A stretch of DNA of 64,000 nt from the IMG/VR virus record IMGVR_UViG_3300044673_000278, positions 187,694 to 251,693 of that record; one strand, given 5' to 3'. Below the pieces are notes generated by a model, which did not search any database, was not told where the DNA came from, and saw nothing but the letters and a program-made list of their open reading frames with translations. The translations under genes were made by a program, and so were the position numbers. The stretch is from a virus. Lineage: Duplodnaviria; Heunggongvirae; Uroviricota; Caudoviricetes. Positions 1 to 64,000 of the stretch are shown here, one piece after another; positions within the stretch are counted from its first letter, which is position 1, and the number at the start of each line of letters is the position of its first letter.

Positions 1-3000
1 GTACTTGATTACATTCAAGAAGTCAAACCTTATCACGTGCAAATTCGAGAATTCAACCTCAAGTACTTTGGTTCTGACACGTACCTTGGCGATGTGGCAG
101 ACTTCGATGTGCCGGCGTATTTCAACACCAGCCTTGAGATTCCGCAATTCACAAGTCCGATACTGTTGCCATATGCTCACAGCACTGTGCAAATCAGCAA
201 CGTATTGAGCGATGCCGCAGCATCCGACACAATTTGGACACGCTGGCCATACAGTCAGTGGTACAATAACTATCTGTTGGACATTGTGTCTATCACAGTA
301 GTTGATGGTGGATCGGGCTACACAGAAGCACCTGAAGTAACTATTGTAGGCGATGCCGACGAAGCTGCAACTGCTGTAGCAGTGATTAACAGTGTGGGAC
401 AAGTGGTCGCCGTTAACATAACATCCGCTGGTTCTGGCTATCGTTCACAACCCACTATATCTTTCTTTGGAGGAAACGGCGAGAGCGCTAGAGCATATGC
501 AGTGCTGATTGGCCAAGGCCAAGGTCAGTCTTACAATGTTTCTGTAACACCCAATGTGTTAGACAACTATAACTTAACACGATCGTTTAAGACTGTGTTG
601 AAGTATGACCGATACCAATATCAAACACAAGTTCAAACTTGGGTGTCAGGTACCACATACCTTGACGGTACCTTGGTTCGCTACGACAATCGAGTATGGC
701 GTGCAGCAAGCCCAGACAGTCAAGCGGTGTCTGACATAACATTCAACCTTGACAACTGGCAACCAGTTCCCGCTAGTGAACTCAGTGGTATTGACCGAAC
801 CATGGGTTACTATGTGCCTGGAGTCAACGAACCCGGCCTTGAGCTACCATTACTGGTTGACGGTATTGAATATCCAGGTGTTCAGGTATGGGGAGACTAC
901 TTCACCGGTAACGCCAAAATCGATGCTGATTACGTAAGCAGTTTCGCTGACATATTCTTAGGCACCCGCCCCACAGACATCAATGTCAATGGTGGCGAAT
1001 TCATCGGGCCTTACGAAGGTCACGCACCTGAAGAGCTAGTCAACGGTTCAGAGTTCGATACATTGGACATGAGAATCTATACTCGACCTGGCTCAGACTG
1101 GCAAATGAACGGCCACGGGTTCCAAATAGCAACAATTAACTATGTGTATCGCCCTGTCACTGACTTTGTTTTAAGTTGGGCAGGAGCAGTGGATCATCCT
1201 GTGCAGGTTCTAGTAAGCAACCAAACTACTGGACGAGATGCAATTTTGGATGTTGATTATTTTATAAACTGGAATGATCAAACCGTAGAAATCAGCCCCA
1301 GCGGCGGATTTAGCACAGGTGATATTGTCAACATCTCTGTGTACGAACTAGGTGGCGGCAGCCAGTTGTATCGAGCAAACTACATTGGTAGCGATATAGT
1401 TGATGACACTATTATTGTGCCAGTTAATTCTGCTGAGATCAACACTGTTGCAGTATTCGTCAATGGCGAAGCATCTAGCGTACCTACTTGGGAACCTTAT
1501 ATTGAGTCTCAAAACTGGATTATCACCGATGCATATGCGTTTAATACAGTAGTAAATTACTCAGATACCTATTACAGAGCCGTACAAGATGTACCAGCTG
1601 GAATTGCGATCACTGACACTGCATATTGGATCGAGTATGTTCCTACTCTGTTGAGCTTAGTTACATTGCCATTTACTCCTGAGTCTACAGATGGGTTAGC
1701 ATTGGTAGTGTTTGGCAACACAACGCCTGTACAACTCAGCTGGAGTACACCACAGCGTCAGTATATTGTGATTGATCAAGATATCATTGACACTGGAATA
1801 ATTGAGTTGGACAACAGTTTGCAAGGAACAAACACTGTAAACATGATTGTAACTCGCAATGGTTTGCGTTTAACACCGCCAGCAGGTATCGAATGGATTG
1901 GTGACGACAGTTCTGTGAGTTTTGGCCTGCCACAGCGACTAGGAACCAGCTTCTTGCAAAGTTCTATCAACGCACCCACAGACATACAGGTATGGGTCAA
2001 CAATGTGCTACAGGTACAAAGCGTTGGCGCTATCTCAGGTTCTTACAGTGTGTCAAACTGGGACGGTAGCAATACCCCAGGCCGTCAGGTAGTATTCAAT
2101 ACTCCGCCAGCTGCTGGCGACAGAATTTTGATCACTGTCAACACACTGGCCGATTACAATGTAGTTGATAATCTACTAGAGTTGGCTTTCTTGCCTACCT
2201 TTGGTGATGTTATTGCAGTGACTACCTGGAATGACACTTCGGAACAAGAAATCCTTACTCAAGTGTTTGTTGGACCTGTTGTAACCAGCTTGGTTGTGTC
2301 TGAAGGATTTGACGTTACTGAATTTGACGTAGGCACAGTAACTGGAGATCCAGGGTCTTTTGACTACAGCGTAGGCATCGGGCTCAACAAAAACGAGTTC
2401 TTGCTGCAACGTGAAAATGTCATTGCCAGCAGACTTTGGGTCACGCTCAATGGCACAAGATTGTTCGAAGGACAAGACTTTACTGTTGAAAACAACTACC
2501 TCATACTGTCGTCAGGCGCAATTGGCTTGTCTGACATAATGGTAGTAACTGAGTTCACTGACAGTATTGTACCTGAAGCTGCTGCATTCCGCATCTTCCA
2601 AGACATGCGCGGAGTACAAGCCACTTATAGAATCACTGCTAGCACAACCACTGCATTGACTCAGAATTTGACTGCGGATGCTGACATAATTTATGTTGCA
2701 AATGCTGCTGCTCTAACTGAGCCTAATTTGCCAGCTGGTCGTTTAGGTGTGATCACAATTGACGGAGAACGTATCATGTACCGCAATCGCGACACAGCGT
2801 TGAACACACTCAGTGGACTGCGTCGCGGAACTGCCGGTACAGGTGCTGCTGCACACTCAACAGGAGCAGCAGTTTACGACATAGGTGCAGGTAACCTGTT
2901 GGATCAACAGTACCAGGACTATGTTGTCAGCAATACCAGCGTAGGCGATGGTAGTACCACAGTGTTTGATGCACCAGATATTAGCTTGGTTATCCCAAAT

Positions 3001-3468
3001 CCTGATGATTCCAGCACACTGTATATCGACAACATGATCGAAGTGTATGTTGGTGGCACAAGACAGTATCCGTACAGCCAAGTTGATGCACCTGCTACTC
3101 AATATCGCTATGTGGTAACTTCTGTGAGCCCTGTAAGCATTGACTTTATAACATCCAACGATCCGTTGGATCCTATGTTACCACCCGCTGCCGGTGTTGA
3201 AGTAACTATACTACAACGTCGCGGTAAGTCGTGGTACAACACAGGTCCGATAATTCCAGCCACAGCAATGATTGCTGGACAGGAATACTTTATTCAGGAT
3301 CTAGGAACCACTGATTTTACCACAGTGGGTGCATTGGAAAATGCAACAGGTGTGTTCTTTACAGCAACCGGTCCAGCAGTGGGCACAGGCACAGTAACCA
3401 CAGCCGGTGACGGGGTTGCACTGCAAGAAAGTAGCACTATTGCTGCAAGGTTTTTGTGTGGAAATTAA
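1..3468 (+). CDS. Large tail-fibre/structural protein. The reading frame is open to nt 1, so the gene is 5'-truncated by the window.
   Basis: 1143-aa ORF with no in-frame stop upstream of the Met at 37. Low-complexity, Gly/Thr/Ser/Val-rich beta-type composition typical of phage fibre proteins. Confidence 0.6.
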   Translation, partial: VLDYIQEVKPYHVQIREFNLKYFGSDTYLGDVADFDVPAYFNTSLEIPQFTSPILLPYAHSTVQISNVLSDAAASDTIWTRWPYSQWYNNYLLDIVSITVVDGGSGYTEAPEVTIVGDADEAATAVAVINSVGQVVAVNITSAGSGYRSQPTISFFGGNGESARAYAVLIGQGQGQSYNVSVTPNVLDNYNLTRSFKTVLKYDRYQYQTQVQTWVSGTTYLDGTLVRYDNRVWRAASPDSQAVSDITFNLDNWQPVPASELSGIDRTMGYYVPGVNEPGLELPLLVDGIEYPGVQVWGDYFTGNAKIDADYVSSFADIFLGTRPTDINVNGGEFIGPYEGHAPEELVNGSEFDTLDMRIYTRPGSDWQMNGHGFQIATINYVYRPVTDFVLSWAGAVDHPVQVLVSNQTTGRDAILDVDYFINWNDQTVEISPSGGFSTGDIVNISVYELGGGSQLYRANYIGSDIVDDTIIVPVNSAEINTVAVFVNGEASSVPTWEPYIESQNWIITDAYAFNTVVNYSDTYYRAVQDVPAGIAITDTAYWIEYVPTLLSLVTLPFTPESTDGLALVVFGNTTPVQLSWSTPQRQYIVIDQDIIDTGIIELDNSLQGTNTVNMIVTRNGLRLTPPAGIEWIGDDSSVSFGLPQRLGTSFLQSSINAPTDIQVWVNNVLQVQSVGAISGSYSVSNWDGSNTPGRQVVFNTPPAAGDRILITVNTLADYNVVDNLLELAFLPTFGDVIAVTTWNDTSEQEILTQVFVGPVVTSLVVSEGFDVTEFDVGTVTGDPGSFDYSVGIGLNKNEFLLQRENVIASRLWVTLNGTRLFEGQDFTVENNYLILSSGAIGLSDIMVVTEFTDSIVPEAAAFRIFQDMRGVQATYRITASTTTALTQNLTADADIIYVANAAALTEPNLPAGRLGVITIDGERIMYRNRDTALNTLSGLRRGTAGTGAAAHSTGAAVYDIGAGNLLDQQYQDYVVSNTSVGDGSTTVFDAPDISLVIPNPDDSSTLYIDNMIEVYVGGTRQYPYSQVDAPATQYRYVVTSVSPVSIDFITSNDPLDPMLPPAAGVEVTILQRRGKSWYNTGPIIPATAMIAGQEYFIQDLGTTDFTTVGALENATGVFFTATGPAVGTGTVTTAGDGVALQESSTIAARFLCGN

Positions 3469-3633
3469 ACTGGATAAATAAAACACCATGCCAAATACTG
3501 ATTCTAAGAAACCCGTGCAAAACCCTGCTCCACAGTCGCAGCGCCGACCCAACGAGCAGGGCACTATAAGCGTAGAAGCACATATGCGTATTTTTGACCC
3601 AAAAACCAAACAAACTTACGTGGAGGGTCGAGC

Positions 3634-4239
3634 ATGATTATCCCCGGTTTAGCTAAAATCACTGGACATGTAAAGATACATGATCCCAACAACGGTGAAA
3701 TTTTTTACAACGATCACAATGCAATTCACTATGAAAACATCTCTATTGCCATGGCTCAAACTCTTAGCGATCGCAATATTGGATATATCTACGAAATGGC
3801 GTTTGGCAATGGCGGAAGCTCGGTAGATCCCACAGGCGTTATTACCTATTTGCCCCCTAACACAGTGGGTCAAAATGCTGACCTGTACAACCAAACATAT
3901 TCCAAAGTTGTCAATGACAACAGTGCCGCTGACACAGATCCTGAAAACAACAAAATGACAGTGCTGCACACAGCAGGCAATGTTTACACAGATATTTTGG
4001 TTCAGTGTTTGCTAGACTACGGCGAGCCACCTGAACAGCAAGCTTTTGACAACTCTACCAACTTCAACGGTGAGTTTGTGTTTGACGAACTTGGACTCAA
4101 AGTGTGGAACGGCTCTGCCGACAACTTGCGTCTGATTACACACGTTATTTTTCACCCGGTTCAAAAGAGCTTGAACCGACAAATTCAAATTGATTACACC
4201 CTGCGCATACAGACGCTGAGCAATATCAACGCTGTATAA
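3634..4239 (+). CDS. Hypothetical structural protein
   Basis: 201-aa ORF in the fibre-gene block. Its start ATG overlaps the TGA of a possible 49-codon upstream ORF (ATGA). Confidence 0.5.
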   Translation: MIIPGLAKITGHVKIHDPNNGEIFYNDHNAIHYENISIAMAQTLSDRNIGYIYEMAFGNGGSSVDPTGVITYLPPNTVGQNADLYNQTYSKVVNDNSAADTDPENNKMTVLHTAGNVYTDILVQCLLDYGEPPEQQAFDNSTNFNGEFVFDELGLKVWNGSADNLRLITHVIFHPVQKSLNRQIQIDYTLRIQTLSNINAV

Positions 4240-4266
4240 ATATAAGGAATAGGAACAGGTACTGAC

Positions 4267-6060
4267 ATGGCATATACAATTACTCTTACCGACGGCACAG
4301 TGTTTGCAACCATTGCTGACGGTACAATTAATACCAGCAGCTCGATGACACTGGTCGGCAAAAACTACGCTGGCTACGGAGATTTTCTAAACGAAAACTA
4401 CATTCACTTGCTGGAAAACGGTTCAAACACCACAGCACCCAGCGCACCGCTGACTGGTCAGCTTTGGTGGGACAAAACCAACAGCCTGCTCAAAGTATAC
4501 AACGGTTCGACATTCAAAACCATCAGTGCTGCTACCAGCTCTTCCACTGCTCCTACATCAAACGTCACTGGCGACCTGTGGTACGACACAGTAAACCAGC
4601 AGCTTAAAGTTTGGTCAGGCGCAGCGTTTATTGTTGTTGGTCCTGCTTATTCCAGCAGCCAAGGTACATCTGGTGCTATTCCTGAAACTATCACAGACAG
4701 CGTTGGTGCTACCAAGTATATTACCAGTATCTATGTCAACAACAACCGTGTGGCCATTGCTTATGATGGTGCTCAGTTTGTTCCGCAAGCTAGCTTGTTG
4801 AGTACATTCCCTATTATCTATCCTGGTATTACTTTAACAACTACTAATAGTCCTATTTTCGCTGGTACTGCCAACAACGCAAGTTACCTAAACAGCTTGC
4901 AGAGCTCGCAGTTCATGCGCAGTGATGCAAACACCAGCACCACTGGCACACTAAACGTTCTCAACAATTCAGGCTTGACTGTTGGTGCAACCAATGCTAT
5001 CAGCATGACACAGAGTACCAACGATGGCCTGGTGCGCAGCAGCATCAGTGGTGCTAACTTAACAATTCAAAGCAACGTTGGTGGAACTATTTTCAACGTT
5101 GCATCTGCACTGGGAGCCAACGGTACATTTGCTATTGCCAACGCTGCTACAGTAGGAACAACATTGGTTGCCACTGGCAACATCACTGGCGGCAACGTCA
5201 ACACTGCCGGTTTGGTATCAGCCACTGGCAACGTGCGCGGTGGTAACATTGTGTCTGTTGCCAGTATCTCTGGTGTAGGAGTTACAGCAACTGGCAACAT
5301 CACTGGTAACAACATCAGTTCTACTAATGCAATTTCTGCAGGAACCACTATCAGTGCAGCAGGTAACATCACTGCTGGTTCGGGTTCTTTCTTTATCGGT
5401 AACGGTAGTCAACTCACCGGTTTGAGTGCTGCTGTTAGCGTGACCAAAATTGAAAACGGCACATCGGTTGTGCAAATTGGTGCATCTGGCGGCAACGCCA
5501 ACGTCACTATCGGTGGCACCAGCAACGTGGTTGTGTTCACAACCAGTACCACATTCTTTGCAGGCAACGTCAGTGTACCTGCTATTGAAAAGACTGGTAC
5601 CAACGCAGTCGGTAACATCGGCAGTGCATCGAACTATTTTAACCGTGTGTTTGCTACTGCTACCACAGCACTGTACGCTGACGTTGCAGAACGCTTTGAA
5701 GCCGATGAGATCTTGAAGCCAGGTACTGTGGTTGAACTAGGCGGTGCTAAAGAAATTACTCGTGCCCGCGACGACCTAACTGAACGTGTGTTTGGCGTCA
5801 TAAGTACAAGACCTGCATATACTATGAACGGTGGAGCAGGGGATGATGACACCCACCCAGCAGTGGCCATGACTGGTCGTGTACCAGTTCAAGTGATTGG
5901 TGTAGTACGCAAAGGTGATCGTTTGGTCTCAGCAGGCAACGGATACGCTCGTTCTGCGCAACCCGGTGAAGCTACTGCATTCAACGTAATTGGTCGAGCA
6001 CTGGTTGACAAACTAGACCCAGAATCTGGTACAATTGAAGCAATTGTGACGATCAAATAA
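4267..6060 (+). CDS. Tail-fibre protein with repeated GNITGGN/GNVRGGN beta-helix-like repeats and a C-terminal chaperone-like domain
   Basis: N-terminus carries the conserved phage-fibre motif GQLWWDKTNSLLKVYNGSTF (recurs as GDLWYDTVNQQLKVWSG). Central part has ~10 degenerate 'GN(I/V)xxxN(I/V)' repeats. The C-terminal ~130 aa (ADVAERFEADEILKPG...ERVFGVIS) resembles an intramolecular-chaperone domain. Confidence 0.65.
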   Translation: MAYTITLTDGTVFATIADGTINTSSSMTLVGKNYAGYGDFLNENYIHLLENGSNTTAPSAPLTGQLWWDKTNSLLKVYNGSTFKTISAATSSSTAPTSNVTGDLWYDTVNQQLKVWSGAAFIVVGPAYSSSQGTSGAIPETITDSVGATKYITSIYVNNNRVAIAYDGAQFVPQASLLSTFPIIYPGITLTTTNSPIFAGTANNASYLNSLQSSQFMRSDANTSTTGTLNVLNNSGLTVGATNAISMTQSTNDGLVRSSISGANLTIQSNVGGTIFNVASALGANGTFAIANAATVGTTLVATGNITGGNVNTAGLVSATGNVRGGNIVSVASISGVGVTATGNITGNNISSTNAISAGTTISAAGNITAGSGSFFIGNGSQLTGLSAAVSVTKIENGTSVVQIGASGGNANVTIGGTSNVVVFTTSTTFFAGNVSVPAIEKTGTNAVGNIGSASNYFNRVFATATTALYADVAERFEADEILKPGTVVELGGAKEITRARDDLTERVFGVISTRPAYTMNGGAGDDDTHPAVAMTGRVPVQVIGVVRKGDRLVSAGNGYARSAQPGEATAFNVIGRALVDKLDPESGTIEAIVTIK

Positions 6061-6073
6061 TTAGGATTTTAGA

Positions 6074-7039
6074 ATGAGTTATACAGTTGGTGGATTAATT
6101 GAAGCTACAGATTACAACGGTTTTGTGAGCACCACTGTGGGCGCAAACGTAAATGCTACTTGGAGTACTAGCACTAGTTCAGCCGGCTACGGACAAACTG
6201 CGCTGGCCACTGTGAGTTCGGCTGGCACAGTGACCGCAGCCCAATGGGCCAGTCTGGTTAACACTATTGCTGCCATGGCCAACCACCAAGGCACCACAAT
6301 CACTGCTAGAACTGCTCCTACTGCTGGTACATTGATTTCTGTATTGAGTGCTGTAAACACCGACATTACTAACTGCTACAACAACCGCGGCAACGCAGTA
6401 GCAGTTGGAAGCCAATTCACCGGATGGACAGGAACTAACTCCAAGACCACTACTACATCTGGCGCCAGCTGGACTATTACTTTTACCAATACAGTGACGT
6501 TTGCAGATGCCAACGCAGCTCGATACTTCTTCAATGCTGGTGGCATTGTTGTGTTGGACGTTGCCAAGTCAGCCACAGGCCAAACAGGTGACCCAGAGTG
6601 GAACGACTTGGCCAATACACTGTGCGGCGAAATTCGATTCACAGGCGGCGCCTTTAGCCAGACCATTGCAGGTACTGTCTACACCGGTACAACCAAAATT
6701 GGCGGCACAGGCACACCCAACATTTTGACCACCGGTACTGGTTATTTTGACTTGACTCCGGGTGGTGCAGCAACTATCATTTACAAACAGTTTGCTGACA
6801 CTGCTCCATACACTGCAAACTTTATTCAACACAGTGTTGCACTAAACGCTGCATCGAACATCCTGACATTTACCACACTTTGGTCAGCTAGCGACGGCGA
6901 CCCAATTTCAGGTGGTACTGCAAGTTCGGGCGCAACACCAGGCACAGCACCCACAACCATCTGTACCTATTTCCCACCTAGTACCACATATCTAACCAAT
7001 ACCTGGGGTACACCCAGTATTGCTGCTACCACAGTATAA
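6074..7039 (+). CDS. Tail-fibre-associated/structural protein (Thr/Gly/Ala-rich)
   Basis: 321-aa ORF directly after the fibre gene, followed by an intrinsic terminator. Confidence 0.5.
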   Translation: MSYTVGGLIEATDYNGFVSTTVGANVNATWSTSTSSAGYGQTALATVSSAGTVTAAQWASLVNTIAAMANHQGTTITARTAPTAGTLISVLSAVNTDITNCYNNRGNAVAVGSQFTGWTGTNSKTTTTSGASWTITFTNTVTFADANAARYFFNAGGIVVLDVAKSATGQTGDPEWNDLANTLCGEIRFTGGAFSQTIAGTVYTGTTKIGGTGTPNILTTGTGYFDLTPGGAATIIYKQFADTAPYTANFIQHSVALNAASNILTFTTLWSASDGDPISGGTASSGATPGTAPTTICTYFPPSTTYLTNTWGTPSIAATTV

Positions 7040-7043
7040 CCAA

Positions 7044-7070
7044 AAGGCTCTTCGGAGCCTTTACTTTTCT
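7044..7070 (+). terminator. Rho-independent terminator ending the fibre operon
   Basis: Hairpin aaggctcttcggagcctt followed by a T-rich tract (tacttttctc). Confidence 0.6.
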
Positions 7071-7094
7071 CTAGTTTTCCTGTAAAATATCAAG

Positions 7095-7400
7095 ATGGAT
7101 ACTGATAATCTTGTTGCTCACGCACGAGCACGTTTTGATCATGCTGTTGCAAAACGCATACTCAAAGAAAAATACGAAGCCCGAATGCTGTTCGCTTATG
7201 CTGGCGGCATGTGGCGTGCTGGCCCAGAACTACAGACCACACTGCTGACCTGCCCAGGTACAGAAGCAGTGCTGTTGGATCTATACGAAAATCCTGTTCG
7301 AGTAGATACCAAAGAGTTATATGCTCAAAGTCAACAACGTTGGCAAGAACAGATGAACGCTTGGTTGGTAGAACACGAAGCAAACAATCGAAAACGATGA
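7095..7400 (+). CDS. Hypothetical protein
   Basis: 101-aa ORF; its stop TGA overlaps the next start (ATGA at 7397-7400). Confidence 0.45.
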   Translation: MDTDNLVAHARARFDHAVAKRILKEKYEARMLFAYAGGMWRAGPELQTTLLTCPGTEAVLLDLYENPVRVDTKELYAQSQQRWQEQMNAWLVEHEANNRKR

Positions 7401-8200
7401 CCACTGGCGCACTGATATTTGCATTCAACAATGAAAAAACCGACTACCTTGCTATGGCTGGGTGGAGTGCTCAACGCATTCGTCGCCACCTCAACATTCC
7501 AGTTGCAGTTGTCACAGACTGCACAGACCATAAACGAACTCAGGGATTTGATCGAGTCATTTGCACAGCAGCTGAATCCGGAGGAACCCGTTGGTTCGAG
7601 GATTATGCGTCTACTGTGTCTTGGCACAACGCTGGTCGTGTAAATGCCTACAATCTGTCACCCTGGGACGAAACCCTGGTACTGGATGCTGACTATGTGG
7701 TGTGTAGCGATGTACTAAGTCGTGTATGGAATTACAATCGTGATTTTTTGTGCTTCAAAAATGCATGGAATGCTGCCACTGGAGACATGTTAGAAGGATT
7801 AAACACTTTTGGGCGTTTAAAAATGCCCATGTGGTGGGCCACAGTGATGTATTTCCGACGGTCAAACTCGGCACAGTATATTTTTGATAGTATGCAAATG
7901 GTGCGGGACAATTGGCAGCACTACAGGGACTTGTATCACATTGATCGTGCAACCTATCGCAATGACTTTGCACTCAGTATTTCTCTAGGCATTGTAAGTG
8001 GACACACTCTACAGGTTGACAACATTCCTTGGAACCTAGCATCTGTGTTGCCAGATACCAAGCTCTCACAGTTAGATGAAGATTATTTTTCAATTGAGTA
8101 TCAAGATCAAAATGGTGTGCCACGCACAGTGGGCATATCAGGCACAGACTTTCATGCCATGGGCAAAGCACACCTGGAGAACATAATTGCGGCCCGTTGA
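7397..8200 (+). CDS. Putative nucleotide-sugar glycosyltransferase-like protein (DxD motif)
   Basis: Start re-assigned to the ATG at 7397 that overlaps the upstream stop. The ORF-track start at 7211 lies in the preceding gene's frame overlap. The motif LVLDADYVV is DxD-like. Confidence 0.45.
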   Translation: MTTGALIFAFNNEKTDYLAMAGWSAQRIRRHLNIPVAVVTDCTDHKRTQGFDRVICTAAESGGTRWFEDYASTVSWHNAGRVNAYNLSPWDETLVLDADYVVCSDVLSRVWNYNRDFLCFKNAWNAATGDMLEGLNTFGRLKMPMWWATVMYFRRSNSAQYIFDSMQMVRDNWQHYRDLYHIDRATYRNDFALSISLGIVSGHTLQVDNIPWNLASVLPDTKLSQLDEDYFSIEYQDQNGVPRTVGISGTDFHAMGKAHLENIIAAR

Positions 8201-8954
8201 AGAACAAGGTTACATTATTCCTGCATGGAACATAGGCGGTCGGGACTATGTGGACTGTGCCCGGACCTTGGCCAAAACACTGCTGCAACACAATCCTGCT
8301 GCACGTATCTGCTTGTTGACCAATGTGCCTGATGCTGCTGAACCTTTTTTGTTTGCCTACACTCATGTAGTACAAAACATTGATACCCAAAACCCCTGGG
8401 CCAATGACTGGCTGGTAGCAAAGCAAACGCCGTTTAGGGAAACTATCAAACTAGAAGCAGACATGCTGATAGCCACGCCCATTGATCATTGGTGGAACTT
8501 GTTTAGACATCGTGATGTTGTGATTTCAACAGGCTGCAGAAATTGGCAAGGAGAAATCAGTTCAGCAAGACAGTATCGTCGTTGTTTTGATGAGAACTCA
8601 CTGCCTGACGTGTACAACGCCATTACCTATTGGCGCCGCAGCGAAACAGCACAGGAATTTTTTGATCTAGTGCGTGACATATTTGTGAATTGGTCAGACG
8701 TTCGTAAACTGTTGAAGTACGCCGAAGATGTACCCAGCACAGATCTTGTGTATGCTGTAGCGGCTCAAATCATGGGACCAGAACGTGTGACCATGCCCTA
8801 TGCCAGCTATCCACAAATAGTGCATATGAAGCGACATCATGCCGGTACTGAAACTGAAGACTGGATGAAAGAACTAACATTCGAAATGAATCCCATTCGC
8901 ATCAACACAGTGGCACAATGGGGTGCTGTACACTACAGGGCACAGAGAACATGA
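8187..8954 (+). CDS. Hypothetical protein, possibly glycosyltransferase-like
   Basis: 255-aa ORF translationally coupled to its neighbours (overlapping start and stop). Confidence 0.4.
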
Positions 8955-9274
8955 TTGAATATGAAATGAACTTTGCTGAACCCCGGCCTGTGTTCTACAG
9001 ACTGTATCACAATGAGCAAGGTGTTCCGTTATTCTACAGCATGGAAGACTTGCCAGGTACATACATCGAAATTGACGCGGCAACATTTGCAAGGTCGCCC
9101 TCACGTGTGCGTGTGCGTGACGGTCGGCTGGTAGAGCTAACTTGGAAAACCACTGCAAGACTAGAACAAACAGATGACCGTGGAACGCCTTGCCATCCCC
9201 AAGACGTTGCCATTGTAGTCAACACCAAACAACCACACCAATGCTGGAGCAAACAAACTTATGAACAAAATTGA
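8951..9274 (+). CDS. Hypothetical protein
   Basis: Start moved to the ATG at 8951 (ATGA overlap with the upstream stop). About 107 aa. Confidence 0.4.
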
Positions 9275-10184
9275 CATCGCAGATTTAGACTGCATTTACC
9301 TAACATATGATGAACCTCAACGTGAAGAATTTTGGGTTAAAATTAAGAACATGGTGCCTTGGGCCAAACGGGTGGACGGTGTTAAAGGCAGCGATGCGGC
9401 TCACAAAGCGGCGGCCGCATCGTCGGATACAGATCGATTTATTCTCATCGATGGCGACAACATCCCCAATCCAGATTTTTTTAATCAAACGCTTGTTCTT
9501 CCTAACGAAGAATATGAGAACGCTGTGTTCCGTTGGCGAGCACGTAATCACATCAATGGACTGATGTATGGAAATGGTGGTTTATCTAGTTGGACTAAGA
9601 AGTTTGTTAATGATATGCAAACTCATGAACATTCAGATGGACGAGCGGAAACACAAGTGGAATTCTGTTTTGATCCCCTTTATTGGGCCATGCACGATTG
9701 TTTTTCTACGACCTATCCCAACGGATCGCCTTTCCAAGCCTGGCGTGCAGGGTTTCGTGAGGGTGTTAAAATGTGTCTGCAACGTGGCCGCAAGCCCACC
9801 ATCGAAGAGTTTAAGAATCAAGTTCTAAGAAACTTGGACAACTTGACTATCTGGCACAACGTGGGGTCAGACGTAGAACACGGCGAGTGGGCCATGGCTG
9901 GCGCACGCCAAGGCACATACATGACCATGCTCACAAACTGGGATCACACACAGGTACAGAACTTTGATGCCCTGGCCGAATTGTGGGAATCTGTAAAAGA
10001 TTCCAACCCACGTATTTTGTCCAATCAACTGGGCCCAGAAATTGGAACACAGTTAGCATTGCCTATGGCCATACTGGAATCAGAGCAAAGTGCATTCTTC
10101 AAACATCACTATCGATCAAATTGGCACAACCAAGGTGTCATGGTCAGAGAAATAGATGTTATTCGCAAGCTAGAAGGATGGTAA
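9261..10184 (+). CDS. GT-A-like glycosyltransferase-family protein, homologous to the C-terminal domain of the 1004-aa repeat protein
   Basis: [10 protein letters not shown] is a DxD-like motif. The segment ...[17 protein letters not shown]... closely matches ...TPWQAWRTAFREAIKLC... in ORF 26660-29674. Confidence 0.5.
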
Positions 10185-11563
10185 TGAACAAAGGCGACCA
10201 GAGCAAGTTCATGAGTTCAGCTGAACAAATGAAGCAGGATCTGGGTCCTGCTCTTTGTCTTGCCAAGTGGAAACAGGTTAGCTTTCACTTGCCTACTGGA
10301 CTCAACAACAGTTGTTACCATCCTCCACTGCATCAAATATCAGTGGAAGATCTAAAGCGCACTGGCGGCCTGCACAACACCGACCACAAGAAACAGCAAC
10401 GTAAATTGATGTTGAGTGGCCAACGCCCTAGTGAATGCCAATACTGCTGGAACATGGAAGACCTTGGGCAACTGTCTGATCGACACTACAGGTCAGGCGA
10501 ACCCTGGGCTGCTGTGGACTTTGAAAAAATTCGTAATTCAACCGGAGACGAAGATGATGTCATTCCCAGCTATGTTGAGGTTAATTTTAATAACGCTTGT
10601 AACCTTAAGTGCAGTTATTGTAGTCCCCAGTTTAGCTCTAGCTGGGGAGACGAAGCTAATCGTTATGGCGCTTATCCTACTTCCGTACCACACAATTCTC
10701 CAGAACATTTTACTGGGGCTAGACGTGTTATACCCGCTAGGGAAAGCAATCCCTACGTTGAAGCGTTTTGGCAGTGGTGGCCTACACTGTACCCGCAGCT
10801 TAGACATTTCCGAATGACCGGTGGCGAGCCACTGATGGACCGGAACACTTACAGAGTGTTTGACTATGTGTTGGCTCTTCCCAAACCTGATTTGCATTTA
10901 AATGTAACATCGAACTTTTCTGTGGAACCTGCACTGTTTGAAAAGTATTTGGACTATGTAAAACGACTGTGCAACACTCAAATTGAGCACTTCATGCAAT
11001 ACGTAAGTCTAGACTCTGGTCGTGGATTTCAAGCTGAATACATACGCCACGGTATGGATTCACAGCGTGTGGTCGGCAACGTCAATCGCTATTTGCACGA
11101 AGTTCCATATCGCAACAGCCTAACGTTTATTATCACAATGAACAACTTGAGTGTAACAGGGTTCCGCGAATACATGGAATGGATCTTGCATCTACGTAAG
11201 AGCTACTCTAAGACGTATCAACGTGTATGGTTTGACACACCTGTGCTGCGACAACCAGCCTGGCAGAGTCTGCAGATCTTGCCCGAAAGTTATGCAGCAA
11301 AATTAGAACAGTGCGCAGATTGGATGGCCACACAGGTCACTGCGGACGGGCTGCACGGCTTCCGCGATTACGAAGTACAACGTCTGCGTAGAGACATTGC
11401 ATGGATGCGTGAAGGACAAAAACAAAACAACGATACGGCCAAAGCAGACTTCTATCGTTTCTTTTCTGAACACGACCGTCGTCGAGGCACAGACTTCTTG
11501 CGTACTTTTCCTGAAATGAAAGCCTGGTGGGCAGAATGTGAGTATCATGCTAGGGCAGCATAA
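10184..11563 (+). CDS. Radical SAM enzyme, paralog 1, with an N-terminal Cys-rich twitch/SPASM-like domain
   Basis: CNLKCSYCSP is a CxxxCxxC motif and GGEPL is the SAM-binding glycine motif. The N-terminus reads C..W....TG...SCYHPP...CQYCW. Start set to the ATG at 10184 (TAATG overlap, GAAGGA SD). The ORF-track start at 9983 is an out-of-context 5' extension. Confidence 0.7.
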   Translation: MNKGDQSKFMSSAEQMKQDLGPALCLAKWKQVSFHLPTGLNNSCYHPPLHQISVEDLKRTGGLHNTDHKKQQRKLMLSGQRPSECQYCWNMEDLGQLSDRHYRSGEPWAAVDFEKIRNSTGDEDDVIPSYVEVNFNNACNLKCSYCSPQFSSSWGDEANRYGAYPTSVPHNSPEHFTGARRVIPARESNPYVEAFWQWWPTLYPQLRHFRMTGGEPLMDRNTYRVFDYVLALPKPDLHLNVTSNFSVEPALFEKYLDYVKRLCNTQIEHFMQYVSLDSGRGFQAEYIRHGMDSQRVVGNVNRYLHEVPYRNSLTFIITMNNLSVTGFREYMEWILHLRKSYSKTYQRVWFDTPVLRQPAWQSLQILPESYAAKLEQCADWMATQVTADGLHGFRDYEVQRLRRDIAWMREGQKQNNDTAKADFYRFFSEHDRRRGTDFLRTFPEMKAWWAECEYHARAA

Positions 11564-12659
11564 AATTGTTTGTGACGAATGGGCAGAAGTTTGGGATCTA
11601 CTCAAGCCCTATGCCGATGAAAGCTTCTGGCGCTGGACAGACGTTGACTTTGATCCTACAAAGATCTATATTGTAGGACGTGTGGTTCTCAAAGACAATT
11701 GGCAAGCTATTACAGACTTAGCTACTAAACACCCAGGGCGTATTGTGTTTTCAAATCCTGCCGAAGGCAGTGAAACCATACTGTTGCAGCTAAAACGTCT
11801 ACGTATCACAGAGCATGTGCGTGATGGACGCATAGGACTATTAACTTCAGGCGACTTAGAGCCTGGCTGGCACTATTGCAAAACAGACTGCTATTTTTCC
11901 AACATTGTGGAATATGATGAAAACCGGGCAGCACAAATACAGGCTGCTATGGATTACCGGCATCATCGTCCCTATCAATTTTTGTTCTTGAACGGCCGTC
12001 TACGGCCACACCGCAAATATCTAATAGATACTTTGAGAGACCTTGGACTGTTAGATCACGCACTATGGACCAATTTAGGTAGTCGTGTGGAAATGGGATT
12101 TACCTCATCGTTGACTACATTTCCAGTGGAGCCCATACGATTGTTGCCACCTGAGTATGAAATTGAACGTGCTGTACCTAACTTAACCACTGTAGAACAA
12201 CAGGGATTTGTCAAACATCAATTGTTTAACAATACCTGGGGCGATGCCATTGTAAATCCACGTTGTTACACGGACTCGTGGTTCAGTCTGGTAACAGAAA
12301 CTATTTTTGATTATCCTCATACATTCCGCACAGAAAAAATTTGGAAGCCCATACTGATGGCGCACCCTTTTGTAGTTGCTGCCAATCAGGGATACCTGCG
12401 AGACTTGCAAAACGCAGGATTTAAAACGTTTGGTCATTTAATAGATGAAAGTTACGATCAAATTGATCGCGCCGAAGTGCGAATAAGTCGTATAATAGAC
12501 ACAATGACCTGGCTGTGCAAAGATTCCAATGCTGCTGAATTCTGGGAAGCCAGCCGTGATATTTGTAAATACAATCAACAACATCTTGTGGAATACAATC
12601 GTCAACAGCGAGCTGAATTGCCACAACAACTCTTGACATATCTCAATGAACGATCTTGA
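11538..12659 (+). CDS. GT-B-like protein, paralog 1 (C-terminal Rossmann-like motif)
   Basis: C-terminal motif KPILMAHPFVVAANQGYLRDLQNAGFKTFGHLIDESYD is shared with ORFs 16857-17849, 24357-25547 and 25531-26661. Confidence 0.5.
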   Translation: MSIMLGQHKIVCDEWAEVWDLLKPYADESFWRWTDVDFDPTKIYIVGRVVLKDNWQAITDLATKHPGRIVFSNPAEGSETILLQLKRLRITEHVRDGRIGLLTSGDLEPGWHYCKTDCYFSNIVEYDENRAAQIQAAMDYRHHRPYQFLFLNGRLRPHRKYLIDTLRDLGLLDHALWTNLGSRVEMGFTSSLTTFPVEPIRLLPPEYEIERAVPNLTTVEQQGFVKHQLFNNTWGDAIVNPRCYTDSWFSLVTETIFDYPHTFRTEKIWKPILMAHPFVVAANQGYLRDLQNAGFKTFGHLIDESYDQIDRAEVRISRIIDTMTWLCKDSNAAEFWEASRDICKYNQQHLVEYNRQQRAELPQQLLTYLNERS

Positions 12660-13971
12660 ATTTCGCCGGGAAGTCCTGGACAAGTTAAGCGATAGTTTCT
12701 GTGCTGCAAAGTGGTATAATGCTACCATTTGGCTTGGTAGCGGCATGAGCACCAGCTGCCACCACCCGCCAGCTCACTTGGTGGACAAAGATAAAGTCCG
12801 GGCCAACCCTAGGCTGCTGCACAATACTCCGCAGAAAAAAGACGACCGACGCAAAATGTTGGCTGGCGAGCGCCCTGCAGGTTGCGAATACTGTTGGAAA
12901 ATCGAAGACATGGGACGCAATGCTATTTCGGACCGTGTGTACAAATCACGAATCTATCCCATAGAGGCCTTGCATGAAGCTAGAGCTACACCCGCAGATC
13001 AAGACGTCAACCTCCGTACTTTGGAAATTGCTTTCGATCGTACTTGTCAGTTTGCTTGCAGCTATTGCAACCCAGCTTTCAGTACGACATGGGTTAATGA
13101 TATTCGGCGTAACGGACCCTATAATGGTTTGGTTAGTGACGGCCGCAATCACTTCACTCACACTCATGACAGTAGTCAGCTCTATAAAATTACTGAGAGC
13201 AACCCATACATTGATGCTTTTTTCTCTTGGTGGGAGTCGGACCTACACCATACACTTCAGGAACTCAGAATCACAGGTGGAGAGCCCCTCATGTCCGGCC
13301 ACACCTGGCGACTCATTGATTGGTTCCGGGATAATCGCGGCCGTAGCCAGACTCGCTTGGCAATCAACTCAAATCTTGGTCCGCAGGTAGATATATATCG
13401 ACTGCTGGACTCTACTGAAGGCATGGATGTAGAAATCTACACTAGTCAGGAAGCAGTGGGCAAACAGGCAGAGTATATTAGAGATGGCTTGGATTACCCA
13501 CTTTGGCGTCAAAACGTCATGGCTTTGCTAGACGCGGGTCGCACTGTGCATGTTATGTGTACTATAAATGCACTGTGCTTGACTACACTGCCGCGCTTGT
13601 TGAATGAACTGGTAGAATGGAAACGCACATACGGGCGTGACCGTGTTAATTTCACTTTGAATATCCTACGCTTCCCGTCATTTCAATCGCCTTTGGTTTT
13701 ACCTGATCATTTACGTGAACAATTCAAAGGTGATTTGACACAATGGTTGGTCGATCACCGTGGCTATAGTTACATGCAAGAACACGAAATTAATCACACG
13801 CAACGATTAATAGATTATTTGGATGTTGTTAAAACTCCGCATTCAGATGCATTTGAAATGCCCAAGCTGCACAACGACTTTCGCGAGTTTTATCGACAGT
13901 ACGATCAACGCCGCGGACGAGATTTTGCTGAGTATTTCCCCGAATTAAAAGAATGGTATCAATCATTATGA
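12646..13971 (+). CDS. Radical SAM enzyme, paralog 2
   Basis: CQFACSYCNP (CxxxCxxC) and GGEPL motifs. N-terminal CAAKWYNATIWLGSGMSTSCHHPP...CEYCW. Confidence 0.7.
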   Translation: MNDLEFRREVLDKLSDSFCAAKWYNATIWLGSGMSTSCHHPPAHLVDKDKVRANPRLLHNTPQKKDDRRKMLAGERPAGCEYCWKIEDMGRNAISDRVYKSRIYPIEALHEARATPADQDVNLRTLEIAFDRTCQFACSYCNPAFSTTWVNDIRRNGPYNGLVSDGRNHFTHTHDSSQLYKITESNPYIDAFFSWWESDLHHTLQELRITGGEPLMSGHTWRLIDWFRDNRGRSQTRLAINSNLGPQVDIYRLLDSTEGMDVEIYTSQEAVGKQAEYIRDGLDYPLWRQNVMALLDAGRTVHVMCTINALCLTTLPRLLNELVEWKRTYGRDRVNFTLNILRFPSFQSPLVLPDHLREQFKGDLTQWLVDHRGYSYMQEHEINHTQRLIDYLDVVKTPHSDAFEMPKLHNDFREFYRQYDQRRGRDFAEYFPELKEWYQSL

Positions 13972-15650
13972 CTGTAGAACACACATTACAACATCTGCGC
14001 CAACAATATAATGTTGTAGCCGAAATTGATTTGAATTTTTGGAACGACAGTTATGAACAAAGTGTGGAAACTCTGATTCAAAAACTGCAACAAGCACATG
14101 CCCCTGCCTACACCGACAATCAACGCATTGTGTTTATACATCAACACGACTACTATGTTGGCCGCAGCACGGTTGGATTGATCTTAAAAAACATTCAAAT
14201 TCAATTGAACGAAGTTGATATCAGCAATTATTTTGCCATAGTGGTCAGCACTGCTGAAGATATCAGTGAGCAAATAAAGTCTCTTAAAGAAATCAGCACA
14301 GATTCTGTACCTGTGGGATTTGAATCAGCAGCAGGTGCTTTTGTTCGACATCAATTGGATCGCCATCCCTACAGCAGAAAAGAAGAATATCAATATGGAT
14401 CCAGCAATCCTATAAAAATTGACGTGAATGAATTGACTGACCGTGAACGTTTTTTGCTGACAGAAAGCCGGACATTTTGCATTTATCCTTGGATACACAT
14501 ACACGCTTATCCCACAGGCGAAGCCTATCCTTGCTGTCACGCTGAAATGAAGCCCGGTGTAGTGGGCAATTGTCGCACACAGACCTTGGAGGAAATATGG
14601 CAAGGGGAACCCATGCAGCGTCTGCGCGACGACATGCTAAACGAACGTGAACATCCTGCATGCACACGTTGTTACGAACAGGAAGCATCGGGGTTCTTTA
14701 GTGGTCGTAGATCTGCCAACAAGCATCACGGGCATCACATAAAGAAATTAGAAGAGAATCCGTTTGAATTAACGTATTGGGATATTCGATTCTCCAACCT
14801 TTGTAATCTACGTTGCCGCAGTTGCGGTCACATCTTCAGTAGCCAGTGGTATCAAGATCAAGCAAAACTAGCAGGACCAGAATGGAAACTCAATAATTCA
14901 GTGTTGAACTATGCTGGACGCACAGAAACGGACATGTGGCAACAGCTGGAACCACATCTTGATTATGTAGAACAAATTTACTTTGCCGGCGGCGAACCAC
15001 TGCTCATGGAAGAGCACTACAATATTCTAGAAGAATTAGTACGCCGTGGGCGCACAGATGTGCGATTGATCTACAACACCAATTTTACACACACCGACCT
15101 AAAAGGACGCAGTGTATTTGAATATTGGAAACAATTCAAGAGTGTGGCAGTGGGCGCTAGCCTAGACGACATGGGCAGTCGTGGGGAATACATTAGAAAA
15201 GGCACTGCATGGGGACAGGTTGAAAAGAATCGCGAAGACATGCTGCGAATTTGTCCCGAGGTAGACTTTTACATTAGCCCTACGCTGAGCATAATGAACG
15301 CACGTCATTTGCCCAAGTTTCATCGTGTGTGGGTCGAAAAGGGCCTAATTCGTGCGCAGGACTTGAATGTAAACATCCTACAAGATCCTGCACATTATAG
15401 AATTGACATTGCTACCCCAGAATACAAAGCAGAACTAACTGGCCTGTATCAACAACACGTAGCATGGTTGAAATCTGTAGGAGATCCGTTGGGCCGAGCC
15501 ACGCAGGGATTTGAATCCGCGATCACATTTATGAACGCCACAGACAACAGCCATTTGATTCCCAAGTTCTGGGAAAAAACCAATCAATTGGATGCTATTA
15601 GAAATGAAAGCTGCTTGGATATTATTCCCGAGCTAGGAGCCTTGAAATGA
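13968..15650 (+). CDS. Radical SAM enzyme, paralog 3 (longer N-terminal extension)
   Basis: CNLRCRSCGH and GGEPL motifs. N-terminal CIYPWIHIHAYPTGEAYPCCHAE...CTRCYEQE. Start set to the ATG at 13968 overlapping the upstream TGA (ATGA); the first in-frame ATG at 13953 is an alternative. Confidence 0.65.
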   Translation: MTVEHTLQHLRQQYNVVAEIDLNFWNDSYEQSVETLIQKLQQAHAPAYTDNQRIVFIHQHDYYVGRSTVGLILKNIQIQLNEVDISNYFAIVVSTAEDISEQIKSLKEISTDSVPVGFESAAGAFVRHQLDRHPYSRKEEYQYGSSNPIKIDVNELTDRERFLLTESRTFCIYPWIHIHAYPTGEAYPCCHAEMKPGVVGNCRTQTLEEIWQGEPMQRLRDDMLNEREHPACTRCYEQEASGFFSGRRSANKHHGHHIKKLEENPFELTYWDIRFSNLCNLRCRSCGHIFSSQWYQDQAKLAGPEWKLNNSVLNYAGRTETDMWQQLEPHLDYVEQIYFAGGEPLLMEEHYNILEELVRRGRTDVRLIYNTNFTHTDLKGRSVFEYWKQFKSVAVGASLDDMGSRGEYIRKGTAWGQVEKNREDMLRICPEVDFYISPTLSIMNARHLPKFHRVWVEKGLIRAQDLNVNILQDPAHYRIDIATPEYKAELTGLYQQHVAWLKSVGDPLGRATQGFESAITFMNATDNSHLIPKFWEKTNQLDAIRNESCLDIIPELGALK

Positions 15651-16864
15651 ACCTACCGCACGATAAATTTTGCGTATTACCGTGGATCAGCTTGGAAGCG
15701 TCGCCTATTGGCACAGTGCGCCCATGCTGCTTGGCCGATGACGAGATTTTAGATAATCAAGGCAACAAGTTTAGTCTACTCACTGCTGACTTCTCAGACA
15801 TACAAAACAGCGATAATATGCGCAGTCTAAGACAGCAATTTCTTGCCGGAGAGAAACCACAGACTTGTAGAAAATGCTGGAACGAAGAACGTGCAGGTCG
15901 TACATCAAAGCGTATGCATACCTTGGACAGACTCAAGCATGTGATTGGCAACACTGAGTGGACTGAGGATGCCAAACCCCTGATGTTCTTGGACTTGAAG
16001 CTGGGCAACATCTGCAACCTAAAATGCCGTATCTGCGGATCGTGGAGCTCTAGTCAGTTTGCCACAGAAGAAATCAATGACGCTCCACCAGAAGAAAAGA
16101 AGCATACATATGCTTATCAAATGTTACGTGCTGGTGCCTGGCCCAGAGAAAATCAACAGTTCTGGCAACAAATTGATCAACACTTAAATGATATTCGTTA
16201 CATTGAATTCACTGGTGGCGAGCCTTTTATGATCCGGGAACATTTCGCTATGTTGCAAGGCATTGTGGATCGTGGCATTGCTCATCAAGTTGAAATTCAT
16301 TACAACACCAATGGTACCATTTTCCCCGAAGAAGCCGAACACATTTGGAAGCATTTTAAAACAGTGGAAGTCGCATTCAGTATCGATGATGTAGGTGAAC
16401 GTTTTGAATATCAGCGAAGCAATGCTGTGTGGACAGAAGTGTGTGCTAACTTGGATCGTTTCCGTGATCTCAAAGAGATTTATCCCAATATTGTGCTGCA
16501 AGTATGCACCACAGTGAATGTGTTTAATGTTCGCTATTTGGATCAAGTAGCACATTGGATATACCGCAATCGAGAAAGCTTTAATTTTGTGTATTGGAAC
16601 ATGATGCACGATGCTTGGTATTTCTCCATTGCTACCTTGCCAGACACGGCAAAGCAAGCCATTGCTGACCACTTGCAAACAGCAGACATTCCTGCTGTGT
16701 ATCGAGAAGAAATCAATCGCATCATTGATTTTATGAATCGCGGTGCATCAACGGACGGATTTATGACACGCATGAAAATTCGTGACTTGGATCGCAAGCG
16801 CCAGCAAAACTTGGCCACTGTGGCTCCGGAATTTGCTGCACTGATTGAATACAGTTATGAGTAA
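15647..16864 (+). CDS. Radical SAM enzyme, paralog 4
   Basis: CNLKCRICGS and GGEPF motifs. N-terminal CVLPWISLEASPIGTVRPCC...CRKCWNEE. ATGA overlap with the upstream gene. Confidence 0.7.
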   Translation: MNLPHDKFCVLPWISLEASPIGTVRPCCLADDEILDNQGNKFSLLTADFSDIQNSDNMRSLRQQFLAGEKPQTCRKCWNEERAGRTSKRMHTLDRLKHVIGNTEWTEDAKPLMFLDLKLGNICNLKCRICGSWSSSQFATEEINDAPPEEKKHTYAYQMLRAGAWPRENQQFWQQIDQHLNDIRYIEFTGGEPFMIREHFAMLQGIVDRGIAHQVEIHYNTNGTIFPEEAEHIWKHFKTVEVAFSIDDVGERFEYQRSNAVWTEVCANLDRFRDLKEIYPNIVLQVCTTVNVFNVRYLDQVAHWIYRNRESFNFVYWNMMHDAWYFSIATLPDTAKQAIADHLQTADIPAVYREEINRIIDFMNRGASTDGFMTRMKIRDLDRKRQQNLATVAPEFAALIEYSYE

Positions 16865-17849
16865 AATCCGTTTCATTTACCAGCAAGGCAATTATCCCTG
16901 TTTTATAAACGGGGATATTCAGCGCATTGTTGAATCCTGGTACGACATTGAAGTGTATGATCCTGCCAAAACATACAATCCTCAGGACACTGTGATTCTA
17001 ATAACTCATGTAGAAGAAGTAGAAACAAGAAATAGCACTGGATGGTTTACCCCTTTTGAACAAGCTGGATTTAGAGTGGTAGTAGATCATTTGTGGGATA
17101 GCGATGTTGACACACCCAGCATGATCAAAAATGGTCGTTTAATTCTACGCAACGGTAATTGGGTTTGGTATAGAGAATGTATCAGATTCATTGAGCAAGG
17201 CTATCATACATATGAACCGCAAAGGAATTACAGTCATGCGTTCTTTATGCCCATGCACAAAACACGCTGGCACAGAGATCAAGCACAGGAACGACTGGCG
17301 CCTGTTTTGCAACACGCTTTATGGAGCTATGTTGAAAAAGGCATTCTTGTAGAAGGAGATGTAGATCATTCTACTCCTAGCAATATCTTTTGGGAATTCT
17401 ATGTCAATCCTGAGTGGTACAACAGTACATTTTTCAGTGTGGTATCTGAAAGTTACATGAGATCTGACCGGTGGGTTCAAAGTCCTTTTGTACCTAACTA
17501 TAGAACAGAAGTCAGTGAAAAGTTATTCAAGCCCTGTATGTTTTATCACCCCATGGTAGTGTATGGTTCATTGGGCACACTGGAATATCTGCACCGCGAA
17601 GGTTTTGAAACTTTTAGCAATCTCTGGGACGAAAGTTATGACACTGTGCCCACAGACCAGCAGCGCCACGATGTAGTGACCAAATTGATTCTGGACAATG
17701 TTGATAGATTTTTGCGAGGAGATCTTGGTATAGATTCGCTGACTCAACAAAAGCTCGAACACAATCACGCTAGAATATTTGACCACAACCTAGTGCTGCA
17801 AAGATTTGAACGTGAGATCATTGGTGACCTGCAAAGGTTCTTGGGATGA
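16857..17849 (+). CDS. GT-B-like protein, paralog 2
   Basis: C-terminal FKPCMFYHPMVVYGSLGTLEYLHREGFETFSNLWDESYD motif. First ATG at 16857 overlaps the upstream stop; the ORF-track start at 16845 is a TTG. Confidence 0.5.
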   Translation: MSKIRFIYQQGNYPCFINGDIQRIVESWYDIEVYDPAKTYNPQDTVILITHVEEVETRNSTGWFTPFEQAGFRVVVDHLWDSDVDTPSMIKNGRLILRNGNWVWYRECIRFIEQGYHTYEPQRNYSHAFFMPMHKTRWHRDQAQERLAPVLQHALWSYVEKGILVEGDVDHSTPSNIFWEFYVNPEWYNSTFFSVVSESYMRSDRWVQSPFVPNYRTEVSEKLFKPCMFYHPMVVYGSLGTLEYLHREGFETFSNLWDESYDTVPTDQQRHDVVTKLILDNVDRFLRGDLGIDSLTQQKLEHNHARIFDHNLVLQRFEREIIGDLQRFLG

Positions 17850-18448
17850 AACGAGTCTACGTCTGCGGTGATAGCTTTTGTGTGCCTGATCCTGACTACG
17901 GACCGTGCTGGGTTGATTATTTGGCGCAGCATAGATCTGTACATAATCTGGCACAGGTAGCAGCCACCAATTTAATGATTAGCATGCAAGTGGATCGTGC
18001 CATTGCAGAATCAGCTGATTTTGTTATAGTGCAAGGCACAGCATGCACTCGCAGTCAAACACGATATCAGGGCAAAATTGTACCCTACAGTTACCACACA
18101 GCCAGCGAAACAACCACTCCGTTTGACCGCACCAAACTCAGTGTACTCAAGCACTATTATGTTGAATTTTTTGATTTAGACTTGGCTATCTATGAGAATA
18201 AATGTATAATTGAAAATACCCTGCAGAAATTAGTCGACAGAGGTATTGATTTTTTGTTCGATCAAGGTGGATTCGAACATGCTAGCTTTGGCGGCGCCAC
18301 TGAGTATTTTACACAATACAGTCAATATCGCAGTGCAGTAAATCTGTGGGACCATGCACATACACGAGATTATAGGCCTTACTATCACATTGTAGATGAT
18401 GCTGTGCATCGCTCAGTGGCTGAATATTATACAAGGAAAACACAATGA
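17846..18448 (+). CDS. SGNH/GDSL-family hydrolase-like protein
   Basis: N-terminal VYVCGDSFCVP is a GDSx block I with the nucleophile Ser. 200 aa. Confidence 0.45.
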   Translation: MKRVYVCGDSFCVPDPDYGPCWVDYLAQHRSVHNLAQVAATNLMISMQVDRAIAESADFVIVQGTACTRSQTRYQGKIVPYSYHTASETTTPFDRTKLSVLKHYYVEFFDLDLAIYENKCIIENTLQKLVDRGIDFLFDQGGFEHASFGGATEYFTQYSQYRSAVNLWDHAHTRDYRPYYHIVDDAVHRSVAEYYTRKTQ

Positions 18449-19410
18449 AAAAAATTCTAGTGTGTGGCGCCGGGGGATTTATTGGTACCCATTTGGTTCG
18501 CAGTTTGCGAGCACAAGGCCATTATGTCATAGGTGCAGATCTGCACAGGCCTGAATTTAGTGCCACTGACGCCAACGAATTTCACATTGTGGATCTTCGC
18601 AACCAGCGACAAGTAACACGGCTAATCACAGCAGACATAGACGAAATATATCAGTTGGCAGCAGACATGGGCGGCGCAGGCTATATTTTCACAGGCAACA
18701 ATGATGCTGAAATCATGCACAATTCGGCTATCATTAATTTGAACATCCTACACGAAATGGTGTTTAAGAAAATCGAGAAGATCTTTTACAGTTCCAGTGC
18801 CTGCATTTATCCTGCATACAATCAAGAAGATCCTGACAATCCTGTAATGAGTGAGGAATCGGCCTACCCAGCAGCGCCCGATTCAGAATATGGATGGGAA
18901 AAGTTATTCAGTGAACGGTTGTATGCTACATTTGCTCGCAATCACGGCATAGATGTACGCATTGCAAGATTGCACAATGTATTTGGCCCAGAGTCGGCTT
19001 GGACTGGCGGCAGAGAAAAAGCACCTGCTGCACTGTGTCGCAAGGTAGCGCAGTGCGACAATCAAGGTATTATTGACGTTTGGGGCCCAGGCACACAAAC
19101 TCGTAGTTTCTTATATATAGATGAATGTATAGAAGGTATTCATAGACTTATGGCCAGTGATCATACACAGCCTATCAATATTGGTAGCAAAAGAATGATC
19201 AGCATAAATCAATTGGTGTTTTTAATTGCCGACCTGGCCAACAAGTCAGTGTCTATACGTAACATAGATGGGCCACGTGGCGTAATGGGACGCACCAGCG
19301 ATAATACTTTGATACAACAAGTCCTGGGGTGGGAACCACCGGACAACTTAGAACACGGATTAACGCAACTATACAATTGGATCAGTGAACAAATTTATGC
19401 AAAAGCCTGA
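18445..19410 (+). CDS. GDP-mannose 3,5-epimerase-like NAD-dependent epimerase (extended SDR)
   Basis: GAGGFIGTHL Rossmann motif, YSSSACIYP and a YGWEK catalytic YxxxK. The strings WTGGREKAPAALCRKV and TRSFLYIDECIEG are near-identical to plant GDP-mannose 3,5-epimerase. Confidence 0.75.
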   Translation: MKKILVCGAGGFIGTHLVRSLRAQGHYVIGADLHRPEFSATDANEFHIVDLRNQRQVTRLITADIDEIYQLAADMGGAGYIFTGNNDAEIMHNSAIINLNILHEMVFKKIEKIFYSSSACIYPAYNQEDPDNPVMSEESAYPAAPDSEYGWEKLFSERLYATFARNHGIDVRIARLHNVFGPESAWTGGREKAPAALCRKVAQCDNQGIIDVWGPGTQTRSFLYIDECIEGIHRLMASDHTQPINIGSKRMISINQLVFLIADLANKSVSIRNIDGPRGVMGRTSDNTLIQQVLGWEPPDNLEHGLTQLYNWISEQIYAKA

Positions 19411-20695
19411 CACACTGTGCCTAGCACCTTGGACACACACATATCTCAGTCCACAAACGGAGCGTAGAATGTGCTGTGCCAGTCGCGAGCCAGCACAGAA
19501 TTTTGAACAGTACATTGATACATCTGCTGGCACCGGGCGGTATATTCCGCTGACATTGGAACAGCACTGGAATTCAGAGCACATGCGAAGTGTACGCCGA
19601 AGAATGATGGCCGGAGAAACCTTGCCTGAGTGCGATGTGTGCAACAACAAACTGTTAAATACCTCAGTATATCGAGATTACTTTGGTCACCTCTTTGGAC
19701 ACAAACTAGATGAAGTCTACGCAACAACTACCGCTGACGGTTATACAACCATGGAGCCTGTGTCCTGGGACTATAGGTTCAGTAATCTCTGCAACTTTAA
19801 ATGTAGAACTTGCGGGGACATGCTCAGTTCTGCGTGGGAAAGCGAAGAGAAAACTCATGACATGGTTAATTGGGCAAATCCTAGTAATAACTGGATGCGC
19901 AGTGATGTTAGGCAGCAAATATCACAGTTTCAGGATACACAGATTGAGCAAGAATTCTCTGATGCTGTGGAACAGCATCGAGTAGAAGAAGTCTACTGGG
20001 TAGGCGGCGAACCCTTGATGTATGAACAACATTGGCGTTATATGAAACGCATTGTTGAATTAGGAGACGGAGGACGACTATATGCCAGGTACAACACTAA
20101 TCTCAGCAGGATTAGTTATCGCGGCTGTGACTTATATCGTGATCTGCTGGTACATGTACGCGACTGGCAAATTTGCGCCAGTATTGACGGAACAGGAACA
20201 ATCGGAGAGTACATACGTACTGGTCTGGACTATGGGGTTTTTCTAAAGAACTTCGAAGCTGGTGTGGCCGTACAAAAAAATCGTCGACAGATGAGATTGG
20301 ATTTTACGTTGACGCTGCCGGGCATGTTTGAAGTCAATGCAATACAACAGCTTGCTCGCACATACGATGTAGAGCTATTGGCCAAAGTGATCTTTAGTTT
20401 TACCCCAGATATTGCAATGAGTCCATTGGCTTTGCCCAGGCAGCTATTAGACGACTGGGTTGATGAGTTGGTACCCGAATGTACATCAGGGGCCATGCGC
20501 GATGTTCTACTACAGTTAAAGAATCGTCCTACGTTTGAACAACAATGGCCCGATCAATATCGTGCAGGGCTTGCAAAAGGCAAAGCTCGTGTGTTAAAAT
20601 TAGAAAGCATACGCACACAGTCAATAACCATGGGGGAAATATTGGCTCAGCGTCCAGAAGTATTGAAATGGTGGAACGAAATTGAACCCAATTGA
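19385..20695 (+). CDS. Radical SAM enzyme, paralog 5
   Basis: CNFKCRTCGD and GGEPL motifs. N-terminal CLAPWTHTYLSPQTERRMCC...CDVCNNK. Confidence 0.7.
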   Translation: MNKFMQKPDTLCLAPWTHTYLSPQTERRMCCASREPAQNFEQYIDTSAGTGRYIPLTLEQHWNSEHMRSVRRRMMAGETLPECDVCNNKLLNTSVYRDYFGHLFGHKLDEVYATTTADGYTTMEPVSWDYRFSNLCNFKCRTCGDMLSSAWESEEKTHDMVNWANPSNNWMRSDVRQQISQFQDTQIEQEFSDAVEQHRVEEVYWVGGEPLMYEQHWRYMKRIVELGDGGRLYARYNTNLSRISYRGCDLYRDLLVHVRDWQICASIDGTGTIGEYIRTGLDYGVFLKNFEAGVAVQKNRRQMRLDFTLTLPGMFEVNAIQQLARTYDVELLAKVIFSFTPDIAMSPLALPRQLLDDWVDELVPECTSGAMRDVLLQLKNRPTFEQQWPDQYRAGLAKGKARVLKLESIRTQSITMGEILAQRPEVLKWWNEIEPN

Positions 20696-21728
20696 AATGG
20701 ATCTCCGATCGGAGTCGGGCAATATATTAACTGTTTACATAGATGTAGCACACAACAGTCTAAGCCGCAAATGGGTCACAGCACTAAAGGAGTTAGTGGA
20801 AAATGATTACCATTTGGAAAAGAATTATTGCTGGTTTGGCTGGACTCAAAGCCGACGCAACGCCGAATACCTATGCGGATCCATTAACAGTAGTATCAAT
20901 GCTATTAATAGAGCTAACCTGGGTTATCGCATTGATTGCCCTAGTTACACAGTTTCTAACACAATAAAAGATGACTTGGATATCAATCATGAGCGCATGA
21001 ATTGGTTGCATCGATATTTTGAAGATCTGCAGGGTGTGTCGGGTAGAATGAGTCCCTACTACGAAGCAGCTGATGCAGAAACACGCTGGCATATACGCCA
21101 ACTCAATTTGTTGTGCCATGAATACGAAAGCCTGGTGCTGAGCATGCGCAAAGACGTACAGGCACCTGAGTGGAAAAGACCCAGTCAGCTGATGTGCTGG
21201 TTGCATGCACCGCGCTTTGAGTTGGATGAAGAAGACCACGAACTGTTTGGTATTGAAACCATTAATCGCAGCCTGGGTGGTGTGTATGTGGGGGTAAACA
21301 AAGCAGTAGGTAAACATCACTGGGAAGTATTCAATGATGAAGGTCGAGACAGTCGCATTGATGAACTAGTGACTACCACACTCAAAACTCAAACTGAAGC
21401 AGCAGGGGACTTTGACATTGAATGGGCTCGTGATCCGGGTGCATATCATTGGCAACAAGTAAAATTGCGAGAATTTCGCCAATGGCTGCTGGACAACGGT
21501 TTTGATCCCGACGACAAAAGTCTAACCATTGGACACCCCAAGGTTGCGCAGGTAGATCTTTTACGCAGTTTTGGCACAGAAGACTACCAACAAATCTGGA
21601 GCTTGTTGGCACAACACCTAGATGTATATAAAATCCGTGTAGACGGCTGCGAAGCTACATACAACTATAACTGGAGTGATCCAGATTATATGCAGCAGCA
21701 AGTGGCTGCAATCAAACAAGGAAAATAA
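20682..21728 (+). CDS. Hypothetical protein (348 aa)
   Basis: ORF with overlapping start inside the island. No recognisable motif. Confidence 0.45.
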   Translation: MNPIEMDLRSESGNILTVYIDVAHNSLSRKWVTALKELVENDYHLEKNYCWFGWTQSRRNAEYLCGSINSSINAINRANLGYRIDCPSYTVSNTIKDDLDINHERMNWLHRYFEDLQGVSGRMSPYYEAADAETRWHIRQLNLLCHEYESLVLSMRKDVQAPEWKRPSQLMCWLHAPRFELDEEDHELFGIETINRSLGGVYVGVNKAVGKHHWEVFNDEGRDSRIDELVTTTLKTQTEAAGDFDIEWARDPGAYHWQQVKLREFRQWLLDNGFDPDDKSLTIGHPKVAQVDLLRSFGTEDYQQIWSLLAQHLDVYKIRVDGCEATYNYNWSDPDYMQQQVAAIKQGK

Positions 21729-21827
21729 CATGGGCTGGATTCGAAGAATGATTGAGCGAATTCGTTTAGAAATTCGCTATCGTAAAAAACTCAAAGAACT
21801 GCGCAAGCGTGATCCATTCATTTACAA

Positions 21828-23306
21828 ATGAACATTCTTGGTATTTCAGCAGGATTTCATGATGCTGCCATTGCTGTACTCAGTGACTCTGGCGAAATAA
21901 GATTTGCCAGCCACAGCGAACGCTATAGCAAAAACAAGCATGACACAGACCTATGTGATGCTATCCTAGATGACATTGATCAGTACACCATAGGGCAGAT
22001 TGCATACTACGAACGTCCTTGGGCACGACAGTTGCGACAGCTATGGGCTGGTCAAGGCGTAGACTGGAATCAACTCACTGTGAAAGAAATTGTGCGCCAG
22101 CAAACTGGCTCAAGATTTCGCGGTGTAAAAGCTCGCGGATACAATCATCATCTATGCCATGCAGCCGCAGGGTTTCAAACATCGCCTTATAATCGTGCCA
22201 CAGTTGTTGTAATCGATGCCATTGGCGAATGGGACACAATAACAATATGGGGAGCAGAATATGATTCAAAAGGTCGTGCGCAGTATAAAAAACTTTGGAG
22301 TCGCGGTTACCCGCATTCAATTGGACTCTTCTACAGTGCAGCTACTAGCCGCGTTGGCCTACGCCCACTAGACGAAGAATACATACTCATGGGCATGGCC
22401 GCCTATGGTGAACGTGGATTCGGCAGTCTCATGCGTCAAGACCTTGTGGCTGATGCTTGGGAAATTGAGTTCAAGCAAAACCTGCACATGGGACTGGAGC
22501 AGAAGTATCTCAGTTATGTGGCGGACATGGACATTGCCGCTGGCGCACAAGATTTAGCCGAAGATCTCATCATGAATGTCATGCGTAGAGCTCGAGCATT
22601 TGGCTGGAGCAACAACCTTGTGTACATGGGCGGTGTTGCACTGAATTGCAGTGCCAATAGGAGGTTAGGTGAGTGTTTTGATAACATATGGATTATGCCT
22701 TGTCCTGGTGATGCTGGCTCTAGCCTGGGCGCCGCCGCACTGGCTTACGGTAGTAGGATTAATTGGCACGATGCTTTTCTGGGCCATGATATTAGAGGCC
22801 CTTACCCTGTTAATGCCATTCTGGACGAGCTTGTGTCTAATCGTATCGTTGGTGTTGCTAGTGGCCGTGCTGAGTTCGGTCCGCGAGCGTTAGGCAACAG
22901 AAGTTTATTAGCGGACCCTAGAGGTCCAGAAATCAAGGATCAAGTAAATGCAATCAAACGTAGACAAAAATTCCGACCCTTTGCCCCAGTTATTTTGGAG
23001 GAACTGGTTGATCATTACTTTGACATGCCTCGCAATTGGGATCGTAGTAGGTATATGCAAGTCGTCGCTACTTGTAGGCGTCCTGACTTATTTCCTGCTA
23101 TCGTTCACGCTGACGGGACTAGTCGTGTACAGACTGTGCCAAAAGATGGATCGGGAATACGAGAACTGCTTGAAAAATGGTATGTAATGACTGACTGCCC
23201 CATGCTGCTGAACACCAGCTTGAACATACGCGGTGAGCCTATGGTCAATGATCGATTAGACGCAGATAGATTTGAAAAGTTATACGGTGTACGAGTATGC
23301 AGTTAA
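21828..23306 (+). CDS. Carbamoyltransferase (NodU/CmcH/TobZ family)
   Basis: N-terminal MNILGISAGFHDAAIAVL is the Kae1/YgjD-like ASKHA motif of O-carbamoyltransferases. 492 aa. Confidence 0.7.
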   Translation: MNILGISAGFHDAAIAVLSDSGEIRFASHSERYSKNKHDTDLCDAILDDIDQYTIGQIAYYERPWARQLRQLWAGQGVDWNQLTVKEIVRQQTGSRFRGVKARGYNHHLCHAAAGFQTSPYNRATVVVIDAIGEWDTITIWGAEYDSKGRAQYKKLWSRGYPHSIGLFYSAATSRVGLRPLDEEYILMGMAAYGERGFGSLMRQDLVADAWEIEFKQNLHMGLEQKYLSYVADMDIAAGAQDLAEDLIMNVMRRARAFGWSNNLVYMGGVALNCSANRRLGECFDNIWIMPCPGDAGSSLGAAALAYGSRINWHDAFLGHDIRGPYPVNAILDELVSNRIVGVASGRAEFGPRALGNRSLLADPRGPEIKDQVNAIKRRQKFRPFAPVILEELVDHYFDMPRNWDRSRYMQVVATCRRPDLFPAIVHADGTSRVQTVPKDGSGIRELLEKWYVMTDCPMLLNTSLNIRGEPMVNDRLDADRFEKLYGVRVCS

Positions 23307-23309
23307 AAC

Positions 23310-23336
23310 AAAAGCCCCGACAGGGGCTTTGTTGTT
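23310..23336. terminator. Bidirectional intrinsic terminator between convergent genes
   Basis: Hairpin aaagccccgacaggggcttt flanked by A-rich and T-rich tracts. Confidence 0.6.
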
Positions 23337-24385
23337 TATAGATAAGTTTCTAAACCTCCACGACGACGGATATCCTGTGTGCAACAAGATATACCGCCGT
23401 CCCAGAAGTAGCTGTGACGCAACTCACTTATAATCGGATTGATCCGATGCTGCTTACAGTAATCAAACACCTGCTTGTTGTAGGCGCTGAAGATTACATT
23501 CTCTTCGTCTAGCACAAGACAGTTTACATCAAACACTGTCTCAGCCACAAATCCTGTCCATTTGGTTAGATATGTGTTCACAAAGTCTGTGAACTCTGGG
23601 GTAGGAGTTTGACCTTGCACATACCATGCACCGGGGCTGGATTCATATTTGAACTTGCCCACTTCCATGGCAGCCCAGATTGAACTATCCCAAATCTTGC
23701 ACACATCCCAGCCCGGGAAATCCTTGGCCAAGTCCAAGTTAACATCGTGCTTGCTACTGAGCAGCACGCCGGGCTTGAGTATGGCAAACACAGCATCACC
23801 GTGGCCGTCTGTGACAGCTTCGTGTATGCGATATTCCGGACCCAGCACATTGTCTACAATCCAACGTGTCTGCTCGGGCTTTAGGAAATCCGAATTGTCA
23901 AAAAACACATCACGGCCCACACGCACAATGCAACTGGCGCTGGCACCATTTAGGATACAATCAGGATCCCATTGGCTGCGATGTGGATTGACCACTGTGG
24001 CACCTTGACCAGCATAGTCATTGCAAATAGTGTCTAGTTCGGGCATGTTGAGCACACGCAACAGTTTGTCACCCAGTGTAATTTGCCAGTCACGTGGAGT
24101 CAGTGGGGGCAACGGCGCACCGCCACCTTCGGTTTGAAACCATACAAATTGATCTTTGTTGGGCAAATCAGGTCTACGAACAGTGGCACCGTAGCGTTGA
24201 ATAGTCTTGGCCAAGTTGTCAAGGTCTTCTTCGGTTTCTGCTAGGATCTGTTGCAGTTGGTTACGCACCTGCGGATTGTCGATGAAATCAAAATAATCAG
24301 GTGAGTAGGCGCGGCCTACAATTACTTCTTCCAGTGGTTGCCACGATGTATAACTGTTAACGATATTGCTCATGTATTTTCTCAA
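23336..24385 (-). CDS. Pentein-fold amidinotransferase/DDAH-like enzyme
   Basis: C-terminal FWDGGISCCTQDIRRRG resembles the catalytic-Cys motif (GGGxHCxT) of the amidinotransferase/arginine-deiminase superfamily. TDGHGD is a candidate His/Asp site. Confidence 0.45.
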   Translation of the reverse strand: MRKYMSNIVNSYTSWQPLEEVIVGRAYSPDYFDFIDNPQVRNQLQQILAETEEDLDNLAKTIQRYGATVRRPDLPNKDQFVWFQTEGGGAPLPPLTPRDWQITLGDKLLRVLNMPELDTICNDYAGQGATVVNPHRSQWDPDCILNGASASCIVRVGRDVFFDNSDFLKPEQTRWIVDNVLGPEYRIHEAVTDGHGDAVFAILKPGVLLSSKHDVNLDLAKDFPGWDVCKIWDSSIWAAMEVGKFKYESSPGAWYVQGQTPTPEFTDFVNTYLTKWTGFVAETVFDVNCLVLDEENVIFSAYNKQVFDYCKQHRINPIISELRHSYFWDGGISCCTQDIRRRGGLETYL

Positions 24386-25547
24386 TCAAGCTATTTAAAC
24401 GTTGACTCTTGTTGGCCTGAAATAATTGCTGGTTGTGTTCAATATCTCCACGGGCCTGCTCAAACAGCTCAGGAAGATTTCTACTGGCAGCAACTATGCT
24501 TTCTTTGAGAGCTTGCCAACGTTGTGTATGATTTGTGATAGCATCATATCTGTTGTCCAACACATTATCAAATGTTCTGTAACCCAAATCTCTTAGTGCC
24601 TGCAAACTGCCAGTAGCCCCAGCCACAAAGAACAGTTGTCCGTGCTTGATGGCTTTGAATGTTTTTTCTGTGACAAAAGCGCCGCCGCTTTGATCTACAT
24701 CAAATTGACTTTCCAACACAATTTGACAGTAGCTGTCGTTGTAAAACTTGGGCTCCATCACTGAGTGATTGTTGCGATCGCTGTCAGACAGATCATCGCA
24801 ATAGTAAGGAGCGTTCTGCAAGAATCTTGATCTATCGTAACGCAGACGTTGGATCAAATCAACTTCAATAGGGCAATCATTGTCTTCCCCCGTGGCTGCT
24901 TCACAATAACTCCAGTAACTGTGATCTAACACACCAGTGCGCCATAAGTCAGCCATCACAGTGGCACGCCACCATTTGTGTAGTCTGCTGAGACAAGTAA
25001 ATTGTTTGCTTCTAGGCAGTTGATGCACTGGCATAGGCTCAACATCAATGTTTCTTTGATAATACCAAAGCTCAAAATCGTCAAAATGCACAAAGCCATT
25101 GAGCTTGGCAGCAGCGGTGTTGGCACTGACAAACACGTAACACTGCGGTGGCAGCTCATGATCCAACAACAATTTGTCAATTCTTTGTTTGATTCTACCA
25201 GGGTTGTCACCTTCGTGATAGTAGAACAACAAACGTAGACGCTGCTGTTTCACTGCACGAGTCACGTCCTTGGGCAACAAGGAAATATAATCAATTGAAA
25301 AATCAAAGAATCCCAAGCCAATGGGGTACAGTGAATCAGCAGGAAAATTGTCGTTGATATTGAATATGTTGACTGCTACTCCGTGCTGATTGCAGTATTC
25401 TTGTAACCTCAGCGGTACTGTATAAGGCCAATGCTGACCAAATTCTCTCCAGGGTTGAGTGTATGGCCTGGCCTCGTGCTTGGTCAGCGCAGGGTATATT
25501 CTGCCTTTGAGAACTTGATCTGCAATTAGATTAAGGCTCAATTTCAT
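24357..25547 (-). CDS. GT-B-like protein, paralog 3
   Basis: C-terminal TEKTFKAIKHGQLFFVAGATGSLQALRDLGYRTFDNVLDNRYD motif. Confidence 0.5.
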   Translation of the reverse strand: MKLSLNLIADQVLKGRIYPALTKHEARPYTQPWREFGQHWPYTVPLRLQEYCNQHGVAVNIFNINDNFPADSLYPIGLGFFDFSIDYISLLPKDVTRAVKQQRLRLLFYYHEGDNPGRIKQRIDKLLLDHELPPQCYVFVSANTAAAKLNGFVHFDDFELWYYQRNIDVEPMPVHQLPRSKQFTCLSRLHKWWRATVMADLWRTGVLDHSYWSYCEAATGEDNDCPIEVDLIQRLRYDRSRFLQNAPYYCDDLSDSDRNNHSVMEPKFYNDSYCQIVLESQFDVDQSGGAFVTEKTFKAIKHGQLFFVAGATGSLQALRDLGYRTFDNVLDNRYDAITNHTQRWQALKESIVAASRNLPELFEQARGDIEHNQQLFQANKSQRLNSLIEKIHEQYR

Positions 25548-26661
25548 TCAGCATCTCAATGAGTTCTTTCCACAGCACTTTTTCAAATCCGCCATTGTAA
25601 AAATGGTTCCAATTGTGCTCAATTACTTCGCGACACTGATCAAACAACTGTTGTTTGGCTTCTACACTCAGTTGATCTAGACTGCGCAACAAACTAGCAA
25701 TGCGTTCTATGCGAACATCGTCCTCGGCATCGTCGTAACTTTCGTCCCATATGCCCTCAAAGGTTCGAAACCCGTATTCTCTGAGATATTTCAAACTGCC
25801 CTTGGTCCCAACAATAATAAATGGCATGCCCATGGCAATAGGTTTGAAAGTTTTTTCTGTGAGGTGCAATCTTTTTCCTGTGGCCACAGTTTCTGTCACA
25901 AGATACAACAAACTTTCAGCAGCTTCGTCAAACAGACTCAACCAGCAACTGTGCATGGGATGATCAGTTTCGCCGGCAAAATTGATTGGTAATTGTTGAG
26001 ATCCGAATACTTGCTCAATATCAGGATACTTGTTTTTTAATAATTTTACAGCATCAATGATATTGATATTCTCTGCTGGGCACACATCGGGGCAACTGAT
26101 GTGGTTGTCTAGCATGTTGTTTTTAAAGATATGGTACAACATTTCTAATCTATGTTGACGTTCGCCAGCAATGATTCTGTTTGGAGCAAGAAAAGTTTTG
26201 GTAATAGTTCGTTCAGTCCACGGCTTTATCAAAAACGTTTTGTCGTACCCGCGATACCAATCTAACGCAGCCCAGCCGTGAAAGAAATAGTACAAAGATT
26301 TCCACTTGAACCTAGAACATACGTATTCAACACTGACACTGTTTTTCTCACTGGTCATAACATATCCAGCATTTTTTATACGATTGGTATCAAAATTTTC
26401 AATTCGGTTATCGGTGTGAGTGATATCTAAGTTTAACCCTGCAACTTGGCTAAACGTAGGAAGATGAATGTTCAAATGTATTGGCTCTTGATCAAAAAAG
26501 AATATATAATTGTGTTCAGGGATGTCGTCTCTACCGTAGTTCATAACACTTTCGGGATCACTTCTGCCAAAAGGCTCACAGAAAAATGCTCTGTACCCGG
26601 GCCTATTCTTTTTTAACCAAGGCCAAAATGTATTGTTGTAGAGTTCGTCGATTCTAATCAT
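25531..26661 (-). CDS. GT-B-like protein, paralog 4
   Basis: C-terminal TEKTFKPIAMGMPFIIVGTKGSLKYLREYGFRTFEGIWDESYD motif. Confidence 0.5.
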   Translation of the reverse strand: MIRIDELYNNTFWPWLKKNRPGYRAFFCEPFGRSDPESVMNYGRDDIPEHNYIFFFDQEPIHLNIHLPTFSQVAGLNLDITHTDNRIENFDTNRIKNAGYVMTSEKNSVSVEYVCSRFKWKSLYYFFHGWAALDWYRGYDKTFLIKPWTERTITKTFLAPNRIIAGERQHRLEMLYHIFKNNMLDNHISCPDVCPAENINIIDAVKLLKNKYPDIEQVFGSQQLPINFAGETDHPMHSCWLSLFDEAAESLLYLVTETVATGKRLHLTEKTFKPIAMGMPFIIVGTKGSLKYLREYGFRTFEGIWDESYDDAEDDVRIERIASLLRSLDQLSVEAKQQLFDQCREVIEHNWNHFYNGGFEKVLWKELIEMLNEIEP

Positions 26662-29600
26662 GTTTGATGTTTTTTATATAGGAACTAAACCAAATCTATT
26701 GCCGCATGAACAATCTGCGGATAGCATTGAACATGCTCAAAGTTTGTGTCGTACAAGATTTTGTTGGATTGTATCGTACTTAGCGGATCTCGACGGTTGG
26801 GATTTTCTTTGGGAACCTGTGCCTTGGCAAGCCAATTTTGTTCATGTTTGGCCCAGCGAAGTAGAAGGATATGCTGCGGTACAACTAGTACCAAAAAACG
26901 TTGTCACTTTGGAGTATCACTATCACAACACAGTGGTGCCATCCAAGTCAAGACCAGAAAACTATTGCACACTGGTTGACTCAGAGTTTGACTATAATTG
27001 GTTGCCAAGCCCGTGGGATCCTCCTTACATTTATGTGTTTGGTAATCAGCATTGGCCTGCAGAAGTGCAGCCCACAGTGGAATATCATGTGCCTGGTGCT
27101 ACAGAACGCAAATACATGGAGTGGCCTGTGGCACAGTTAAAGCCGTGTCGTAACAACTGGCTATTGAACGAAAACATCGATGAAGAATCTTGGGATTGGT
27201 CTTGGCGGCCAGACCCAGGAGATCCACCTTACATCTATGTGTTTGGCAATCAATGGAACCCTCCTGAATACAAAACCAGTGTGGAATATCATGTGCCTGG
27301 TGCTACAGAACGCAAATACATGGGCGCTCGCACACAGCGTTTGCCCAACTATGGCAACAATTGGCGTGTGCTGCTCAGCGTCGAAGAGTTTGATTATAGC
27401 TGGGAACCAAATCCATTTGATCCTCCTTATATCTATGTGTTTGGCAATCAGTGGTATTCAGCAGAAGTTGAACCCACAGTGGAATACCACGTACCGGGTG
27501 CCACAGAACGCAAGTATGTTCATGATATTGCGGCCCGAGTTCAAGCCAACTCATTGAACTACTATCAACACTGTGCTGTGGAGTCGTTTGATTACTCATG
27601 GCATCCTGATCCCGGTGAGCCACCTTACATCTATGTGTTTGGAAATCAGTGGTATCCAGCAGAGATCATGCCCACAGTGGAATATCGTGTGCCAGGCGCC
27701 ACTGAGCGGAAGTACATGGATGCTCCGCGGGCAACATTGCCCCAGCGACACGACAATCGTTGGCATACCTTAGAAGATTGCGAGTGGGATTACAGTTGGG
27801 TACCCGATCCGGGAGATCCTCCTTACATCTATGTGTTTGGCAATCAGTGGTGGCCAGCAGAAAAATGGCCCACTGTAACATATACAGTGCCCGGTGCCAC
27901 AGAGCGCAAATACATGCAAGAGCCTGTGGCCAAGCTGTTGTCTAACACACAAAATTGGATCAGTTTGACAGATCGTCAGTTTGCATTTGACTACTCGTGG
28001 CAACCTGATCCTGGCGATTCACCTTACCGTTATGTGTTTGGTAACCAATGGCATAGTGCTGAAGTCATGCCCACAGTACAATGGCTACATCCAAATGCTG
28101 ACAAGAACACACCTATAAAATACATAGACTGGCCACGTGCAGAGTTACTGCCTGACTCAACCCTCTGGACACTGCCAGCAGGTGTAAATCCTGCCAGTGT
28201 AGACTTCTCCTGGGTACCAGATCCTGGCGAACCTCCCTACATATATCAATTTGCCACACAGCACCAGAAAACTGGTGGACCTGTGTACACAGTGCCCGGC
28301 GCCACTGAGATCAAATACCTTGAACACGTAGAGGTAAAAGTCGAAGCCGAAACTGTGCCCATTGTGGAAATTGATCACTTGGACGGCAATGCTGGACAGA
28401 TAGCCAATGTTGTCAAACGTGTGCGTTATTTTGACAACTACAGAGACACACTGATTCGCATTGCCAAGAGCCTTGTGGGTCAGCATGAGTTTGTGTGGGT
28501 ATGTTCCAGCATCTGTGATTACACAGGTTTTGACTTTACCTGGCATCCTGAGAAATGGCAAAACACCATGCTGCATGTATTTGCCAGCAATGATCAAAAG
28601 TTCGGCGACACATTCTACATGCATGTGCCTACCTTTGCTGAACGTGCTGAGAAGAAAGCACTGTTGGAATGGTATGCTGTGAATTATGTGCCGCGCAAGT
28701 CAGTGCCTCGCAGACCCATGCCAGTGATTGAACACACTGCTGATTCACATGTGGATGCTGTGAAGAACACAGACTGGGCAGGACCCGTGGCATTGTTCTC
28801 TACCAACGGTGTTCCTTTTACCTTGCCCACTGTCCCTCTTTGGCGTGAAGAAGTCAAAACAATTGTGCCACTCAGTGCTGGTGCCAGTGCAGTGATTGTG
28901 CCCAAGGTGGCCAAGGGCAGTGTCAAAACACAGTTGTACGACTATCCTTACATAGACAAAACACAAAGCAAGCGACACGGCGATCAACCGCTGGACATTG
29001 TGTTTATCAGTAACGGAGAAGCCAGTGCTGACAAAAACTATCGTCGACTAGAAGACAGCAAGTACAATCGCAACAATCGTCTAATGAGAGTTGACCGTGT
29101 AAATGGTCGTGCAGCAGCTTATCATGCCGCTGCTCGGGTCAGCACCACACCATGGTTCTTTGCTGTGTTTGCTAAGTTAGATGTTCGTATGGATTTTCCC
29201 TGGGATTGGCAACCTGATCGCATGCAACAGCCCAAGCACTATATCTTTCATGCGTTCAACCCTGTCACTGGATTGGAATATGGGCACCAAGCCATGATTG
29301 CCTACAACCGAGATCTAGTGTTGAACAACCCAGGCGTGGGCCTTGACTTTACGCTAGACAGCGCACACGAAGTTGTACCCATCAACTCAGGTACAGCATG
29401 GTACACAGACACACCGTGGCAAGCTTGGCGCACAGCGTTTAGAGAAGCAATCAAATTATGTGCCAGCATGCCCGATGTTGAAAGCGAATACAGACTCAAC
29501 GCCTGGCTCAACAACGGCGACGGATGGAATGGTGATTGGAGTCGACATGGTGCTGCTGATGGCGTTGAATACTATCAGCAGGTCAATGGAGATTTTGCAG

Positions 29601-29674
29601 AATTGAGGAAAAGCTACGAGTGGGACTGGCTGGCCAGTTATGCATTTATAAAAAGAGGGCTAACCAATGACTAA
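26660..29674 (+). CDS. 1004-aa protein with ~8 tandem ~75-aa repeats and a C-terminal GT-A-like domain
   Basis: Repeat unit: DYxWxPDPGDPPYIYVFGNQWxxAExxPTVEYHVPGATERKYM. C-terminal ~300 aa homologous to ORF 9261-10184 (QAWRTAFREAIKLC). Confidence 0.65.
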   Translation: MFDVFYIGTKPNLLPHEQSADSIEHAQSLCRTRFCWIVSYLADLDGWDFLWEPVPWQANFVHVWPSEVEGYAAVQLVPKNVVTLEYHYHNTVVPSKSRPENYCTLVDSEFDYNWLPSPWDPPYIYVFGNQHWPAEVQPTVEYHVPGATERKYMEWPVAQLKPCRNNWLLNENIDEESWDWSWRPDPGDPPYIYVFGNQWNPPEYKTSVEYHVPGATERKYMGARTQRLPNYGNNWRVLLSVEEFDYSWEPNPFDPPYIYVFGNQWYSAEVEPTVEYHVPGATERKYVHDIAARVQANSLNYYQHCAVESFDYSWHPDPGEPPYIYVFGNQWYPAEIMPTVEYRVPGATERKYMDAPRATLPQRHDNRWHTLEDCEWDYSWVPDPGDPPYIYVFGNQWWPAEKWPTVTYTVPGATERKYMQEPVAKLLSNTQNWISLTDRQFAFDYSWQPDPGDSPYRYVFGNQWHSAEVMPTVQWLHPNADKNTPIKYIDWPRAELLPDSTLWTLPAGVNPASVDFSWVPDPGEPPYIYQFATQHQKTGGPVYTVPGATEIKYLEHVEVKVEAETVPIVEIDHLDGNAGQIANVVKRVRYFDNYRDTLIRIAKSLVGQHEFVWVCSSICDYTGFDFTWHPEKWQNTMLHVFASNDQKFGDTFYMHVPTFAERAEKKALLEWYAVNYVPRKSVPRRPMPVIEHTADSHVDAVKNTDWAGPVALFSTNGVPFTLPTVPLWREEVKTIVPLSAGASAVIVPKVAKGSVKTQLYDYPYIDKTQSKRHGDQPLDIVFISNGEASADKNYRRLEDSKYNRNNRLMRVDRVNGRAAAYHAAARVSTTPWFFAVFAKLDVRMDFPWDWQPDRMQQPKHYIFHAFNPVTGLEYGHQAMIAYNRDLVLNNPGVGLDFTLDSAHEVVPINSGTAWYTDTPWQAWRTAFREAIKLCASMPDVESEYRLNAWLNNGDGWNGDWSRHGAADGVEYYQQVNGDFAELRKSYEWDWLASYAFIKRGLTND

Positions 29675-30332
29675 GCATTTTTCGGAATCAGAATTTATTT
29701 TAAATTTTGGTGACAGTTGGGCACATGGCGGCGATGTTGAACGAGATCAACGATATTGTTATTTGTTGTCGTGTAGTTTGAGAAAACAGTTAAAAGACTA
29801 CAGTGTATCTAGTAGTAGTGCTGGCAACATGATTTTACAGTTGCAGGAATTTTTAAACAACGATTACGATCCTAATCATAGTTACACTGCTTTGTTTTTT
29901 GTAACTGCACAGGAAAGACAGTTGTTGTTTGACAAACAAGGTCGTCCGGTTGATTTATCACCGCAATCAGATAGCGAATACTATCTAAAGTACTACAACA
30001 ATCGACTGGGCAATTTTTCTCTCAACAACACCTTGATTACTTTGCAAGCAATGTGCCGCAGATACAAAATCAATGATTACTATTTGTTGGGCTGGCAGTT
30101 GCCCACACTGTGGCACGAAGTAGACGTTACCAAATTTTATGATCATGCACAGAGTAATGCGTTAAACATGATGGCCGGTCCAGACGCACCCAGCTTGATC
30201 GATTTAATGACGCAGGGCCATCGTTGTTTGGTGTCGCCTACCAATGGGCATCCTAGCAAAGAGGGGCATAGGATGATCTATGAGCACTGGCTCAAGTGGA
30301 TACAGCAACCGCGGCCAGAACTTGATCGCTGA
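29667..30332 (+). CDS. SGNH/GDSL-family hydrolase-like protein
   Basis: N-terminal ILNFGDSWAHGG is a GDSx block I motif. Confidence 0.45.
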   Translation: MTKHFSESEFILNFGDSWAHGGDVERDQRYCYLLSCSLRKQLKDYSVSSSSAGNMILQLQEFLNNDYDPNHSYTALFFVTAQERQLLFDKQGRPVDLSPQSDSEYYLKYYNNRLGNFSLNNTLITLQAMCRRYKINDYYLLGWQLPTLWHEVDVTKFYDHAQSNALNMMAGPDAPSLIDLMTQGHRCLVSPTNGHPSKEGHRMIYEHWLKWIQQPRPELDR

Positions 30333-31407
30333 TGTATTCAACTTCAAGGTCTGTGAGTTCAGGGTACAGTGGCAAACTGAGAACTCTACGTGCTAGACTG
30401 GAACTCACAGCCAACATGTCGGGACCCGGCCACTGACGGTATACATCAATCTCGTGTATGGGACGCTCGTAATGCACACGAGTTTCAATCTTGCGATCTG
30501 CTAGCTTTTGTTTGACAGTATCACGACGGTCAATGTCAATCACAAACTTGTGATGTGCATGATTATGTGCGTTGCCTTCGTCGATCAAACAGCGTATCTT
30601 TGATCTATTGTCAAAACGTTCGCGCCAGTAATCTGATATTTTTGCACGCCGCGCCTGCCATTGATCAATGTATTGAGTTTTGACTAACATGGTAGCACAA
30701 TCTATTTCGCTCATGCGACTGTTGGTACCTGCATAGCCGTGCGTGGGTTTGCCGTTGTCTCTCCACGCCCTGGCAAATTCTGCAAGATCCAAACTGTCTG
30801 TGACCACAGCACCACCGTTGCCATAACAGCTTAGATTTTTCATGGGATCAAAACTGATAGCAGCAGCATCGCCTATGCGTTGGCAGTCATTGGACAACCA
30901 GTGTTGTGCAGCATCTTCGATCACAATGGTATTGGTAGCAACCCAGTGGTTCCAGGATCGCACATGTGCAGAATGTGTGATTGATTTGCCGTAAAGCCCT
31001 ACCAGCACCACAGCATCGTATTCTACCAACTGCGGAAACTTAGTATCGTCCATGATGCCATATGCATCGGTGTCAATAAAGTGAAGATCCCAGCCAGCAC
31101 GGATAAAAGCATTGGCAGTGGCCACGTAGGTAAAACTGGGCATGAACACTCTGGGGTGTTTGGCCAACTGTGTTGCCCAATACTCTGCAATGATTTCCAA
31201 GGCCTGTGTGCCCGAGTGGCAGGTCACAGCATACTTCACACGGTTCCGTTTGGCAAGCCAGTGCTCAAACTCCACAGTGTTGTTGCCGTTCATGAGAGCA
31301 CCTGAACGCAACACTTCATCGGTTGCGTTCAGTACTTGATCTCTCAGTGTGTTATACTGTTTTCGGAGACCAGTAAACGGAATTGTCAAGCCAGTCATAG
31401 TAGGCAC
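30292..31407 (-). CDS. DegT/DnrJ/EryC1/StrS-family PLP-dependent sugar aminotransferase
   Basis: Family-typical N-terminus. FDPMKNLSCYGNGGAV contains the PLP-binding Lys. 371 aa. Confidence 0.7.
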   Translation of the reverse strand: MPTMTGLTIPFTGLRKQYNTLRDQVLNATDEVLRSGALMNGNNTVEFEHWLAKRNRVKYAVTCHSGTQALEIIAEYWATQLAKHPRVFMPSFTYVATANAFIRAGWDLHFIDTDAYGIMDDTKFPQLVEYDAVVLVGLYGKSITHSAHVRSWNHWVATNTIVIEDAAQHWLSNDCQRIGDAAAISFDPMKNLSCYGNGGAVVTDSLDLAEFARAWRDNGKPTHGYAGTNSRMSEIDCATMLVKTQYIDQWQARRAKISDYWRERFDNRSKIRCLIDEGNAHNHAHHKFVIDIDRRDTVKQKLADRKIETRVHYERPIHEIDVYRQWPGPDMLAVSSSLARRVLSLPLYPELTDLEVEYISDQVLAAVAVST

Positions 31408-32323
31408 GGAAACCTTCTTTCACATCAACTTTGGGATCGTAACCAAGAATGGTACGAGCACGATCAATATTTAAGGCTCCGCGGCTGGGGAAGTCTTGAT
31501 CTCGATCTTGCACTTCAATGGTACCTTTGCCCACCATCTCTACAATCATTTCAGCAGCTTCCAGCAAGCTTACACTGTGAGATTTAGTGATGTTGTAGGT
31601 ATTGTTACGTGCCATAATCCGCGTAGCCGCAGCCACAATACCATCAGCTGCATCATCAACATACGTGAAGTCCAAAGTTTCTCCCGCTCCGTTGACTCGT
31701 AGCACACCACCACGCATTGCAGTGAGCATAAATTTTGCAACAACACGATCCTCCACATCCAAAGGACCGTATACCGCTGACGGGCGGATAATAACGTATT
31801 CCATACCAGTTCTGCGAGCATAGTCTTTGACAAGCCATTCTCCTGACAGTTTCATGATACCGTACTGTCCTTGCGGATTGCACGTATCATCTTCCAGCAC
31901 TTGATCTTCAAAGTCACCGTAGACCATAGAGCTAGAAATGTACACAAAGCGTTCTACTTTGTGTTTTTTGGCACTCTCGAGAAGATTGATCAATCCACGC
32001 ATCATGACTTCTGCGCCCCAACTGGGGTTGGCATTGACTACTTTTTGTCTAGGAAAACTAGCACAGTGAATGATCACTTCGGGCTTTTCTTTTTCTACAA
32101 TGGTGTCAATTTCGTACCCATCAGTAATGCACTGCTGATAATGAGTGTGAGGTTGCAGCTTCTTAAGACGCTCTGCCATAAGGTAATCGATCTCGCCTTG
32201 TGGGATAATACCATAGGTGGTGTGCGTGTCAATCACTGCCACAGTTTCGTCACGGCCTTGTAGTCGAGCCACAACATTGTGACCAATCAATCCGTGTCCG
32301 CCTGTTACTAAAAATTTACTCAT
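31352..32323 (-). CDS. NAD-dependent NDP-sugar epimerase/4,6-dehydratase (extended SDR)
   Basis: VTGGHGLIGHNV Rossmann motif, YISSSMVYG and YGIMK (YxxxK). Confidence 0.7.
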   Translation of the reverse strand: MSKFLVTGGHGLIGHNVVARLQGRDETVAVIDTHTTYGIIPQGEIDYLMAERLKKLQPHTHYQQCITDGYEIDTIVEKEKPEVIIHCASFPRQKVVNANPSWGAEVMMRGLINLLESAKKHKVERFVYISSSMVYGDFEDQVLEDDTCNPQGQYGIMKLSGEWLVKDYARRTGMEYVIIRPSAVYGPLDVEDRVVAKFMLTAMRGGVLRVNGAGETLDFTYVDDAADGIVAAATRIMARNNTYNITKSHSVSLLEAAEMIVEMVGKGTIEVQDRDQDFPSRGALNIDRARTILGYDPKVDVKEGFRAYYDWLDNSVYWSPKTV

Positions 32324-32655
32324 TTGTTTTTACCCCATTTAAGTCGCCAAAATACTTCGTCCTGTTCGCTGAGCCTGGCCATGATTCTAACACGATACCC
32401 ATAAGCGTTTATATCCATGTGTTGTAGATAGTAAGGTTGGGTAGCAGCATGCTCCATAACCCAGCATCCTGATTCGCTTTGCTGCCATTCCCAAATTGGT
32501 GCAGCAGCATAGATGTCAGGGTCATCGACGTCGCCTAACAGGAATTCATGCACACATACGTCACGAAAACGCACTGCGCGATCTCCAATGATTTTTACTT
32601 CTTCGGGTCGCCAGTGCGAATATTCTGCTGGTGCGTGTCGTTGAATCAAAGCCAT
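32320..32655 (-). CDS. Hypothetical protein (111 aa), cupin/sugar-epimerase-like?
   Basis: ORF overlapping the upstream stop. Its position between the dehydratase and thyX is compatible with a small sugar 3,5-epimerase, but no motif was verified. Confidence 0.35.
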   Translation of the reverse strand: MALIQRHAPAEYSHWRPEEVKIIGDRAVRFRDVCVHEFLLGDVDDPDIYAAAPIWEWQQSESGCWVMEHAATQPYYLQHMDINAYGYRVRIMARLSEQDEVFWRLKWGKNK

Positions 32656-32675
32656 ACCTTAGTATAGCAGATTGA

Positions 32676-33368
32676 TCAGTCCTTTGCAATCATATCGGTT
32701 GCCATGGGAAAGATTTTGGCAATGACTTCTGCACAGGCTCTGGCAATCAACATGTGTTCTTTTTGTGTGCCGTTGCCCGAACGCAGCTCAATAAAGTGAA
32801 TCCAACTACGCAGTGTACCATTCATGTACATGCGGCTCACAGTAAGACCTTCGGGCAGCACAGCACGGGCTTGTTCTTTGGCAATGCCATTTTTAATAGC
32901 CCAGGCATACTCTTGTTTCACTGAGAACAACACACGTTGTTGAGCACGTTCCCATTCGTAGGCCAGTAGACGTTGTTCTTGATTGTCTTGATCAAGCTCT
33001 ACACTGTTTTGTCGATTCTTGAGGTCCTGGAATCGAGCCTCACGTAGCACAAACGCTTGGTCAAGCTCAGCTGTAGGATCAGCATATCGCTGGGAAAACT
33101 CTTGGAAGCTGAAACTTCTGTGACGTAGAATCTGTCGGGCAATGTCACGGGTGGTGGTGATTTCACAACAGGCCGAGACCATTTCCAACGGGCTCCAATG
33201 CTTGTGCCGAACCAGGTATCGAATAAGTTTTTCGCTTGTTTCGGTATTGAATTGGTTGGCTGGATTGGACACACGGGCGCAATAGGCGATGAGTTCTTGG
33301 GCGTCGTCGATTCCCAGCTCTGCAAATGTCTCGGTGGGTTGGCTGTAGGATACAAGTTTAACATCCAT
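32676..33368 (-). CDS. thyX: FAD-dependent thymidylate synthase ThyX
   Basis: ThyX signature RHRSFSFQEFSQRY (RHR-x7-S). 230 aa. Confidence 0.8.
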   Translation of the reverse strand: MDVKLVSYSQPTETFAELGIDDAQELIAYCARVSNPANQFNTETSEKLIRYLVRHKHWSPLEMVSACCEITTTRDIARQILRHRSFSFQEFSQRYADPTAELDQAFVLREARFQDLKNRQNSVELDQDNQEQRLLAYEWERAQQRVLFSVKQEYAWAIKNGIAKEQARAVLPEGLTVSRMYMNGTLRSWIHFIELRSGNGTQKEHMLIARACAEVIAKIFPMATDMIAKD

Positions 33369-33369
33369 G

Positions 33370-33711
33370 TTACTTTAGTTTCTCTAAAATTTTATCAGTT
33401 TCGGGTTGGACAATTTCTGCGACCAAAGCAGCGTCAACAATGAATTCAATGTCGCGTACTTGGCCATCTAGCTCTAGCAGAGTTCGAGTAAGGACTGTTT
33501 CGATTTCTTCGATATCCAGTCCTTGCTTTCGTAGGGTATCAAGATTGATGGTTCGCTGTCGCTTACCATACATTTTAATGATTATTTTTTTAAGGCACTC
33601 AAGTGGGACTTCAGTCTTGGGTGCTTCCTTGATTAAATGTTCCCACTTGTCGAAAAATTCATCACTGAACAGCATTAGCAGCCACCGCTTTGCTCTTGGC
33701 TGGACGTCCAC
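33370..33711 (-). CDS. Hypothetical protein
   Basis: 113-aa ORF. The 5' end overlaps the upstream gene by 50 nt, so the true start is uncertain; an internal ATG at 33675 is possible. Confidence 0.4.
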   Translation of the reverse strand: MDVQPRAKRWLLMLFSDEFFDKWEHLIKEAPKTEVPLECLKKIIIKMYGKRQRTINLDTLRKQGLDIEEIETVLTRTLLELDGQVRDIEFIVDAALVAEIVQPETDKILEKLK

Positions 33712-34414
33712 GACGTGTGGCTTTTTCTACGGGTGCAGGTTCTTCGGCCGCTGGGGCAGCAGTTTCCTTGGGTACTACACCTGGGTGCATGCGCTCGGCT
33801 TCCTTTTTCATGCGGGCAGCTTCGGCAATCATGCCACGTGCTTCTTGCTCCATGCGCTTGGCTTGTGCAACCATGTTGGCAGCCAGAGCCTTGTCATCTA
33901 GAGCACTGTTGGCATCGGCTTGCATGGGAGGCAGTCCCTTTTGTGCTCGTGCAGCTTCCTCTTCAAGACGGCGGCGCTTGAACTCGCGCTCTTGTTCACG
34001 CTTGACAGCAGGATCGACCAAGCCAGAGTTGGCATCCAGCTCTTGCATACGCTTGCGAGCATCTTCACCGCTTTCCATTTCCTTGACCAGTCGGTTCAGT
34101 TCGTCCAGCTTGACAGAGCTAGCAGGTGTGGGAGTAACAATGACTTGATTGGTACTGACTTTCTTCAGCATGCCTTCGCGGTGCAATGCTTCCAGAATAG
34201 GGCGACCATCGGGCAGCAGGTTGCGATGCAGAGCATTGGCCAACACAGATTCTGCTTGACCCACTGGGCTCTCGATCACACGCATCACTGTGTCGTGAAT
34301 GTGTGTGGGCAGTACATCGGGATAAATCACAAGGCACATGTGTTCTTCGCCGGGGATTTCTCTAAAAATAATAGCAACCTTGCGGTCGCCGTGTCTTCCA
34401 ACATGTTTAAGCAT
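33662..34414 (-). CDS. Hypothetical protein with an Ala/Glu/Arg-rich coiled C-terminal half
   Basis: Start set to MLKHVG (ATG at 34414) preceded by AAGGAG and overlapping the upstream stop. The plus-strand ORFs across the same region are low-complexity mirror artefacts. Confidence 0.5.
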   Translation of the reverse strand: MLKHVGRHGDRKVAIIFREIPGEEHMCLVIYPDVLPTHIHDTVMRVIESPVGQAESVLANALHRNLLPDGRPILEALHREGMLKKVSTNQVIVTPTPASSVKLDELNRLVKEMESGEDARKRMQELDANSGLVDPAVKREQEREFKRRRLEEEAARAQKGLPPMQADANSALDDKALAANMVAQAKRMEQEARGMIAEAARMKKEAERMHPGVVPKETAAPAAEEPAPVEKATRRGRPAKSKAVAANAVQ

Positions 34415-34607
34415 TTTGATCTCCTTGTGCTTGTTGTTGCTGCTGACGCAGTTGTTCGGCACTGACTTCTAAGAACTTAGAAAGCTTGTCGTACAATGCG
34501 CCCACTTGACTCATTTCATTGACTTTGAATACGCCACGATTGGCGGCAAGTTCAATAAGTGCTTTGATACTGGCCATATCGGCCACTGTGAGTTGAACGT
34601 TTTCCAT
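34407..34607 (-). CDS. Hypothetical small protein
   Basis: 66 aa. Translationally coupled to the downstream gene. Confidence 0.45.
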   Translation of the reverse strand: MENVQLTVADMASIKALIELAANRGVFKVNEMSQVGALYDKLSKFLEVSAEQLRQQQQQAQGDQNA

Positions 34608-34672
34608 GCAGATATTTACTGTGCAAATGCCTGTGGAAATTATTTCTCACGGTGGTTTTGGCAAAATTGAGA

Positions 34673-34951
34673 TTACTTGTAGACTTTAACGTCGCGGTGT
34701 TTGACAAAAATCACAGTGTGAACTTGATCTTTGAACTTGATTGGGAGATCAACATGTACGCTGATGCGCGGACCTTCGAGTTCGCTGATCACTGTGTCGT
34801 TGCCCACAGTGCCCACAAACGGAATTTTATTCCACTTGCCAATCACTCGATCGCCAATTTGGTACACAGGTTTGTAACCTATGCGATTGAAGTAATCAGT
34901 TTGATTGCCCATTACTGCAACCGAATTTTGGACAGTTTGTAGTTGATCCAA
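34673..34951 (-). CDS. Hypothetical small protein
   Basis: 92 aa. Confidence 0.4.
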   Translation of the reverse strand: MDQLQTVQNSVAVMGNQTDYFNRIGYKPVYQIGDRVIGKWNKIPFVGTVGNDTVISELEGPRISVHVDLPIKFKDQVHTVIFVKHRDVKVYK

Positions 34952-35130
34952 ATCAGCACTGCTTGAACCACGGCCCAGGTGTATTCTTGTTTGACAAGGT
35001 TGTCAAGCATTCCAAATGCCAGCCAGCCAATGATAAACCAAGTGATAGCGTCTTGGTTACGCACGTACCAGTTTCTAAATTGTGTCATCATAGTTTTCTT
35101 TCGTGTACCAGCTGTTCGAATGTGCTCCAC
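34912..35130 (-). CDS. Hypothetical small membrane protein
   Basis: 72 aa with one hydrophobic helix (FIIGWLAFGML). Confidence 0.4.
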   Translation of the reverse strand: MEHIRTAGTRKKTMMTQFRNWYVRNQDAITWFIIGWLAFGMLDNLVKQEYTWAVVQAVLIWINYKLSKIRLQ

Positions 35131-35300
35131 AGTCGATCAAACTTCTTTTCGTAGTATGCAGCCAGTGTCTTGAAATCTTCTACGCTAGAACCTTGCTCAA
35201 TGAACATAGTGATGTCATTGGTCACTTTCCAGCACTCAAGAATTTCCTGTTCGAGATCAAAACGACTGCGAGTCGTTGTTTCAGTGTTTTCGCCACTCAT
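35088..35300 (-). CDS. Hypothetical small protein
   Basis: 70 aa. Confidence 0.4.
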   Translation of the reverse strand: MSGENTETTTRSRFDLEQEILECWKVTNDITMFIEQGSSVEDFKTLAAYYEKKFDRLWSTFEQLVHERKL

Positions 35301-35496
35301 TTTGTGCTACCTTTGCTTCGTGCCAAATTTTCTTTAGGATCGCCCATATAGGGTATGCGAAGTATCCAAATGCAAACCCATAGATAAACGGTCCCAGTGC
35401 ATTTAAAAAGTCCGTCATACAATCTTTCCAATACCGTACCAGATCAGCTGATCCAGTTCGTGCTGATAGTCCCGGCCTTCTCTGCGCTTGATCCAA
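35281..35496 (-). CDS. Hypothetical small membrane protein
   Basis: 71 aa with a hydrophobic segment (FIYGFAFGYFAYPIWAIL). Confidence 0.4.
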   Translation of the reverse strand: MDQAQRRPGLSARTGSADLVRYWKDCMTDFLNALGPFIYGFAFGYFAYPIWAILKKIWHEAKVAQNEWRKH

Positions 35497-35645
35497 ACCT
35501 GTGTCAACAACTCACGCATTGAATCACCGTCAATGTATTTGCTGTTAAGGTCCAGCCCACGGCGTTCCATTTCTTCAATGAGATCATCGTCGTCAAAGCT
35601 GTCAAGATCAACGTCTACTTCAACTTCAGTGTATACCGTGGGCAT
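35415..35645 (-). CDS. Hypothetical small acidic protein
   Basis: 76 aa. Confidence 0.4.
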   Translation of the reverse strand: MPTVYTEVEVDVDLDSFDDDDLIEEMERRGLDLNSKYIDGDSMRELLTQVWIKRREGRDYQHELDQLIWYGIGKIV

Positions 35646-35655
35646 TTGGCACTCC

Positions 35656-36450
35656 TTACTTGGGCAGCATCAAGCTGGTCATGTTGCTAGGCACAACGAT
35701 AGTCTGAACCTTGCCGTTCTTAATACCTTCTGAGATGTTAAGAGCAGCCTGAGCATTCATGAATGCAATGGAACTGGCTGAGTTGTTAGCCAGAGCAGCC
35801 ATACGGCGTGCTTCTGCTTCAGCAGTCTTGACTTCAACTTCTTTCTGCTTGAGCTCGTTCTTGGCACGAACCAGTTCGTTGGCGCTGGCCACCACACTGT
35901 CAGCTGGCATGACATTACGAATCATAACTTGGCTGATAGTAATACTACCGTCCAGTTTTTCTTCAGCAAGGTTGCGAGTGATTTCATCCTTGATAAAGTT
36001 TTCCATGTCAGTGCGATTGTCTGCCATGTCCAATGCTTCGTACTTACGTGCAGCCTTGTAGATAGCATTGCGAGCGTTCTGAACGATGTAATTGTACATC
36101 AGGTAAACGTCGCCCTTGTGTTCTGCGTGGAACGATTTGTTCTTGGTGCTATACAGTTCAGCAACCTGGTTCTGGTTGATGTTGTACACAACCACAGCAT
36201 CCAAATCTTTCATGGTACTGTTGTCTTTGGCCACAGGGGTCATATTCTCAAGAGAGACATTGACGTCCTTGACGGGGAAGGTCAACACATCACCAACAAG
36301 AACCTGATTGAACGAGCCGGGTAGCAGTTCTCCGGACTTGACTTGTTTGTCAAAGCCCACACGCACACCAACTTCGCCAGTTTCAATACGGGTACAGCCA
36401 GTGGCCAGCACAGCAGCGGCCAGGATGGAAAGGGTAGCAAAACGTTTCAT
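35656..36450 (-). CDS. SPFH (band-7/prohibitin/HflC-like) domain lipoprotein
   Basis: Start set to MKRFATLSILAAAVLATGC, a signal peptide with lipobox LATGC. The body has SPFH-like beta/alpha segments and a C-terminal coiled coil (ELVRAKNELKQKEVEVKTAEAEARR). Confidence 0.6.
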   Translation of the reverse strand: MKRFATLSILAAAVLATGCTRIETGEVGVRVGFDKQVKSGELLPGSFNQVLVGDVLTFPVKDVNVSLENMTPVAKDNSTMKDLDAVVVYNINQNQVAELYSTKNKSFHAEHKGDVYLMYNYIVQNARNAIYKAARKYEALDMADNRTDMENFIKDEITRNLAEEKLDGSITISQVMIRNVMPADSVVASANELVRAKNELKQKEVEVKTAEAEARRMAALANNSASSIAFMNAQAALNISEGIKNGKVQTIVVPSNMTSLMLPK

Positions 36451-36547
36451 ATCAAAGAACTCCAGTAGAAAAAAGGAAAAAACAAACCGCAAAGCCCAGT
36501 GCAAAATACAAGGGCCTCAGCCAAAAATCGTTAATCATAACAGTCCT

Positions 36548-36733
36548 TTAGAACATGATTACAACAAAAGAAAGTAGCACACCGGCTACAGCAGAACATA
36601 GTGTAGCATAGGCAACATATTTTGTCAACTGCCACTGCTCCTTTCCAGCTAGACTGCGCCAAGCGGAAATACCAAATCCAATCGCTAAAGAAAGGATCAA
36701 CCACATTAATAGTGCTCGGACCATTATTTGCAC
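36548..36733 (-). CDS. Small membrane protein
   Basis: 61 aa with two hydrophobic helices. Confidence 0.4.
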   Translation of the reverse strand: MQIMVRALLMWLILSLAIGFGISAWRSLAGKEQWQLTKYVAYATLCSAVAGVLLSFVVIMF

Positions 36734-36885
36734 ACCTTTGCAATATCATCTACGGGCATTTTTGCTTCAATAGCAGCGATTCGGCACTGCTGGCGATTGT
36801 AAGTTTCGATGCCTAGACCCACAAACATGCTGCCAAAAAGGCCTACCAATATAACTGCCAACCATTTCATTTCCATATCGACCTC

Positions 36886-37074
36886 TCAAGGATAACTGGG
36901 ATCACGTTCTGCTACCAGCGGAACATTCCGCCACTCGCTCCACTGCATGTTTTTGGCACTGTCAGGAAACGGGCCCAGCCCTGCGTAGACAGTGACATCT
37001 ATTTTTTGCCGGTACTGTAGTCGCTTCTCGCCTTCTACAGGAACAAACCAACGCAGTTCAATCATCACTCCCAC
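36886..37074 (-). CDS. Hypothetical small protein
   Basis: 62 aa. Confidence 0.35.
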   Translation of the reverse strand: MGVMIELRWFVPVEGEKRLQYRQKIDVTVYAGLGPFPDSAKNMQWSEWRNVPLVAERDPSYP

Positions 37075-37295
37075 TCCTGAATTTTAGCATCTGTCATGAT
37101 TTCTGTATCCACTTCGTGGAAGTCGTACTCAACAGGTTCGCCATCCTCGTCCACTTGCTGACGGATAAAGTCGATACGAGCTTGGCGTTTTTCGGCACTG
37201 TCAAAAACTTCGCAAGGTGTGTAGAAGGTGTTCCAGGCCTCGCGATTACCGTAGTCAACATCGTAATACAGCAGATAAAGTTTCATTTTTGGCAC
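37065..37295 (-). CDS. Hypothetical small protein
   Basis: 76 aa, translationally coupled. Confidence 0.4.
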   Translation of the reverse strand: MPKMKLYLLYYDVDYGNREAWNTFYTPCEVFDSAEKRQARIDFIRQQVDEDGEPVEYDFHEVDTEIMTDAKIQEWE

Positions 37296-37477
37296 TCCTT
37301 GCCTAGTTGTTTTTCAGCTTCGGTTTGGCGTTCCCAAAGGATACTTTCGTACCCTTTGTAGAACAGCCATGTGTCGCACACAGCCAGCACACTTAGAAAG
37401 ATCCAAAAACCAAGCCACGCCATGTCACTTCTTCCGTTCTTCTTCGTAGTATGCATGAGCACCCCAGGGCGGAACAA
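37283..37477 (-). CDS. Hypothetical small membrane protein
   Basis: 64 aa with an N-terminal transmembrane segment. Confidence 0.35.
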   Translation of the reverse strand: MFRPGVLMHTTKKNGRSDMAWLGFWIFLSVLAVCDTWLFYKGYESILWERQTEAEKQLGKECQK

Positions 37478-38702
37478 TGGTAGTGGTACCGTGCAGGATC
37501 CAAGTCACGTCACAGTATTCTTCATCGCCCCACGAACCAAACGGGTAGCCGTCTGTGAACACAACCAGCCGGCGCGGCTGAATGTCTTCGTCCTTGAGGT
37601 AACGATAGATAGCAGTGAAGTCAGTGCCACCACCGCCAGCAGGTTCATAGTCAATGATACTATCCAGGTTGTCGGAATTGTACTGTGCAGGATTGTAAGT
37701 TTCAGTGTCGAAGCTGAACACATGAATCTTGTATGCAGGGAACGAATCCATGATGCCTTGGATTTCGCCTAGGAAGTCCTTGAGCATTTTCTCGCCGATT
37801 GAGCCCGAAGTGTCAATTGCAATAGCAATGTCGATCATTTCGTCGTTCTTCATGCCGGGCATCACAGCGTCCATGTGCCAGCCACGACGGCTTGCTCGCA
37901 TCCAAGTGAAGTCCGACTTGATGGTGCTTTCAAGGTTCATGCGTAGCAGTTCGCGCCAGTTCATCTGGGGCTCGGTGAGCTCCTTGATCAGTCGCATAAC
38001 GCCTGCAGGAATGTTGCCAGCACCGTCCACAGTTTGAGCCGCAGCCAGCATGGCTTCTTTGATCTCGTCCTTGATCTGTTGACGTTCAGCATCGGAAAGC
38101 TTGGGGCGGCCTTTACCTTCTTTGTCGCCGTCGCCATCACCTTCGCTGTCACCTTCTCCGTCAAGGTGCTCGTCGATCATCTTGTCCAGCAGATCAGAGA
38201 TGTTGATCTTTTGTGCGTTTTCAAACAGTTTGTCGTAGATCTCTTCGGAGCTCATGCCGTCGTACTTGGAATCGTGCAGGCAAGGCACAGTGGTGATCTT
38301 TTCGCCCACACGGTGCTTGATCAAGTCTGCGTTGACAGCAAAGTCGTTGGCAATGTTGAACAGTTGCGGATCACGATCGCCACGGCGGCCAAAGTGATCG
38401 TAAACACAGTGCAGAACCTCGTGACCAAACAGGAATTCGATCTCCTTGGGACGAAGCATCTGAATGAAACGGCTGTTGTAGTAGAAGTGGCGGCCGTCTG
38501 TGGCGGCAGTGCTACACCATTCATCAGCATTGACCAGCTTGAGTCGGGTAGCAAGGTTGCCAAAGAAGCTGGCACGAAGCAGGAGGCCCACGCGGGCAGT
38601 GATCAGTTTTTCGCGAACTTCGCGGTCAATCTTGGGGTCAGTGGGACCCAACAGGTTAGCAAATTTTTGTTTGTCGTCTTTGGTCTGGGTAGTTGCAGTC
38701 AT
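37425..38702 (-). CDS. VWA-domain protein with an N-terminal HExxH metallopeptidase-like domain (DUF2201/CoxE-like), partner of the MoxR ATPase
   Basis: HEVLHCVYDHF is an HExxH motif. DIAIAIDTSGSIG is a VWA MIDAS motif (DxSGS). Start re-set to the ATG at 38702 (AAAGGA SD) because promoter P1 (-10 at 38727-38732) lies inside the ORF-track 5' extension. Confidence 0.65.
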   Translation of the reverse strand: MTATTQTKDDKQKFANLLGPTDPKIDREVREKLITARVGLLLRASFFGNLATRLKLVNADEWCSTAATDGRHFYYNSRFIQMLRPKEIEFLFGHEVLHCVYDHFGRRGDRDPQLFNIANDFAVNADLIKHRVGEKITTVPCLHDSKYDGMSSEEIYDKLFENAQKINISDLLDKMIDEHLDGEGDSEGDGDGDKEGKGRPKLSDAERQQIKDEIKEAMLAAAQTVDGAGNIPAGVMRLIKELTEPQMNWRELLRMNLESTIKSDFTWMRASRRGWHMDAVMPGMKNDEMIDIAIAIDTSGSIGEKMLKDFLGEIQGIMDSFPAYKIHVFSFDTETYNPAQYNSDNLDSIIDYEPAGGGGTDFTAIYRYLKDEDIQPRRLVVFTDGYPFGSWGDEEYCDVTWILHGTTTIVPPWGAHAYYEEERKK

Positions 38703-38726
38703 GTCAGTCCTTTGTGTCAATGTGTT

Positions 38727-38755
38727 ATTATAGCACAATGCGAATTATTGATCAA
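38727..38755 (-). promoter_or_regulatory. Sigma70-type promoter P1: TTGATC-17-TATAAT with upstream TG
   Basis: Minus-strand reading ttgatcaataattcgcattgtgcTATAAT. Confidence 0.6.
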
Positions 38756-39126
38756 ATCCAGCGTCCTGCATTGTCAATTTCATCACGGGTGAATTGTCCG
38801 CCTGAACGGTCGGGATTTTGTTGCCAATGTGCCCAAGTAGAAAACTCTTTACCTTTCACTTCACACTCAACAAGATCATCCAAGATGCGGTTGAGTTCGT
38901 CAATGTTGATTTTCAGGAACTCAATGGTTGCCCTATTAGCAACTATCTCGCTGGTTGAGTTGAACCAGCCTTGTTCGTTTCGCTCGATCTTCTCTGCCAG
39001 CATCTTTTCCTTGCCGGCGATTGTGTTCTTCAGGTTAGTGATTACGGTTTGCAGGTTCATATCAAACTCCTTTGGCGGCAAGATAGCCCAACAATGCCAA
39101 TGCGGCAAAGTTAAACACAATAGCAA
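38752..39126 (-). CDS. Hypothetical protein
   Basis: 124 aa. Confidence 0.45.
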   Translation of the reverse strand: MLLCLTLPHWHCWAILPPKEFDMNLQTVITNLKNTIAGKEKMLAEKIERNEQGWFNSTSEIVANRATIEFLKINIDELNRILDDLVECEVKGKEFSTWAHWQQNPDRSGGQFTRDEIDNAGRWI

Positions 39127-39147
39127 CGAAACACCAAAATAACGCTG

Positions 39148-39393
39148 TCATTCTTCAATTCCAAAATGTTGTTTGACCTTGCCTAAATCAGGAATGCCAT
39201 TGTCGTTAGCACTCTCGTTCATAATGAAGTCGTACATTTCTTCCAACAATACCTCGGCGAACTTTGCGTCCACACTGTCTTGTAGTTCACGATTGTGACG
39301 AATGTTTTCCCAGAAATATTCCTTTTTACACATATTCTGTTTGGCAACAAAATCAAAAGCCTGTTTTTGAAGTTCTCGAATTCGTTCGTTCAT
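39148..39393 (-). CDS. Hypothetical small protein
   Basis: 81 aa. Confidence 0.45.
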   Translation of the reverse strand: MNERIRELQKQAFDFVAKQNMCKKEYFWENIRHNRELQDSVDAKFAEVLLEEMYDFIMNESANDNGIPDLGKVKQHFGIEE

Positions 39394-39602
39394 ACCAACT
39401 CCAGTTCTTCAATATGCAGGGCACGGCGATCAATACCGTATTCACCAATCATAAACTCGACGTCTGCTTCTGCAGCCTCGCGGCTTTGAAACGCTCGGTC
39501 ACAATTCTCCCATTGAGTGCCATCGCCAGTGTCAGACATGTCAATTTGCACAATGTAGATTTTCATCTCAGGCCTTTCGAACGGCAAACAGTTGGAACTC
39601 AA
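39390..39602 (-). CDS. Hypothetical small acidic protein
   Basis: 70 aa, overlapping start and stop. Confidence 0.45.
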   Translation of the reverse strand: MSSNCLPFERPEMKIYIVQIDMSDTGDGTQWENCDRAFQSREAAEADVEFMIGEYGIDRRALHIEELELV

Positions 39603-39858
39603 AAGTCAGCAAGGTCACAGCCCAGCCGCGGATTTCGGGATTGGGGCTCTGGCGGAAGCCAACCATCTTGGTGTTGCGAACCATGTCAAAATTCCAACCG
39701 ATTGCATCCAGAAACAAGGAGCCGGCAACCAGCACAACAAAGAAGGGCCAGAACACACTACCAATGATCACAGCCTGACAATCTTGATGCGGAGTGCGAA
39801 CTGCGGCCAGGGCTTGCAGAACAAAAATGATTGCCACGTAACCGATTGCGTATTCCAT
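39568..39858 (-). CDS. Small membrane protein (3 TM helices)
   Basis: 96 aa, hydrophobic throughout. Confidence 0.45.
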   Translation of the reverse strand: MEYAIGYVAIIFVLQALAAVRTPHQDCQAVIIGSVFWPFFVVLVAGSLFLDAIGWNFDMVRNTKMVGFRQSPNPEIRGWAVTLLTFEFQLFAVRKA

Positions 39859-39888
39859 TCAGTGCTCCTTTTTGCTGTCTATGTGTAT

Positions 39889-39917
39889 ATTATAGCAGTT
39901 CGGGTATTTTTGAGCAA
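39889..39917 (-). promoter_or_regulatory. Sigma70-type promoter P2: TTGCTC-17-TATAAT
   Basis: Minus strand: ttgctcaaaaatacccgaactgcTATAAT. Upstream of the gene that starts at 39858. Confidence 0.6.
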
Positions 39918-39979
39918 CCAAAATTGTAGTACTAAAAAAGTATACATTTTTGGTGATCAGAACGTTTTACAGCGTTTTT

Positions 39980-40288
39980 TCAGATGATTCGTGTGTCCGC
40001 GCCTGCTGGATTGTTTAAGTAGCGCAACAAAAACCAACTCTGTGTACTTTCGTTGTAGAAATCCAGGTGTATTTGTTCTTCTGCATAGTGGCGCACCCTC
40101 TCGCCTGATCGATCAAACGGAATCCACTCAGTGTGTTTGCGTACTGTGAATCCTAGTTCGCGTTTCAGCACAAAACTGAGGTTGATTGTTGGACCATGTT
40201 CAGCCCGAATACGCCGCCAGATTGCATCCCAGTCACTGGCGTTTTTAAATATCACTAGATTCTTCTTTACAATCACCTTTGAGGACAT
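39980..40288 (-). CDS. Hypothetical protein
   Basis: 102 aa. Confidence 0.45.
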   Translation of the reverse strand: MSSKVIVKKNLVIFKNASDWDAIWRRIRAEHGPTINLSFVLKRELGFTVRKHTEWIPFDRSGERVRHYAEEQIHLDFYNESTQSWFLLRYLNNPAGADTRII

Positions 40289-40586
40289 TCCAAAATCTCC
40301 AAGTTTTGTCGTACAGATCTACGTCCTCTCGGTGACGTATGAAAATAGTTATCTTGGTTCCGCCTTCAAAATCCCAGCGATCTCCGCGAGTGCCAAGTGT
40401 AGCCCTGCACCATTTTACACGGGCCAAGGCATCAACATCGTGTGCCTTGAAGTCAAATCTGTGTGTCATTCCGCGCATGGATGCACCATTTGAAACCAGC
40501 TGAGTTCTTGATCTCCTTTGAGATAAATGCGGTAGTTTTTGTATTGCACTGCATAAGCCCAATGCGGATTGATTTGGTCGTCCCAT
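40245..40586 (-). CDS. Hypothetical protein
   Basis: 113 aa. Confidence 0.4.
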   Translation of the reverse strand: MGRPNQSALGLCSAIQKLPHLSQRRSRTQLVSNGASMRGMTHRFDFKAHDVDALARVKWCRATLGTRGDRWDFEGGTKITIFIRHREDVDLYDKTWRFWNVLKGDCKEESSDI

Positions 40587-40801
40587 GGCTCAAATCGTCG
40601 ATTGAGAATCCGTGCCATGTCGTTCATAGTTTCAACATCCTGACTCCAACCCCAGGTTTGATTCATCCAGCGCCTGGCTCGATCAAAGTCCAGCACGCCA
40701 GTGCCGGTCCATTCGCTTCGTGTGAACTCTAAACACCAGCGAAAGTTTTTGCTCCAGGCATAACGATTGTCTAACTTAACTACCTTGTATTGCATAAGCA
40801 A
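40466..40801 (-). CDS. Hypothetical protein
   Basis: 111 aa. The frame overlaps 40245-40586, so one of the two may be spurious. Confidence 0.35.
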   Translation of the reverse strand: MLMQYKVVKLDNRYAWSKNFRWCLEFTRSEWTGTGVLDFDRARRWMNQTWGWSQDVETMNDMARILNRRFEPWDDQINPHWAYAVQYKNYRIYLKGDQELSWFQMVHPCAE

Positions 40802-40844
40802 AAAGGGGCAGTGTTGCCACTGCCCCCGTCCTCACCACCACAGT

Positions 40845-41930
40845 TTAGGCGCTAGCCTGGAGGATGTACTTACCAAAACGCTGGTGGAACTCGTCGAAGT
40901 TCTTGAGCTTGGTAGGCTGGAACGGCAGGTTGTAAGTGGTCAGTGCAATACGAGCACCCATAACAACCAGCTCGGTCTCAAAGTTCTTCATCATGTAGCC
41001 GAAGAAGTTGTCTGCCATCTCGTGGAACTTCTTGTCTTCGATCTTGTTCTCAATCGCAGACTTGAGTTCGTAGCACATGGAAATCACCAGCGAGTACATC
41101 GCCGACACTTCCTTGACGTTGAGGTCCTTGACCTTGCCGTTGAGGATATCAATCGGAGCAGGCATACGACCTGCAATCTTGCGGTGAGCCATGAACTTCA
41201 CAGCAAGGCCTTCGCCCACAGTACCTGCAATTAGGTTCATTGCAGTGTCGTCGTCCAGGCTTTCGTCCTCCAACAGCTGGCTAACAAAGTGCCACGAACG
41301 CGGAGTAGCGAATGCACGGCTGGAGCTCTTGGCATCAAAGTCGTAGAGGTCCTGCTTGGCAAAGCTCAGGTAACCAACCACGTCCTTGTGCTCATTGTGT
41401 TGCACAGCCCACTCTTGCCAGCTAGCAAAGTCCACCTTCATTTCCTGGTGCAGGAAGCGGTTTGCCAGCGGAGTAGGCATGCGGAAAGTAACACCTTTGT
41501 CGCTTTCACGGTTACCTGCGGCAACGATAACCACGTTGTCAGGCAGCACATACTTGCCAATTCGGCGGTTCAGGATCAGCTGGTAGGCAGCCGATTGCAC
41601 TGAGGCAGGGGCCGAGTTCATTTCGTCCAGGAACAGGACCACAACAGGATACTGAGCGGCAGTGTCAGCATCGGGCAGATCGATGGGAGGGGCCCAGTCC
41701 ATCTTGCCATTTTCTTTGTTGAAATACGGAATACCACGAATGTCAGTGGGCTCCATCTGACCTAGTCGCAGGTCATACATGATACCGCCCAGGTCTTGGG
41801 TAATACCTTCAACCAGTTCGGACTTGCCGATACCAGGAGGGCCCCACAGGAAGATAGGACGCTTGACTTTGAATGCAGTCAGAATAGACTTGCGGGCTTG
41901 GACGGAAGTGACGGTGCGGGTATCGCTCAT
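40845..41930 (-). CDS. MoxR/CobS-like AAA+ ATPase
   Basis: Walker A RPIFLWGPPGIGKSE, a Walker B-like VVLFLDEMN, and a length of 361 aa typical of CobS/MoxR. Confidence 0.7.
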   Translation of the reverse strand: MSDTRTVTSVQARKSILTAFKVKRPIFLWGPPGIGKSELVEGITQDLGGIMYDLRLGQMEPTDIRGIPYFNKENGKMDWAPPIDLPDADTAAQYPVVVLFLDEMNSAPASVQSAAYQLILNRRIGKYVLPDNVVIVAAGNRESDKGVTFRMPTPLANRFLHQEMKVDFASWQEWAVQHNEHKDVVGYLSFAKQDLYDFDAKSSSRAFATPRSWHFVSQLLEDESLDDDTAMNLIAGTVGEGLAVKFMAHRKIAGRMPAPIDILNGKVKDLNVKEVSAMYSLVISMCYELKSAIENKIEDKKFHEMADNFFGYMMKNFETELVVMGARIALTTYNLPFQPTKLKNFDEFHQRFGKYILQASA

Positions 41931-41999
41931 TGCATTGCCTTTCGGTGGTGGGAAAAATGTTTAACTAAGCTTCTATTGTATGCGAAGTTGAATTTCTAG

Positions 42000-42177
42000 T
42001 CAACTGTTGATTGTTGCAAAAGGACTACAGTCTTCCGATTGCTTTTGTTCGATGATCTCTGCGGCTTCAACCACAAAGTGTACAGGGATCTCTAGGTCGC
42101 GGGCCACTTGAGCAAAGCTCTTGCCTTGTTCTAGCATGTCCTCGATGTCTAGTACTAGATCACTCATTCTGCTCATG
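42000..42177 (-). CDS. Small helix-turn-helix protein (58 aa), not in the ORF track
   Basis: MSRMSDLVLDIEDMLEQGKSFAQVARDLEIPVHFVVEAAEII... contains an HTH-like KSFAQVARDLEIP. It sits directly downstream of promoter P3. Confidence 0.45.
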
Positions 42178-42208
42178 GTGTGCTCCTTTGTTGCTGTCTA
42201 TGTGTGTA

Positions 42209-42236
42209 TTATAGCAGACCTGGAATTTCAGGTCAA
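42209..42236 (-). promoter_or_regulatory. Sigma70 promoter P3: TTGACC-17-TATAAT
   Basis: Minus strand: ttgacctgaaattccaggtctgcTATAAT. Confidence 0.65.
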
Positions 42237-42261
42237 AAAATAACCCCGACCAGCGGGGTTG
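42232..42261 (-). terminator. Rho-independent terminator (minus strand)
   Basis: Minus strand: AACCCCGCTGGTCGGGGTT hairpin followed by ATTTTTTGACC. Lies just downstream of the PP-loop gene's stop. Confidence 0.65.
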
Positions 42262-42281
42262 CAAAATGTAACACTTGAGTA

Positions 42282-43409
42282 TTACAATTTTTTAACAGGC
42301 CACATTCCTGTGATGAATCCTGTAAAAGTAACATTGCCATCTATGGTATTGAAATACTTTTTGTCAACGACTTTTTGTAGATAGGCAAAATTGTCTCGTT
42401 GCAGACCTCGAAGTTTTTCTTCGTATCCAACTTTGAACAACAAAGTATCCAATCCAAAGTTCATGTCCTTGGGCTTTTCTACTTGAAAAAATCTCAAATC
42501 CAACTTGGGATAAATTATTGCTCTTGACGCAGTTTCGTAAAATTGTCTATGAGCTGGATTGCTGACCGGCCATTGGATGAATTGTTTGAATTGTGGCATG
42601 CTTTCAAAAAATTTAACCAGCAGGTGAGCTTGCTTGGCCAGGATCTTCCAGCTGTCTTTGCTCCAATAAAACAAATCAAATCCCACATTTTGTTTGTAAA
42701 ATGCAGAGCTAAACGTAGGACCGTTGGCAGTTAGTACATCTAAAAAATACAACCGATAGGCATTGTCGTTGATACACACCCTGGGTTTGTCTGTCCCAAA
42801 CACAACACCGACATTTTCACCGTTGTTGATTCGATCACGAATGGACGGAATCAGTTGCAAATCCCATTTGGCATTTGCATAGGGTGTAAAGTTGTGATTG
42901 CGATCGGCAATGAAGTCGTCAGCTAGCTTGATGCCGCTGATGGCCTCAACCCAATCGTACACAGTGATTTTTATGTTTGGGTGGTCGTTGGCTAGTTTCT
43001 GTAGTCTGGGCTTGATGTTAAAATCCCATTCCGAAAGGATATTGTTCCAACTAAAATTTGTGCTGTCAGGAACATAGGTGTTTCGTAGACTGTCTGCCCA
43101 GATTACAACAATCTCGTCGATTCGAATGTTGTTTTCTAAGCAAACGTCAAGAATGGTTTGACTGTCTGAGCCACCGCTGTACATCAGCACAAGGTAGTCG
43201 TACTTTTCTCTCAGTTGTTGAGCACGTTGTTTATACAGTTCGTAGATATCTTCGGCAGGTTCTTGTGTCCAGTCGATGTGATCAAAAAAATCATTGTTGA
43301 ATTTCCACTCAACATGAATGTTTTGTTTGGTTCCCTCCAGCAAGGCCGCAACCTTGCTGGTGAACACAGTATTGCCTACAGTATAATAACCTGTGTCGGT
43401 GTTGATCAC
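42282..43409 (-). CDS. PP-loop (SGGxDS) ATP-pyrophosphatase family protein, paralog 1
   Basis: LVLMYSGGSDSQTILDV PP-loop motif. 375 aa. A paralog lies at 50446-51606. Confidence 0.55.
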   Translation of the reverse strand: MINTDTGYYTVGNTVFTSKVAALLEGTKQNIHVEWKFNNDFFDHIDWTQEPAEDIYELYKQRAQQLREKYDYLVLMYSGGSDSQTILDVCLENNIRIDEIVVIWADSLRNTYVPDSTNFSWNNILSEWDFNIKPRLQKLANDHPNIKITVYDWVEAISGIKLADDFIADRNHNFTPYANAKWDLQLIPSIRDRINNGENVGVVFGTDKPRVCINDNAYRLYFLDVLTANGPTFSSAFYKQNVGFDLFYWSKDSWKILAKQAHLLVKFFESMPQFKQFIQWPVSNPAHRQFYETASRAIIYPKLDLRFFQVEKPKDMNFGLDTLLFKVGYEEKLRGLQRDNFAYLQKVVDKKYFNTIDGNVTFTGFITGMWPVKKL

Positions 43410-44314
43410 TGCCAGTACTTTCTGATAACAGTTCGTTGAGATTGAATGTTGTCTACAAGTTTTTGACCTGTCAACCCATCTGCACTGCTGACTGCATTGT
43501 CAGCAAAGGTTTGAAATTTTTCTTGACGGACAATAAACTCAATGCGTTTTGCTAGCAGTTCTTTAAACGCAGGATCAGCATTTTTAGGCACTGCAATACC
43601 AAACCAAGACTCAATGTTGGCTAGTTCTTTGCTGTTGAGTGCAAAATTTTGATACTGTTTGAGTCTGGAAGTTTTGCCAGTTGCAGTATAGCCAACAACT
43701 TTGAACTTGCCTTCTTCGGCTACACCAACGCCGCCGCCGGAGTCAAATGCCAGATCAAGAGTTCCGTCGATCAAGCTAGGATACATTTGAGGACCGTTTT
43801 TAAACATTACCACATTGGTATCCAAACCATAGGCCTTGGCAAGGTACTGTACTACAGTGCGGTTTGGCCCTTGAAACACACCAACGTTGATTGGTCTCTT
43901 TAGAGATTTAAGATATGAAACATATTCATCCAAGCTCTTGACTGCAGGAGTACGGTTAGGACCGTACCACACTGTGGGGAAATTTACCACTTTGACAACC
44001 ATTTCAAGATCGTCGCCGTGTGTTTTGGCATCAGGAAACAGATACTTGTTGTAAAGAATCATAGTGCCGCCAGCGCAGATAGCCTTGTTGGCAGCAGTGC
44101 TGTCTAGCATGTCTCGAGATGCAATTTCTCCTGATGCTCCTTGTTTTAAGTGCAACACAGAAGATGTTTGGAAATAAGTGTCATATGTGTTCCACAATGT
44201 GCGGCACACAGTTTCTAAGTTTCCTCCGGCAAAAGGCAACCATACATTGTTGATTTCTTTTGCGTGAGCAAAAATTGGCAGTGCCAATGCTAGGGATAAT
44301 AAAAATTTAGTCAT
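43406..44314 (-). CDS. Secreted periplasmic substrate-binding-protein-like protein (TctC/Bug-like?)
   Basis: Signal peptide MTKFLLSLALALPIFAHA. About 300 aa of alpha/beta SBP-like sequence including FDSGGGVGVAEEG. Confidence 0.4.
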   Translation of the reverse strand: MTKFLLSLALALPIFAHAKEINNVWLPFAGGNLETVCRTLWNTYDTYFQTSSVLHLKQGASGEIASRDMLDSTAANKAICAGGTMILYNKYLFPDAKTHGDDLEMVVKVVNFPTVWYGPNRTPAVKSLDEYVSYLKSLKRPINVGVFQGPNRTVVQYLAKAYGLDTNVVMFKNGPQMYPSLIDGTLDLAFDSGGGVGVAEEGKFKVVGYTATGKTSRLKQYQNFALNSKELANIESWFGIAVPKNADPAFKELLAKRIEFIVRQEKFQTFADNAVSSADGLTGQKLVDNIQSQRTVIRKYWQ

Positions 44315-44513
44315 AGAAATCCTTTCAAAGTAATTTTAACATTACAAGTAGTTGAAGTCAATGCTAGTGATAGAATATCACACACGGGATAGCGGCGTTC
44401 TGAGCATAACATGTCAGTAAAGGGGTTTCACTACCCCAGGCGTCACTGTTTTTGATACCGACGTCGGCCCCTGCCGGCGTTGCATTAGTATTTATTATAC
44501 TGATAATGCAATC

Positions 44514-44536
44514 AAAAAAATAGCCCTTGCGGGCTA
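44514..44536 (-). terminator. Rho-independent terminator (minus strand)
   Basis: Minus strand: TAGCCCGCAAGGGCTA hairpin followed by TTTTTTTGA. Confidence 0.6.
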
Positions 44537-44760
44537 TGAGTTACCGGTTACGTTTCCGGTGCCGCCCTATGGTGTCGGCCGTTCCACGATCACCCAACCG
44601 CTTCAACGTGTCTGCAGACCAGTGCAGTAGAGGTCAAGGCCGACTGCTACCTTTTATTAGTACCGGTTACGAATCCGGTGCAAGCATTTGGTTCTTGCCG
44701 CTCGACCCTTGGCCTTACTTTCACCCATCGCTACTTCAACATGCTTGCGCAGAGGTCAAG
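44537..44760. ncRNA. Two tandem ~110-nt structured RNA repeats (candidate riboswitch-like or sRNA elements)
   Basis: R1 spans 44537-44647 and R2 spans 44648-44760. Shared blocks are taccggttacgWWtccggtgc, tcacccaWcSctWcttcaacRtg and agaggtcaaggc. The closing stem covaries (GGCC/GGCC in R1, GCCTT/AAGGC in R2). Each repeat has a CCGG...CCGG hairpin. Confidence 0.5.
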
Positions 44761-44944
44761 GCGTGACGCCACCTTCTAACTGTTCAATTCGATCAGCAGC
44801 TTCTTCCAACAAGTCTGCAATGCGGTCTGGACGACCTTCTTGCACTGATTTGCGATCTCGAATCTGCCTACGAATCTCTGCTCGCTTACGCAGGCGAAAG
44901 ATTAGGCTCTGTTCGCTAACTGGCAAGTGACTTTCGTCTTTCAT
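44756..44944 (-). CDS. Hypothetical small basic protein
   Basis: 62 aa with an AAGGAG SD 5 nt upstream. Confidence 0.45.
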   Translation of the reverse strand: MKDESHLPVSEQSLIFRLRKRAEIRRQIRDRKSVQEGRPDRIADLLEEAADRIEQLEGGVTP

Positions 44945-44953
44945 GCCAACTCC

Positions 44954-45268
44954 TTAAAAGGGAATGTCATCATCCCAGAAGGATTCTACTTTTTTAGGCT
45001 TGGGTGCAACATAATCAGGATCGCCAAAGTTATTGAACACTTCCTGATAGTCGCCGCGCAGCCTGTCCTGATTGTCAGTAAGAATCTCTATCTTTTCAAG
45101 TTCAGTCCATGGGCGGTCCGGATGGTGGATTGTTACATATCCGTTTGTATATGTACCTTGCCACGCACCGTTTACTACCCAGAAGTCAAACTCTGTTGGT
45201 GATTTTTCTTGCTCAACATCAACTAGCAGACTAGGCTGATCTTTTGTACCTAACATTAATCTCATCAC
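44954..45268 (-). CDS. Hypothetical protein
   Basis: 104 aa. Confidence 0.5.
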   Translation of the reverse strand: MMRLMLGTKDQPSLLVDVEQEKSPTEFDFWVVNGAWQGTYTNGYVTIHHPDRPWTELEKIEILTDNQDRLRGDYQEVFNNFGDPDYVAPKPKKVESFWDDDIPF

Positions 45269-46203
45269 GCACCTACAAAGTTACGAACCCATGCCAGTCG
45301 AGCTTGCTCGTCCATGGCTGTATACTCCGCAATGTTAGCACGGATAGCATCCACCAAGGGATAGTATTCTTCGTCTAGATTGTGCTTGATGTCCCGGTTC
45401 AAGTCCACTAGCTTGTCTGTGCGTGGATTGCGGGCAACCCATTTTGAAGTCAAGTAGTAAGGTGATTTGATCTTGGCACTTACACCATCTTGAGTATAGA
45501 ATACATAACCTTCGTGCTTACAACCTTTGGCATCTTCTTTTAATTGTGCCATAGTCAAGAATCCTGCGGCTGGACTATAACAGTTAAAAGTGTTGGCCAA
45601 ATCTAGGATTACCCCTGGGCTGTGACCAACCTTGCTACGCCACGAGTTTTCACGATAGCCTAGTACATACATGCCTGGCTTTTCTGGTATGATGTGCGGA
45701 TCGTTTGGGTGAACACATTCGAACATCACAGTCATGCCACGCAAGTCGTCATTGGCAAAAGCCATTTGCCAATCAGCCCATGGAGCATGAGTTAGCATCA
45801 TTTCCTTGGCCATGGCAACATAGTCGCTGTCTGTGCTACCTGTAGTAGACACTAGAACATCTCCGTTATACCAAGTGCAAGCAACCATAAAGCCGTTGAC
45901 CTTACGGAATGCAATTACTTCAGTCTCGTCTGAGAGCACTGGTGCTTCTTTTTCGATACCGTAGTTATAAATCTTGGTAAAAGGATACGACACCAAGTTG
46001 AAGTCGGCATCTACAATAGACCCGCGACATTCAGCAATGTAGTCGTTCCACAGGTTATCGTAGAATACCTTCTTCTTGTATTTCAGCACATAGATACCTT
46101 CGCCGGCTGGCTTCATATTCACCAGCCCTGAAGTCTCTACATACCGCTTCAATTCTTCTTTAAACACTTTCAACTCCGAAATGCTGTTTGAACAAATTAG
46201 CAT
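45265..46203 (-). CDS. Putative ATP-dependent RNA ligase (nucleotidyltransferase superfamily, Rnl-like)
   Basis: Candidate motif I RKVNGFMV (Kx[D/N]G), motif IV EGYVFY and motif V DGVSAKIK. 312 aa, a size typical of phage RNA ligases. Confidence 0.45.
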   Translation of the reverse strand: MLICSNSISELKVFKEELKRYVETSGLVNMKPAGEGIYVLKYKKKVFYDNLWNDYIAECRGSIVDADFNLVSYPFTKIYNYGIEKEAPVLSDETEVIAFRKVNGFMVACTWYNGDVLVSTTGSTDSDYVAMAKEMMLTHAPWADWQMAFANDDLRGMTVMFECVHPNDPHIIPEKPGMYVLGYRENSWRSKVGHSPGVILDLANTFNCYSPAAGFLTMAQLKEDAKGCKHEGYVFYTQDGVSAKIKSPYYLTSKWVARNPRTDKLVDLNRDIKHNLDEEYYPLVDAIRANIAEYTAMDEQARLAWVRNFVGA

Positions 46204-46402
46204 CTGTTGAATCTTTAATCACAATGCTAAAGTTAAGTTTGTTTGATTCCGCTGAATAATAAAATTCACCAGAGCCATTTGTTCTAAGCCAATCTAACAC
46301 TTGGGATTGGTTAGGTTGACCCGGGGGCCAGGGTATAACAGTCCAGCCGCGTTCCTGCATCTTGGCAAAGGATGAACGATAATAGCGGCCGGTCTCTTTC
46401 AT
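46160..46402 (-). CDS. Hypothetical small protein
   Basis: 80 aa. Confidence 0.4.
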   Translation of the reverse strand: MKETGRYYRSSFAKMQERGWTVIPWPPGQPNQSQVLDWLRTNGSGEFYYSAESNKLNFSIVIKDSTDANLFKQHFGVESV

Positions 46403-46404
46403 TC

Positions 46405-46635
46405 TTAAACTCCGAAATGTTGTTTAATCAATACCTGTGCTGTGTCCATTGTTTGTGATGCCACAACACGATCAAGACCATCCAAACGATTCATTTCTGC
46501 TATCAATACATCGGCACATTCCCGAACAATCAACTCGGCGAACTTTTTATATTGAAAATCATCAAGATCGACTCGACCCCATGCATCAAGCCTTGCGCCA
46601 GATTGCATCATAAGTTCATCGATTCGTTGGTTCAT
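46405..46635 (-). CDS. Hypothetical small protein
   Basis: 76 aa. Confidence 0.4.
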   Translation of the reverse strand: MNQRIDELMMQSGARLDAWGRVDLDDFQYKKFAELIVRECADVLIAEMNRLDGLDRVVASQTMDTAQVLIKQHFGV

Positions 46636-47180
46636 TGTTCAACTCCTACATATCGGCTGGCCTCAGCATGAAGACCTCGGTCACCCTTGGTCATCACTGC
46701 AAGGAGAAGTCTCTTTTCTTCGAGATAAACTCGAGCAAACTCAGGATCGTGTTGCATGATGCTTCGGCTGTTGCTGATAAGGTCAGCGAGCTTGATCGTC
46801 TGAACTTCAGCAGGTGCTTGAGCAGTGTGCTCACGGTCGATACGCTTGCGAGTGGCTCTGTTGCCATCTTCGGGTCGACTCACATCTGTAAGCCAGTTGA
46901 CCATAGTAGCAATGTCGATACCGAATGCCATGTGTACGTCAGTAAACGTGCAACCAGTATCTTCGATCACATCGTGAAGCCAAGCAGCCGCAACCATGTC
47001 AGGGGTACTACCCGGAACGCTGGCAACAATGCTGGCAACTTCTGCTGGGTGAACGATGTAAGGCTCACCGGTATACTTGCGGACTTGCTTCACACTGGCG
47101 TGAGCAGCCATGGCATACACTTGCGCCTTGCGCACAACGTCCATACCGCCAAGTTCCATAGTAAATCCTTCCATGCTCAC
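46632..47180 (-). CDS. HD-domain metal-dependent phosphohydrolase
   Basis: H...HPAEVASIV...LHDVIEDT is the HD motif. 182 aa. Confidence 0.6.
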   Translation of the reverse strand: MSMEGFTMELGGMDVVRKAQVYAMAAHASVKQVRKYTGEPYIVHPAEVASIVASVPGSTPDMVAAAWLHDVIEDTGCTFTDVHMAFGIDIATMVNWLTDVSRPEDGNRATRKRIDREHTAQAPAEVQTIKLADLISNSRSIMQHDPEFARVYLEEKRLLLAVMTKGDRGLHAEASRYVGVEQ

Positions 47181-47198
47181 TCCTTATCCAACACATGT

Positions 47199-47227
47199 AT
47201 TATAACATTTTGGGAAATTCTGGGCAA
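47199..47227 (-). promoter_or_regulatory. Sigma70 promoter P4: TTGCCC-17-TATAAT
   Basis: Minus strand: ttgcccagaatttcccaaaatgtTATAAT. Nearly identical to P5. Confidence 0.65.
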
Positions 47228-47229
47228 CT

Positions 47230-47258
47230 AAAAAAGTAGTATTCAATCACTACTTTTA
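47230..47258 (-). terminator. Rho-independent terminator (minus strand)
   Basis: Minus strand: AAAGTAGTGATTGAATACTACTTT hairpin followed by TTTAG. Confidence 0.55.
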
Positions 47259-47636
47259 AAGGCCCAACAGTTCACGTTCTTCGTCGCTCAGCAGTTCACG
47301 AACCTTGCGTTCTGCTTCCTTCTTGACTTGATAGCGGCGTTCCAATTCGGCACGTTCTTCTTCGAGACGATCAACAGTGTAAGTCAAGTCTTCCAGTGCC
47401 GCTTGGCCACCTTCACTCCAAGCATAGGTCAGAAAATAGTCGCTACGATAACGATCGTTGCGGTCCTCGACGTTGAAACGCCCGTCTTTAACAGTCAACG
47501 TCAAAGTAGGTTCTGCGCTAACACGCTCTAGCAGGTTCATCAGTCGCAGTGGGTAAGCAGAGCGTTCTGCTTCCAGACGTTCTTCACGCTCGCGGGCTTC
47601 ACGTTCCAGACGCTCTGCTTTGGTTTCACGTGCCAT
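47256..47636 (-). CDS. Hypothetical charged coiled-coil protein
   Basis: 126 aa, Glu/Arg-rich. Confidence 0.45.
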   Translation of the reverse strand: MARETKAERLEREAREREERLEAERSAYPLRLMNLLERVSAEPTLTLTVKDGRFNVEDRNDRYRSDYFLTYAWSEGGQAALEDLTYTVDRLEEERAELERRYQVKKEAERKVRELLSDEERELLGL

Positions 47637-47666
47637 TTTGGGCTCCTTGTTTCTTACTATGCTCTA

Positions 47667-47695
47667 ATTATAGCATTTTGGGAAATTCTGGGCAA
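47667..47695 (-). promoter_or_regulatory. Sigma70 promoter P5: TTGCCC-17-TATAAT
   Basis: Minus strand: ttgcccagaatttcccaaaatgcTATAAT. Confidence 0.65.
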
Positions 47696-47697
47696 CC

Positions 47698-47723
47698 AAA
47701 ATTTTGTAATACTCAAGTATTAC
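47698..47723 (-). terminator. Rho-independent terminator (minus strand)
   Basis: Palindromic hairpin GTAATACTTGAGTATTAC followed by AAAATTTTGG. Confidence 0.5.
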
Positions 47724-47724
47724 A

Positions 47725-48267
47725 TTAGTGATGCGCCCGAATTGCACCCTTTAGCGCATCTGCAATCATAGCATCAAAGTCGCTGACCACACGGCCTGTG
47801 GCGTCAAACGCAACGTCACGAGCGCGATACCCCTCCATGCCTGTTTTACCACCGTGAACGTGTCCATAAAAATGCACAGCGCCACGATGCATTTGATCCC
47901 ACTCCCAAATAGGGTAGTGCATCATAATGACCAAGGTACCGTTGTGGTTATAACGCAGGTACTGATGTGTTTCACGTAAGCAGGCTCGGAACTCAGGGTC
48001 TTGCAACAGCTTGCGATCGTGGTTGCCCTCGATCAAGATCTTGGCACCGTTGAGTCGATGCATGATGTTTGCTGCCTTGGGTGCAGGCAAGAATGCCACG
48101 TCGCCTAGGATAAACACTTCGTCCTCGGGTGCAACACTTCGGTTCCATTCTTCAATCATGCACTCGTTCATATGGTCCACATCACGGAACCCTGCACGGG
48201 TCACAGGACAGAACTTCATGATGTTGGCGTGACCAAAGTGCAAGTCACTGGTGATCCACTTTTTCAT
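47725..48267 (-). CDS. Calcineurin-like metallophosphoesterase
   Basis: Motifs TSDLHFGH, ILGDV and GNHD. Start set to MKKW (ATG at 48267) overlapping the upstream stop. Confidence 0.65.
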   Translation of the reverse strand: MKKWITSDLHFGHANIMKFCPVTRAGFRDVDHMNECMIEEWNRSVAPEDEVFILGDVAFLPAPKAANIMHRLNGAKILIEGNHDRKLLQDPEFRACLRETHQYLRYNHNGTLVIMMHYPIWEWDQMHRGAVHFYGHVHGGKTGMEGYRARDVAFDATGRVVSDFDAMIADALKGAIRAHH

Positions 48268-48728
48268 TATACTCTCCAAATTTCTGCAAAACCTTCTTCC
48301 AAGGTTGGCATTTCAAAACTGTAAATCATAGACTTGATCACAGCATCAGGAATGTTCTTGCCTGGGCGACTGGCAAGTCGACGAGCAAGCTCTGCACCGT
48401 CGGGCGTGGCAAATACCACAGCAATATGCTCATAGTCGGGCAGCATGGCAAACTTTTTGCGTCGAGACTTGATGTTGACTGAAGTTTGATCCCAGATCAC
48501 ATCCAGGCCGTTCTCCCTACAATGCACAACATGATCAGCCATGAGTTTCACAGCAGTTGGCATGTATTCGTCAAACACTTCTGAGTAGGTTCGACCTTGC
48601 TGGGCAGCATAGGTCTCAACGTGCGCATCAGTGCTGACAACGTTCAAGCCCAGAGCCCAGGTTTGATTACGTATCCAGGTACTTTTGCCCGATCCGGGCA
48701 CTCCGATCAATTGATAACAGCGAGGCAT
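48267..48728 (-). CDS. P-loop polynucleotide-kinase-like kinase (T4 Pnk kinase-domain-like)
   Basis: CYQLIGVPGSGKSTWIRNQ matches the T4 Pnk N-terminal Walker A region (GCPGSGKSTWA). About 153 aa. Start taken as MPRCYQ. Confidence 0.55.
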   Translation of the reverse strand: MPRCYQLIGVPGSGKSTWIRNQTWALGLNVVSTDAHVETYAAQQGRTYSEVFDEYMPTAVKLMADHVVHCRENGLDVIWDQTSVNIKSRRKKFAMLPDYEHIAVVFATPDGAELARRLASRPGKNIPDAVIKSMIYSFEMPTLEEGFAEIWRV

Positions 48729-49207
48729 TATCGATCCCATCCTATGTTAGTATTCCTCCAATCATTGTCATGATCGTAGGGTTTTTCGTTGCTGTCGTAA
48801 GTCCAGCCCAGTTGCCGCATCAACTTCTGTTTGACACGCAAGTTAGGAATTCTAGTGCGTTCGCAATCTTGGAATCCCATCATTACACCCACCTCGGCCA
48901 CAGCGCCTGAACGGCAGATACCAGCATAGCAATGCACGACCACGTTCATGTGATTAGCTAGTGCATGTTTCAGCAAGCTCACAATCTCTGCGGCTTGAGT
49001 ATCGCTGATTTTTGCTTCGTCTGGGAACCCGTCTCGGTCCTCAGCGTCCAGGAACTCAAAGCGATGTGTTTCTTTGAACTCATGCGCAGGGGTGGGCCAC
49101 CACGAGGTAGCAGGATCCATGATCTGGATCAGCATGCTATTAGCACCGGCTTCGTGATGAAATCTCAGTGGTATATCAGCGGCAGCAACGTTTTCGATCC
49201 AGGGCAT
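48728..49207 (-). CDS. Cys-based (CX5R) dual-specificity/PTP-like phosphatase
   Basis: VVHCYAGICRSG is an HCxxGxxR(S/T) active-site motif. Confidence 0.6.
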   Translation of the reverse strand: MPWIENVAAADIPLRFHHEAGANSMLIQIMDPATSWWPTPAHEFKETHRFEFLDAEDRDGFPDEAKISDTQAAEIVSLLKHALANHMNVVVHCYAGICRSGAVAEVGVMMGFQDCERTRIPNLRVKQKLMRQLGWTYDSNEKPYDHDNDWRNTNIGWDR

Positions 49208-49226
49208 AAAAAATCTCCTAATGCGT

Positions 49227-49255
49227 ATTATAGCACATCAGGAGATTTGGATCAA
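49227..49255 (-). promoter_or_regulatory. Sigma70 promoter P6: TTGATC-17-TATAAT
   Basis: Minus strand: ttgatccaaatctcctgatgtgcTATAAT. Confidence 0.6.
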
Positions 49256-49268
49256 GTATACCTAAGTA

Positions 49269-49520
49269 TTACTTTTGATTTCTACGCTGATTGCGCTCTG
49301 TGGGTGCGTCTTTGAGCAAGTAACTGCGGCCAATCAAGCCGTGTTCAATTTCGCCTAGCGCAGTTACGCCTGCACTGTGGTTGCTCAACAGCTTGGGTCG
49401 ATGCCCAGCATTGAGTTCTCGGGTTCTAGCAGCCGCAATCAAGATAAGGTCATATCTGTTGCCCACTGCTTCAACAGCACCGCTGCTGGAAATTCCTGTT
49501 AGTTCGTCAAGTTTCTTCAT
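49269..49520 (-). CDS. Hypothetical small protein
   Basis: 83 aa. Confidence 0.45.
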   Translation of the reverse strand: MKKLDELTGISSSGAVEAVGNRYDLILIAAARTRELNAGHRPKLLSNHSAGVTALGEIEHGLIGRSYLLKDAPTERNQRRNQK

Positions 49521-49812
49521 TTGTTAGTCCGTTTGAATGTCTGTCTCTATTTGCTTCTAGGTTTTGAAATAGTCGTTTTTCTTGTGCAGTGAGTCGATCC
49601 TTGTGTGTTTTACGAGGATTACCGCACATAAAACATTTTGGATTGCCACAGTCCATGGCATGATGTTTGGCATGCCTGTGGGGTTCTCGGATATGCTTGT
49701 CGTTGAATCCCAGTCCGTGTTGTCGGGCAATTTTAACTTGCCTAGCAATGGCCACATCAGTTTTGTGACGTCGACGCGAATTGATGAATTTGGCTAGATC
49801 GTTGCTCACGGT
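49507..49812 (-). CDS. Small Cys/His-rich (zinc-finger-like) protein with a probable GTG start
   Basis: Promoter P10 lies inside the ORF-track ORF (49507-49986). A GTG at 49812 is preceded by AAAGGA. The protein contains HRHAKHHAMDCGNPKCFMCGNPRK. Confidence 0.35.
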   Translation of the reverse strand, partial: TVSNDLAKFINSRRRHKTDVAIARQVKIARQHGLGFNDKHIREPHRHAKHHAMDCGNPKCFMCGNPRKTHKDRLTAQEKRLFQNLEANRDRHSNGLTNEET

Positions 49813-49853
49813 GATCCTTTGTAAATGTTTGATATTTACGTATATTCTAACAC

Positions 49854-49882
49854 ATTGTACTTTTATGCAAAATACTTGTCTA
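49854..49882 (-). promoter_or_regulatory. Sigma70-like promoter P10: TAGACA-17-TACAAT
   Basis: Minus strand: tagacaagtattttgcataaaagTACAAT. Confidence 0.45.
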
Positions 49883-50458
49883 CATTGTTTGACGAATGAA
49901 ATAATCTGGAGCTTGCTCAACCGACAGCAACCACGGGTAGATCGGGGTTTTGAACTGAAATTTATAAACTCCGTTTTGACCAGCAAACTCTCCAGGCACT
50001 TGGGGTTGGTTGTTGTTTTCGCACCAATACTGTCCGGTGTCTTCGATCACACGGTGCATAGACAAATTTTCTATGTGTACAGAGTCAATTCTTATCATGG
50101 TTGATACTTCGCCAATGTCTGGTATAAAATCATGATGTTTGGAATCAAATCCAGACATTGTGATCTGCAAGCAATGATCTACCTGAGTTTCAGAATCTTC
50201 GAACAGATGATTTAACACTATACTTTTGTCAAGTGTACTGCTGATTAAAATTTTGCCGTCGAGCTCTATTGATACATGTAACTCTTGGTATGAATACTGA
50301 TACCGATCACCGAATCGCTGACGGTGGTCACTGCTGGGCACCCATTCTTGTTGATTGATCATGGTACCACTTGATAAAGCTATATCAATGGTTGCTTGTT
50401 TAATGTATGACGGCTTTCCCGGAATAGGCTGATAGTACATAATCTTCAGTGTATGCAA
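49880..50458 (-). CDS. Hypothetical protein
   Basis: 192 aa. Confidence 0.5.
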   Translation of the reverse strand: MHTLKIMYYQPIPGKPSYIKQATIDIALSSGTMINQQEWVPSSDHRQRFGDRYQYSYQELHVSIELDGKILISSTLDKSIVLNHLFEDSETQVDHCLQITMSGFDSKHHDFIPDIGEVSTMIRIDSVHIENLSMHRVIEDTGQYWCENNNQPQVPGEFAGQNGVYKFQFKTPIYPWLLSVEQAPDYFIRQTM

Positions 50459-51606
50459 TTAAAAATATAATCAAGACTGTTTCCGTACTTGGTATCAAAC
50501 TCTTTCTTGCTCAACAGAGGTAAGTTGTCTGTTCTAATCACAGATAAATCATCCAATATGCATATCCATCTTAGATCTAGCAATTCTGTTTTCTTACGTT
50601 TATAAACTGAAAATTGTATGCTATTCGCCTTGCATGTGTTTTCTAAGTATTCGTGACTTGGATAAAATTGATGGATGTACTCTTTTAGAAATTTTTTGTA
50701 GGTTTTATATTCGCCGCCGGGTTCAATGATACGGTCGGTATTGTTCCACATGTAATCTTCGAATTCTGCAAAATCAAAGAAACCTTGAAACATGTCGATT
50801 GATGGTGATTGTTGGTTGAAGAAAAAATTGATATCCCTTGGTACAAACACCTGGCTTTTGTTTATAGAATAAAACCACCACCTGGCTTCTAAAACTGTTC
50901 GAATATCTTTTCCGGATTTGCGAAAGTATCCTTCGCAAAAATCAATTAGCTGTTGATTTTGTGTTTTTTTGTAGAAAAAATCTTTCCAGCTTTGTAACAG
51001 GCCGTTGGGGCCTATACTTTCAAAAAAAGTGTCGTCGATGCTTGCAGTGAATTCGTCACCGCCGTGACCGGTAATGTTAATACCATCAAATGTGTTGTTG
51101 ATGTATATGTCACCGCTGATATCAACTGTTTGTAAGCTAGGGAATTTTTTTGTCACAAACTCAAAAAAATCACGATTCTCGTAAAGACTATAGGGAGAAT
51201 AGATTAGCCTGAGTTGGTCAATGTTGGGTGCATGTTTTAGAAAAGCAGTGACCATAGTGGTAGAATCTATGCCACCGCTCCAAAACAAGTTGAGATGATG
51301 ATTTTGTTGAGTGTATTGATTAACTCGATTGTGGAAAACAGTTTCTAAGGGTAGATTTGTTTGTGGGGGTTGCCAGGGCCGGATCACATGAAAATTCAGC
51401 GGCCACTTGAGTTCGGCTGTTCGATCCACAGGGTCACCTTTTGGCTCTGTAGAAAAAATAGCATTGATATCAACTAAATGATTGTAATCAACAAAATCTT
51501 TGATTTTAAAAATTTCGCCTACTTGTTGATAGTTGATATTTTTCCAACGAAGTAGATTAAAAAAATACTGATGGTTAACTGCCAACAGCAGAGGTTTTGA
51601 AATCAT
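50446..51606 (-). CDS. PP-loop (SGGxDS) ATP-pyrophosphatase family protein, paralog 2
   Basis: LFWSGGIDSTTMVTAF. 386 aa. Confidence 0.55.
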   Translation of the reverse strand: MISKPLLLAVNHQYFFNLLRWKNINYQQVGEIFKIKDFVDYNHLVDINAIFSTEPKGDPVDRTAELKWPLNFHVIRPWQPPQTNLPLETVFHNRVNQYTQQNHHLNLFWSGGIDSTTMVTAFLKHAPNIDQLRLIYSPYSLYENRDFFEFVTKKFPSLQTVDISGDIYINNTFDGINITGHGGDEFTASIDDTFFESIGPNGLLQSWKDFFYKKTQNQQLIDFCEGYFRKSGKDIRTVLEARWWFYSINKSQVFVPRDINFFFNQQSPSIDMFQGFFDFAEFEDYMWNNTDRIIEPGGEYKTYKKFLKEYIHQFYPSHEYLENTCKANSIQFSVYKRKKTELLDLRWICILDDLSVIRTDNLPLLSKKEFDTKYGNSLDYIFNCIH

Positions 51607-51875
51607 GCATTTCTATTCAATATTGGCCTTAGACCCATTAACAACTTTTCTAGATCTAAATCAGCTATGTCGTCTGTATCGAAATCGTAAATTTTTTTTA
51701 GAACCTGTGTTTCGTAGTCGTTTAACTGCTGAAGCATTCTAAATCTGCGTTTATAAACAGTTGGGTCTGTGGCATTAACTATCAGCTCGTTGAACAATGT
51801 TTTTCTGGCTAAATCAGTTCGTTCTAAAAATTGTTTTAGTAATTTTATTTTATAGAATTTGGTGTTAATAGACAT
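51603..51875 (-). CDS. Hypothetical small protein
   Basis: 90 aa, translationally coupled. Confidence 0.45.
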   Translation of the reverse strand: MSINTKFYKIKLLKQFLERTDLARKTLFNELIVNATDPTVYKRRFRMLQQLNDYETQVLKKIYDFDTDDIADLDLEKLLMGLRPILNRNA

Positions 51876-51881
51876 TTATCA

Positions 51882-52148
51882 TCAGTTAGTAACTGCGCTG
51901 ATTACAGCATGCGGATATTTACTAAGAATAAAACTAACCCATGCATCGGCGGCTTCTTGTGTAGGCCAATGTCTTAATGCAACTGAATTGCCATCGTCGT
52001 CACGGCTCCACTCTTTTGTAGTGTAAGCACTCATTTCTGCAGGGTCAACTCCCTGAAGTAAACTCTCTACAAACTGATCCATCTCGTCCAGTTCGACTTG
52101 TGTGCGACGAGTGTCGTCTTTTGACCATGTTACCAAGGTGTTAAACAT
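51882..52148 (-). CDS. Hypothetical small protein
   Basis: 88 aa. Confidence 0.45.
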   Translation of the reverse strand: MFNTLVTWSKDDTRRTQVELDEMDQFVESLLQGVDPAEMSAYTTKEWSRDDDGNSVALRHWPTQEAADAWVSFILSKYPHAVISAVTN

Positions 52149-52238
52149 AATAATCTCCTATGTTATATTGCAATTATTTATTCTAACCTGGTAACGATAC
52201 ACAGCCTTTGCTGTGTATGCGTTAAAACTCAGTGTGTA

Positions 52239-52802
52239 TTACAACAAACCTTCGGCTTGCAGTGTAGCAACAGTTTCGTCGCTGAGTGTGATCTCAGTGC
52301 GAACATTGAGCTCCAAGATTCGATCCTGAAGTTGTTGCTTGCTCTTTTTGAGCTCGCTCACAGTCTTCTTGATGCCAGCAATGTCCTCGGCGGTAAACAC
52401 ACTGGTATTCACAGTGTCATTGTATCCGTACAGTCTCTCGCTTTTGCTTTCGGCAATTTTGCGAAGCTTACCAGCTAGCACATCTGCACTCTGCCGCACT
52501 TCCTTGCCGGCTAGGCCAGTGTAGAACTGGATTTGCTTTTCCAAGGAAGCAACCAGTGTAAGATTTTCGTTGATGCCTGCATTGTGGTTTGCATCTGCTA
52601 CACTCTGGCGGATGTCAAGCAATGCGCCGATCAGGCGGTCTCGACGCCTGATACCGGCACTTACGTCGGCAGCGGCCCGAGCAATTTCGTCTTCTGGCTT
52701 GTGGAATTCTGTGAGAGAAATTTCAGTCTTGATGTCAATCTGCTTCAGCGCATCATTGATGGCGTTTTGCAGAACAGCGGCTTTACGTAAGGTAATTTTC
52801 AT
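52239..52802 (-). CDS. Hypothetical coiled-coil protein
   Basis: 187 aa. Confidence 0.5.
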   Translation of the reverse strand: MKITLRKAAVLQNAINDALKQIDIKTEISLTEFHKPEDEIARAAADVSAGIRRRDRLIGALLDIRQSVADANHNAGINENLTLVASLEKQIQFYTGLAGKEVRQSADVLAGKLRKIAESKSERLYGYNDTVNTSVFTAEDIAGIKKTVSELKKSKQQLQDRILELNVRTEITLSDETVATLQAEGLL

Positions 52803-53155
52803 TTTTTCTTCCTATTCAAACAACAACAATAAGGTGGCAAAAGCAAGGTCAAGTGACTGACAGAACAAGGTGCAAACGATCTATTGATCTTAATCAAAGC
52901 ACAAACAACAAGACACAGAGGCCTGCGTATTTCTGGTGATCAAATCACAAAGCTGATAACCATTCACGGGATTCCAGAACATACAAGCACGGATCAGTTT
53001 TCAAGACTGATTGTCCATAATTGATGCATCGTAAGGCACAAGGCCAACAACGATACGGCGTCAGTTCTCATCTACCCTGCTTTGCCTATCAACGCATTTC
53101 TGCGCTGACAAAAACATATTATACACTAAGCAGGCAGTGCTGCCTAGTGTTTTGG

Positions 53156-53626
53156 TTAGGCTGCTCGCAGACCTTTGAATCGGTCAGCAGCGTAACTGGC
53201 AGCAAAAGCATGCGGCTTCACAAACGGAACCACGTTGCAAGTGCCTTTGATGTAGCCCACAGCTTGGCTGATAACACAGCTTGAGCCATAGTGTTCGTCG
53301 GGGTTGATGTCCAAGTGAACTTCAACGTGACGACCTTCCAGTACTTCTGCCAACTGTAGGTACAGTTCTGAGACCTTGTACACTTCAGTCATGAGTCGCA
53401 TGGCAGGCTTGCCGGGCTTGGCATCCCACACTGGCTCGCGATGTACTTCGCCGAAGATCTTACAACCGTTGTTGCCATTGATATGCACAACGATGGCTAG
53501 AATGTAGTCGGCGTACCAACGACCGTCAACTCGCAGACGTTCACTGTCACAGCCCAGATAGATTTTGGTCTCTGGAGTCTGCGCTTCGATGAACTGGCGA
53601 ACTTCTTCTAGATTGATCTTCTTCAT
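53156..53626 (-). CDS. Hypothetical protein
   Basis: 156 aa. The gene is immediately upstream of the tRNA array. Confidence 0.5.
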   Translation of the reverse strand: MKKINLEEVRQFIEAQTPETKIYLGCDSERLRVDGRWYADYILAIVVHINGNNGCKIFGEVHREPVWDAKPGKPAMRLMTEVYKVSELYLQLAEVLEGRHVEVHLDINPDEHYGSSCVISQAVGYIKGTCNVVPFVKPHAFAASYAADRFKGLRAA

Positions 53627-53643
53627 TTTTGGCTTTCTTGAAA

Positions 53644-53720
53644 TGGTGCCCCCAGCGGGACTCGAACCCGCAAAATTCTGATTTTGAGTCAGACACGTAT
53701 ACCAATTCCATCACAGGGGC
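53644..53720 (-). tRNA. tRNA with anticodon CAA (Leu-type anticodon) but class-I architecture
   Basis: Acceptor GCCCCTG/TGGGGGC, A73, CCA encoded. Anticodon stem TCTGA/TCAGA with loop CTCAAAA. Variable arm only ATTTT. T-arm GCGGG-TTCGAGT-CCCGC. Confidence 0.5.
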
Positions 53721-53777
53721 ATTGGTTATTCAAGTATATATTATACTTGAAGTCTGGTTTGTTGTAAACCAGGTTCT

Positions 53778-53855
53778 TGGTCGGTGTAGCAAGATTCGAA
53801 CTTGCGACCCCTTGCACCCCATGCAAGTGCGCTACCCAGGCTGCGCTATACACCG
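53778..53855 (-). tRNA. tRNA-Pro (GGG)
   Basis: Anticodon stem CTTGC/GCAAG with loop ATGGGGT. T-loop TTCGAAT. CCA encoded. Confidence 0.6.
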
Positions 53856-53936
53856 TAATTGGCACGCCCTTCGGGAATCGAACCTTCGACTCTGTGGTTT
53901 TGGACACCCAGAGATCAGCCAGAGTGAGCGCATGAT
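53856..53936 (-). pseudogene. tRNA-like remnant (Trp-like anticodon loop UCCAAAA; no acceptor stem)
   Basis: Contains GGTTCGATTCC and GTCCAAAACC, but the acceptor and T stems do not pair. Confidence 0.3.
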
Positions 53937-54012
<76 letters not shown>

Positions 54013-54467
54013 ATTATATTCGTTCGCGCTTGACGCGACCTATGCGACTGGCTTTGTTCCAGTCATATGCAACACCGTCTGGGCAAACACCATCACGAAT
54101 GCTGTCTACTCCAAACATACCTACAATTTCAAAACCATCGCCTGAGATGGTAACAAAACGATTCAACAACTTGGCATGAGCCATTGCTAGATCCAGTCCA
54201 GCAAACGATGTTTCTACACCGTCACATTCAACTATAAACAATTTTTTCTCTTTTCTCTACAACAACAATAAAATGCAAACAACCGGTTTCGCTAGGGCGT
54301 GTGGCTGAGGACTATCGACCAGGGTTTGGCGCTCCGGCTCCCACAATGGATAATCTTTGACACCGGCAACAGTCAGGAACCTCTCATTCCTGCAACTTTC
54401 CGTCAGATGCGCATCACTGCGCAGAGCCATCCGGGGTATTACCCCTACACGTTTTTTGTTTGCAAAC

Positions 54468-54544
54468 TGGTGCCCTGGGCGGGACTCGAACCCGCAGCGC
54501 CACGGACCTCAACCGTGTGTGTTTGCCAATTTCACCACCTGGGC
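54468..54544 (-). tRNA. tRNA with anticodon GAG (Leu-type) but class-I architecture
   Basis: Anticodon stem CACGG/CCGTG with loop TTGAGGT. A73. Variable arm GCGCT. One A-A mismatch in the acceptor stem. Confidence 0.45.
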
Positions 54545-54555
54545 ATAGATCTTGG

Positions 54556-54631
54556 TGCGTGATGAGAGATTCGAACTCCCGACATCCAACGAGTCAAATT
54601 GGCACTCTACCAACTGAGTTAATCACGCAGA
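54556..54631 (-). tRNA. tRNA-Val (GAC), tentative
   Basis: Acceptor GCGTGAT/ATCACGC. Anticodon loop TTGACTC with a pyrimidine at position 37. T-loop TTCGAAT. Confidence 0.5.
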
Positions 54632-54680
54632 TTGCTGATTACTTGTCCTATTATACGCCATCAGCAAAGGCGAAGCTTGG

Positions 54681-54755
54681 TGTCCCTGGTAGGAATCGAA
54701 CCTGCATCTACTCTTTAGGAGAGAGTTGTTCTATCCATTGAACTACAGGGACTGA
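54681..54755 (-). tRNA. tRNA-Arg (CCT)
   Basis: Acceptor GTCCCTG/CAGGGAC. Anticodon loop CTCCTAA. Confidence 0.6.
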
Positions 54756-54760
54756 GATGG

Positions 54761-54836
54761 TGCCGCCTCCCGGGATCGAACCAGGTTCCAAGGATTTTCA
54801 GTCCTCCGCAATGACCACATTTGCTAAAGCGGCATT
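54761..54836 (-). tRNA. tRNA-Phe (GAA)
   Basis: Anticodon loop CTGAAAA. T-loop TTCGATC. Confidence 0.6.
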
Positions 54837-54838
54837 AT

Positions 54839-55001
54839 TTCTTTGGTGCAGGAACTTTCTTCAGCAGTTCACGTTTGATCAAACAATCACGTTGAGTGCC
54901 TTCGCGAAATACTCGCAAGTATTCCACACCGTCTATGCGTTGCACATCCTGAAGATTTGTGCAATAAAAACGTTCACGGTTTCGCATGTTTTCAAAATAC
55001 A
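54839..55001 (-). CDS. Small hypothetical protein (53 aa), not in the ORF track
   Basis: AAGGAG SD 7 nt upstream of the ATG at 55001. Protein: MKTVYFENMRNRERFYCTNLQDVQRIDGVEYLRVFREGTQRDCLIKRELLKKVPAPKK. Confidence 0.45.
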
Positions 55002-55037
55002 CTGTTTTCATAGATGTGCTCCTTGTTGAATTTGAGT

Positions 55038-55190
55038 AAATGCTTGTAGGATTCGAACCTACCCCTGCGTCCGCCTTCTCCGCTTACTCAGTCTGCAAAC
55101 CTTTAATCGGATACTACCTTCTGCTGTGCTAGCCAGTACACCTAACAACCTGTCCGAGTTCATTGCAGTGCCCTCGGAGCAGTCTCAAAA
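55038..55190 (-). ncRNA. Conserved ~150-nt structured element, copy A, ending in a tRNA-like T-arm
   Basis: Shares long conserved blocks (CACTGCAATG, TAGCACAGCAGAAGGTAGTA, GTTTGCAGACTgAGTAAGCGGaGAAGGCGGACGCAGGG, TTCGAATCC) with copy B at 56745-56900. Confidence 0.45.
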
Positions 55191-55193
55191 CTT

Positions 55194-55541
55194 TTACCAG
55201 TAGTAGAGATGTGGCTTGCGACCCACGCTGGGCACGTCAGCATCCACAAGATCTTCTACTCGATATTTTACAATTTGTCTCTCCCACTCTCGGCCACGAG
55301 TACGTTGTGGCTGATTCATAAACTCACGCACCCACCACATGGGAGTGGGCATGCCGTGATATTCTTGGTAGTGACGTTTTTTCTTGGTCTTTACTCCGGG
55401 CTTCTGAATGTAGCACCAGAAGTTATACCAGTACTGAAACTCAGTGCTCCACTTCTGATATGGAACTCGTTCCATACCATAATCCCAGCGAGACTCGGGA
55501 TATCTGAGTTCCCAAGGTTGATCTTTATACGATCGTGACAT
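55194..55541 (-). CDS. Hypothetical Trp/Tyr-rich protein
   Basis: 115 aa. Confidence 0.5.
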   Translation of the reverse strand: MSRSYKDQPWELRYPESRWDYGMERVPYQKWSTEFQYWYNFWCYIQKPGVKTKKKRHYQEYHGMPTPMWWVREFMNQPQRTRGREWERQIVKYRVEDLVDADVPSVGRKPHLYYW

Positions 55542-55597
55542 AGTTTTCTCCTTAGTATCACAATCGCATAATCATCTCCTTGTAAAAAATTATTTAG

Positions 55598-55689
55598 TGG
55601 TGGAAGCGGTGAGATTCGAACTCACGGGACCTGTTAAGGACCGACGGTTTTCAAGACCGTTGCAATAAACCGGGCTCTGCCACGCTTCC
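55598..55689 (-). tRNA. tRNA-Ser (TGA), class II
   Basis: Acceptor GGAAGCG/CGCTTCC. Anticodon loop CTTGAAA. Long variable arm. Confidence 0.65.
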
Positions 55690-55696
55690 GTTGTCT

Positions 55697-55774
55697 TGGA
55701 GTCTCGGGTAGGATTCAAACCTACGAATCAAACGCTTTGCAGGCGCAGCCATTAAATCACTCTGGTACCGAGAC
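55697..55774 (-). tRNA. tRNA-Cys (GCA)
   Basis: Anticodon loop CTGCAAA. U73 discriminator. Confidence 0.55.
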
Positions 55775-55781
55775 ATGAAAT

Positions 55782-55858
55782 TGGTCGGAGTACAAGGATT
55801 CGAACCTTGGACCTCTTGCTCCCAAAGCAAGCGCACTACCAGGCTGTGCTACACTCCG
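55782..55858 (-). tRNA. tRNA-Pro (TGG)
   Basis: Anticodon stem CTTGC/GCAAG with loop TTTGGGA. Confidence 0.6.
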
Positions 55859-55865
55859 AATAAAC

Positions 55866-55940
55866 TGGTACCTGGACACGGTTTCGAACCGCGGACCCTC
55901 TCCGTGTAAAGGAGACGCTCTACCCCTGAGCTATCCAGGC
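55866..55940 (-). tRNA. tRNA-Val (TAC)
   Basis: Anticodon loop TTTACAC. T-loop TTCGAAA. Confidence 0.6.
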
Positions 55941-55946
55941 AATGTT

Positions 55947-56020
55947 TGGAGCGGCGTGCGAGAATCGAACTCGCGACTTTAGCTTGGAAGGCTAAGGTAA
56001 TACCATTTTACGAACGCCGC
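55947..56020 (-). tRNA. tRNA-Gly (TCC)
   Basis: Anticodon loop CTTCCAA. U73. Confidence 0.6.
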
Positions 56021-56218
56021 TTAAATACACTATGCAACAACGTGACTTCTATGCTGCCAACGGTTGGGTGCAAATACACCTCTGCGTCAACGACACAGCA
56101 GACACCTGCTACATCTACGTCAATGATATTTACAATCAAAAACTGACCATGCGTTTTTTCACGGACACCACGGAAGCGATGTTGTGGATCAACAGCATAG
56201 ACACATTGTGAATATCAC

Positions 56219-56295
56219 TGGTGCCGCCACATGGATTTGAACCATGGACCCCCGCCTTATCAAGACGGTGCTCTAACCAACTGAGCTATGGAGGC
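56219..56295 (-). tRNA. tRNA-Ile (GAT)
   Basis: Anticodon loop TTGATAA. T-loop TTCAAAT. Confidence 0.6.
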
Positions 56296-56436
56296 AAATT
56301 TTTTCAACTACTTTTTAAAGAACAAACTGCATTGTAACAGCAATATCTTTGTTTGTCAACTGGCCGGTCCTGCAGGAATCGAACCCACATCGCCAAGTTC
56401 GAAGCATGGCATTCTATCCGTTGAAATAAAGGCCCT

Positions 56437-56511
56437 TGGTGGTTGTAGTTGGTATCGATCCAACCTCCTGGGCTTATGAAGCCCGTGCGCATCCGTCTAC
56501 GCCATACAACC
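56437..56511 (-). tRNA. tRNA-Met or Ile2 (CAT)
   Basis: Anticodon loop TTCATAA. T-loop variant ATCGATA. Confidence 0.55.
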
Positions 56512-56521
56512 AAAACTTCTT

Positions 56522-56596
56522 TGGGGTGACCACTGGGAATCGAACCCAGACTAAGAGAATCACAATCTCTGTTGCTAACCGTTACAACATGGCCAC
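56522..56596 (-). tRNA. tRNA-His (GTG)
   Basis: Anticodon loop TTGTGAT. C73. Confidence 0.6.
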
Positions 56597-56744
56597 ACCA
56601 AAGAAGTTTACCATATAAAAACACTCCCAATATCGGTTCAATGCTGGCACAAAGAACCTTTCGCCTCTGCCAGGAGACCGAAGAGATCGCCCGCTTCAAT
56701 TGCGGGATCTGTCCGTCACGAATGTTTTTATATGGTGACAAACA

Positions 56745-56900
56745 AATGCCTTGGGATTCGAACCCAACCCTGCGTCCGCCTTCGCCGCTTACTAAGTCTG
56801 CAAACTTTTCGTCGGGTACTACCTTCTGCTGTGCTACCAACACACCATGCAGCCTGTCACAAGCCATTGCAGTGTCTTGTGAGCAGTCTTGTACCATATA
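56745..56900 (-). ncRNA. Conserved ~150-nt structured element, copy B, ending in a tRNA-like T-arm
   Basis: Homologous to copy A. T-arm TTGGG-TTCGAAT-CCCAA. Confidence 0.45.
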
Positions 56901-57186
56901 GAAACACACTAACGAACCTGGCTGTGGGGTTCGACCCCACTGTTTCCCGTAGCACCAGCGGTACTGCTACGATACCGGTTAATGTGTTTGCATATGGCGG
57001 TACATGAGTTAACCTAAAACTAGTCTAATATCGCGGCCGCAATATTTCGTCTATGTCTTAGGATATACACGTTGGTACCTTGCGTACCTCACGTACCATA
57101 TGTAAACACACTAAAGCTCTCTTATCTGCATCACTAGACATTTTGTCGTAGCGTCGGTCATTGTACCCGATTAATGTGTTTGCATA

Positions 57187-57260
57187 TGGTAGGGGTGTTC
57201 GGGAACGATCCGAATTTTACCGGTTAAAAGCCGGTTACTTCACCTTAAAGTTTCACCCCC
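57187..57260 (-). tRNA. tRNA-Lys (TTT)
   Basis: Acceptor GGGGGTG/CACCCCT. Anticodon loop CTTTTAA. T-loop variant ATCGTTC. Confidence 0.55.
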
Positions 57261-57263
57261 ATA

Positions 57264-57338
57264 TGGTCCACAGCCTGAGAATCGAACTCAGTTAATCCGG
57301 GTAAGAGCCGGGTACTTCGCCAGCAAAGTTTGCTGTGG
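57264..57338 (-). tRNA. tRNA-Lys (CTT)
   Basis: Acceptor CCACAGC/GCTGTGG. Anticodon loop CTCTTAC. T-loop TTCGATT. Confidence 0.55.
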
Positions 57339-57424
57339 ATGGATTTCGTATTAAATTATCTTTAACGAGCCATCCATGTTACCATACGGGGTTACAGAAT
57401 GGCTCTACATTTTAGCAGTTCGCT

Positions 57425-58186
57425 TCATATAGTTCCTTGTTTAATTCTTCCTCTAACCCAACCGATAGGTATACTATCAGTAGAGTTTTGTCTTTTGTTA
57501 CTAACTCCGTCGTTAATCCAAATTGTGCCACGATTATTGCCATAATTTAGATTTGCTTTGTCTTCGCTAGTTCGTTTTGATACAGTTTCTTTGTATGCCT
57601 GTATCCTTCTTTCTTTATCACCAAACCCGACACCTTTATATAAAGCAGACATTTTAGCAGATTGTTTTTCTTTCCTGCTGTTAAGTTCTTCTTCAGGCTT
57701 GTTGATCCAAGAATTGCATTTTTGTTTGTAGACTTCCTTTTCCTCGGGCGTTTTGTTGGCCCACGGATTAGAGTGTTTTCTGTGTTGCTCCTTCTTCTCT
57801 TCAGGCAACGTTTTCCAATATTCTTTTTTAGAGTTTTTATAATCTTCTCTTAACTGGACAAATTCATCAACAGTTAATTGGCGACGGTCTACTCTGTTGG
57901 TAGTCATTAAATGAAACGCACATGACATTTGCTGATTACCATATGCTTTCCACAATAGGTAATGTGCTTCGTAATGTTGGGCGGTAGTCAAGTGTACCAC
58001 ATTTGATTTTTCATTTGAGCCTCCCATACTACGTGGCAAAATATGATGTAGTTCGGTTTTTAAGTTGCTGTCACTAACGGCACTCGCTATTAGCGTCATA
58101 TACAAATCTAAAAACTCTTGATTTTTCGGTGTAGGTAATAAGTCTTTCATATACTTATTTAGTCCACACGCACTATTCTGCACCAT
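57425..58186 (-). CDS. HNH homing-endonuclease-like protein
   Basis: HHILPRSMGGSNEKSNVVHLTTAQHYEAH is an HNH motif. 253 aa, inside the tRNA array. Confidence 0.6.
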   Translation of the reverse strand: MVQNSACGLNKYMKDLLPTPKNQEFLDLYMTLIASAVSDSNLKTELHHILPRSMGGSNEKSNVVHLTTAQHYEAHYLLWKAYGNQQMSCAFHLMTTNRVDRRQLTVDEFVQLREDYKNSKKEYWKTLPEEKKEQHRKHSNPWANKTPEEKEVYKQKCNSWINKPEEELNSRKEKQSAKMSALYKGVGFGDKERRIQAYKETVSKRTSEDKANLNYGNNRGTIWINDGVSNKRQNSTDSIPIGWVRGRIKQGTI

Positions 58187-58256
58187 ACGGGGGTCTAGGA
58201 TGACACTATGGTTTGCCTGAGCGTTTCATAGTGTTACCTCTTTTGTTTAAGTTCTA

Positions 58257-58285
58257 ATTATACAACAATTGCAGAATGTTGTCAA
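58257..58285 (-). promoter_or_regulatory. Consensus sigma70 promoter P7: TTGACA-17-TATAAT
   Basis: Minus strand: ttgacaacattctgcaattgttgTATAAT. Upstream of the HNH gene. Confidence 0.7.
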
Positions 58286-58294
58286 CTGTTTTTT

Positions 58295-58372
58295 TGGTGC
58301 GTCCCGAGGAATTCGAATCCCCAACCTCACGGCTTCGTAGGCCGGTGTTCTATCCAGTTGAACTAGAGACGC
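58295..58372 (-). tRNA. tRNA-Arg (ACG)
   Basis: Acceptor GCGTCTC/GGGACGC. Anticodon loop CTACGAA. Confidence 0.6.
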
Positions 58373-58377
58373 GGTGT

Positions 58378-58457
58378 TTGGCCCTTGAGGTCACTGTCGA
58401 AGGTGACGTTACCTACCATTGGCTAGGGTGTGCACGGCCCCGCTTAACTCAAGGATA
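58378..58457 (-). pseudogene. tRNA-like element with a paired acceptor stem (CCTTGAG/CTCAAGG) but an aberrant 8-nt T-loop and body
   Basis: rc: CCTTGAG...GTCAC-CTTCGACA-GTGAC-CTCAAGG-G-CCA. Confidence 0.3.
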
Positions 58458-58460
58458 TGT

Positions 58461-58536
58461 TGGTGCTGCCTCCAGGTTACGATCCTGGTTCCTCGGATTT
58501 TCAGTCCGTCGCTATGACCACATCAGCTAAAGCAGC
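58461..58536 (-). tRNA. tRNA-Phe (GAA), second diverged copy
   Basis: Anticodon loop CTGAAAA. T-loop variant ATCGTAA. About 80% identical to the 54761 copy. Confidence 0.55.
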
Positions 58537-59117
58537 ATTATTTCTTGATATTCTTCTTTTTCAACTACCGCAATATTTTTATCAGGGTAAGTTTGAAGAA
58601 CTATCTTCATTTTTTCTTTATCATCACCCCACCAAAAACCTTTTACTTCAACATACATATCGTAGTCAGGAAGATAAAAGTCAGGAGTGTACGAACGAAT
58701 TTTTCCGTTCATCTCATACTTTAATGTATCTTTGTTTGTTTTGAGCTTAATCCATTGTATATTCAGCTGTTCGAACTTAGCAGCAATATCGCGCTCCCAA
58801 GTACCTTGAACTTTTTGGCCAGCAATTTCGTACCACTTGGCACGACCGCCTTTATTGTTAATAGAAAGCTTTTCACTAATTTTACGTTTAGACTCAGCGG
58901 AATGCTTTTTTCCAGCAAAGGTGCCAGGCAGTCCTTTGTTCCAAGCAGTTGGTAACTCAGATCCTTGCTTTTTTGCAAGTATATACTGATTGCTACCTTG
59001 TTTTCCGGTCATGCCGTTTTTGTAAACCCTGTTTAGATTGCTAGGGCAACATCGCTGATGATTACGTAGAGAGTTTTCGCTTTTACACTCTTTTTGACAA
59101 AATTTACAAATAAACAT
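58527..59117 (-). CDS. PD-(D/E)xK nuclease-like homing endonuclease with an N-terminal Zn finger
   Basis: CKFCQKEC...CC zinc finger. YTPDFYLPDYDMYVEVKG is a PD...(D/E)xK motif. AGGAGA SD. Confidence 0.55.
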   Translation of the reverse strand: MFICKFCQKECKSENSLRNHQRCCPSNLNRVYKNGMTGKQGSNQYILAKKQGSELPTAWNKGLPGTFAGKKHSAESKRKISEKLSINNKGGRAKWYEIAGQKVQGTWERDIAAKFEQLNIQWIKLKTNKDTLKYEMNGKIRSYTPDFYLPDYDMYVEVKGFWWGDDKEKMKIVLQTYPDKNIAVVEKEEYQEIMLL

Positions 59118-59182
59118 ATTATCTCCTATGTTTATTTAGCCCAGTCTGCTGCTCTACCTGATGAGCTACCGCGGCGTTGAAT

Positions 59183-59260
59183 TGGTCTCCATGGTACGAT
59201 TCGAACGTACAGCCTCCTGACTCCAGATCAGGCCGTCTACCAGATTGACATTACACAGAG
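59183..59260 (-). tRNA. tRNA with an atypical anticodon loop UCUGGAG (UGG-like, C33)
   Basis: Good acceptor (CTCTGTG/CATGGAG) and T-arm (GTACG-TTCGAAT-CGTAC). The anticodon loop lacks U33. Confidence 0.4.
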
Positions 59261-59269
59261 ATTAGAAGT

Positions 59270-59346
59270 TGGTCTTTGTAGCAGGGTTCGAACCTGCGAC
59301 CCCTAGTCCCCCAGACTAGTGCGCTACCTGGCTGCGCTATACAAAG
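59270..59346 (-). tRNA. tRNA-Pro (GGG), second copy
   Basis: Anticodon loop CTGGGGG. Paralogous to the 53778 copy. Confidence 0.55.
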
Positions 59347-59397
59347 ATAAAAAAGCCCAGGGACAGTCATCACGTCAGGAGTGGGTATAGGCTTGAG

Positions 59398-59471
59398 TGG
59401 TGCTCTTACCAGGTATCGATCCTGGGTTTCTACATTACCAATGTAGTGTAATGCCTTTATACTATAAGAGC
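59398..59471 (-). tRNA. tRNA-Thr (GGT)
   Basis: Anticodon loop TTGGTAA. T-loop variant ATCGATA. Confidence 0.55.
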
Positions 59472-59517
59472 GATTTGGAGCGGGAGTAGACTTACAAAAT
59501 GTAAAAGTTACCTTCAT

Positions 59518-59934
59518 TTAGTAACTCTTTCCTTCTGCGTACCTTTGCCGTCTAGTATGTCTGCCGTTGCCTTTGTTCCTATTTTTATAGGTACTTGTTT
59601 GACTATGACAGTTGGGGCAAATTAAACACAAATTTTCTTTACTATTGTTTTCGCTATTGCCATCTTTATGCTCTAGCTCTAATACAATTTCTTTGTCGTT
59701 CCAAGTTTCGATATCACATACTGAGCATTTGTTGCCATAGTTTTCAGCAAGGTATCTTTTTAATCTTGCCTTGCCGGGAGATTTGTTCTCCCAGTTTGCG
59801 ATAGCATCTCTATAGTTCTGCTCTTGCTGACACGCAATTGAACAAAACAAGTTATTTTTAGATAACCTAAATCCTGATTCTTTATTACATACTGTACAAT
59901 TATATGTGTACGGATGAATTTTTGGCTTTCCCAT
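59518..59934 (-). CDS. HNH endonuclease
   Basis: ELEHKDGNSENNSKENLCLICPNCH is an HNH motif, preceded by a CxxC zinc finger. 138 aa. Confidence 0.6.
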   Translation of the reverse strand: MGKPKIHPYTYNCTVCNKESGFRLSKNNLFCSIACQQEQNYRDAIANWENKSPGKARLKRYLAENYGNKCSVCDIETWNDKEIVLELEHKDGNSENNSKENLCLICPNCHSQTSTYKNRNKGNGRHTRRQRYAEGKSY

Positions 59935-59978
59935 TGGTATAGCACTCCTTACATTTATTTATGCTATATCAATAAAAA

Positions 59979-60054
59979 TGGTGCCCTTTGAGAGATTTGA
60001 ACTCCCGACCTCCCGCTTACAAGGCGGATGCACTAGCCACTGTGCTAAAAGGGC
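59979..60054 (-). tRNA. tRNA-Thr (TGT)
   Basis: Anticodon loop CTTGTAA. T-loop TTCAAAT. Confidence 0.6.
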
Positions 60055-60059
60055 AAATT

Positions 60060-60135
60060 TGGAGCGGGTAAGGGGATTCGAACCCCTGACATTCACGTTG
60101 GCAACGTGATGCTCTACCAACTGAGCTACACCCGC
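60060..60135 (-). tRNA. tRNA-Gly (GCC)
   Basis: Anticodon loop TTGCCAA. U73. Confidence 0.6.
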
Positions 60136-60142
60136 AATATTT

Positions 60143-60217
60143 TGGCTCCCCAGCGTGGGCTCGAACCACGGACCAACGGATTAACAGTCCGCTACTCTAC
60201 CACTGAGCTACAAGGGA
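60143..60217 (-). tRNA. tRNA-Asn (GTT)
   Basis: U1-A72 and G73. Anticodon loop CTGTTAA. Confidence 0.6.
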
Positions 60218-60223
60218 ATATTC

Positions 60224-60313
60224 TGGCGGTGCGACTGAGACTCGAACTCAGAAACCGGCTTTCACCGATCGACGGATTAGCAATCCGCTCCAATACCATT
60301 ATGGGACCGCACC
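60224..60313 (-). tRNA. tRNA-Ser (GCT), class II
   Basis: Anticodon loop TTGCTAA. Long variable arm. G73. Confidence 0.6.
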
Positions 60314-60359
60314 ATGAACTTTTTACTTATAGACGGCACTGTGGCCACCTACAAAAACT

Positions 60360-60438
60360 TGGCTCCGTATCTGGGAATCGAACCCAGCTAATCATTGATT
60401 AACAGTCAAGCCCATGCACCATGCTTGGATTCTACGGA
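60360..60438 (-). tRNA. tRNA-Asn (GTT), second copy with an enlarged D-loop
   Basis: Anticodon loop CTGTTAA. G73. One acceptor mismatch. Confidence 0.45.
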
Positions 60439-60446
60439 ATAAAAAT

Positions 60447-60521
60447 TGGTTGCCACGGACAATTTCGAAATGTCGACCTATCGCTTATCAAGCGAGTGCT
60501 CTTCCTCTGAGCTACGCGGCA
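60447..60521 (-). tRNA. tRNA-Ile (GAT), second copy
   Basis: Anticodon loop TTGATAA. T-loop TTCGAAA. Confidence 0.5.
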
Positions 60522-60524
60522 ATC

Positions 60525-60598
60525 TGGCACGGGTACTAGGGCTCGAACCTAGAACGACAGAGTCAAAGTCTGTGGTGTTACCATTACACTATACCCGA
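60525..60598 (-). tRNA. tRNA-Gln (TTG)
   Basis: Unpaired U1-U72 and G73. Anticodon loop CTTTGAC. Confidence 0.55.
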
Positions 60599-60607
60599 AC
60601 AAAAACT

Positions 60608-60681
60608 TGGCGTACCCACTAGGACTCGAACCTAGACTGACGGTTTTGGAGACCGCGATGCTGCCATTACACTATGGATAC
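60608..60681 (-). tRNA. tRNA-Trp (CCA)
   Basis: Anticodon stem CGGT/ACCG with loop CTCCAAA. G73. Confidence 0.6.
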
Positions 60682-60690
60682 ATTAACATA

Positions 60691-60765
60691 TGGTGGACCG
60701 TAGGAGAATCGAACTCCTGCCCGAGGCTTGCAAAGCCACTGTGCTACCACTATCACTAACAGCCC
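60691..60765 (-). tRNA. tRNA-Ala (TGC)
   Basis: G3:U70. Anticodon loop TTTGCAA. Confidence 0.6.
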
Positions 60766-60768
60766 ATA

Positions 60769-60864
60769 CATTCTAAAACACACTTGAGTAGGATTCGAAC
60801 CTACCCGGGTGATCAAACCCTATGTGCCTACCTGGGAGCGACCCAGCCAAGAGTGTTTTAGAAT
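60769..60864 (-). repeat. 18-bp inverted repeat (CATTCTAAAACACTCTTG) flanking a tRNA-like core that has a T-arm but no acceptor stem
   Basis: Plus strand: cattctaaaacacacttg ... caagagtgttttagaatg. The core contains GTAGG-TTCGAAT-CCTAC. Confidence 0.4.
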
Positions 60865-61023
60865 GCAGTGTATTGCTACACCACATGACGGGGTTGATAC
60901 CCCGACCAGGAGTCTTACTACCAGTGTTATCGCCACTGGATTCATGTGTCCTGTCCGCCCGGTTTCAAACTGTTTTGGGTGTGTTTGAGGTACTGCGTCT
61001 ACCTATGTCCCACCATAAAAAAA

Positions 61024-61053
61024 CCCTGGAGTTTTTAGTTCCAGGGTCTTTTG
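61024..61053 (+). terminator. Plus-strand intrinsic terminator
   Basis: ccctggagtttttagttccaggg hairpin followed by tcttttg. Confidence 0.55.
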
Positions 61054-61250
61054 TATTCTTTGAGATTAGATTCTAGGAATCTTCTCTGCTACAAAGGACC
61101 CAGGACTTCCTGGAATACTATTCACAGTCGCAAAACCGCGTGACCAGGCTTGTGTCTGGAGGCACATTGCGGATTTCGGCAGTGAATGAGTGATAGCAGT
61201 CATTTTATTTCCTTGGGTTACTTGTCAGCATCGCTGCTGTCTAAGTGTTA

Positions 61251-61279
61251 ATTATACTTTACTTAGCGATTGTTGTCAA
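61251..61279 (-). promoter_or_regulatory. Consensus sigma70 promoter P8: TTGACA-17-TATAAT
   Basis: Minus strand: ttgacaacaatcgctaagtaaagTATAAT. Confidence 0.65.
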
Positions 61280-61536
61280 CCACTAAATGTTTTTCAGTGC
61301 TGTATTTATACCTCGCGACGAAAAACTACGAATTGGATGCGGGTGACAGATTCGAACTGCCGATGCACCGAGCTTATGAGACTGGTGTGGTGGCCACCCT
61401 ACCCGCTGTAATTATTTATCTATTCTGAAACACACTATCTGCGGGAATCTCACCCTATGTCAGCTTAATGTGTTTTAGAATAGTGGAGGACTGAGAATAC
61501 ATCTCTCCCAACAACACCTCGAGCATTATTACCAGC

Positions 61537-62175
61537 CTTGCGAGCCAGCTTTCTCTCGACTTCCACTAGATCCATATTGCTATGTAATCTAGTCTGCTGT
61601 CAGCATCGCCGTTTTTAAAGACAGGCAGTAGTCTTGTCGCCATATGCTATTCTACGCTTTCTATCCCGTTGACCTTGCGAGCCATTCAAGTGCGCTAACA
61701 CCTTACGAAACTTCTTGCATAAACAGATTTCACCTTGCGAGTTACGTCTGACTTGATTACCTTGCGGCTCAAGTATTAGATGCTTTTCACATATGACCGA
61801 GTCAGTCTTTGCGTTTTATATAAGGTTGGATTTGAACCAACAGCCTATTCCTTAAAAGGGAACTGCACTACCATTGTGCTACTTAACCTACTGCGATGTG
61901 CTGACTCAGTTGCTGCATACTCTTTTGGAATACACAATACAACACACCACGTTCCTTTGGTCTTGCGGACTACTCAGACGTCTTTTGCGATCAGTGTCGG
62001 GTCTCGGCTTTCGCATACCTCCACTTACCACTCAAACTGCATACGAGCCCTTGAGTGCAACCCCTCGGACAAATACGCTACCCTTTCTCATACCAATTAA
62101 CTGGACTGGTTTTGTTGTGAGGTCAGCACCACCTGTTACTCTCTAATGACTTGCGTTACCCTTGCAGGCGCTTGA
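61537..62175. repeat. Five dispersed copies of a CCTTGCGAG-like motif in an ORF-free region (iteron-like)
   Basis: Copies at about 61540, 61671, 61733, 61760 and 62159, with consensus (A/T)(A/C)CCTTGCGAG(C/T). Confidence 0.4.
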
Positions 62176-62570
62176 GCCACTAATTCTTTCCACAACTTCC
62201 AGCGTCATTGTTACAACCACCGGTCTTATCAGTGATCGCTACCTCACGGTAGTGAGCAGGCTTGTCTAAACGAACCATTGCTGGCGGAGTTGCGTAGGCT
62301 TACCTCCTTTGGCTGTGTCACCACAGTTATTCTTCACTAGACAGCAAGCTGCCTAGTAGGACATTAAACTGCCCTTGTATTCTATTGTAACATCAACTGC
62401 TGAACTTGTCAACAACTAATTTTACCAAATCTGTAAACAACTGCACACTATGCAGGACTTGAACCTGCCAACACTGCTCCATTCGGGGCAATGCTAGATC
62501 CACCTCTATCAGCGTGTACGGCGCCTTGATGTGCATGTGTTTAAAGACTTTTGTTACTGTCTAAGTATCT

Positions 62571-62599
62571 ATTGTATGACAAACGTCTTTGCTTGTCAA
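62571..62599 (-). promoter_or_regulatory. Sigma70 promoter P9: TTGACA-17-TACAAT
   Basis: Minus strand: ttgacaagcaaagacgtttgtcaTACAAT. Confidence 0.55.
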
Positions 62600-62802
62600 A
62601 CAGTTTTGGATAAACTGATCCGCCTACTACCCTGCGTTTAAAGGTGCTGAACACATTGCTGCGCTCACTTCCTTCCACCAACATGGTTTGACCGTGACTA
62701 GCAGTCGTGACTAGATTAGTCCCAGAGGCAGTGGATCAACAGGTGTCCCTTGGTAGTTGGGCCCATCGTCATTGAGTTTCTGACACAGGCGGACAGTTTA
62801 AC

Positions 62803-62894
62803 TGGTAGGAGTGGAGAGGATCGAACTCTCTCAAGAACGCTAATCTGGCGCTAAAAGGTTTATAAAACCTCCCTGACTACCAAGTCTCACTCCC
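62803..62894 (-). tRNA. Class-II (long variable arm) tRNA-like gene with an unusual anticodon arm (UAU-like)
   Basis: Acceptor GGGAGTG/CACTCCT, A73, CCA encoded. T-arm GAGAG-TTCGATC-CTCTC. Anticodon arm AGGTTT-TAT-AAACCT. Confidence 0.4.
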
Positions 62895-62992
62895 ATTGAA
62901 AAACACACTCTTGAACAGTCCTTCAACGTACAGTCGCTGTCTCCCTTACTGATCGGGCGGATCTGTGAGTGTGTTTATCAATGGAGTCTTGT

Positions 62993-63067
62993 TGGTACAC
63001 CGTATGGGTTTCGATCCCATCTCACTAGTTTGAAGGACTAGCGGCCACCCCAGCTGCCTCACGGTGT
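62993..63067 (-). tRNA. tRNA-Glu (TTC), tentative
   Basis: Acceptor ACACCGT/ACGGTGT. Anticodon loop CCTTCAA. T-loop variant ATCGAAA. Overlaps the 3' end of the endonuclease ORF. Confidence 0.45.
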
Positions 63068-63642
63068 GTATATTGATTATGTCCCGACACAACTCTGTTA
63101 CCTTTTAACGAGCACGAGCGAGAACAATATACTTTGGTATACTTTGATGATTTATCCTTGCCAAAGATGTTACCGCAGCAAGCACATGTATACTCAAATT
63201 TTGGTTTGTATTCATCGTAAAGTGACTTATAGTTTTTAGTATAAGTGGACTTCACATAGTTGAATTCTTCTTGTAAATCATCGGCTCTTAATACCACAAC
63301 TTCGTATCCGTTGTTGTTTGCTATTAAAGTCTTTGCATCAACTTTGGCTTGATCTTCAAAGCCCTTTATTTCAATAATCTTGTTGTTCTGAACAAAGTCG
63401 GGAAAATATTTTTTTCCGTTGAACTCTAAGAATCCTTCAAATCGATTAAAGTCTAGGCCATGATCAAGTTGGTATATGACCCAGCACAACTCATATGTTG
63501 ATCCGCAATAGATACCTTTGTAGTATCCTGTTTTTGCTCTGCCTGAACCGGGACGGTAACCTCCTTTTGAAGCTTTACCGCCACAAGTTCTAGAGCAATA
63601 TTTGTTTTTAGCATCTTTACCACAAACAATACATGAGTTCAT
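63025..63642 (-). CDS. Homing-endonuclease-like protein (Zn finger plus PD-(D/E)xK motif)
   Basis: Start set to MNSCIVCGK (ATG at 63642, AAGGA SD). FPDFVQNNKIIEIKG is a PD-(D/E)xK-like motif. Its 3' end overlaps tRNA-Glu. Confidence 0.5.
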   Translation of the reverse strand: MNSCIVCGKDAKNKYCSRTCGGKASKGGYRPGSGRAKTGYYKGIYCGSTYELCWVIYQLDHGLDFNRFEGFLEFNGKKYFPDFVQNNKIIEIKGFEDQAKVDAKTLIANNNGYEVVVLRADDLQEEFNYVKSTYTKNYKSLYDEYKPKFEYTCACCGNIFGKDKSSKYTKVYCSRSCSLKGNRVVSGHNQYTHREAAGVAASPSN

Positions 63643-63931
63643 ATTAAGTTCCTTTGTATTATTTATGACGACCTTGATTTTTATTGACCTCACCAGAAGT
63701 CTAATGCGACATGTTGAATTTGAGAGTAGTGCCACCCTGTTATAGGCACCATTCACCCGATTTAACAAGTCCGGACGGGATTCGGTACGTCACTTGGGAT
63801 TCATCCAGCGTGGTAACCATGCTACACCGATCTTCCGATCGGCCGGGAGTCGAACCCGCTTGCCTTCTATTACTCAGTACCTTCGAAGAATACTGCATAA
63901 CGTGACTTCACTTGCTGACACTCTCAAAACT

Positions 63932-64000
63932 TGGCGGTCTTAGGGGGTAACGATCCCCTTCTTCGAGCGTGACAAGCCGTCGTGCGTCCATGAACACTTT
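63932..64000 (-). tRNA. tRNA, 3' portion only (truncated by the window end)
   Basis: 3' end ...AGGGG-ATCGTTA-CCCCT-AAGACCG-CCA. The 5' half lies beyond 64000. Confidence 0.3.

Follow-up and report, generated by a model that had tools for sequence, protein, structure and literature searches.

Five radical SAM paralogues in a giant phage

The window analyzed here (64,000 nt, positions 187,694 to 251,693 of IMG/VR record IMGVR_UViG_3300044673_000278) belongs to an uncultured giant phage: 33 tRNA genes were counted in it, virion and tail-fibre PHROG matches lie upstream of the radical SAM (rSAM) genes described below, and 157 IMG/VR contigs, the largest of 349 kb, are related to it. Related-locus counts were taken over 45 jumbo-phage loci with fully covered flanks. 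Five ORFs on the plus strand encode the rSAM paralogues A (10184..11563, 459 aa), B (12646..13971, 441 aa), C (13968..15650, 560 aa), D (15647..16864, 405 aa; the paralogue chosen for the structure model), and E (19385..20695, 436 aa from a GTG at 19385). Their translations carry the radical-SAM cluster motifs CNLKCSYC, CQFACSYC, CNLRCRSC, CNLKCRIC, and CNFKCRTC, and all five contain GGEP(L/F) as well as an N-terminal module C-x2-(P/K)W ... (P/S)C(C) ... CxxC. When the five proteins were aligned, the positions C25, W29, C44, C85, C88, C139, C143, C146, and G213-P216 (A numbering) were invariant, as were R434, P443, and E444 near the C-terminus, and the C-terminal region common to the five proteins is therefore confirmed. 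The coordinates, motifs, and shared C-terminal region of the original prediction thus hold in both translations and alignment. The N-terminal module had been described as C-x2-(P)W-x9-12-G-x3-(P)C(C)...C-x2-C; it is present in all five proteins, with the corrections that E lacks the Gly of the G-x3-PC element and that D has a W-to-G spacing of 8 residues.

The paralogues fall into subtypes. A and B (30% identical) are of the "CSYC / R-x-TGGEPLM" subtype and have one Cys at the second ligand position, in contrast to the CC pair of C, D, and E; C belongs to a "CRxCG / FAGGEPL" subtype and has an additional N-terminal extension of about 165 aa. Each of the five paralogues has an orthologue in 45 of the 45 related loci, and the five genes keep the same order in all 45, with median identities of 71-76% (71% for A, 76% for C). 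The N-terminal Cys (four or five per module) and the CxxxCxxC Cys are 100% conserved in some 60 distinct orthologues per paralogue: C25, C44, C85, C88, C139, C143, and C146 of A are kept in 59/59 orthologues, and every N-terminal and cluster Cys of B is likewise kept. Loss of the N-terminal Cys in orthologues, which the original prediction had named as evidence against itself, was thus not seen. Paralogue E has an alternative ATG start at 19397, and metagenome gene callers use 19469, giving a 408-aa version without the first Cys. Because this residue, Cys12, is kept in 62/62 orthologous reading frames, the longer ORF (GTG 19385 or ATG 19397) is favoured over the 408-aa call.

An N-terminal twitch domain in a catalogued family

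Pfam SPASM (PF13186) matches lie ahead of Radical_SAM in D (residues 9-78), C (171-236, followed by Radical_SAM at 274-431), and E (12-87); in A, Radical_SAM covers residues 133-334. With a profile covering 105 N-terminal residues, the only match in the PDB was BtrN, over its twitch region 164-240, and the four invariant N-terminal Cys of the family align with Cys of that region. Both results agree with the prediction of rSAM enzymes carrying the first half of a SPASM domain at the N-terminus, and in the five proteins the predicted twitch precedes, rather than follows, the radical-SAM [4Fe-4S] site (CxxxCxxC, GGEP). Twitch is the name for a truncated form of the SPASM domain that holds one cluster (PMC9012708). 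BtrN, the butirosin 2-deoxy-scyllo-inosamine dehydrogenase (PDB 4M7T/4M7S), is the archetypal twitch enzyme; it acts on a sugar-like substrate, and four Cys ligate its single auxiliary [4Fe-4S] cluster, for which a role as electron acceptor has been proposed (PMC9012708). Across the family the N-terminal module keeps no more than four Cys, and these four would supply all ligands of one auxiliary [4Fe-4S] cluster, in the manner of BtrN. In contrast, SPASM enzymes such as anSME, PqqE, AlbA, MftC, SuiB, and CteB have a C-terminal domain with two clusters and a seven-Cys motif, of which the phage proteins show the first-half Cys pattern only, at the N-terminus. The tetraether lipid synthase GDGT-MAS/Tes (PDB 7TOM) has an extra rubredoxin domain, a C-terminal cluster domain, and a lipid substrate; membership of the five proteins in this group was rejected (22 bits in NCBIfam against a cut-off of 450).

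In the NCBIfam search all five proteins matched NF033640 (N_Twi_rSAM, twitch domain-containing radical SAM protein) over their full length with 272-390 bits, above the cut-off of 170 bits: A with 310 bits (residues 23-448), B with 288.5 (15-438), C with 389.8 (167-557), and E with 271.6 (9-415). These end-to-end matches to one family HMM (E = 1e-80 to 1e-116) indicate a shared architecture far beyond chance. This catalogued family, of which the five ORFs are separate, non-redundant members, comprises at least 5,640 clusters at 50% identity (E <= 1e-30). Its members share with the phage proteins the order of twitch, radical-SAM core, and conserved C-terminal region, as well as the four N-terminal Cys, and show no structural difference from them. 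The architecture is therefore not new, contrary to the suggestion that an N-terminal twitch would be unusual; the five proteins are new members of a curated family. It is not a well-characterized family with a single function, the other finding that would have spoken against the original prediction: we found no literature on NF033640 function, including a demonstrated reaction of any member.

Five-fold paralogy had also been considered unusual, yet tandem arrays are typical of NF033640 in bacteria and phages, bacterial loci have up to 8 copies, and fused two- and three-domain rSAM proteins occur. One fused protein (P0121) contains a B-like half. Elsewhere a single 868-aa protein joins D-like and E-like halves, which we count toward the five enzymes working together. 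Among cultured jumbo vibriophages (K566/K567, VS1/VS2, KVP40, phi-pp2), clusters have 3 or 4 copies instead of 5, at 21-27% identity to the five phage proteins. In Vibrio phage K566 four clustered proteins match the five-paralogue profile and share the N-terminal Cys pattern; the "MoaA/NifB/PqqE family" proteins of KVP40 and phi-pp2 gave target TM-scores of 0.69-0.74 against the model of paralogue D; and in Vibrio phage VS1 an "LPS heptosyltransferase" is listed beside the radical SAM genes (PMC10473537). BLASTP of the carbamoyltransferase and other island partners in the window against 12 K566 CDS (E <= 1e-3) gave no match. The five paralogues are 21-30% identical to one another and 51-62% identical to other database clusters, and are old, distinct subfamilies. 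Five different steps therefore fit better than one repeated step, and the "iterative" chemistry first proposed is not favoured.

The surrounding gene island

The rSAM genes are embedded in an island of conserved and variable partners. On the plus strand, a 307-aa protein with a D-x-D-like "LIDGDN" motif (9261..10184) has a stop codon that overlaps the start of A; it is conserved in 42/45 loci (median identity 75%) and has no match in Pfam, NCBIfam, PADLOC, or PDB sequences. Between A and B lies a GT-B-fold glycosyltransferase-like gene (11538..12659, +, 373 aa; 44/45 loci, family HMM score 480), paralogous to a more variable family member at 16845..17849 (+, 334 aa; BLASTP E 1e-14), from whose model its GT-B fold is predicted. 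Two variable ORFs follow on the same strand. The first (17846..18448, 200 aa, 4/45 loci) has no family match in Pfam, NCBIfam, or PADLOC; its N-terminal "VCGDSF" motif, read from the sequence, is possibly that of an SGNH/GDSL-type esterase. The second (18445..19410, 5/45 loci) encodes an NAD-dependent sugar-nucleotide epimerase/reductase (SDR) of the variable cassette (Pfam Epimerase E 5.6e-42, GDP_Man_Dehyd E 7e-23), whose top NCBIfam match, GDP-L-fucose synthase, is under its cut-off (114 bits against 500). A 348-aa conserved partner (20682..21728, +) overlaps the end of E and is found in 45/45 loci at a median identity of 69%, with no match in Pfam, NCBIfam, PHROGs, PADLOC, or PDB sequences. 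Next to it is a NodU/CmcH-type carbamoyltransferase (21828..23306, +; Carbam_trans_N E 1.9e-35, Carbam_trans_C E 6.3e-47), with the same frequency and median identity.

The highest conservation in the island belongs to a 349-aa ORF on the minus strand (23336..24385; 38/45 loci, median identity 86%), whose sole match is PHROG 25854 (no function assigned). Also on the minus strand are a third and a fourth GT-B-like paralogue (24357..25547, 396 aa, 42/45 loci; 25531..26661, 376 aa, 39/45 loci), both with homology in the C-terminal half to the HMM of the 11538/16845 family (E 1.1e-25 over profile positions 140-348, and E 9.2e-28). A 1004-aa protein (26660..29674, +) without a Pfam, PHROG, or PADLOC match contains a second copy of the 9261-type domain (family HMM, residues 778-936, E 4.7e-8). 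At the far end of the island in the window are a DegT/DnrJ/EryC1-type sugar aminotransferase (30292..31407, -; PF01041 E 1.3e-61) and a second NAD-dependent sugar-nucleotide SDR, an epimerase/dehydratase (31352..32323, -; Epimerase E 4.6e-43, GDP_Man_Dehyd E 5.4e-33, RmlD_sub_bind E 3.4e-25). The fixed core consists of the five rSAM genes, the carbamoyltransferase, two conserved proteins, and the four GT-B-fold glycosyltransferase-like paralogues, while the sugar-nucleotide enzyme cassette is variable (SDR epimerases here; kinase and nucleotidyltransferase genes in relatives).

An island of glycosyltransferases in a phage could act on nucleotides or on the phage DNA: rSAM chemistry of the viperin, MoaA, or QueE kind would modify nucleotides, and the GT-B proteins would glycosylate the modified bases like T4 beta-glucosyltransferase, so that host restriction is evaded. 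Within the PDB, the radical-SAM core indeed matches viperin, BlsE, and MoaA best, in sequence and in fold, and these have nucleotide- or nucleoside-linked substrates; weak pVip matches occur in PADLOC, and a ThyX gene (32676-33368) marks the island edge. However, the viperin scores (19-33 bits against a cut-off of 180) cover only the shared core, ThyX is an ordinary thymidylate synthase, and the ORFs scanned include neither a dNMP hydroxymethylase nor DpdA, a nucleotide kinase, or a 7-deazaguanine pathway gene. T4 BGT shows a sequence identity of 4%, fucosyltransferases one of 10-12%, and four GT-B paralogues, DegT, two SDRs, and a carbamoyltransferase resemble oligosaccharide assembly rather than base glucosylation. 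We regard a role in DNA modification as very improbable.

Discussion

The original prediction named a sugar or a peptide as substrate. The genomic context and the fusions of GT2 glycosyltransferase domains to family members elsewhere (P0193, P0180) point to carbohydrate tailoring over peptide maturation. The carbamoyltransferase in 45/45 loci, the two SDRs, and DegT count toward this link; related loci contain PfkB kinase, cytidylyltransferase-like, and cupin genes, and GT1/GT4, GT2, epimerases, and GDSL proteins occur next to bacterial family members (GDSL-like in 4/127). Against it, the commonest bacterial neighbour is a PhyH-type dioxygenase (9/127) and not a glycosyltransferase, and some family members are fused to protein-binding TPR or Sel1 repeats. 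The phage partner families were not found beside bacterial members. Moreover, the rSAM genes are invariant and most recognizable sugar-nucleotide genes are variable (SDR 5/45, GDSL-like 4/45), a pattern also compatible with a conserved substrate other than a sugar, for instance a protein.

The five enzymes might accordingly be maturases that oxidize, crosslink, or epimerize a conserved phage protein, for example a virion component, or a small precursor peptide, with the glycosyltransferases acting independently on the same protein. BtrN and MoaA aside, most characterized SPASM/twitch enzymes use peptides or proteins (PMC9012708), and the 86%-identity protein at 23336-24385, the TPR and Sel1 fusions, and the constancy of the rSAM core all suit such a role. 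The matches to NCBIfam models of sactipeptide, ranthipeptide, and other peptide maturases are weak, though, at 15-31 bits against cut-offs of 340-850. SPASM enzymes usually have an RRE and a peptide substrate, whereas no RRE/PqqD or other peptide-binding domain was detected in the five phage proteins; a brief look found no precursor-like small ORF, and the 107-118-aa ORF at 8918-9274 has no Cys/Ser/Thr-rich core. In addition, family members are directly fused to GT2 domains, and the auxiliary domain matches BtrN, a dehydrogenase of a carbohydrate-like aminocyclitol, and no peptide maturase. This leaves the maturase reading a rather low chance of being correct, and of the two proposed substrates the sugar is the one that the context favours.

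For carbohydrate tailoring we propose the following scheme. Each enzyme would cleave SAM to form a 5'-deoxyadenosyl radical, which would take H from one particular carbon, either of a nucleotide sugar or of a glycan under construction, with the N-terminal cluster as a possible electron conduit. The outcome would be five different tailoring steps (oxidation yielding a keto sugar, epimerization, deoxygenation, or C-C bond formation), after which the glycosyltransferases and the O-carbamoyltransferase would build and decorate the product. The glycan acceptor is most probably a virion protein, because virion/tail-fibre-like genes are immediately upstream and the ORFs scanned showed no genes for lipid-carrier priming, a flippase, or a polymerase; this is the weakest part of the proposal.

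The same tailoring could serve a product off the virion, either host surface polysaccharide or LPS remodelled during infection (superinfection exclusion, receptor masking) or a soluble glycosylated and carbamoylated small molecule. NodU/CmcH-type carbamoyltransferases occur in Nod factor and antibiotic pathways; bacterial family members adjoin GT1/GT4, GT2, ABC transporters, methyltransferases, and PhyH dioxygenases, a setting like that of polysaccharide or natural-product loci, and the variable sugar cassette recalls O-antigen-type diversity. Such a destination nevertheless appears quite unlikely: Wzx, Wzy, WecA, WbaP-type, and transporter genes were not found among the island ORFs scanned, and the virion/tail-fibre-like genes adjoin the island. 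As a whole, five NF033640 enzymes with a predicted twitch cluster in a carbohydrate-tailoring island, probably with a virion protein as acceptor, make up the best explanation, in which our confidence is somewhat better than even. What the phage locus adds to NF033640 is a fixed set of five subfamilies, accompanied by a carbamoyltransferase and by GT-B-like partners, in a widespread clade of jumbo phages.

Five radical SAM proteins with an N-terminal twitch domain

The original prediction placed five paralogous radical SAM enzymes on the plus strand, encoded by ORFs A (10184-11563), B (12646-13971), C (13968-15650), D (15647-16864) and E (19385-20695), with CxxxCxxC and GGEP(L/F) motifs and a common C-terminal region, and we confirmed all of these features in the translations. 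The radical SAM motif reads CNLKCSYC in A, CQFACSYC in B, CNLRCRSC in C, CNLKCRIC in D and CNFKCRTC in E, GGEP(L/F) is present in each protein, and the shared C-terminal region ends in R-x8-PE. The N-terminal module has the form C-x2-(P/K)W ... (P/S)C(C) ... CxxC. Its predicted details held in part: the Gly of the 'G-x3-PC' element is missing in E while the rest of the module is present, the W-to-G spacing of D falls one residue short of the original description, and C(C) is a single Cys in A and B and a CC pair in C, D and E. When the five proteins were aligned, the invariant columns included (A numbering) C25, W29, C44, C85, C88, C139, C143, C146 and G213-P216; CxxxCxxC and GGE(P) are invariant in the five paralogues and in all orthologues. 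A-E belong to the NCBIfam family NF033640 (N_Twi_rSAM), 'twitch domain-containing radical SAM protein', with scores of 310, 288.5, 389.8, 346.7 and 271.6 bits, respectively (curated cut-off 170 bits), over positions 3-397, 1-398, 1-395, 2-397 and 2-388 of the 398-position model. Because this single family model is matched end to end by each protein (E 1e-80 to 1e-116), the pattern they share is not a product of chance.

SPASM and twitch domains have been defined as C-terminal extensions, the twitch being a truncated SPASM with one cluster (PMC9012708). BtrN is the enzyme for which the twitch was defined; in the BtrN-type arrangement the domain follows a partial TIM barrel, whereas in all five of A-E it is N-terminal. 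Pfam SPASM was found at residues 171-236 of C, 9-78 of D and 12-87 of E, each time ahead of the Radical_SAM match, and the same order is seen in the alignments A1, A4 and A7. We built a profile of the N-terminal ~105 residues from 25 diverse family members (alignment A7) and compared it with all PDB sequences. One protein was matched, BtrN (4m7t/4m7s); the match is weak (E 0.0025-0.0028, over BtrN residues 164-240), and the four invariant family Cys align on Cys of this twitch segment. SPASM domains, which hold two auxiliary clusters, carry a seven-Cys motif (CX2CX5CX3C plus a final Cys) that is absent from A-E; these keep the first-half Cys only, and beyond C...(C)C...CxxC the alignments and orthologues contain no more family-wide conserved Cys in the N-terminal module. 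Judged by sequence, the module is thus predicted to be the first half of SPASM, i.e., a twitch domain placed N-terminally, and the Pfam positions and the BtrN match bear out the structural reading first proposed. The architecture is not new, since the curated name of NF033640 already states it; it has been catalogued, and A-E add members to a known family.

An AlphaFold2 model of D is confident (pLDDT 92.6, pTM 0.90, from a 59-sequence alignment), and ~200 of its 405 residues align with solved structures, corresponding to the generic radical SAM core. No solved structure of an NF033640 member was found among the PDB sequence and fold matches, and literature searches on the family name, on N-terminal SPASM/twitch domains and on twitch plus sugar found no characterized member, the sole relevant result being Tes. 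An N-terminal auxiliary [4Fe-4S] domain has a solved precedent in Tes (PMC9433317), but the Tes architecture differs from that of A-E, which score far below the Tes family threshold.

Public metagenome annotations start E at 19469, 28 codons downstream (408 aa), a start that leaves out the first Cys ligand of the twitch domain. The retention of this Cys in 62 of 62 orthologous reading frames supports the longer ORF as the correct one, with GTG 19385 or ATG 19397 as its candidate start; the 28 codons ahead of 19469 are likewise conserved in all 62. The longer start overlaps the end of an SDR gene (18445-19410). In C, the first ~165 aa (13968-14460) form an N-terminal extension without a family match. 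The C orthologues of some related loci lack it (ORFs of ~420 aa), and proteins of 530-570 aa similar to C recur in the database. Since residues 7-55 of C weakly match family profile positions 323-372, the extension could be what is left of a fused upstream copy.

Multi-copy arrays in bacteria and phages

The five-paralogue profile was scored against 1.84 billion cluster representatives and matched at least 5,640 proteins at E ≤ 1e-30 (counted as clusters at 50% identity) and 11,209 at E ≤ 1e-10. Many of the top matches are 800-1,400 residues long and contain the complete unit two or three times. The cellular genomes with family members are MAGs of Bacteroidota, Bdellovibrionota, Elusimicrobiota, Acidobacteriota and Myxococcota, often with the genes in tandem: a Bacteriovoracaceae contig has eight copies within 12 kb, and one Elusimicrobia MAG has four to seven copies in several contigs. 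The cultured Vibrio phage K566 carries four clustered members, not the three annotated, because its CDS VPHK566_0308 (14445-15707 of the fetched locus L163, reverse strand; 'hypothetical protein') matches the five-paralogue profile at E 8e-27, including the N-terminal Cys pattern. The 'MoaA/NifB/PqqE family' proteins of phages KVP40 and phi-pp2 match the D model structurally. Five-fold paralogy had been considered unusual for a phage locus; with arrays of up to eight in bacteria, four in K566 and fused copies in single proteins, multi-copy arrays are the normal state of NF033640 and not peculiar to this locus.

Natural fusions among the database representatives (P0123, P0193, P0180, P0251, P0256 and P0233) join D-like to E-like units, radical SAM to GT2 in either order, radical SAM to TPR, and Sel1 to radical SAM; the GT2-type glycosyltransferase domains occur in the multi-domain members P0193 and P0180. 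The D-like and E-like halves are fused in a protein of 868 residues, which suggests that D and E may act in one pathway or complex.

Conservation of the five genes in a jumbo phage lineage

The window is part of an uncultured jumbo phage. When the locus and stretches of 40-64 kb were compared by megablast with 50,697 deposited phage genomes, only tRNA and ATPase fragments matched, and no close relative was found. Relatives of D at >80% identity number thousands in metagenomes, and we collected 157 related IMG/VR contigs of up to 349 kb. The five genes recur in the same order across 85 fetched loci, each with its own orthologue group (median identity 71-76%), and none of the five is missing from any of the 45 loci whose 10-kb flanks are complete; some relatives have additional copies of greater divergence, up to eight or nine. 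A-E are old, separate subfamilies and not recent duplicates, because they are 21-30% identical to one another and 51-62% identical to other database clusters. They fall into two subtypes: A and B have 'CSYC', 'R-x-TGGEPL' and the single Cys, while C, D and E have 'CRxCG' and the CC pair and are found by Pfam SPASM. Literature searches for phage-borne radical SAM genes yielded no relevant paper, and the 'moraphage' paper on aquatic jumbo phages leaves radical SAM genes unmentioned (PMC12619734).

Two contigs of 148 and 183 kb from the 'Haliscomenobacter sp. EUL_031' MAG (NZ_JBBAKG010000003.1 and NZ_JBBAKG010000001.1; loci L086 and L087) carry the complete five-gene module with phage-specific partners at 78-80% identity. 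Probably both are phage genomes that ended up in the MAG bin, either through contamination or as a hint at a Saprospiraceae host.

Downstream of the island (~9.2-32.3 kb), the reverse strand encodes an SPFH/Band 7 protein (35656-36504), a DUF2201 metallopeptidase-VWA protein (37425-38738) near a MoxR-like AAA ATPase (40845-41930), a TctC-like binding protein (43406-44314) and a T4-type RNA ligase (45265-46203). At 50001-52000 the GC content dips to 0.37 (~0.46 elsewhere), overlapping a reverse-strand ORF of 386 aa (50446-51606) without a Pfam match. Also on the reverse strand, 53644-63067 holds 33 tRNA genes that cover most amino acids, with duplicates of Phe-gaa, Pro-ggg, Lys-ttt and Ile-gat (two each) and an Ile-tat call.

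Partner genes in the island

The most constant partners, each in 45 of 45 loci, are a NodU/CmcH-type carbamoyltransferase (21828-23306) and a protein without family assignment (20682-21728). A GT-B-like protein (11538-12659) is found in 44 loci, a second unassigned protein (9261-10184) in 42, and three reverse-strand genes follow, for two GT-B-like paralogues (24357-25547, 42/45; 25531-26661, 39/45) and another unassigned protein (23336-24385, 38/45). Other genes are variable or flanking: the SDR sugar-nucleotide epimerase/reductase at 18445-19410 occurs in 5 of 45 loci, an ORF of 200 aa that carries a GDS motif occurs in 4 of 45, a second SDR and a DegT aminotransferase are also present, and relatives of the locus carry PfkB kinase, cytidylyltransferase-like, cupin and methyltransferase genes. 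For the proteins at 9261 and 20682, none of Pfam, NCBIfam, PADLOC and the PDB profile search gave a match. A plus-strand ORF of 1004 aa (26660-29674) has no database family match, and its residues 778-936 are homologous to the 9261-10184 protein. Membership of a defence system was considered and rejected, the pVip matches being weak and confined to the core.

ORFs 11538-12659 and 16845-17849 are paralogues, and an HMM of the family they form extends to 24357-25547 and 25531-26661. Structure modeling of 16845-17849 predicts the two-Rossmann-domain GT-B fold, which by homology would apply to all four (ORFs 11538, 16845, 24357 and 25531). These candidate GT10-like glycosyltransferases have no Pfam, NCBIfam or PDB-sequence match; an 'FS-V-E ... 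TEK' element may resemble the fucosyltransferase motif. A homologue search returned 502 proteins, and 120 of the 120 listed are unnamed or 'hypothetical', without a Pfam domain. Among 127 neighbors of bacterial family members there are five GT1/GT4, three GT2, four GDSL, two epimerase and nine PhyH dioxygenase genes; HMMs of the phage partners found nothing beside bacterial members and matched only in the two phage-like 'Haliscomenobacter' contigs. In the vibriophage VS1 a heptosyltransferase is listed beside the radical SAM genes (PMC10473537). The GT2 fusions, the bacterial neighbors and the VS1 gene each connect NF033640 with glycosyl transfer independently.

A possible glycan-tailoring pathway

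We tentatively propose, at clearly less than even chances, that the fixed five subfamilies, the carbamoyltransferase, the two conserved proteins and the four GT-B-like enzymes constitute a self-contained phage pathway that builds a heavily radical-tailored, carbamoylated glycan (or an unusual higher-carbon/deoxy sugar) on virions, in a clade of aquatic jumbo phages that is very abundant. In the mechanism that we consider most likely for the five enzymes, each of A-E would generate a 5'-deoxyadenosyl radical and take hydrogen from a sugar carbon. In BtrN the auxiliary cluster is ligated by four Cys, has a very low potential and has been proposed as the electron acceptor in a two-electron oxidation (PMC9012708); the N-terminal [4Fe-4S] cluster of A-E could likewise act as electron acceptor or donor. 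Together the enzymes would tailor nucleotide sugars or the growing glycan in five different reactions; the GT-B-like enzymes would then assemble the glycan, with O-carbamoylation to follow.

Proteins and peptides are the usual substrates of SPASM/twitch enzymes, TPR and Sel1 fusions exist in the family, and the radical SAM genes are core where the sugar genes vary, all of which would fit protein or peptide maturases. We regard this as unlikely: A-E contain no RRE/PqqD or other peptide-recognition domain (Pfam and NCBIfam, E ≤ 0.01), the models of peptide maturases give 15-31 bits where their cut-offs are 340-850, a limited search recognized no precursor-like ORF, family members are fused to GT2, and the auxiliary domain matches BtrN only. 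Modification of nucleotides or DNA by the island is improbable. One GT-B-like protein has a fold match to T4 BGT, the core of A-E is similar to viperin, BlsE and MoaA, and a ThyX gene lies nearby (32676-33368, reverse strand), but viperin_w_prok (NCBIfam) scores 19-33.5 bits against a cut-off of 180, the PADLOC pVip matches reach 19-37 bits and are limited to the core, and the ORFs scanned include neither a hydroxymethylase nor a deazaguanine gene.

For the proposed glycan pathway, the choice of acceptor is the weakest step. Virion proteins are favored because the island abuts virion- and tail fibre-like genes (PHROG families of both kinds match upstream of it) and because no lipid-carrier, flippase or polymerase genes occur among the ORFs scanned. 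The same carbohydrate chemistry with the host envelope or a small molecule as its target seems to us a rather slim prospect.

NF033640 is a large, named family for which neither a demonstrated reaction nor a solved structure was found. The phage clade offers a clean handle on it, with five subfamilies always together beside a fixed carbamoyltransferase and GT-B-like partners, and this fixed set with defined partners would make it a promising place to start biochemical work; natural sequence variants in the thousands and distant counterparts in cultured vibriophages should aid such study. Should sugars prove to be the substrates, carbohydrate biochemistry would gain several new radical reactions from the island, and phage biology a phage-encoded form of glycan tailoring. 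A virion-glycan pathway, if true, would give NF033640 its first function, with the N-terminal twitch cluster as an electron conduit.

Follow-up and report, generated by a model that had tools for sequence, protein, structure and literature searches.

Background

Virus-encoded glycan gene clusters are responsible for the glycans of the Mimivirus fibril and the chlorovirus capsid, and we know of no virion glycosylation system that includes radical-SAM (rSAM) enzymes. The locus described here resembles such systems in that its several soluble, putative glycosyltransferases (GTs) are encoded in a viral cluster together with genes for an NDP-sugar dehydratase, an aminotransferase and an epimerase, near structural genes, and would need no host lipid-carrier machinery for their work in the cytoplasm. 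It differs in that the GTs of those systems belong to recognised families (GT2, GT4, etc.). Its own glycan and acceptor are putative. O-glycosylation of the capsid and tail tube has been reported for mycobacteriophages (Freeman et al. 2023, as cited in PMC12619734), and the citing 'moraphage' paper describes, for freshwater jumbo phages of Bacteroidota, a core that includes four putative GT orthogroups (PMC12619734). Phage clusters for glycan hypermodification of DNA (bioRxiv 10.1101/2023.12.21.572611; PMC13326640) are similar in having GT-B enzymes structurally near the T4 beta-glucosyltransferase (BGT), sequential GTs, partner epimerases and an origin in metavirome contigs, but they are defined by an adjacent 5mYOX/TET and C5-methyltransferase, or by a ThyA-type hydroxymethylase or a hydroxylase, none of which was found among the scanned ORFs of the window (the whole stretch of 64,000 nucleotides analysed here). 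The GT10 alpha-1,3/4-fucosyltransferases (FucT of H. pylori, 5zoi/2nzw; FUT9, 8d0o; plant FUT11/FucT13) are also a close known system.

Four paralogs in a conserved gene cluster

The preliminary description of this DNA proposed four ORFs with a common C-terminal block; all four are present (Table 1), and the block is genuine, being legible directly in each protein. It reads TEKIWKPILMAHPFVV..GFKTF..IDESYD in GTB1, SEKLFKPCMFYHPMVV..GFETF..WDESYD in GTB2, TEKTFKAIKHGQLFFV..GYRTF..LDNRYD in GTB3 and TEKTFKPIAMGMPFII..GFRTF..WDESYD in GTB4, with GTB3 deviating from the consensus twice, by A in place of P and by DNRYD. The ORFs are paralogs: 6/6 pairs are significant by BLASTP (E 1e-8 to 5e-16, 24-36% identity, over the C-terminal 107-155 residues), and an HMM built from the four recovers exactly these from the window's 367 six-frame ORFs, no fifth ORF scoring better than E ~2. 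The block itself shows 31-41% identity; identity falls to 24-31% across the C-terminal part and to only 13-23% across the N-terminal part. GTB1 starts with a GTG at 11538, an ATG lying three codons further downstream; the ATG of GTB2 at 16857 agrees with a 330-aa metagenome protein that is 100% identical.

Table 1. Features of the putative glycan cluster and its surroundings, by position in the window
Feature	Coordinates	Strand	Product or size	Supporting detail
ORF4267	4267-6060	+	Fibre-like virion structural protein	
ORF6074	6074-7039	+	Ser/Thr-rich protein, 321 aa	T 21%, S 8%
ORF7211	7211-8200	+	Unannotated, soluble	DxD-like motifs
ORF8187	8187-8954	+	Unannotated, soluble	DxD-like motifs
ORF9261	9261-10184	+	Unannotated, soluble	DxD-like motifs
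rSAM1	10181-11563	+	N-terminal-twitch radical SAM enzyme	NF033640, 310 bits
GTB1	11538-12659	+	GT-B paralog 1, 373 aa	Shared block 12330-12458
rSAM2	12646-13971	+	N-twitch radical SAM	NF033640, 288 bits
rSAM3	13953-15650	+	N-twitch radical SAM	NF033640, 390 bits
rSAM4	15647-16864	+	N-twitch radical SAM	NF033640, 347 bits
GTB2	16857-17849	+	GT-B paralog 2, 330 aa	Shared block 17514-17642
SDR	18445-19410	+	NAD-dependent sugar epimerase/reductase	Best match GDP-L-fucose synthase, sub-threshold
rSAM5	19385-20695	+	N-twitch radical SAM enzyme	NF033640, 272 bits
Carbamoyltransferase	21828-23306	+	NodU/CmcH type	Pfam Carbam_trans_N E 2e-35, Carbam_trans_C E 6e-47
GTB3	24357-25547	-	GT-B paralog 3, 396 aa	Shared block 24543-24671
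GTB4	25531-26661	-	GT-B paralog 4, 376 aa	Shared block 25732-25860
Aminotransferase	30292-31407	-	DegT/PseC-like sugar 4-aminotransferase	
Dehydratase	31352-32323	-	NDP-hexose 4,6-dehydratase-like SDR	

The genes are ordered ORF9261, rSAM1, GTB1, rSAM2, rSAM3, rSAM4, GTB2, ORF17846, SDR, rSAM5, ORF20682 and carbamoyltransferase, followed on the minus strand by ORF23336, GTB3 and GTB4. GTB1 overlaps both of its flanking genes (rSAM1 and rSAM2), and GTB3 and GTB4 overlap by 17 nt. Syntenic loci were compared in 27 relatives, over 20 kb. GTB1, with an ortholog in 27/27, is the conserved core paralog of the module, and rSAM1 is likewise present in 27/27; GTB2 is accessory, and so is the SDR one gene beyond it (ORF17846 lies between), which is missing from 27/27. 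The carbamoyltransferase is kept in 18/27. In other phages GTB3 and GTB4 are joined as one protein: in the fusions P0241 and P0242, the C-terminal half is made up of relatives of GTB3. ORFs 7211, 8187 and 9261 are present in 27/27 relatives and have no family match in profile searches; their DxD-like motifs suggest that they may be GT-A-like. ORFs 7211 and 8187 are paralogs of each other (E 2e-7), and ORF 9261 shares homology with the C-terminal end of ORF 26660-29674 (E 5e-8). The conserved module joins virion fibre genes, a Ser/Thr-rich protein, the three DxD ORFs, five rSAM enzymes, a carbamoyltransferase and sugar-nucleotide enzymes.

Distribution of the family

The paralogs belong to a family of 11,953 clusters at 50% identity, nearly all members of which come from uncultured aquatic phages. 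Despite its size it escapes Pfam, NCBIfam, PHROGs and PDB sequence profiles: the first three return only noise for the four paralogs, and PDB searches with 4-sequence and 101-sequence profiles give chance matches only (E >= 0.38). Megablast of the region against 50,697 phage genomes found no match, nor did tblastn of GTB1, GTB4 and a distant marine member against the 50,697 deposited phage genomes. No cultured phage offers itself as a model. A scan of genome contigs with GTB4, whose patterns reach close relatives only, found just two contigs, both from one Haliscomenobacter MAG. The public names of cluster members are all 'hypothetical protein'. A family so large, undetected by profiles and not found in the deposited phage genomes, points to a common function of environmental phages that is carried under the label "hypothetical", and its assignment to GT-B glycosyltransferases would give thousands of viral genes a testable function.

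Fold and putative donor site

The family has the GT-B fold: two Rossmann-like alpha/beta domains enclose a cleft, and a helical region at the C-terminus packs back. The earlier interpretation of these ORFs is partly supported: the GT-B fold stands, and glycosyl transfer is the probable activity. Epimerase, hydrolase and phosphotransferase-type enzymes also have this fold, and no GT family model matches the paralogs, which could therefore be NDP-sugar epimerases or hydrolases, phosphotransferases resembling TagF, or scaffolds devoid of activity; we consider such a function very improbable.

All residues invariant across the family lie within the C-domain, where the signature comprises, in order, R-x-H-R after the first strand, V-x-E-[TS], [TS]-E-K-x-x-K-P where a helix begins, and a P-F-[IV]-[IV] strand. 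We take these positions, partly from the hhalign register, to be analogous to the donor contacts of GT10 and BGT. Judged from this conservation, the C-terminal Rossmann domain most likely binds the nucleotide-sugar donor.

Comparison with GT10 and the T4 glucosyltransferases

The donor site may be GT10-like. An alignment of the family with four GT10 sequences by hhalign is weak (probability 26%, pairwise E 7e-4), and that with a single FucT sequence is not significant (3%). At a probability of only 26%, the family motif 'FslVtET..sFxTEK' falls in register with the alpha-1,3-FucT motif F-x-L-x-F-E-N-S-x(4-7)-Y-[VI]-T-E-K, but the family has T or S where GT10 has N-S, 12-23 residues rather than 9 from the E-[TS] strand to TEK, an extra conserved K three residues past TEK, a D-E-S-Y-D motif and, at the C-terminus, a long bundle of helices. 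In further contrast to GT10, PF00852 matches neither the four paralogs, even at E <= 10, nor 86 diverse members; against Pfam as a whole the paralogs give only noise and the 86 members 0 matches at E <= 1e-3, and Pfam GT models (Glycos_transf_1, Glyco_transf_90, etc.; GT4 / GT90) are unmatched by either set. A truly GT10-like site would indicate which nucleotide-sugar donors to try first.

Like the T4 alpha- and beta-glucosyltransferases and the metavirome GT-B enzymes of Pyle et al., the paralogs might transfer sugars to hydroxymethyl- or hydroxy-pyrimidines of phage DNA in order to evade restriction. The family has no sequence relation to BGT (GT63) or the alpha-glucosyltransferase (GT72), the 101-sequence profile aligning with the exact 1bgt sequence at a probability of 0.7%; it is acidic (pI 5.4-6.3), whereas BGT is basic (9.05), and BGT works alone, whereas the paralogs sit in a multi-GT cluster with sugar-tailoring genes. 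Among the scanned ORFs of the window, which is part of a ~350-kb genome, no hydroxymethyl-pyrimidine pathway was seen, and only ThyX was found. DNA as the substrate appears improbable.

Proposed pathway and acceptor

The cluster is most likely a cytoplasmic glycan-assembly pathway. In the reading that we favour, with a probability of about 0.6, soluble GT-B glycosyltransferases act sequentially, with donors made by the cluster, on a virion protein. The four ORFs would be soluble, metal-independent GT-B-fold enzymes of one large family, and their poorly conserved N-terminal domains would assign a separate acceptor to each paralog, so that different sugars or linkages would be added successively to a growing glycan. 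The donors would be made or tailored by the 4,6-dehydratase-like SDR, the 4-aminotransferase, the Fcl-like SDR, the carbamoyltransferase and the five N-twitch rSAM enzymes, the last being assumed to remodel sugars.

The acceptor is the least supported of these claims. A virion protein glycosylated in the cytoplasm is the most plausible candidate because all cluster proteins are soluble, no ORF across 33 kb having transmembrane-like segments, and because the module is fixed beside fibre and Ser/Thr-rich structural genes. The region 4267-7039 is identified by a PHROG virion structural match and by tblastn matches to 'virion structural protein' and 'baseplate wedge/tail pin' of PA5oct, and ORF6074 has orthologs in 27/27 relatives (S+T 27-33%); the products of ORF4267 and ORF6074 are candidate acceptors.

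A non-virion target, either host envelope polysaccharide (remodelling of O-antigen or capsule, superinfection exclusion) or a small, soluble glycosylated compound akin to aminoglycosides or nucleosides, would be served by much the same genes: dehydratase, aminotransferase, NodU/TobZ-type carbamoyltransferase, rSAM enzymes and several GTs are all present, such a set resembles LPS and aminoglycoside gene clusters, and GT25 (LPS) and FkbM methyltransferases occur among the neighbours of distant members. However, the 33 kb encode neither a membrane protein nor a flippase, a polymerase or a priming transferase for a lipid carrier, no scaffold-forming enzyme (e.g. cyclitol synthase) was seen, and the module stays next to structural genes instead of occupying a variable island, which makes this target unlikely. 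A self-contained Wzx/Wzy-type surface-polysaccharide pathway is rejected because no ORF in these 33 kb has a transmembrane-like segment.

A more specific version of the virion reading can be put forward tentatively, namely a novel machine in which GT-B enzymes, single and tandem-fused, add sugars to Ser/Thr-rich fibre proteins while the five rSAM enzymes remodel the sugars or the acceptor by oxidation, epimerisation or C-C chemistry. If so, the resulting glycan chemistry would be so far undescribed in viruses and would be common among uncultured jumbo phages of aquatic origin and T4-like marine myoviruses. The cluster could decide if the virions of aquatic jumbo phages are glycosylated, with consequences for adsorption, protease resistance and grazing or immune recognition.

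Relationship to the radical-SAM genes

All five rSAM genes exceed the curated NF033640 cut-off of 170 bits; rSAM2, rSAM3 and rSAM4 are consecutive and overlapping and have Pfam SPASM and Radical_SAM matches. The preliminary description saw the paralogs as interleaved with these genes and acting with them as enzyme pairs. Gene order bears out the interleaving for GTB1 and GTB2, which touch rSAM genes, but not for GTB3 and GTB4, which adjoin each other 3.6 kb from the nearest one.

That each GT-B enzyme is the dedicated partner of one rSAM enzyme, possibly in a complex and in alternating steps, is a quite improbable extension of this proximity. The rSAM1-GTB1-rSAM2 adjacency, with overlapping frames, is retained in nearly all 27 relatives, rSAM4 overlaps GTB2, and of 16 distant loci (each of at least 15 kb) 10 have a related rSAM gene no more than 10 kb away, whereas such a gene occurs in only 6 of the 50,697 deposited phage genomes. 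Against pairing, only 2/18 distant co-occurrences are immediately adjacent. The rSAM:GT-B ratio is 5:4 in the window and commonly 5:1 or 5:2 within 20 kb in relatives; only GTB1 has a conserved rSAM neighbour, the partner with which GTB3 pairs and fuses is GTB4, and Vibrio phage K566 has four N-twitch rSAM genes, yet a 19-kb region of it that was examined contains no family member. Strict pairing is rejected on these gene counts, fusions, rare adjacency and phage K566, and the association lies at the level of the cluster, not of pairs.

Literature searches for N-terminal twitch radical SAM enzymes, or for phage clusters of radical-SAM and glycosyltransferase genes, found nothing relevant, and a cluster of GTs with five rSAM enzymes of an uncharacterised subfamily offers a starting point for N-twitch radical-SAM function. 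In the metagenome gene calls, rSAM5 starts ~84 nt further in.

Fold and relationships of the GT-B-like paralogs

All four open reading frames assigned to one paralogous family in the preliminary description are present in the window, and the C-terminal block that they were said to share is borne out by BLASTP of their C-terminal 107-155 residues (six of six pairs significant, E 1e-8 to 5e-16), by a four-paralog profile that, run against the window's 367 six-frame ORFs, recovers these four and no others, and by location of the block, [TS]EKx[FW]K..P[FM]..G..G.L..L...G[FY].TF....D[EN][SR]YD, in every paralog. Identity between paralogs is 31-41% in the block versus only 13-23% in the N-terminal parts. 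They were rightly called uncharacterised: none matches Pfam, PHROG or NCBIfam models or PDB sequences, a profile of 101 diverse members found nothing among PDB sequences, and Pfam glycosyltransferase models, including Glyco_transf_10, gave the family no score. Judged by sequence, it belongs to no defined family among those tested.

The predicted structures of paralog 2 (pLDDT 95.7, pTM 0.91) and paralog 4 (pLDDT 83.6, pTM 0.85) each have two beta/alpha/beta domains and match GT-B enzymes, as had been proposed, rather than a non-glycosyltransferase fold. The top match is T4 beta-glucosyltransferase (BGT; 11.3 / 10.8), the others being T4 alpha-glucosyltransferase (10.8 / 8.8), GT10 fucosyltransferases of H. 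pylori and other sources (9.5-10.7) and POGLUT1 (9.7 / 8.9). The shared block forms a helix-strand-helix of the C-terminal Rossmann domain, the domain in which GT-B enzymes bind the nucleotide sugar.

With BGT as the best structural match, and BGT-like DNA glycan transferases already known, the paralogs could be DNA glycosyltransferases, but this is quite improbable: the family is acidic (median pI 5.8, versus 9.05 for BGT), hhalign detects no sequence relation (probability 0.7% against the exact BGT sequence), and the window ORFs scanned include no ThyA-type or TET-type partner, ThyX being of a different fold. Aligned by hhalign with the C-domains of four PDB chains of GT10, the family matches over 41 columns (pairwise E 7e-4, probability 26%), with its consensus yFslVtET..sFxTEKifKPI..ghPFIv.g..G in register opposite KFnLcFENt..YvTEKi..vPv..G. 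Residues that are invariant or nearly so in the 101 diverse members are R171, E257, E269, K270, K273, P280, G297, D306, D310, R317 and N350 (paralog 4 numbering). Because the succession R ... E-[TS] ... T-E-K parallels the donor site of H. pylori FucT, in which R195, N240, E249 and K250 contact GDP-fucose, the family may act like a metal-independent GT10-type GT-B enzyme, although it is not placed in GT10.

Gene cluster and its conservation

The genes from 9261 to 21728 are tightly packed, with stops overlapping starts. All five radical-SAM genes (rSAM1-5) pass the curated cut-off of NF033640, an N-terminal-twitch radical-SAM subfamily, and further cluster products are a NodU/CmcH carbamoyltransferase, an Fcl-like SDR, a dTDP-glucose-4,6-dehydratase-like SDR and a PseC/DegT-like 4-aminotransferase; none of the 26 cluster proteins contains a transmembrane-like segment. 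DxD-like motifs suggest that ORFs 7211, 8187 and 9261, which match nothing in Pfam or NCBIfam, may be GT-A-type transferases; the first two are paralogous (E 2e-7), and the sole match of ORF 8187 is the unannotated PHROG family phrog_1903.

Features of the cluster and of the rest of the window (nt)
Feature	Position	Strand	Remarks
ORF6074	6074-7039	+	321 aa; 21% Thr, 14% Ala, 11% Gly, only 8 Lys+Arg
ORF 7211	7211-8200	+	unannotated, soluble; LDADY
ORF 8187	8187-8954	+	unannotated, soluble; EADM
ORF 9261	9261-10184	+	unannotated, soluble; IDGDN
Paralog 1 (GTB1)	11538-12659	+	shared block 12330-12458
Paralog 2 (GTB2)	16857-17849	+	shared block 17514-17642
ORF17846	17846-18448	+	small, unannotated; N-terminal G-D-S motif, VCGDSF
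Paralog 3	24357-25547	-	shared block 24543-24671
Paralog 4	25531-26661	-	shared block 25732-25860
Acidic protein	26660-29674	+	1004 aa; at least 6 tandem copies of a ~66-aa repeat
Second G-D-S protein	29667-30332	+	small, unannotated; N-terminal G-D-S motif, NFGDSW
Putative RNA/tRNA repair set	37425-41930, 45265-46203, 46632-49207	-	
tRNA array	53644-63067	-	33 tRNA genes, small ORFs interspersed

The repeat of the acidic protein, [FW]D[YW]SW.PDP.[DE]PPYIYVFGNQW.PAE..PTVEYHVPGATERKYM, has motif starts at nt 27020, 27224, 27422, 27620, 27818 and 28232; the C-terminal domain is homologous to ORF 9261 (E 5e-8), and Pfam and NCBIfam gave no match to the protein. The ATG of the acidic protein shares 2 nt with the divergently oriented start of paralog 4, though metagenome gene calls place the protein's start ~38 nt further in. 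The two G-D-S proteins, which match no family, have a motif reminiscent of SGNH/GDSL esterases/acyltransferases, and if of this type could O-acylate or deacylate sugars.

Gene order is conserved in 27 IMG/VR loci with a paralog 1 ortholog (35-78% identical): first a large structural protein and ORF3634, next fibre-like ORF4267 and Ser/Thr-rich ORF6074, followed by ORFs 7211, 8187 and 9261, then rSAM1, GTB1, rSAM2-4, (GTB2), rSAM5, ORF20682 and the carbamoyltransferase. All 27 loci have ORF6074 through GTB1 and seven have GTB2; the Fcl-like SDR and ORF17846 are found in none. The neighbours of more distant members are likewise sugar-tailoring genes (FkbM methyltransferases, UDP-Glc/GDP-Man dehydrogenases, RmlC, DegT, GT25 and radical-SAM genes, including B12-dependent ones). 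Of 16 such loci that span 15 kb or more, 10 have a related radical-SAM gene within 10 kb.

The interleaving of paralogs with radical-SAM genes holds for two of the four but not for the other two, the sole correction to what had been observed. The enzyme pairs proposed from it are unsupported as a one-to-one relation: a radical-SAM gene directly adjoins a family gene in only 2 of 18 distant co-occurrences. The evidence points to association at the level of the cluster, in which paralogs 3 and 4 make up a GT-GT pair. N-twitch-like radical-SAM genes also occur in Ralstonia phage RsoM2USA and Vibrio phages VS1 and VS2. The cultured 255-kb Vibrio phage K566 has four (OZ196521.1, 161548-168284), alternating with unannotated proteins of 311-361 aa that are not members of the paralogs' GT-B family, and the 19-kb region examined has no member; this arrangement may represent a comparable cluster in a phage that can be cultured.

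Proposed pathway and acceptor

By the best-supported reading, the cluster encodes an assembly line for glycans in the cytoplasm. NDP-sugars of 6-deoxy or amino type would be made by the SDRs and aminotransferase, and these sugars or the nascent glycan would then be tailored by the carbamoyltransferase and radical-SAM enzymes. The GT-B paralogs, with a common donor domain and differing acceptor domains, would attach residues one after another; paralogs 4 and 3 probably act as one unit. Modification of the host envelope, or a small molecule as product, is unlikely, since the cluster has no membrane or scaffold-forming enzyme. The favoured outcome is that virion proteins are O-glycosylated, as they are in mycobacteriophages and giant viruses, because the pathway is wholly soluble and fixed beside a fibre protein and a Ser/Thr-rich one. 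The latter, ORF6074, whose orthologs in all 27 syntenic loci contain 27-33% Ser+Thr, is a candidate acceptor; no homologs were found in deposited phage genomes.

Distribution of the family and the phage

GT-B glycosyltransferases and viral glycan clusters are of known kinds; what appears to be new is a sequence family of very large size that none of the Pfam, NCBIfam and PHROG models tested covers (CAZy may already classify it), its restriction so far to uncultured viruses, and the conserved company of five radical-SAM enzymes from an uncharacterised subfamily. A full HMMER scan of 1.84 billion cluster representatives yielded 11,953 proteins at E<=1e-3, of which 7,784 also pass E<=1e-10, and tblastn with three different queries detected no member in 50,697 deposited phage genomes. 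The source names of members are all "hypothetical protein"; the relatives in BFVD, likewise uncharacterised, come from "uncultured Caudovirales phage" and, in one case, from Mimivirus LCMiAC02, with a UDP-glucose/GDP-mannose dehydrogenase N-terminal domain annotated in one relative. A large subgroup lies on contigs of uncultured marine T4-like myoviruses, and a DUF6267 gene adjoining one marine member shares 40% identity with genes found in Pelagibacter phage HTVC008M and in cyanomyoviruses. Each of the 26 long representatives (553-1018 aa) consists of two family modules fused in tandem; P0241 and P0242 are paralog4-paralog3 fusions, in the order of the overlapping window genes.

Paralog 4 orthologs (72-74% identical) occur on two contigs (NZ_JBBAKG010000001.1, 183 kb; NZ_JBBAKG010000003.1, 148 kb) of a GTDB species-representative MAG labelled Haliscomenobacter sp. 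EUL_031. These look like phage contigs binned into a bacterial genome, and may point to a host among the Bacteroidota (Saprospiraceae), which would fit the prediction of Bacteroidota as hosts of freshwater 'moraphages' (PMC12619734).

The window comes from an uncultured jumbo phage. Genes closely related to those of the window lie on metagenome contigs of 335-365 kb; its MoxR/VWA genes and fibre-like structural protein have distant relatives in PA5oct-like phages. The tRNA array covers most amino acids, and has duplicate tRNA genes for Lys, Phe, Pro, Ile and Thr. The genes at 37425-49207 have the appearance of a repair set for RNA or tRNA adjoining it: a DUF2201/VWA metallopeptidase-like protein and a MoxR-type AAA ATPase (45% identical to genes of PA5oct-group phages), a T4-type RNA ligase, and HD-domain, AAA_33 kinase-like and dual-specificity-phosphatase-like proteins. 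G+C content dips to 0.37 at 50001-52000, versus 0.44-0.50 elsewhere in the window, overlapping an unannotated 386-aa ORF (50446-51606, minus strand).

Follow-up and report, generated by a model that had tools for sequence, protein, structure and literature searches.

What would a GDP-mannose 3,5-epimerase (GME, also called GM35E; EC 5.1.3.18) do for a phage? An earlier note proposed that an open reading frame (ORF) at 18445..19410 of a 64-kb stretch of viral DNA, which we call the window, encodes a plant-type enzyme of this family, and that L-galactose or L-gulose may be a building block of the surrounding gene island's product. We ask here whether the ORF belongs to the GME family, where its relatives are found, and which neighbouring genes could use its product.

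The gene and its operon

The gene occupies 18445..19410 on the + strand and encodes a 321-aa extended SDR of the GM35E/GME family with an ATG start. A Shine-Dalgarno-like AAGGA motif can be read from the sequence at 18433-18437 on the same strand, 7 nt 5′ of the ATG. The start codon shares an ATGA at 18445-18448 with the stop codon of the ORF before it, and the 3′ end of the gene is overlapped by a radical SAM ORF (19385..20695). Because of these overlaps with the ORFs on either side, we regard the GME gene as one cistron of a tightly packed operon. It is intact, and its surrounding GC content of 0.43-0.44 is unremarkable for the window. Both motifs quoted in the earlier note are found in the ORF: WTGGREKAPAALCRK occupies residues 186-200 (nt 19000-19044) and aligns to WKGGREKAPAAFCRK of Arabidopsis thaliana GME (AtGME), while TRSFLYIDECIEG occupies residues 219-231 (nt 19099-19137) and aligns to TRSFTFIDECVEG of the same enzyme.

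The operon consists of overlapping + strand genes, extends from ~7.1 to 23.3 kb and is bracketed by terminator-like hairpins. A GC-rich hairpin with an 8 bp stem, followed by a T-rich tail (7043..7062, + strand), is the likely upstream boundary, and a bidirectional terminator-like hairpin (23311..23330) directly after the last gene is the likely downstream one. Four N-terminal-twitch (N-twitch) radical SAM paralogues precede the GME gene at 9983..11563, 12646..13971, 13953..15650 and 15647..16864, all on the + strand, with 309, 288, 390 and 347 bits to the NCBIfam model NF033640; a fifth follows it on the + strand at 19385..20695 with 272 bits. All five ORFs, at 272-390 bits, pass the model's curated cutoff of 170 bits. 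Between the fourth paralogue and the GME gene lie a 334-aa protein (16845..17849, + strand), our candidate L-hexose transferase, and a 200-aa protein without an assigned function (17846..18448, + strand), which is kept beside GME throughout the cassette clade. The N-terminal VCGDSF of the latter presumably resembles block I of SGNH/GDSL proteins; Pfam, PHROGs and PDB gave no support for an SGNH hydrolase, a candidate raised by its GDS motif.

Downstream of the fifth paralogue, the + strand encodes a conserved 348-aa orphan protein (20682..21728), a very basic small ORF of 33 aa (21730..21831), for which related contigs also have a gene call of 33 aa, and an O-carbamoyltransferase of the NodU/CmcH family (21828..23306). 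The 348-aa protein is not a further glycosyltransferase, a reading that we tested: its model (pLDDT 78.6) combines a cyclophilin-like barrel and a helical bundle. The carbamoyltransferase assignment draws on the Pfam domains Carbam_trans_N and Carbam_trans_C (PF02543, 1.9e-35; PF16861, 6.3e-47), on its nearest solved relatives NovN (2.8e-48), GdmN (3.7e-40) and TobZ (8e-33), which are natural-product O-carbamoyltransferases, and on PHROG 1601, ‘Nol-like carbamoyltransferase’ (1.3e-87). Several further orphan proteins are encoded within the operon.

Identity of the phage

The phage setting given in the earlier note very probably holds, and the window is very probably part of an uncultured freshwater jumbo phage. 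The window encodes proteins with virion-type PHROG domains, a T7-type endonuclease I, an RNA ligase, ThyX, and a CobS-like ATPase with its vWA/DUF2201 partner. Freshwater samples have yielded metagenomic contigs of 150-349 kb that are nearly identical to the window or syntenic with it, one of them being IMG/VR UViG_3300034104_005687 (349,369 bp). No capsid or terminase gene lies within the 64-kb window, and the phage assignment is strong but indirect. A megablast of window positions 15000-23000 against 50,697 phage records gave no match, and the only links to cultured phages, namely the Ralstonia jumbo phage RsoM2USA and jumbo Vibrio phages, are weak. The window does not correspond to a known cultured phage.

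The encoded protein belongs to the GME family

We compared the protein (hereafter the window GME) with solved structures using phmmer against the PDB. The best matches are the plant GMEs 8sg0 and 2c59, together with mutants of 2c59, at E 5e-90 and ~305 bits, and the match spans residues 3-318 of the window GME and residues 31-343 of 2c59. By BLASTP, the window GME is 45% identical to AtGME over 317 columns; the characterized bacterial enzyme MfGM35E, from Methylacidiphilum fumariolicum, is 50.5% and BlmG 42% identical to AtGM35E (PMC6678494). As judged from these comparisons, the likeness to GME is far above chance and extends well beyond the two quoted motifs. Solved SDRs other than GME reach at most 94 bits, the score of the second-ranked PDB family, UDP-xylose synthase (1e-25), versus 305 for GME. 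Pfam assigns the protein only to the general Epimerase family (PF01370, E 5.6e-42, residues 4-247), no listed NCBIfam model reaches its cutoff, and no GM35E model is among the NCBIfam matches.

In AtGM35E, the family-defining residues are the S143/Y174/K178 triad, the C145/K217 acid-base pair, R306, R243 and N203 (PMC8787198). The triad, [ST]xnYx3K, carries out the oxidation and reduction of C4; the Cys/Lys pair serves the two epimerisations, its Lys being replaced by His in GMER; R306 acidifies the catalytic Cys and is a Lys in GMER; R243 binds the diphosphate; and N203 is a conserved Asn (PMC8787198). The alignment places S118, Y149, K153, C120, K192, R283, R220 and N178 of the window GME at these positions, so that eight of eight are present, and they are invariant across 124 aligned sequences that include the 120 closest homologues and two cyanophage proteins. 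An NAD motif, GAGGFIG, is found at residues 8-14. On sequence grounds, the ORF encodes a GME-family SDR with the full GM35E catalytic apparatus.

These data also discriminate between the GME family and two rival assignments. A GDP-L-fucose synthase (GMER/Fcl) would combine 3,5-epimerase and 4-reductase activities on GDP-4-keto-6-deoxymannose; its 3,5-epimerisation likewise employs a catalytic Cys, and the best NCBIfam match of the window GME is indeed GDPFucSynFcl, with an E-value of 7.6e-33. However, that match stays at 114 bits where the cutoff is 500, and GDP-fucose synthases in the PDB reach 76-84 bits (best E 1e-22) where GME reaches 305. The window GME has Lys192 where GMER has His and Arg283 where GMER has Lys (PMC8787198), it is only 26% identical to a phage GDP-fucose synthase, and none of the scanned window ORFs is a GMD that would supply the 4-keto-6-deoxy substrate. 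We consider the GDP-L-fucose synthase reading effectively refuted, with a residual probability close to nil.

A generic GalE or another nucleotide-sugar SDR fares no better. Homologues in GenBank are labelled ‘UDP-glucose 4-epimerase’ or ‘NAD-dependent epimerase/dehydratase’, and the Pfam result by itself would fit such an enzyme. Against this, the galE model TIGR01179 gives 79 bits versus a cutoff of 262, GalE-like enzymes in the PDB give at most 74 bits versus 305 for GME, and the Cys/Lys acid-base pair, for which a 4-epimerase has no need, is present and invariant. GalE labels on GM35E enzymes are common annotation errors (PMC8787198). The chance that the protein is a GalE-type enzyme is very slight, and this reading too is effectively refuted. 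The earlier note's choice of GME over generic GalE is borne out: the best matches are GMEs, and all of the GME-specific residues are there.

The family is widespread in bacteria and phages

At least 8000 proteins match the window GME at E ≤ 1e-20 in a word-indexed protein search. The best 120 of these are 76-96% identical to it, and several carry the JGI name ‘GDP-D-mannose 3′,5′-epimerase’. When protein clusters of 50% identity are searched through their representatives, 861 of them match at E ≤ 1e-30; the top 150 each score at least 240 bits, and 86 of these 150 retain all eight diagnostic residues. When one genome per bacterial species is searched, 428 stretches encode relatives, and the best 80 of them are 60-66% identical to the window GME and come from Bacteroidota, Ignavibacteria, Acidobacteriota, Alphaproteobacteria, Omnitrophota, Saccharibacteria and other groups.

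Viral relatives are likewise numerous. They are encoded by 223 IMG/VR stretches, at 57-90% identity, and by 197 matching records of the phage GenBank set, 85 of which are Synechococcus phages. The best cyanomyovirus relatives are 53-57% identical to the window GME by tblastn (57-59% in the tree alignment), and most of them are mislabelled ‘UDP-glucose 4-epimerase’ in GenBank. The window GME falls in PHROG 540, ‘nucleotide-sugar epimerase’ (5.5e-74). One cyanophage member, ORF123 of Synechococcus phage S-SCSM1, has already been annotated and discussed as a GDP-mannose 3,5-epimerase (PMC9602691). These bacterial, IMG/VR and phage counts do not bear out the earlier note's view of the enzyme as a rarity beyond plants and a few bacteria. 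On its own, the epimerase is an ordinary, widely distributed enzyme.

We next placed the window GME in a neighbour-joining tree of 40 sequences with 100 bootstraps, using a phage GDP-fucose synthase, a phage GMD and the window's second SDR as outgroups. AtGME and the bacterial and viral homologues form one clade with the window GME, and a long branch leads to the outgroups, to which the window GME is 20-26% identical; the split between the GME clade and these three proteins has 69% bootstrap support. Inside the GME clade, the plant enzyme is sister to the bacterial/viral group that holds the window GME. The label ‘plant-type’ is therefore loose: it stands for the GME family and not for an origin in plants, since the window GME lies on the prokaryotic/viral branch, with the plant enzyme as its sister.

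A cassette found at viral loci

As a single gene, the window GME matters little, and its context matters more. Contigs that encode a GME of 74-90% identity to the window GME retain the whole gene order. N-twitch radical SAM genes lie within 10 kb of GME in 24-26 of 80 IMG/VR loci; several loci with such genes also encode a carbamoyltransferase 64-69% identical to the window's, and one adds two B12-binding radical SAM enzymes. By contrast, N-twitch radical SAM genes or other cassette partners were found within 8 kb of GME at none of 80 bacterial loci. Because the partners occur at viral loci and at none of these bacterial ones, the association is a viral feature. Cultured phages yielded no homologues of the cassette's orphan proteins, and we found no literature on the cassette.

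A fucosyltransferase-like protein precedes the epimerase

The 334-aa protein encoded two genes upstream of GME has no Pfam family: at E ≤ 5 there was no Pfam match, Glyco_transf_10 included, except a spurious one to AurF, and a profile of its 40 homologues retrieved nothing from the PDB at E ≤ 10. A structure modelled from these 40 homologues (pLDDT 94.5, pTM 0.90) has the predicted fold of a GT-B glycosyltransferase. The closest folds to the model are T4 β-glucosyltransferase and the GT10 α1,3-fucosyltransferases, four of which are in the top nine fold matches (H. pylori FucT, 10.7; mango FUT13, 10.2; Arabidopsis FUT11, 10.2; human FUT9, 9.9). In a separate Foldseek comparison, the H. pylori α1,3-fucosyltransferase is the top match (E 1.2e-4, probability 0.98). 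The modelled GT-B fold thus resembles that of the GT10 enzymes (H. pylori 2NZW/5ZOI, human FUT9, plant FUT11/FUT13), and we call the protein a fucosyltransferase-like GT-B rather than a GT10 member because its sequence does not place it in that family.

The fold match is relevant because L-galactose is 6-hydroxy-L-fucose. It is relevant also because fucosyltransferases, including a plant α1,3-fucosyltransferase, use GDP-L-galactose (PMC8787198). Similar proteins accompany GME elsewhere: in a viral cassette of another arrangement (L039), the ORF directly upstream of GME has the same C-terminal donor-binding half (hhalign, 98.4%), and five further viral loci have weaker homologues of the 334-aa protein no more than 6 kb away from GME. 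The ‘DNA β-glucosyltransferase’ near the cyanophage GME of S-SCSM1 was considered as a homologue of the window's glycosyltransferase and rejected (hhalign probability 0.1%).

The source of GDP-mannose

The ManC that the earlier note suggested as a GDP-mannose source was not found among the Pfam-scanned ORFs of the 64-kb window. The scan covered 67 ORFs, comprising every plausible gene of at least 200 aa and leaving aside some ORFs of 101-181 aa, and among them there was no NTP_transferase (ManC), PMM/PGM (ManB), mannose-6-phosphate isomerase or true GMD. Within these 64 kb, out of a genome of ~250-350 kb, GME is not accompanied by the ManC/ManB genes that would make the pathway self-sufficient. 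Exact-protein look-ups upstream of the window found the 4842-aa protein only and no sugar-activation gene, and those at its 3′ end led to no sequence past the window. Two further sugar genes, the only others in the window, encode a DegT-family aminotransferase and a 4,6-dehydratase-like SDR at 30.3-32.3 kb on the opposite strand; they look like a separate amino-sugar pair. Because the window contains no ManC, ManB or GMD gene, we assume that the substrate of GME is the host's GDP-mannose pool.

Proposed mechanism and role

Judged by its Arabidopsis and Methylacidiphilum counterparts, the window GME would be an NAD+-bound extended SDR that draws GDP-mannose from the host pool. Tyr149, Lys153 and Ser118 would transiently oxidise C4 of GDP-α-D-mannose; Cys120, acidified by Arg283, and Lys192 would deprotonate and reprotonate C5 and C3; and the 4-keto group would be reduced back, giving GDP-β-L-galactose together with GDP-L-gulose. 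Judging from the gene context, the fucosyltransferase-like GT-B could then transfer the L-hexose to an acceptor, a hydroxyl of the sugar could be O-carbamoylated by the NovN/TobZ-like carbamoyltransferase, and further tailoring of the glycan could fall to the five N-twitch radical SAM paralogues. It is likely, in our estimation, that the gene encodes a functional GM35E working on host GDP-mannose, and that its L-hexose proceeds to the GT-B, followed by carbamoylation and radical SAM tailoring. It is plausible that the island's product draws on L-galactose or L-gulose, and the fucosyltransferase-like GT-B, encoded two genes before GME, and the sugar O-carbamoyltransferase encoded after it lend this some support.

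A broader reading, which we offer tentatively and hold to be possible rather than probable, is that GME is the entry to a virus-specific glycan-tailoring pathway of an uncultured jumbo-phage clade, in which an L-galactose or L-gulose sugar would be O-carbamoylated, modified by radical SAM enzymes and attached by the GT-B, without a described counterpart. The candidate acceptors would be virion proteins, among them the 4842-aa structural-like protein encoded just upstream, the host surface and phage DNA.

The enzyme's role could also have shifted within the family, acting mainly as a 5-epimerase that yields GDP-L-gulose, as proposed for BlmG in bleomycin biosynthesis, or acting on a GDP-hexose already modified by the neighbouring radical SAM enzymes. 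The carbamoyltransferase in the same operon mirrors the blm sugar genes: the bleomycin disaccharide consists of L-gulose and 3-O-carbamoyl-D-mannose, and BlmG is 42% identical to AtGME (PMC6678494, PMC8787198). In the viral cassettes, GME is flanked by five to seven radical SAM genes, and GM35E is known to release a product mixture that includes GDP-L-gulose and GDP-D-altrose (PMC8787198). However, the catalytic set of the window GME is the same as in enzymes with GDP-L-galactose as the main product, no sequence feature marks a gulose-biased enzyme, and a BlmC-like NDP-sugar synthase was not found in the window. We judge such a shift unlikely and retain the conventional GM35E reaction on GDP-mannose as the preferred reading.

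The GME opens a biochemical way, through a defined GDP-L-hexose donor that can be assayed, into a viral operon that is widespread, entirely uncharacterised and rich in radical SAM genes. Should the operon prove to place a carbamoylated L-sugar on virions, on DNA or on the host surface, this would be a new kind of phage-encoded glycan chemistry. The operon could also supply L-sugar-handling enzymes, which are wanted biocatalysts in the GM35E literature.

Comparison with known systems

The window GME is collinear over its full length with AtGM35E (PDB 2C59/2C54), at the 45% identity given above, and with MfGM35E; its eight functional residues are alike, and on this likeness the same chemistry would be expected. 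It differs from the plant enzyme in lacking both the ~28 aa N-terminal and the ~34 aa C-terminal extensions, and in having a GxxGxxG rather than a GxxGxxA NAD motif. Unlike plant GME, it is virus-encoded, has no link to ascorbate synthesis and branches with bacterial and viral sequences.

The bleomycin genes offer a parallel at the level of the pathway. As in the window, a GME homologue, an O-carbamoyltransferase and a glycosyltransferase are co-encoded (BlmG, BlmD and BlmE/F), and the pathway's product combines an L-hexose with a carbamoylated hexose. In contrast to the bleomycin genes, the window has no NRPS/PKS aglycone and no BlmC-like nucleotidyltransferase, and its radical SAM enzymes have no blm counterpart. 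The pairing of GME with a carbamoyltransferase recalls the L-gulose/3-O-carbamoyl-mannose of bleomycin, and the analogy would extend to pathway logic only.

The cyanomyovirus GMEs (S-SCSM1 ORF123 and P-TIM68, PHROG 540) are also phage-encoded and have the same catalytic residues, and their islands likewise hold a carbamoyltransferase and glycosyltransferases, together with methyltransferases. A GME in a phage was already anticipated by these cyanophage annotations, and the ‘UDP-glucose 4-epimerase’ labels on such phage genes are again shown to be wrong. Unlike the cyanomyovirus islands, the window combines an orphan GT-B and the orphan 348-aa protein with five N-twitch radical SAM paralogues, and its phage lineage is jumbo and non-T4-like. 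Nothing described explains the surrounding cassette, and the known carriers of GME, which comprise plants, algae, many bacteria and cyanomyoviruses, now gain a jumbo-phage lineage.

Gene content of the epimerase operon

The operon that carries the GDP-mannose 3,5-epimerase-family gene (GME) contains five tandem paralogues of NCBIfam family NF033640, radical SAM proteins with an N-terminal twitch domain, all encoded on the plus strand (window 9983–11563, 12646–13971, 13953–15650, 15647–16864 and 19385–20695). Of 80 viral loci, 24–26 carry NF033640-type genes no more than 10 kb from the GME homologue; none of 80 bacterial loci has one within 8 kb of it.

On the same strand, positions 20682–21728 encode a 348-aa protein that has 4821 homologues in the database, carries no Pfam domain and lacks any match among cultured phages. 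Its AF2 model (pLDDT 78.6) shows a helical bundle inserted in a cyclophilin-like barrel, and the weak fold matches of this model include McbB and KslB, which are of the cucumopine synthase/Pictet-Spenglerase type. A very basic 33-aa small ORF (MGWIRRMIERIRLEIRYRKKLKELRKRDPFIYK; 21730–21831, plus strand) precedes the carbamoyltransferase gene, with the end of the former and the start of the latter overlapping as ATGA; in the related contigs L001 and L004–L006, a 33-aa gene is called at the equivalent position.

The sugar/radical-SAM operon lies directly 3′ of the gene for a 4842-aa protein, whose C-terminal end is the first ORF of the window (37–3468, plus strand) and which continues upstream of it (L169 1–9202). 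The protein has faint matches to FG-GAP and to PHROG families, the latter of tail-fibre or baseplate type, and could be a target of glycosylation.

Other genes in the window

Two minus-strand genes adjoining ThyX (32676–33368) make up a second sugar-nucleotide pair and encode a DegT/PseC-like aminotransferase (30292–31407) and a dTDP-glucose 4,6-dehydratase-like SDR (31352–32323), both matched below the curated cutoff; the pair suggests a separate 4-amino-6-deoxy-sugar branch.

The minus strand also encodes a DUF2201 metallopeptidase/vWA protein (37425–38738) paired with a CobS/MoxR-like AAA ATPase (40845–41930), a combination common in large phages, and, near this pair, a homologue of TctC-like periplasmic solute-binding proteins (43406–44314), which is unusual in a phage. 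An RNA-repair-like gene set is also on that strand (45265–49207), comprising a T4-type RNA ligase (45265–46203), an HD-domain protein (46632–47180), an AAA_33 kinase-like protein (48267–48740) and a dual-specificity-phosphatase-like protein (48728–49207). At 49000–52000 and 57000–60000, the GC content falls to 0.37–0.41, versus about 0.46 for the window, and the ORFs there are mainly small or unannotated.

Related GME proteins and cassettes

Among representatives of 50%-identity clusters, P0361, P0362, P0365 and P0367 are fusion proteins of 665–769 aa, in which the GME domain is N- or C-terminal. In L039, a differently arranged sister viral cassette, the stretch between its GME and carbamoyltransferase genes encodes two DUF6071 proteins together with two radical SAM enzymes of the B12-binding class B (L039 11851–13782 and 14448–16754). 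This gene content suggests that a sugar is heavily C-methylated or rearranged.
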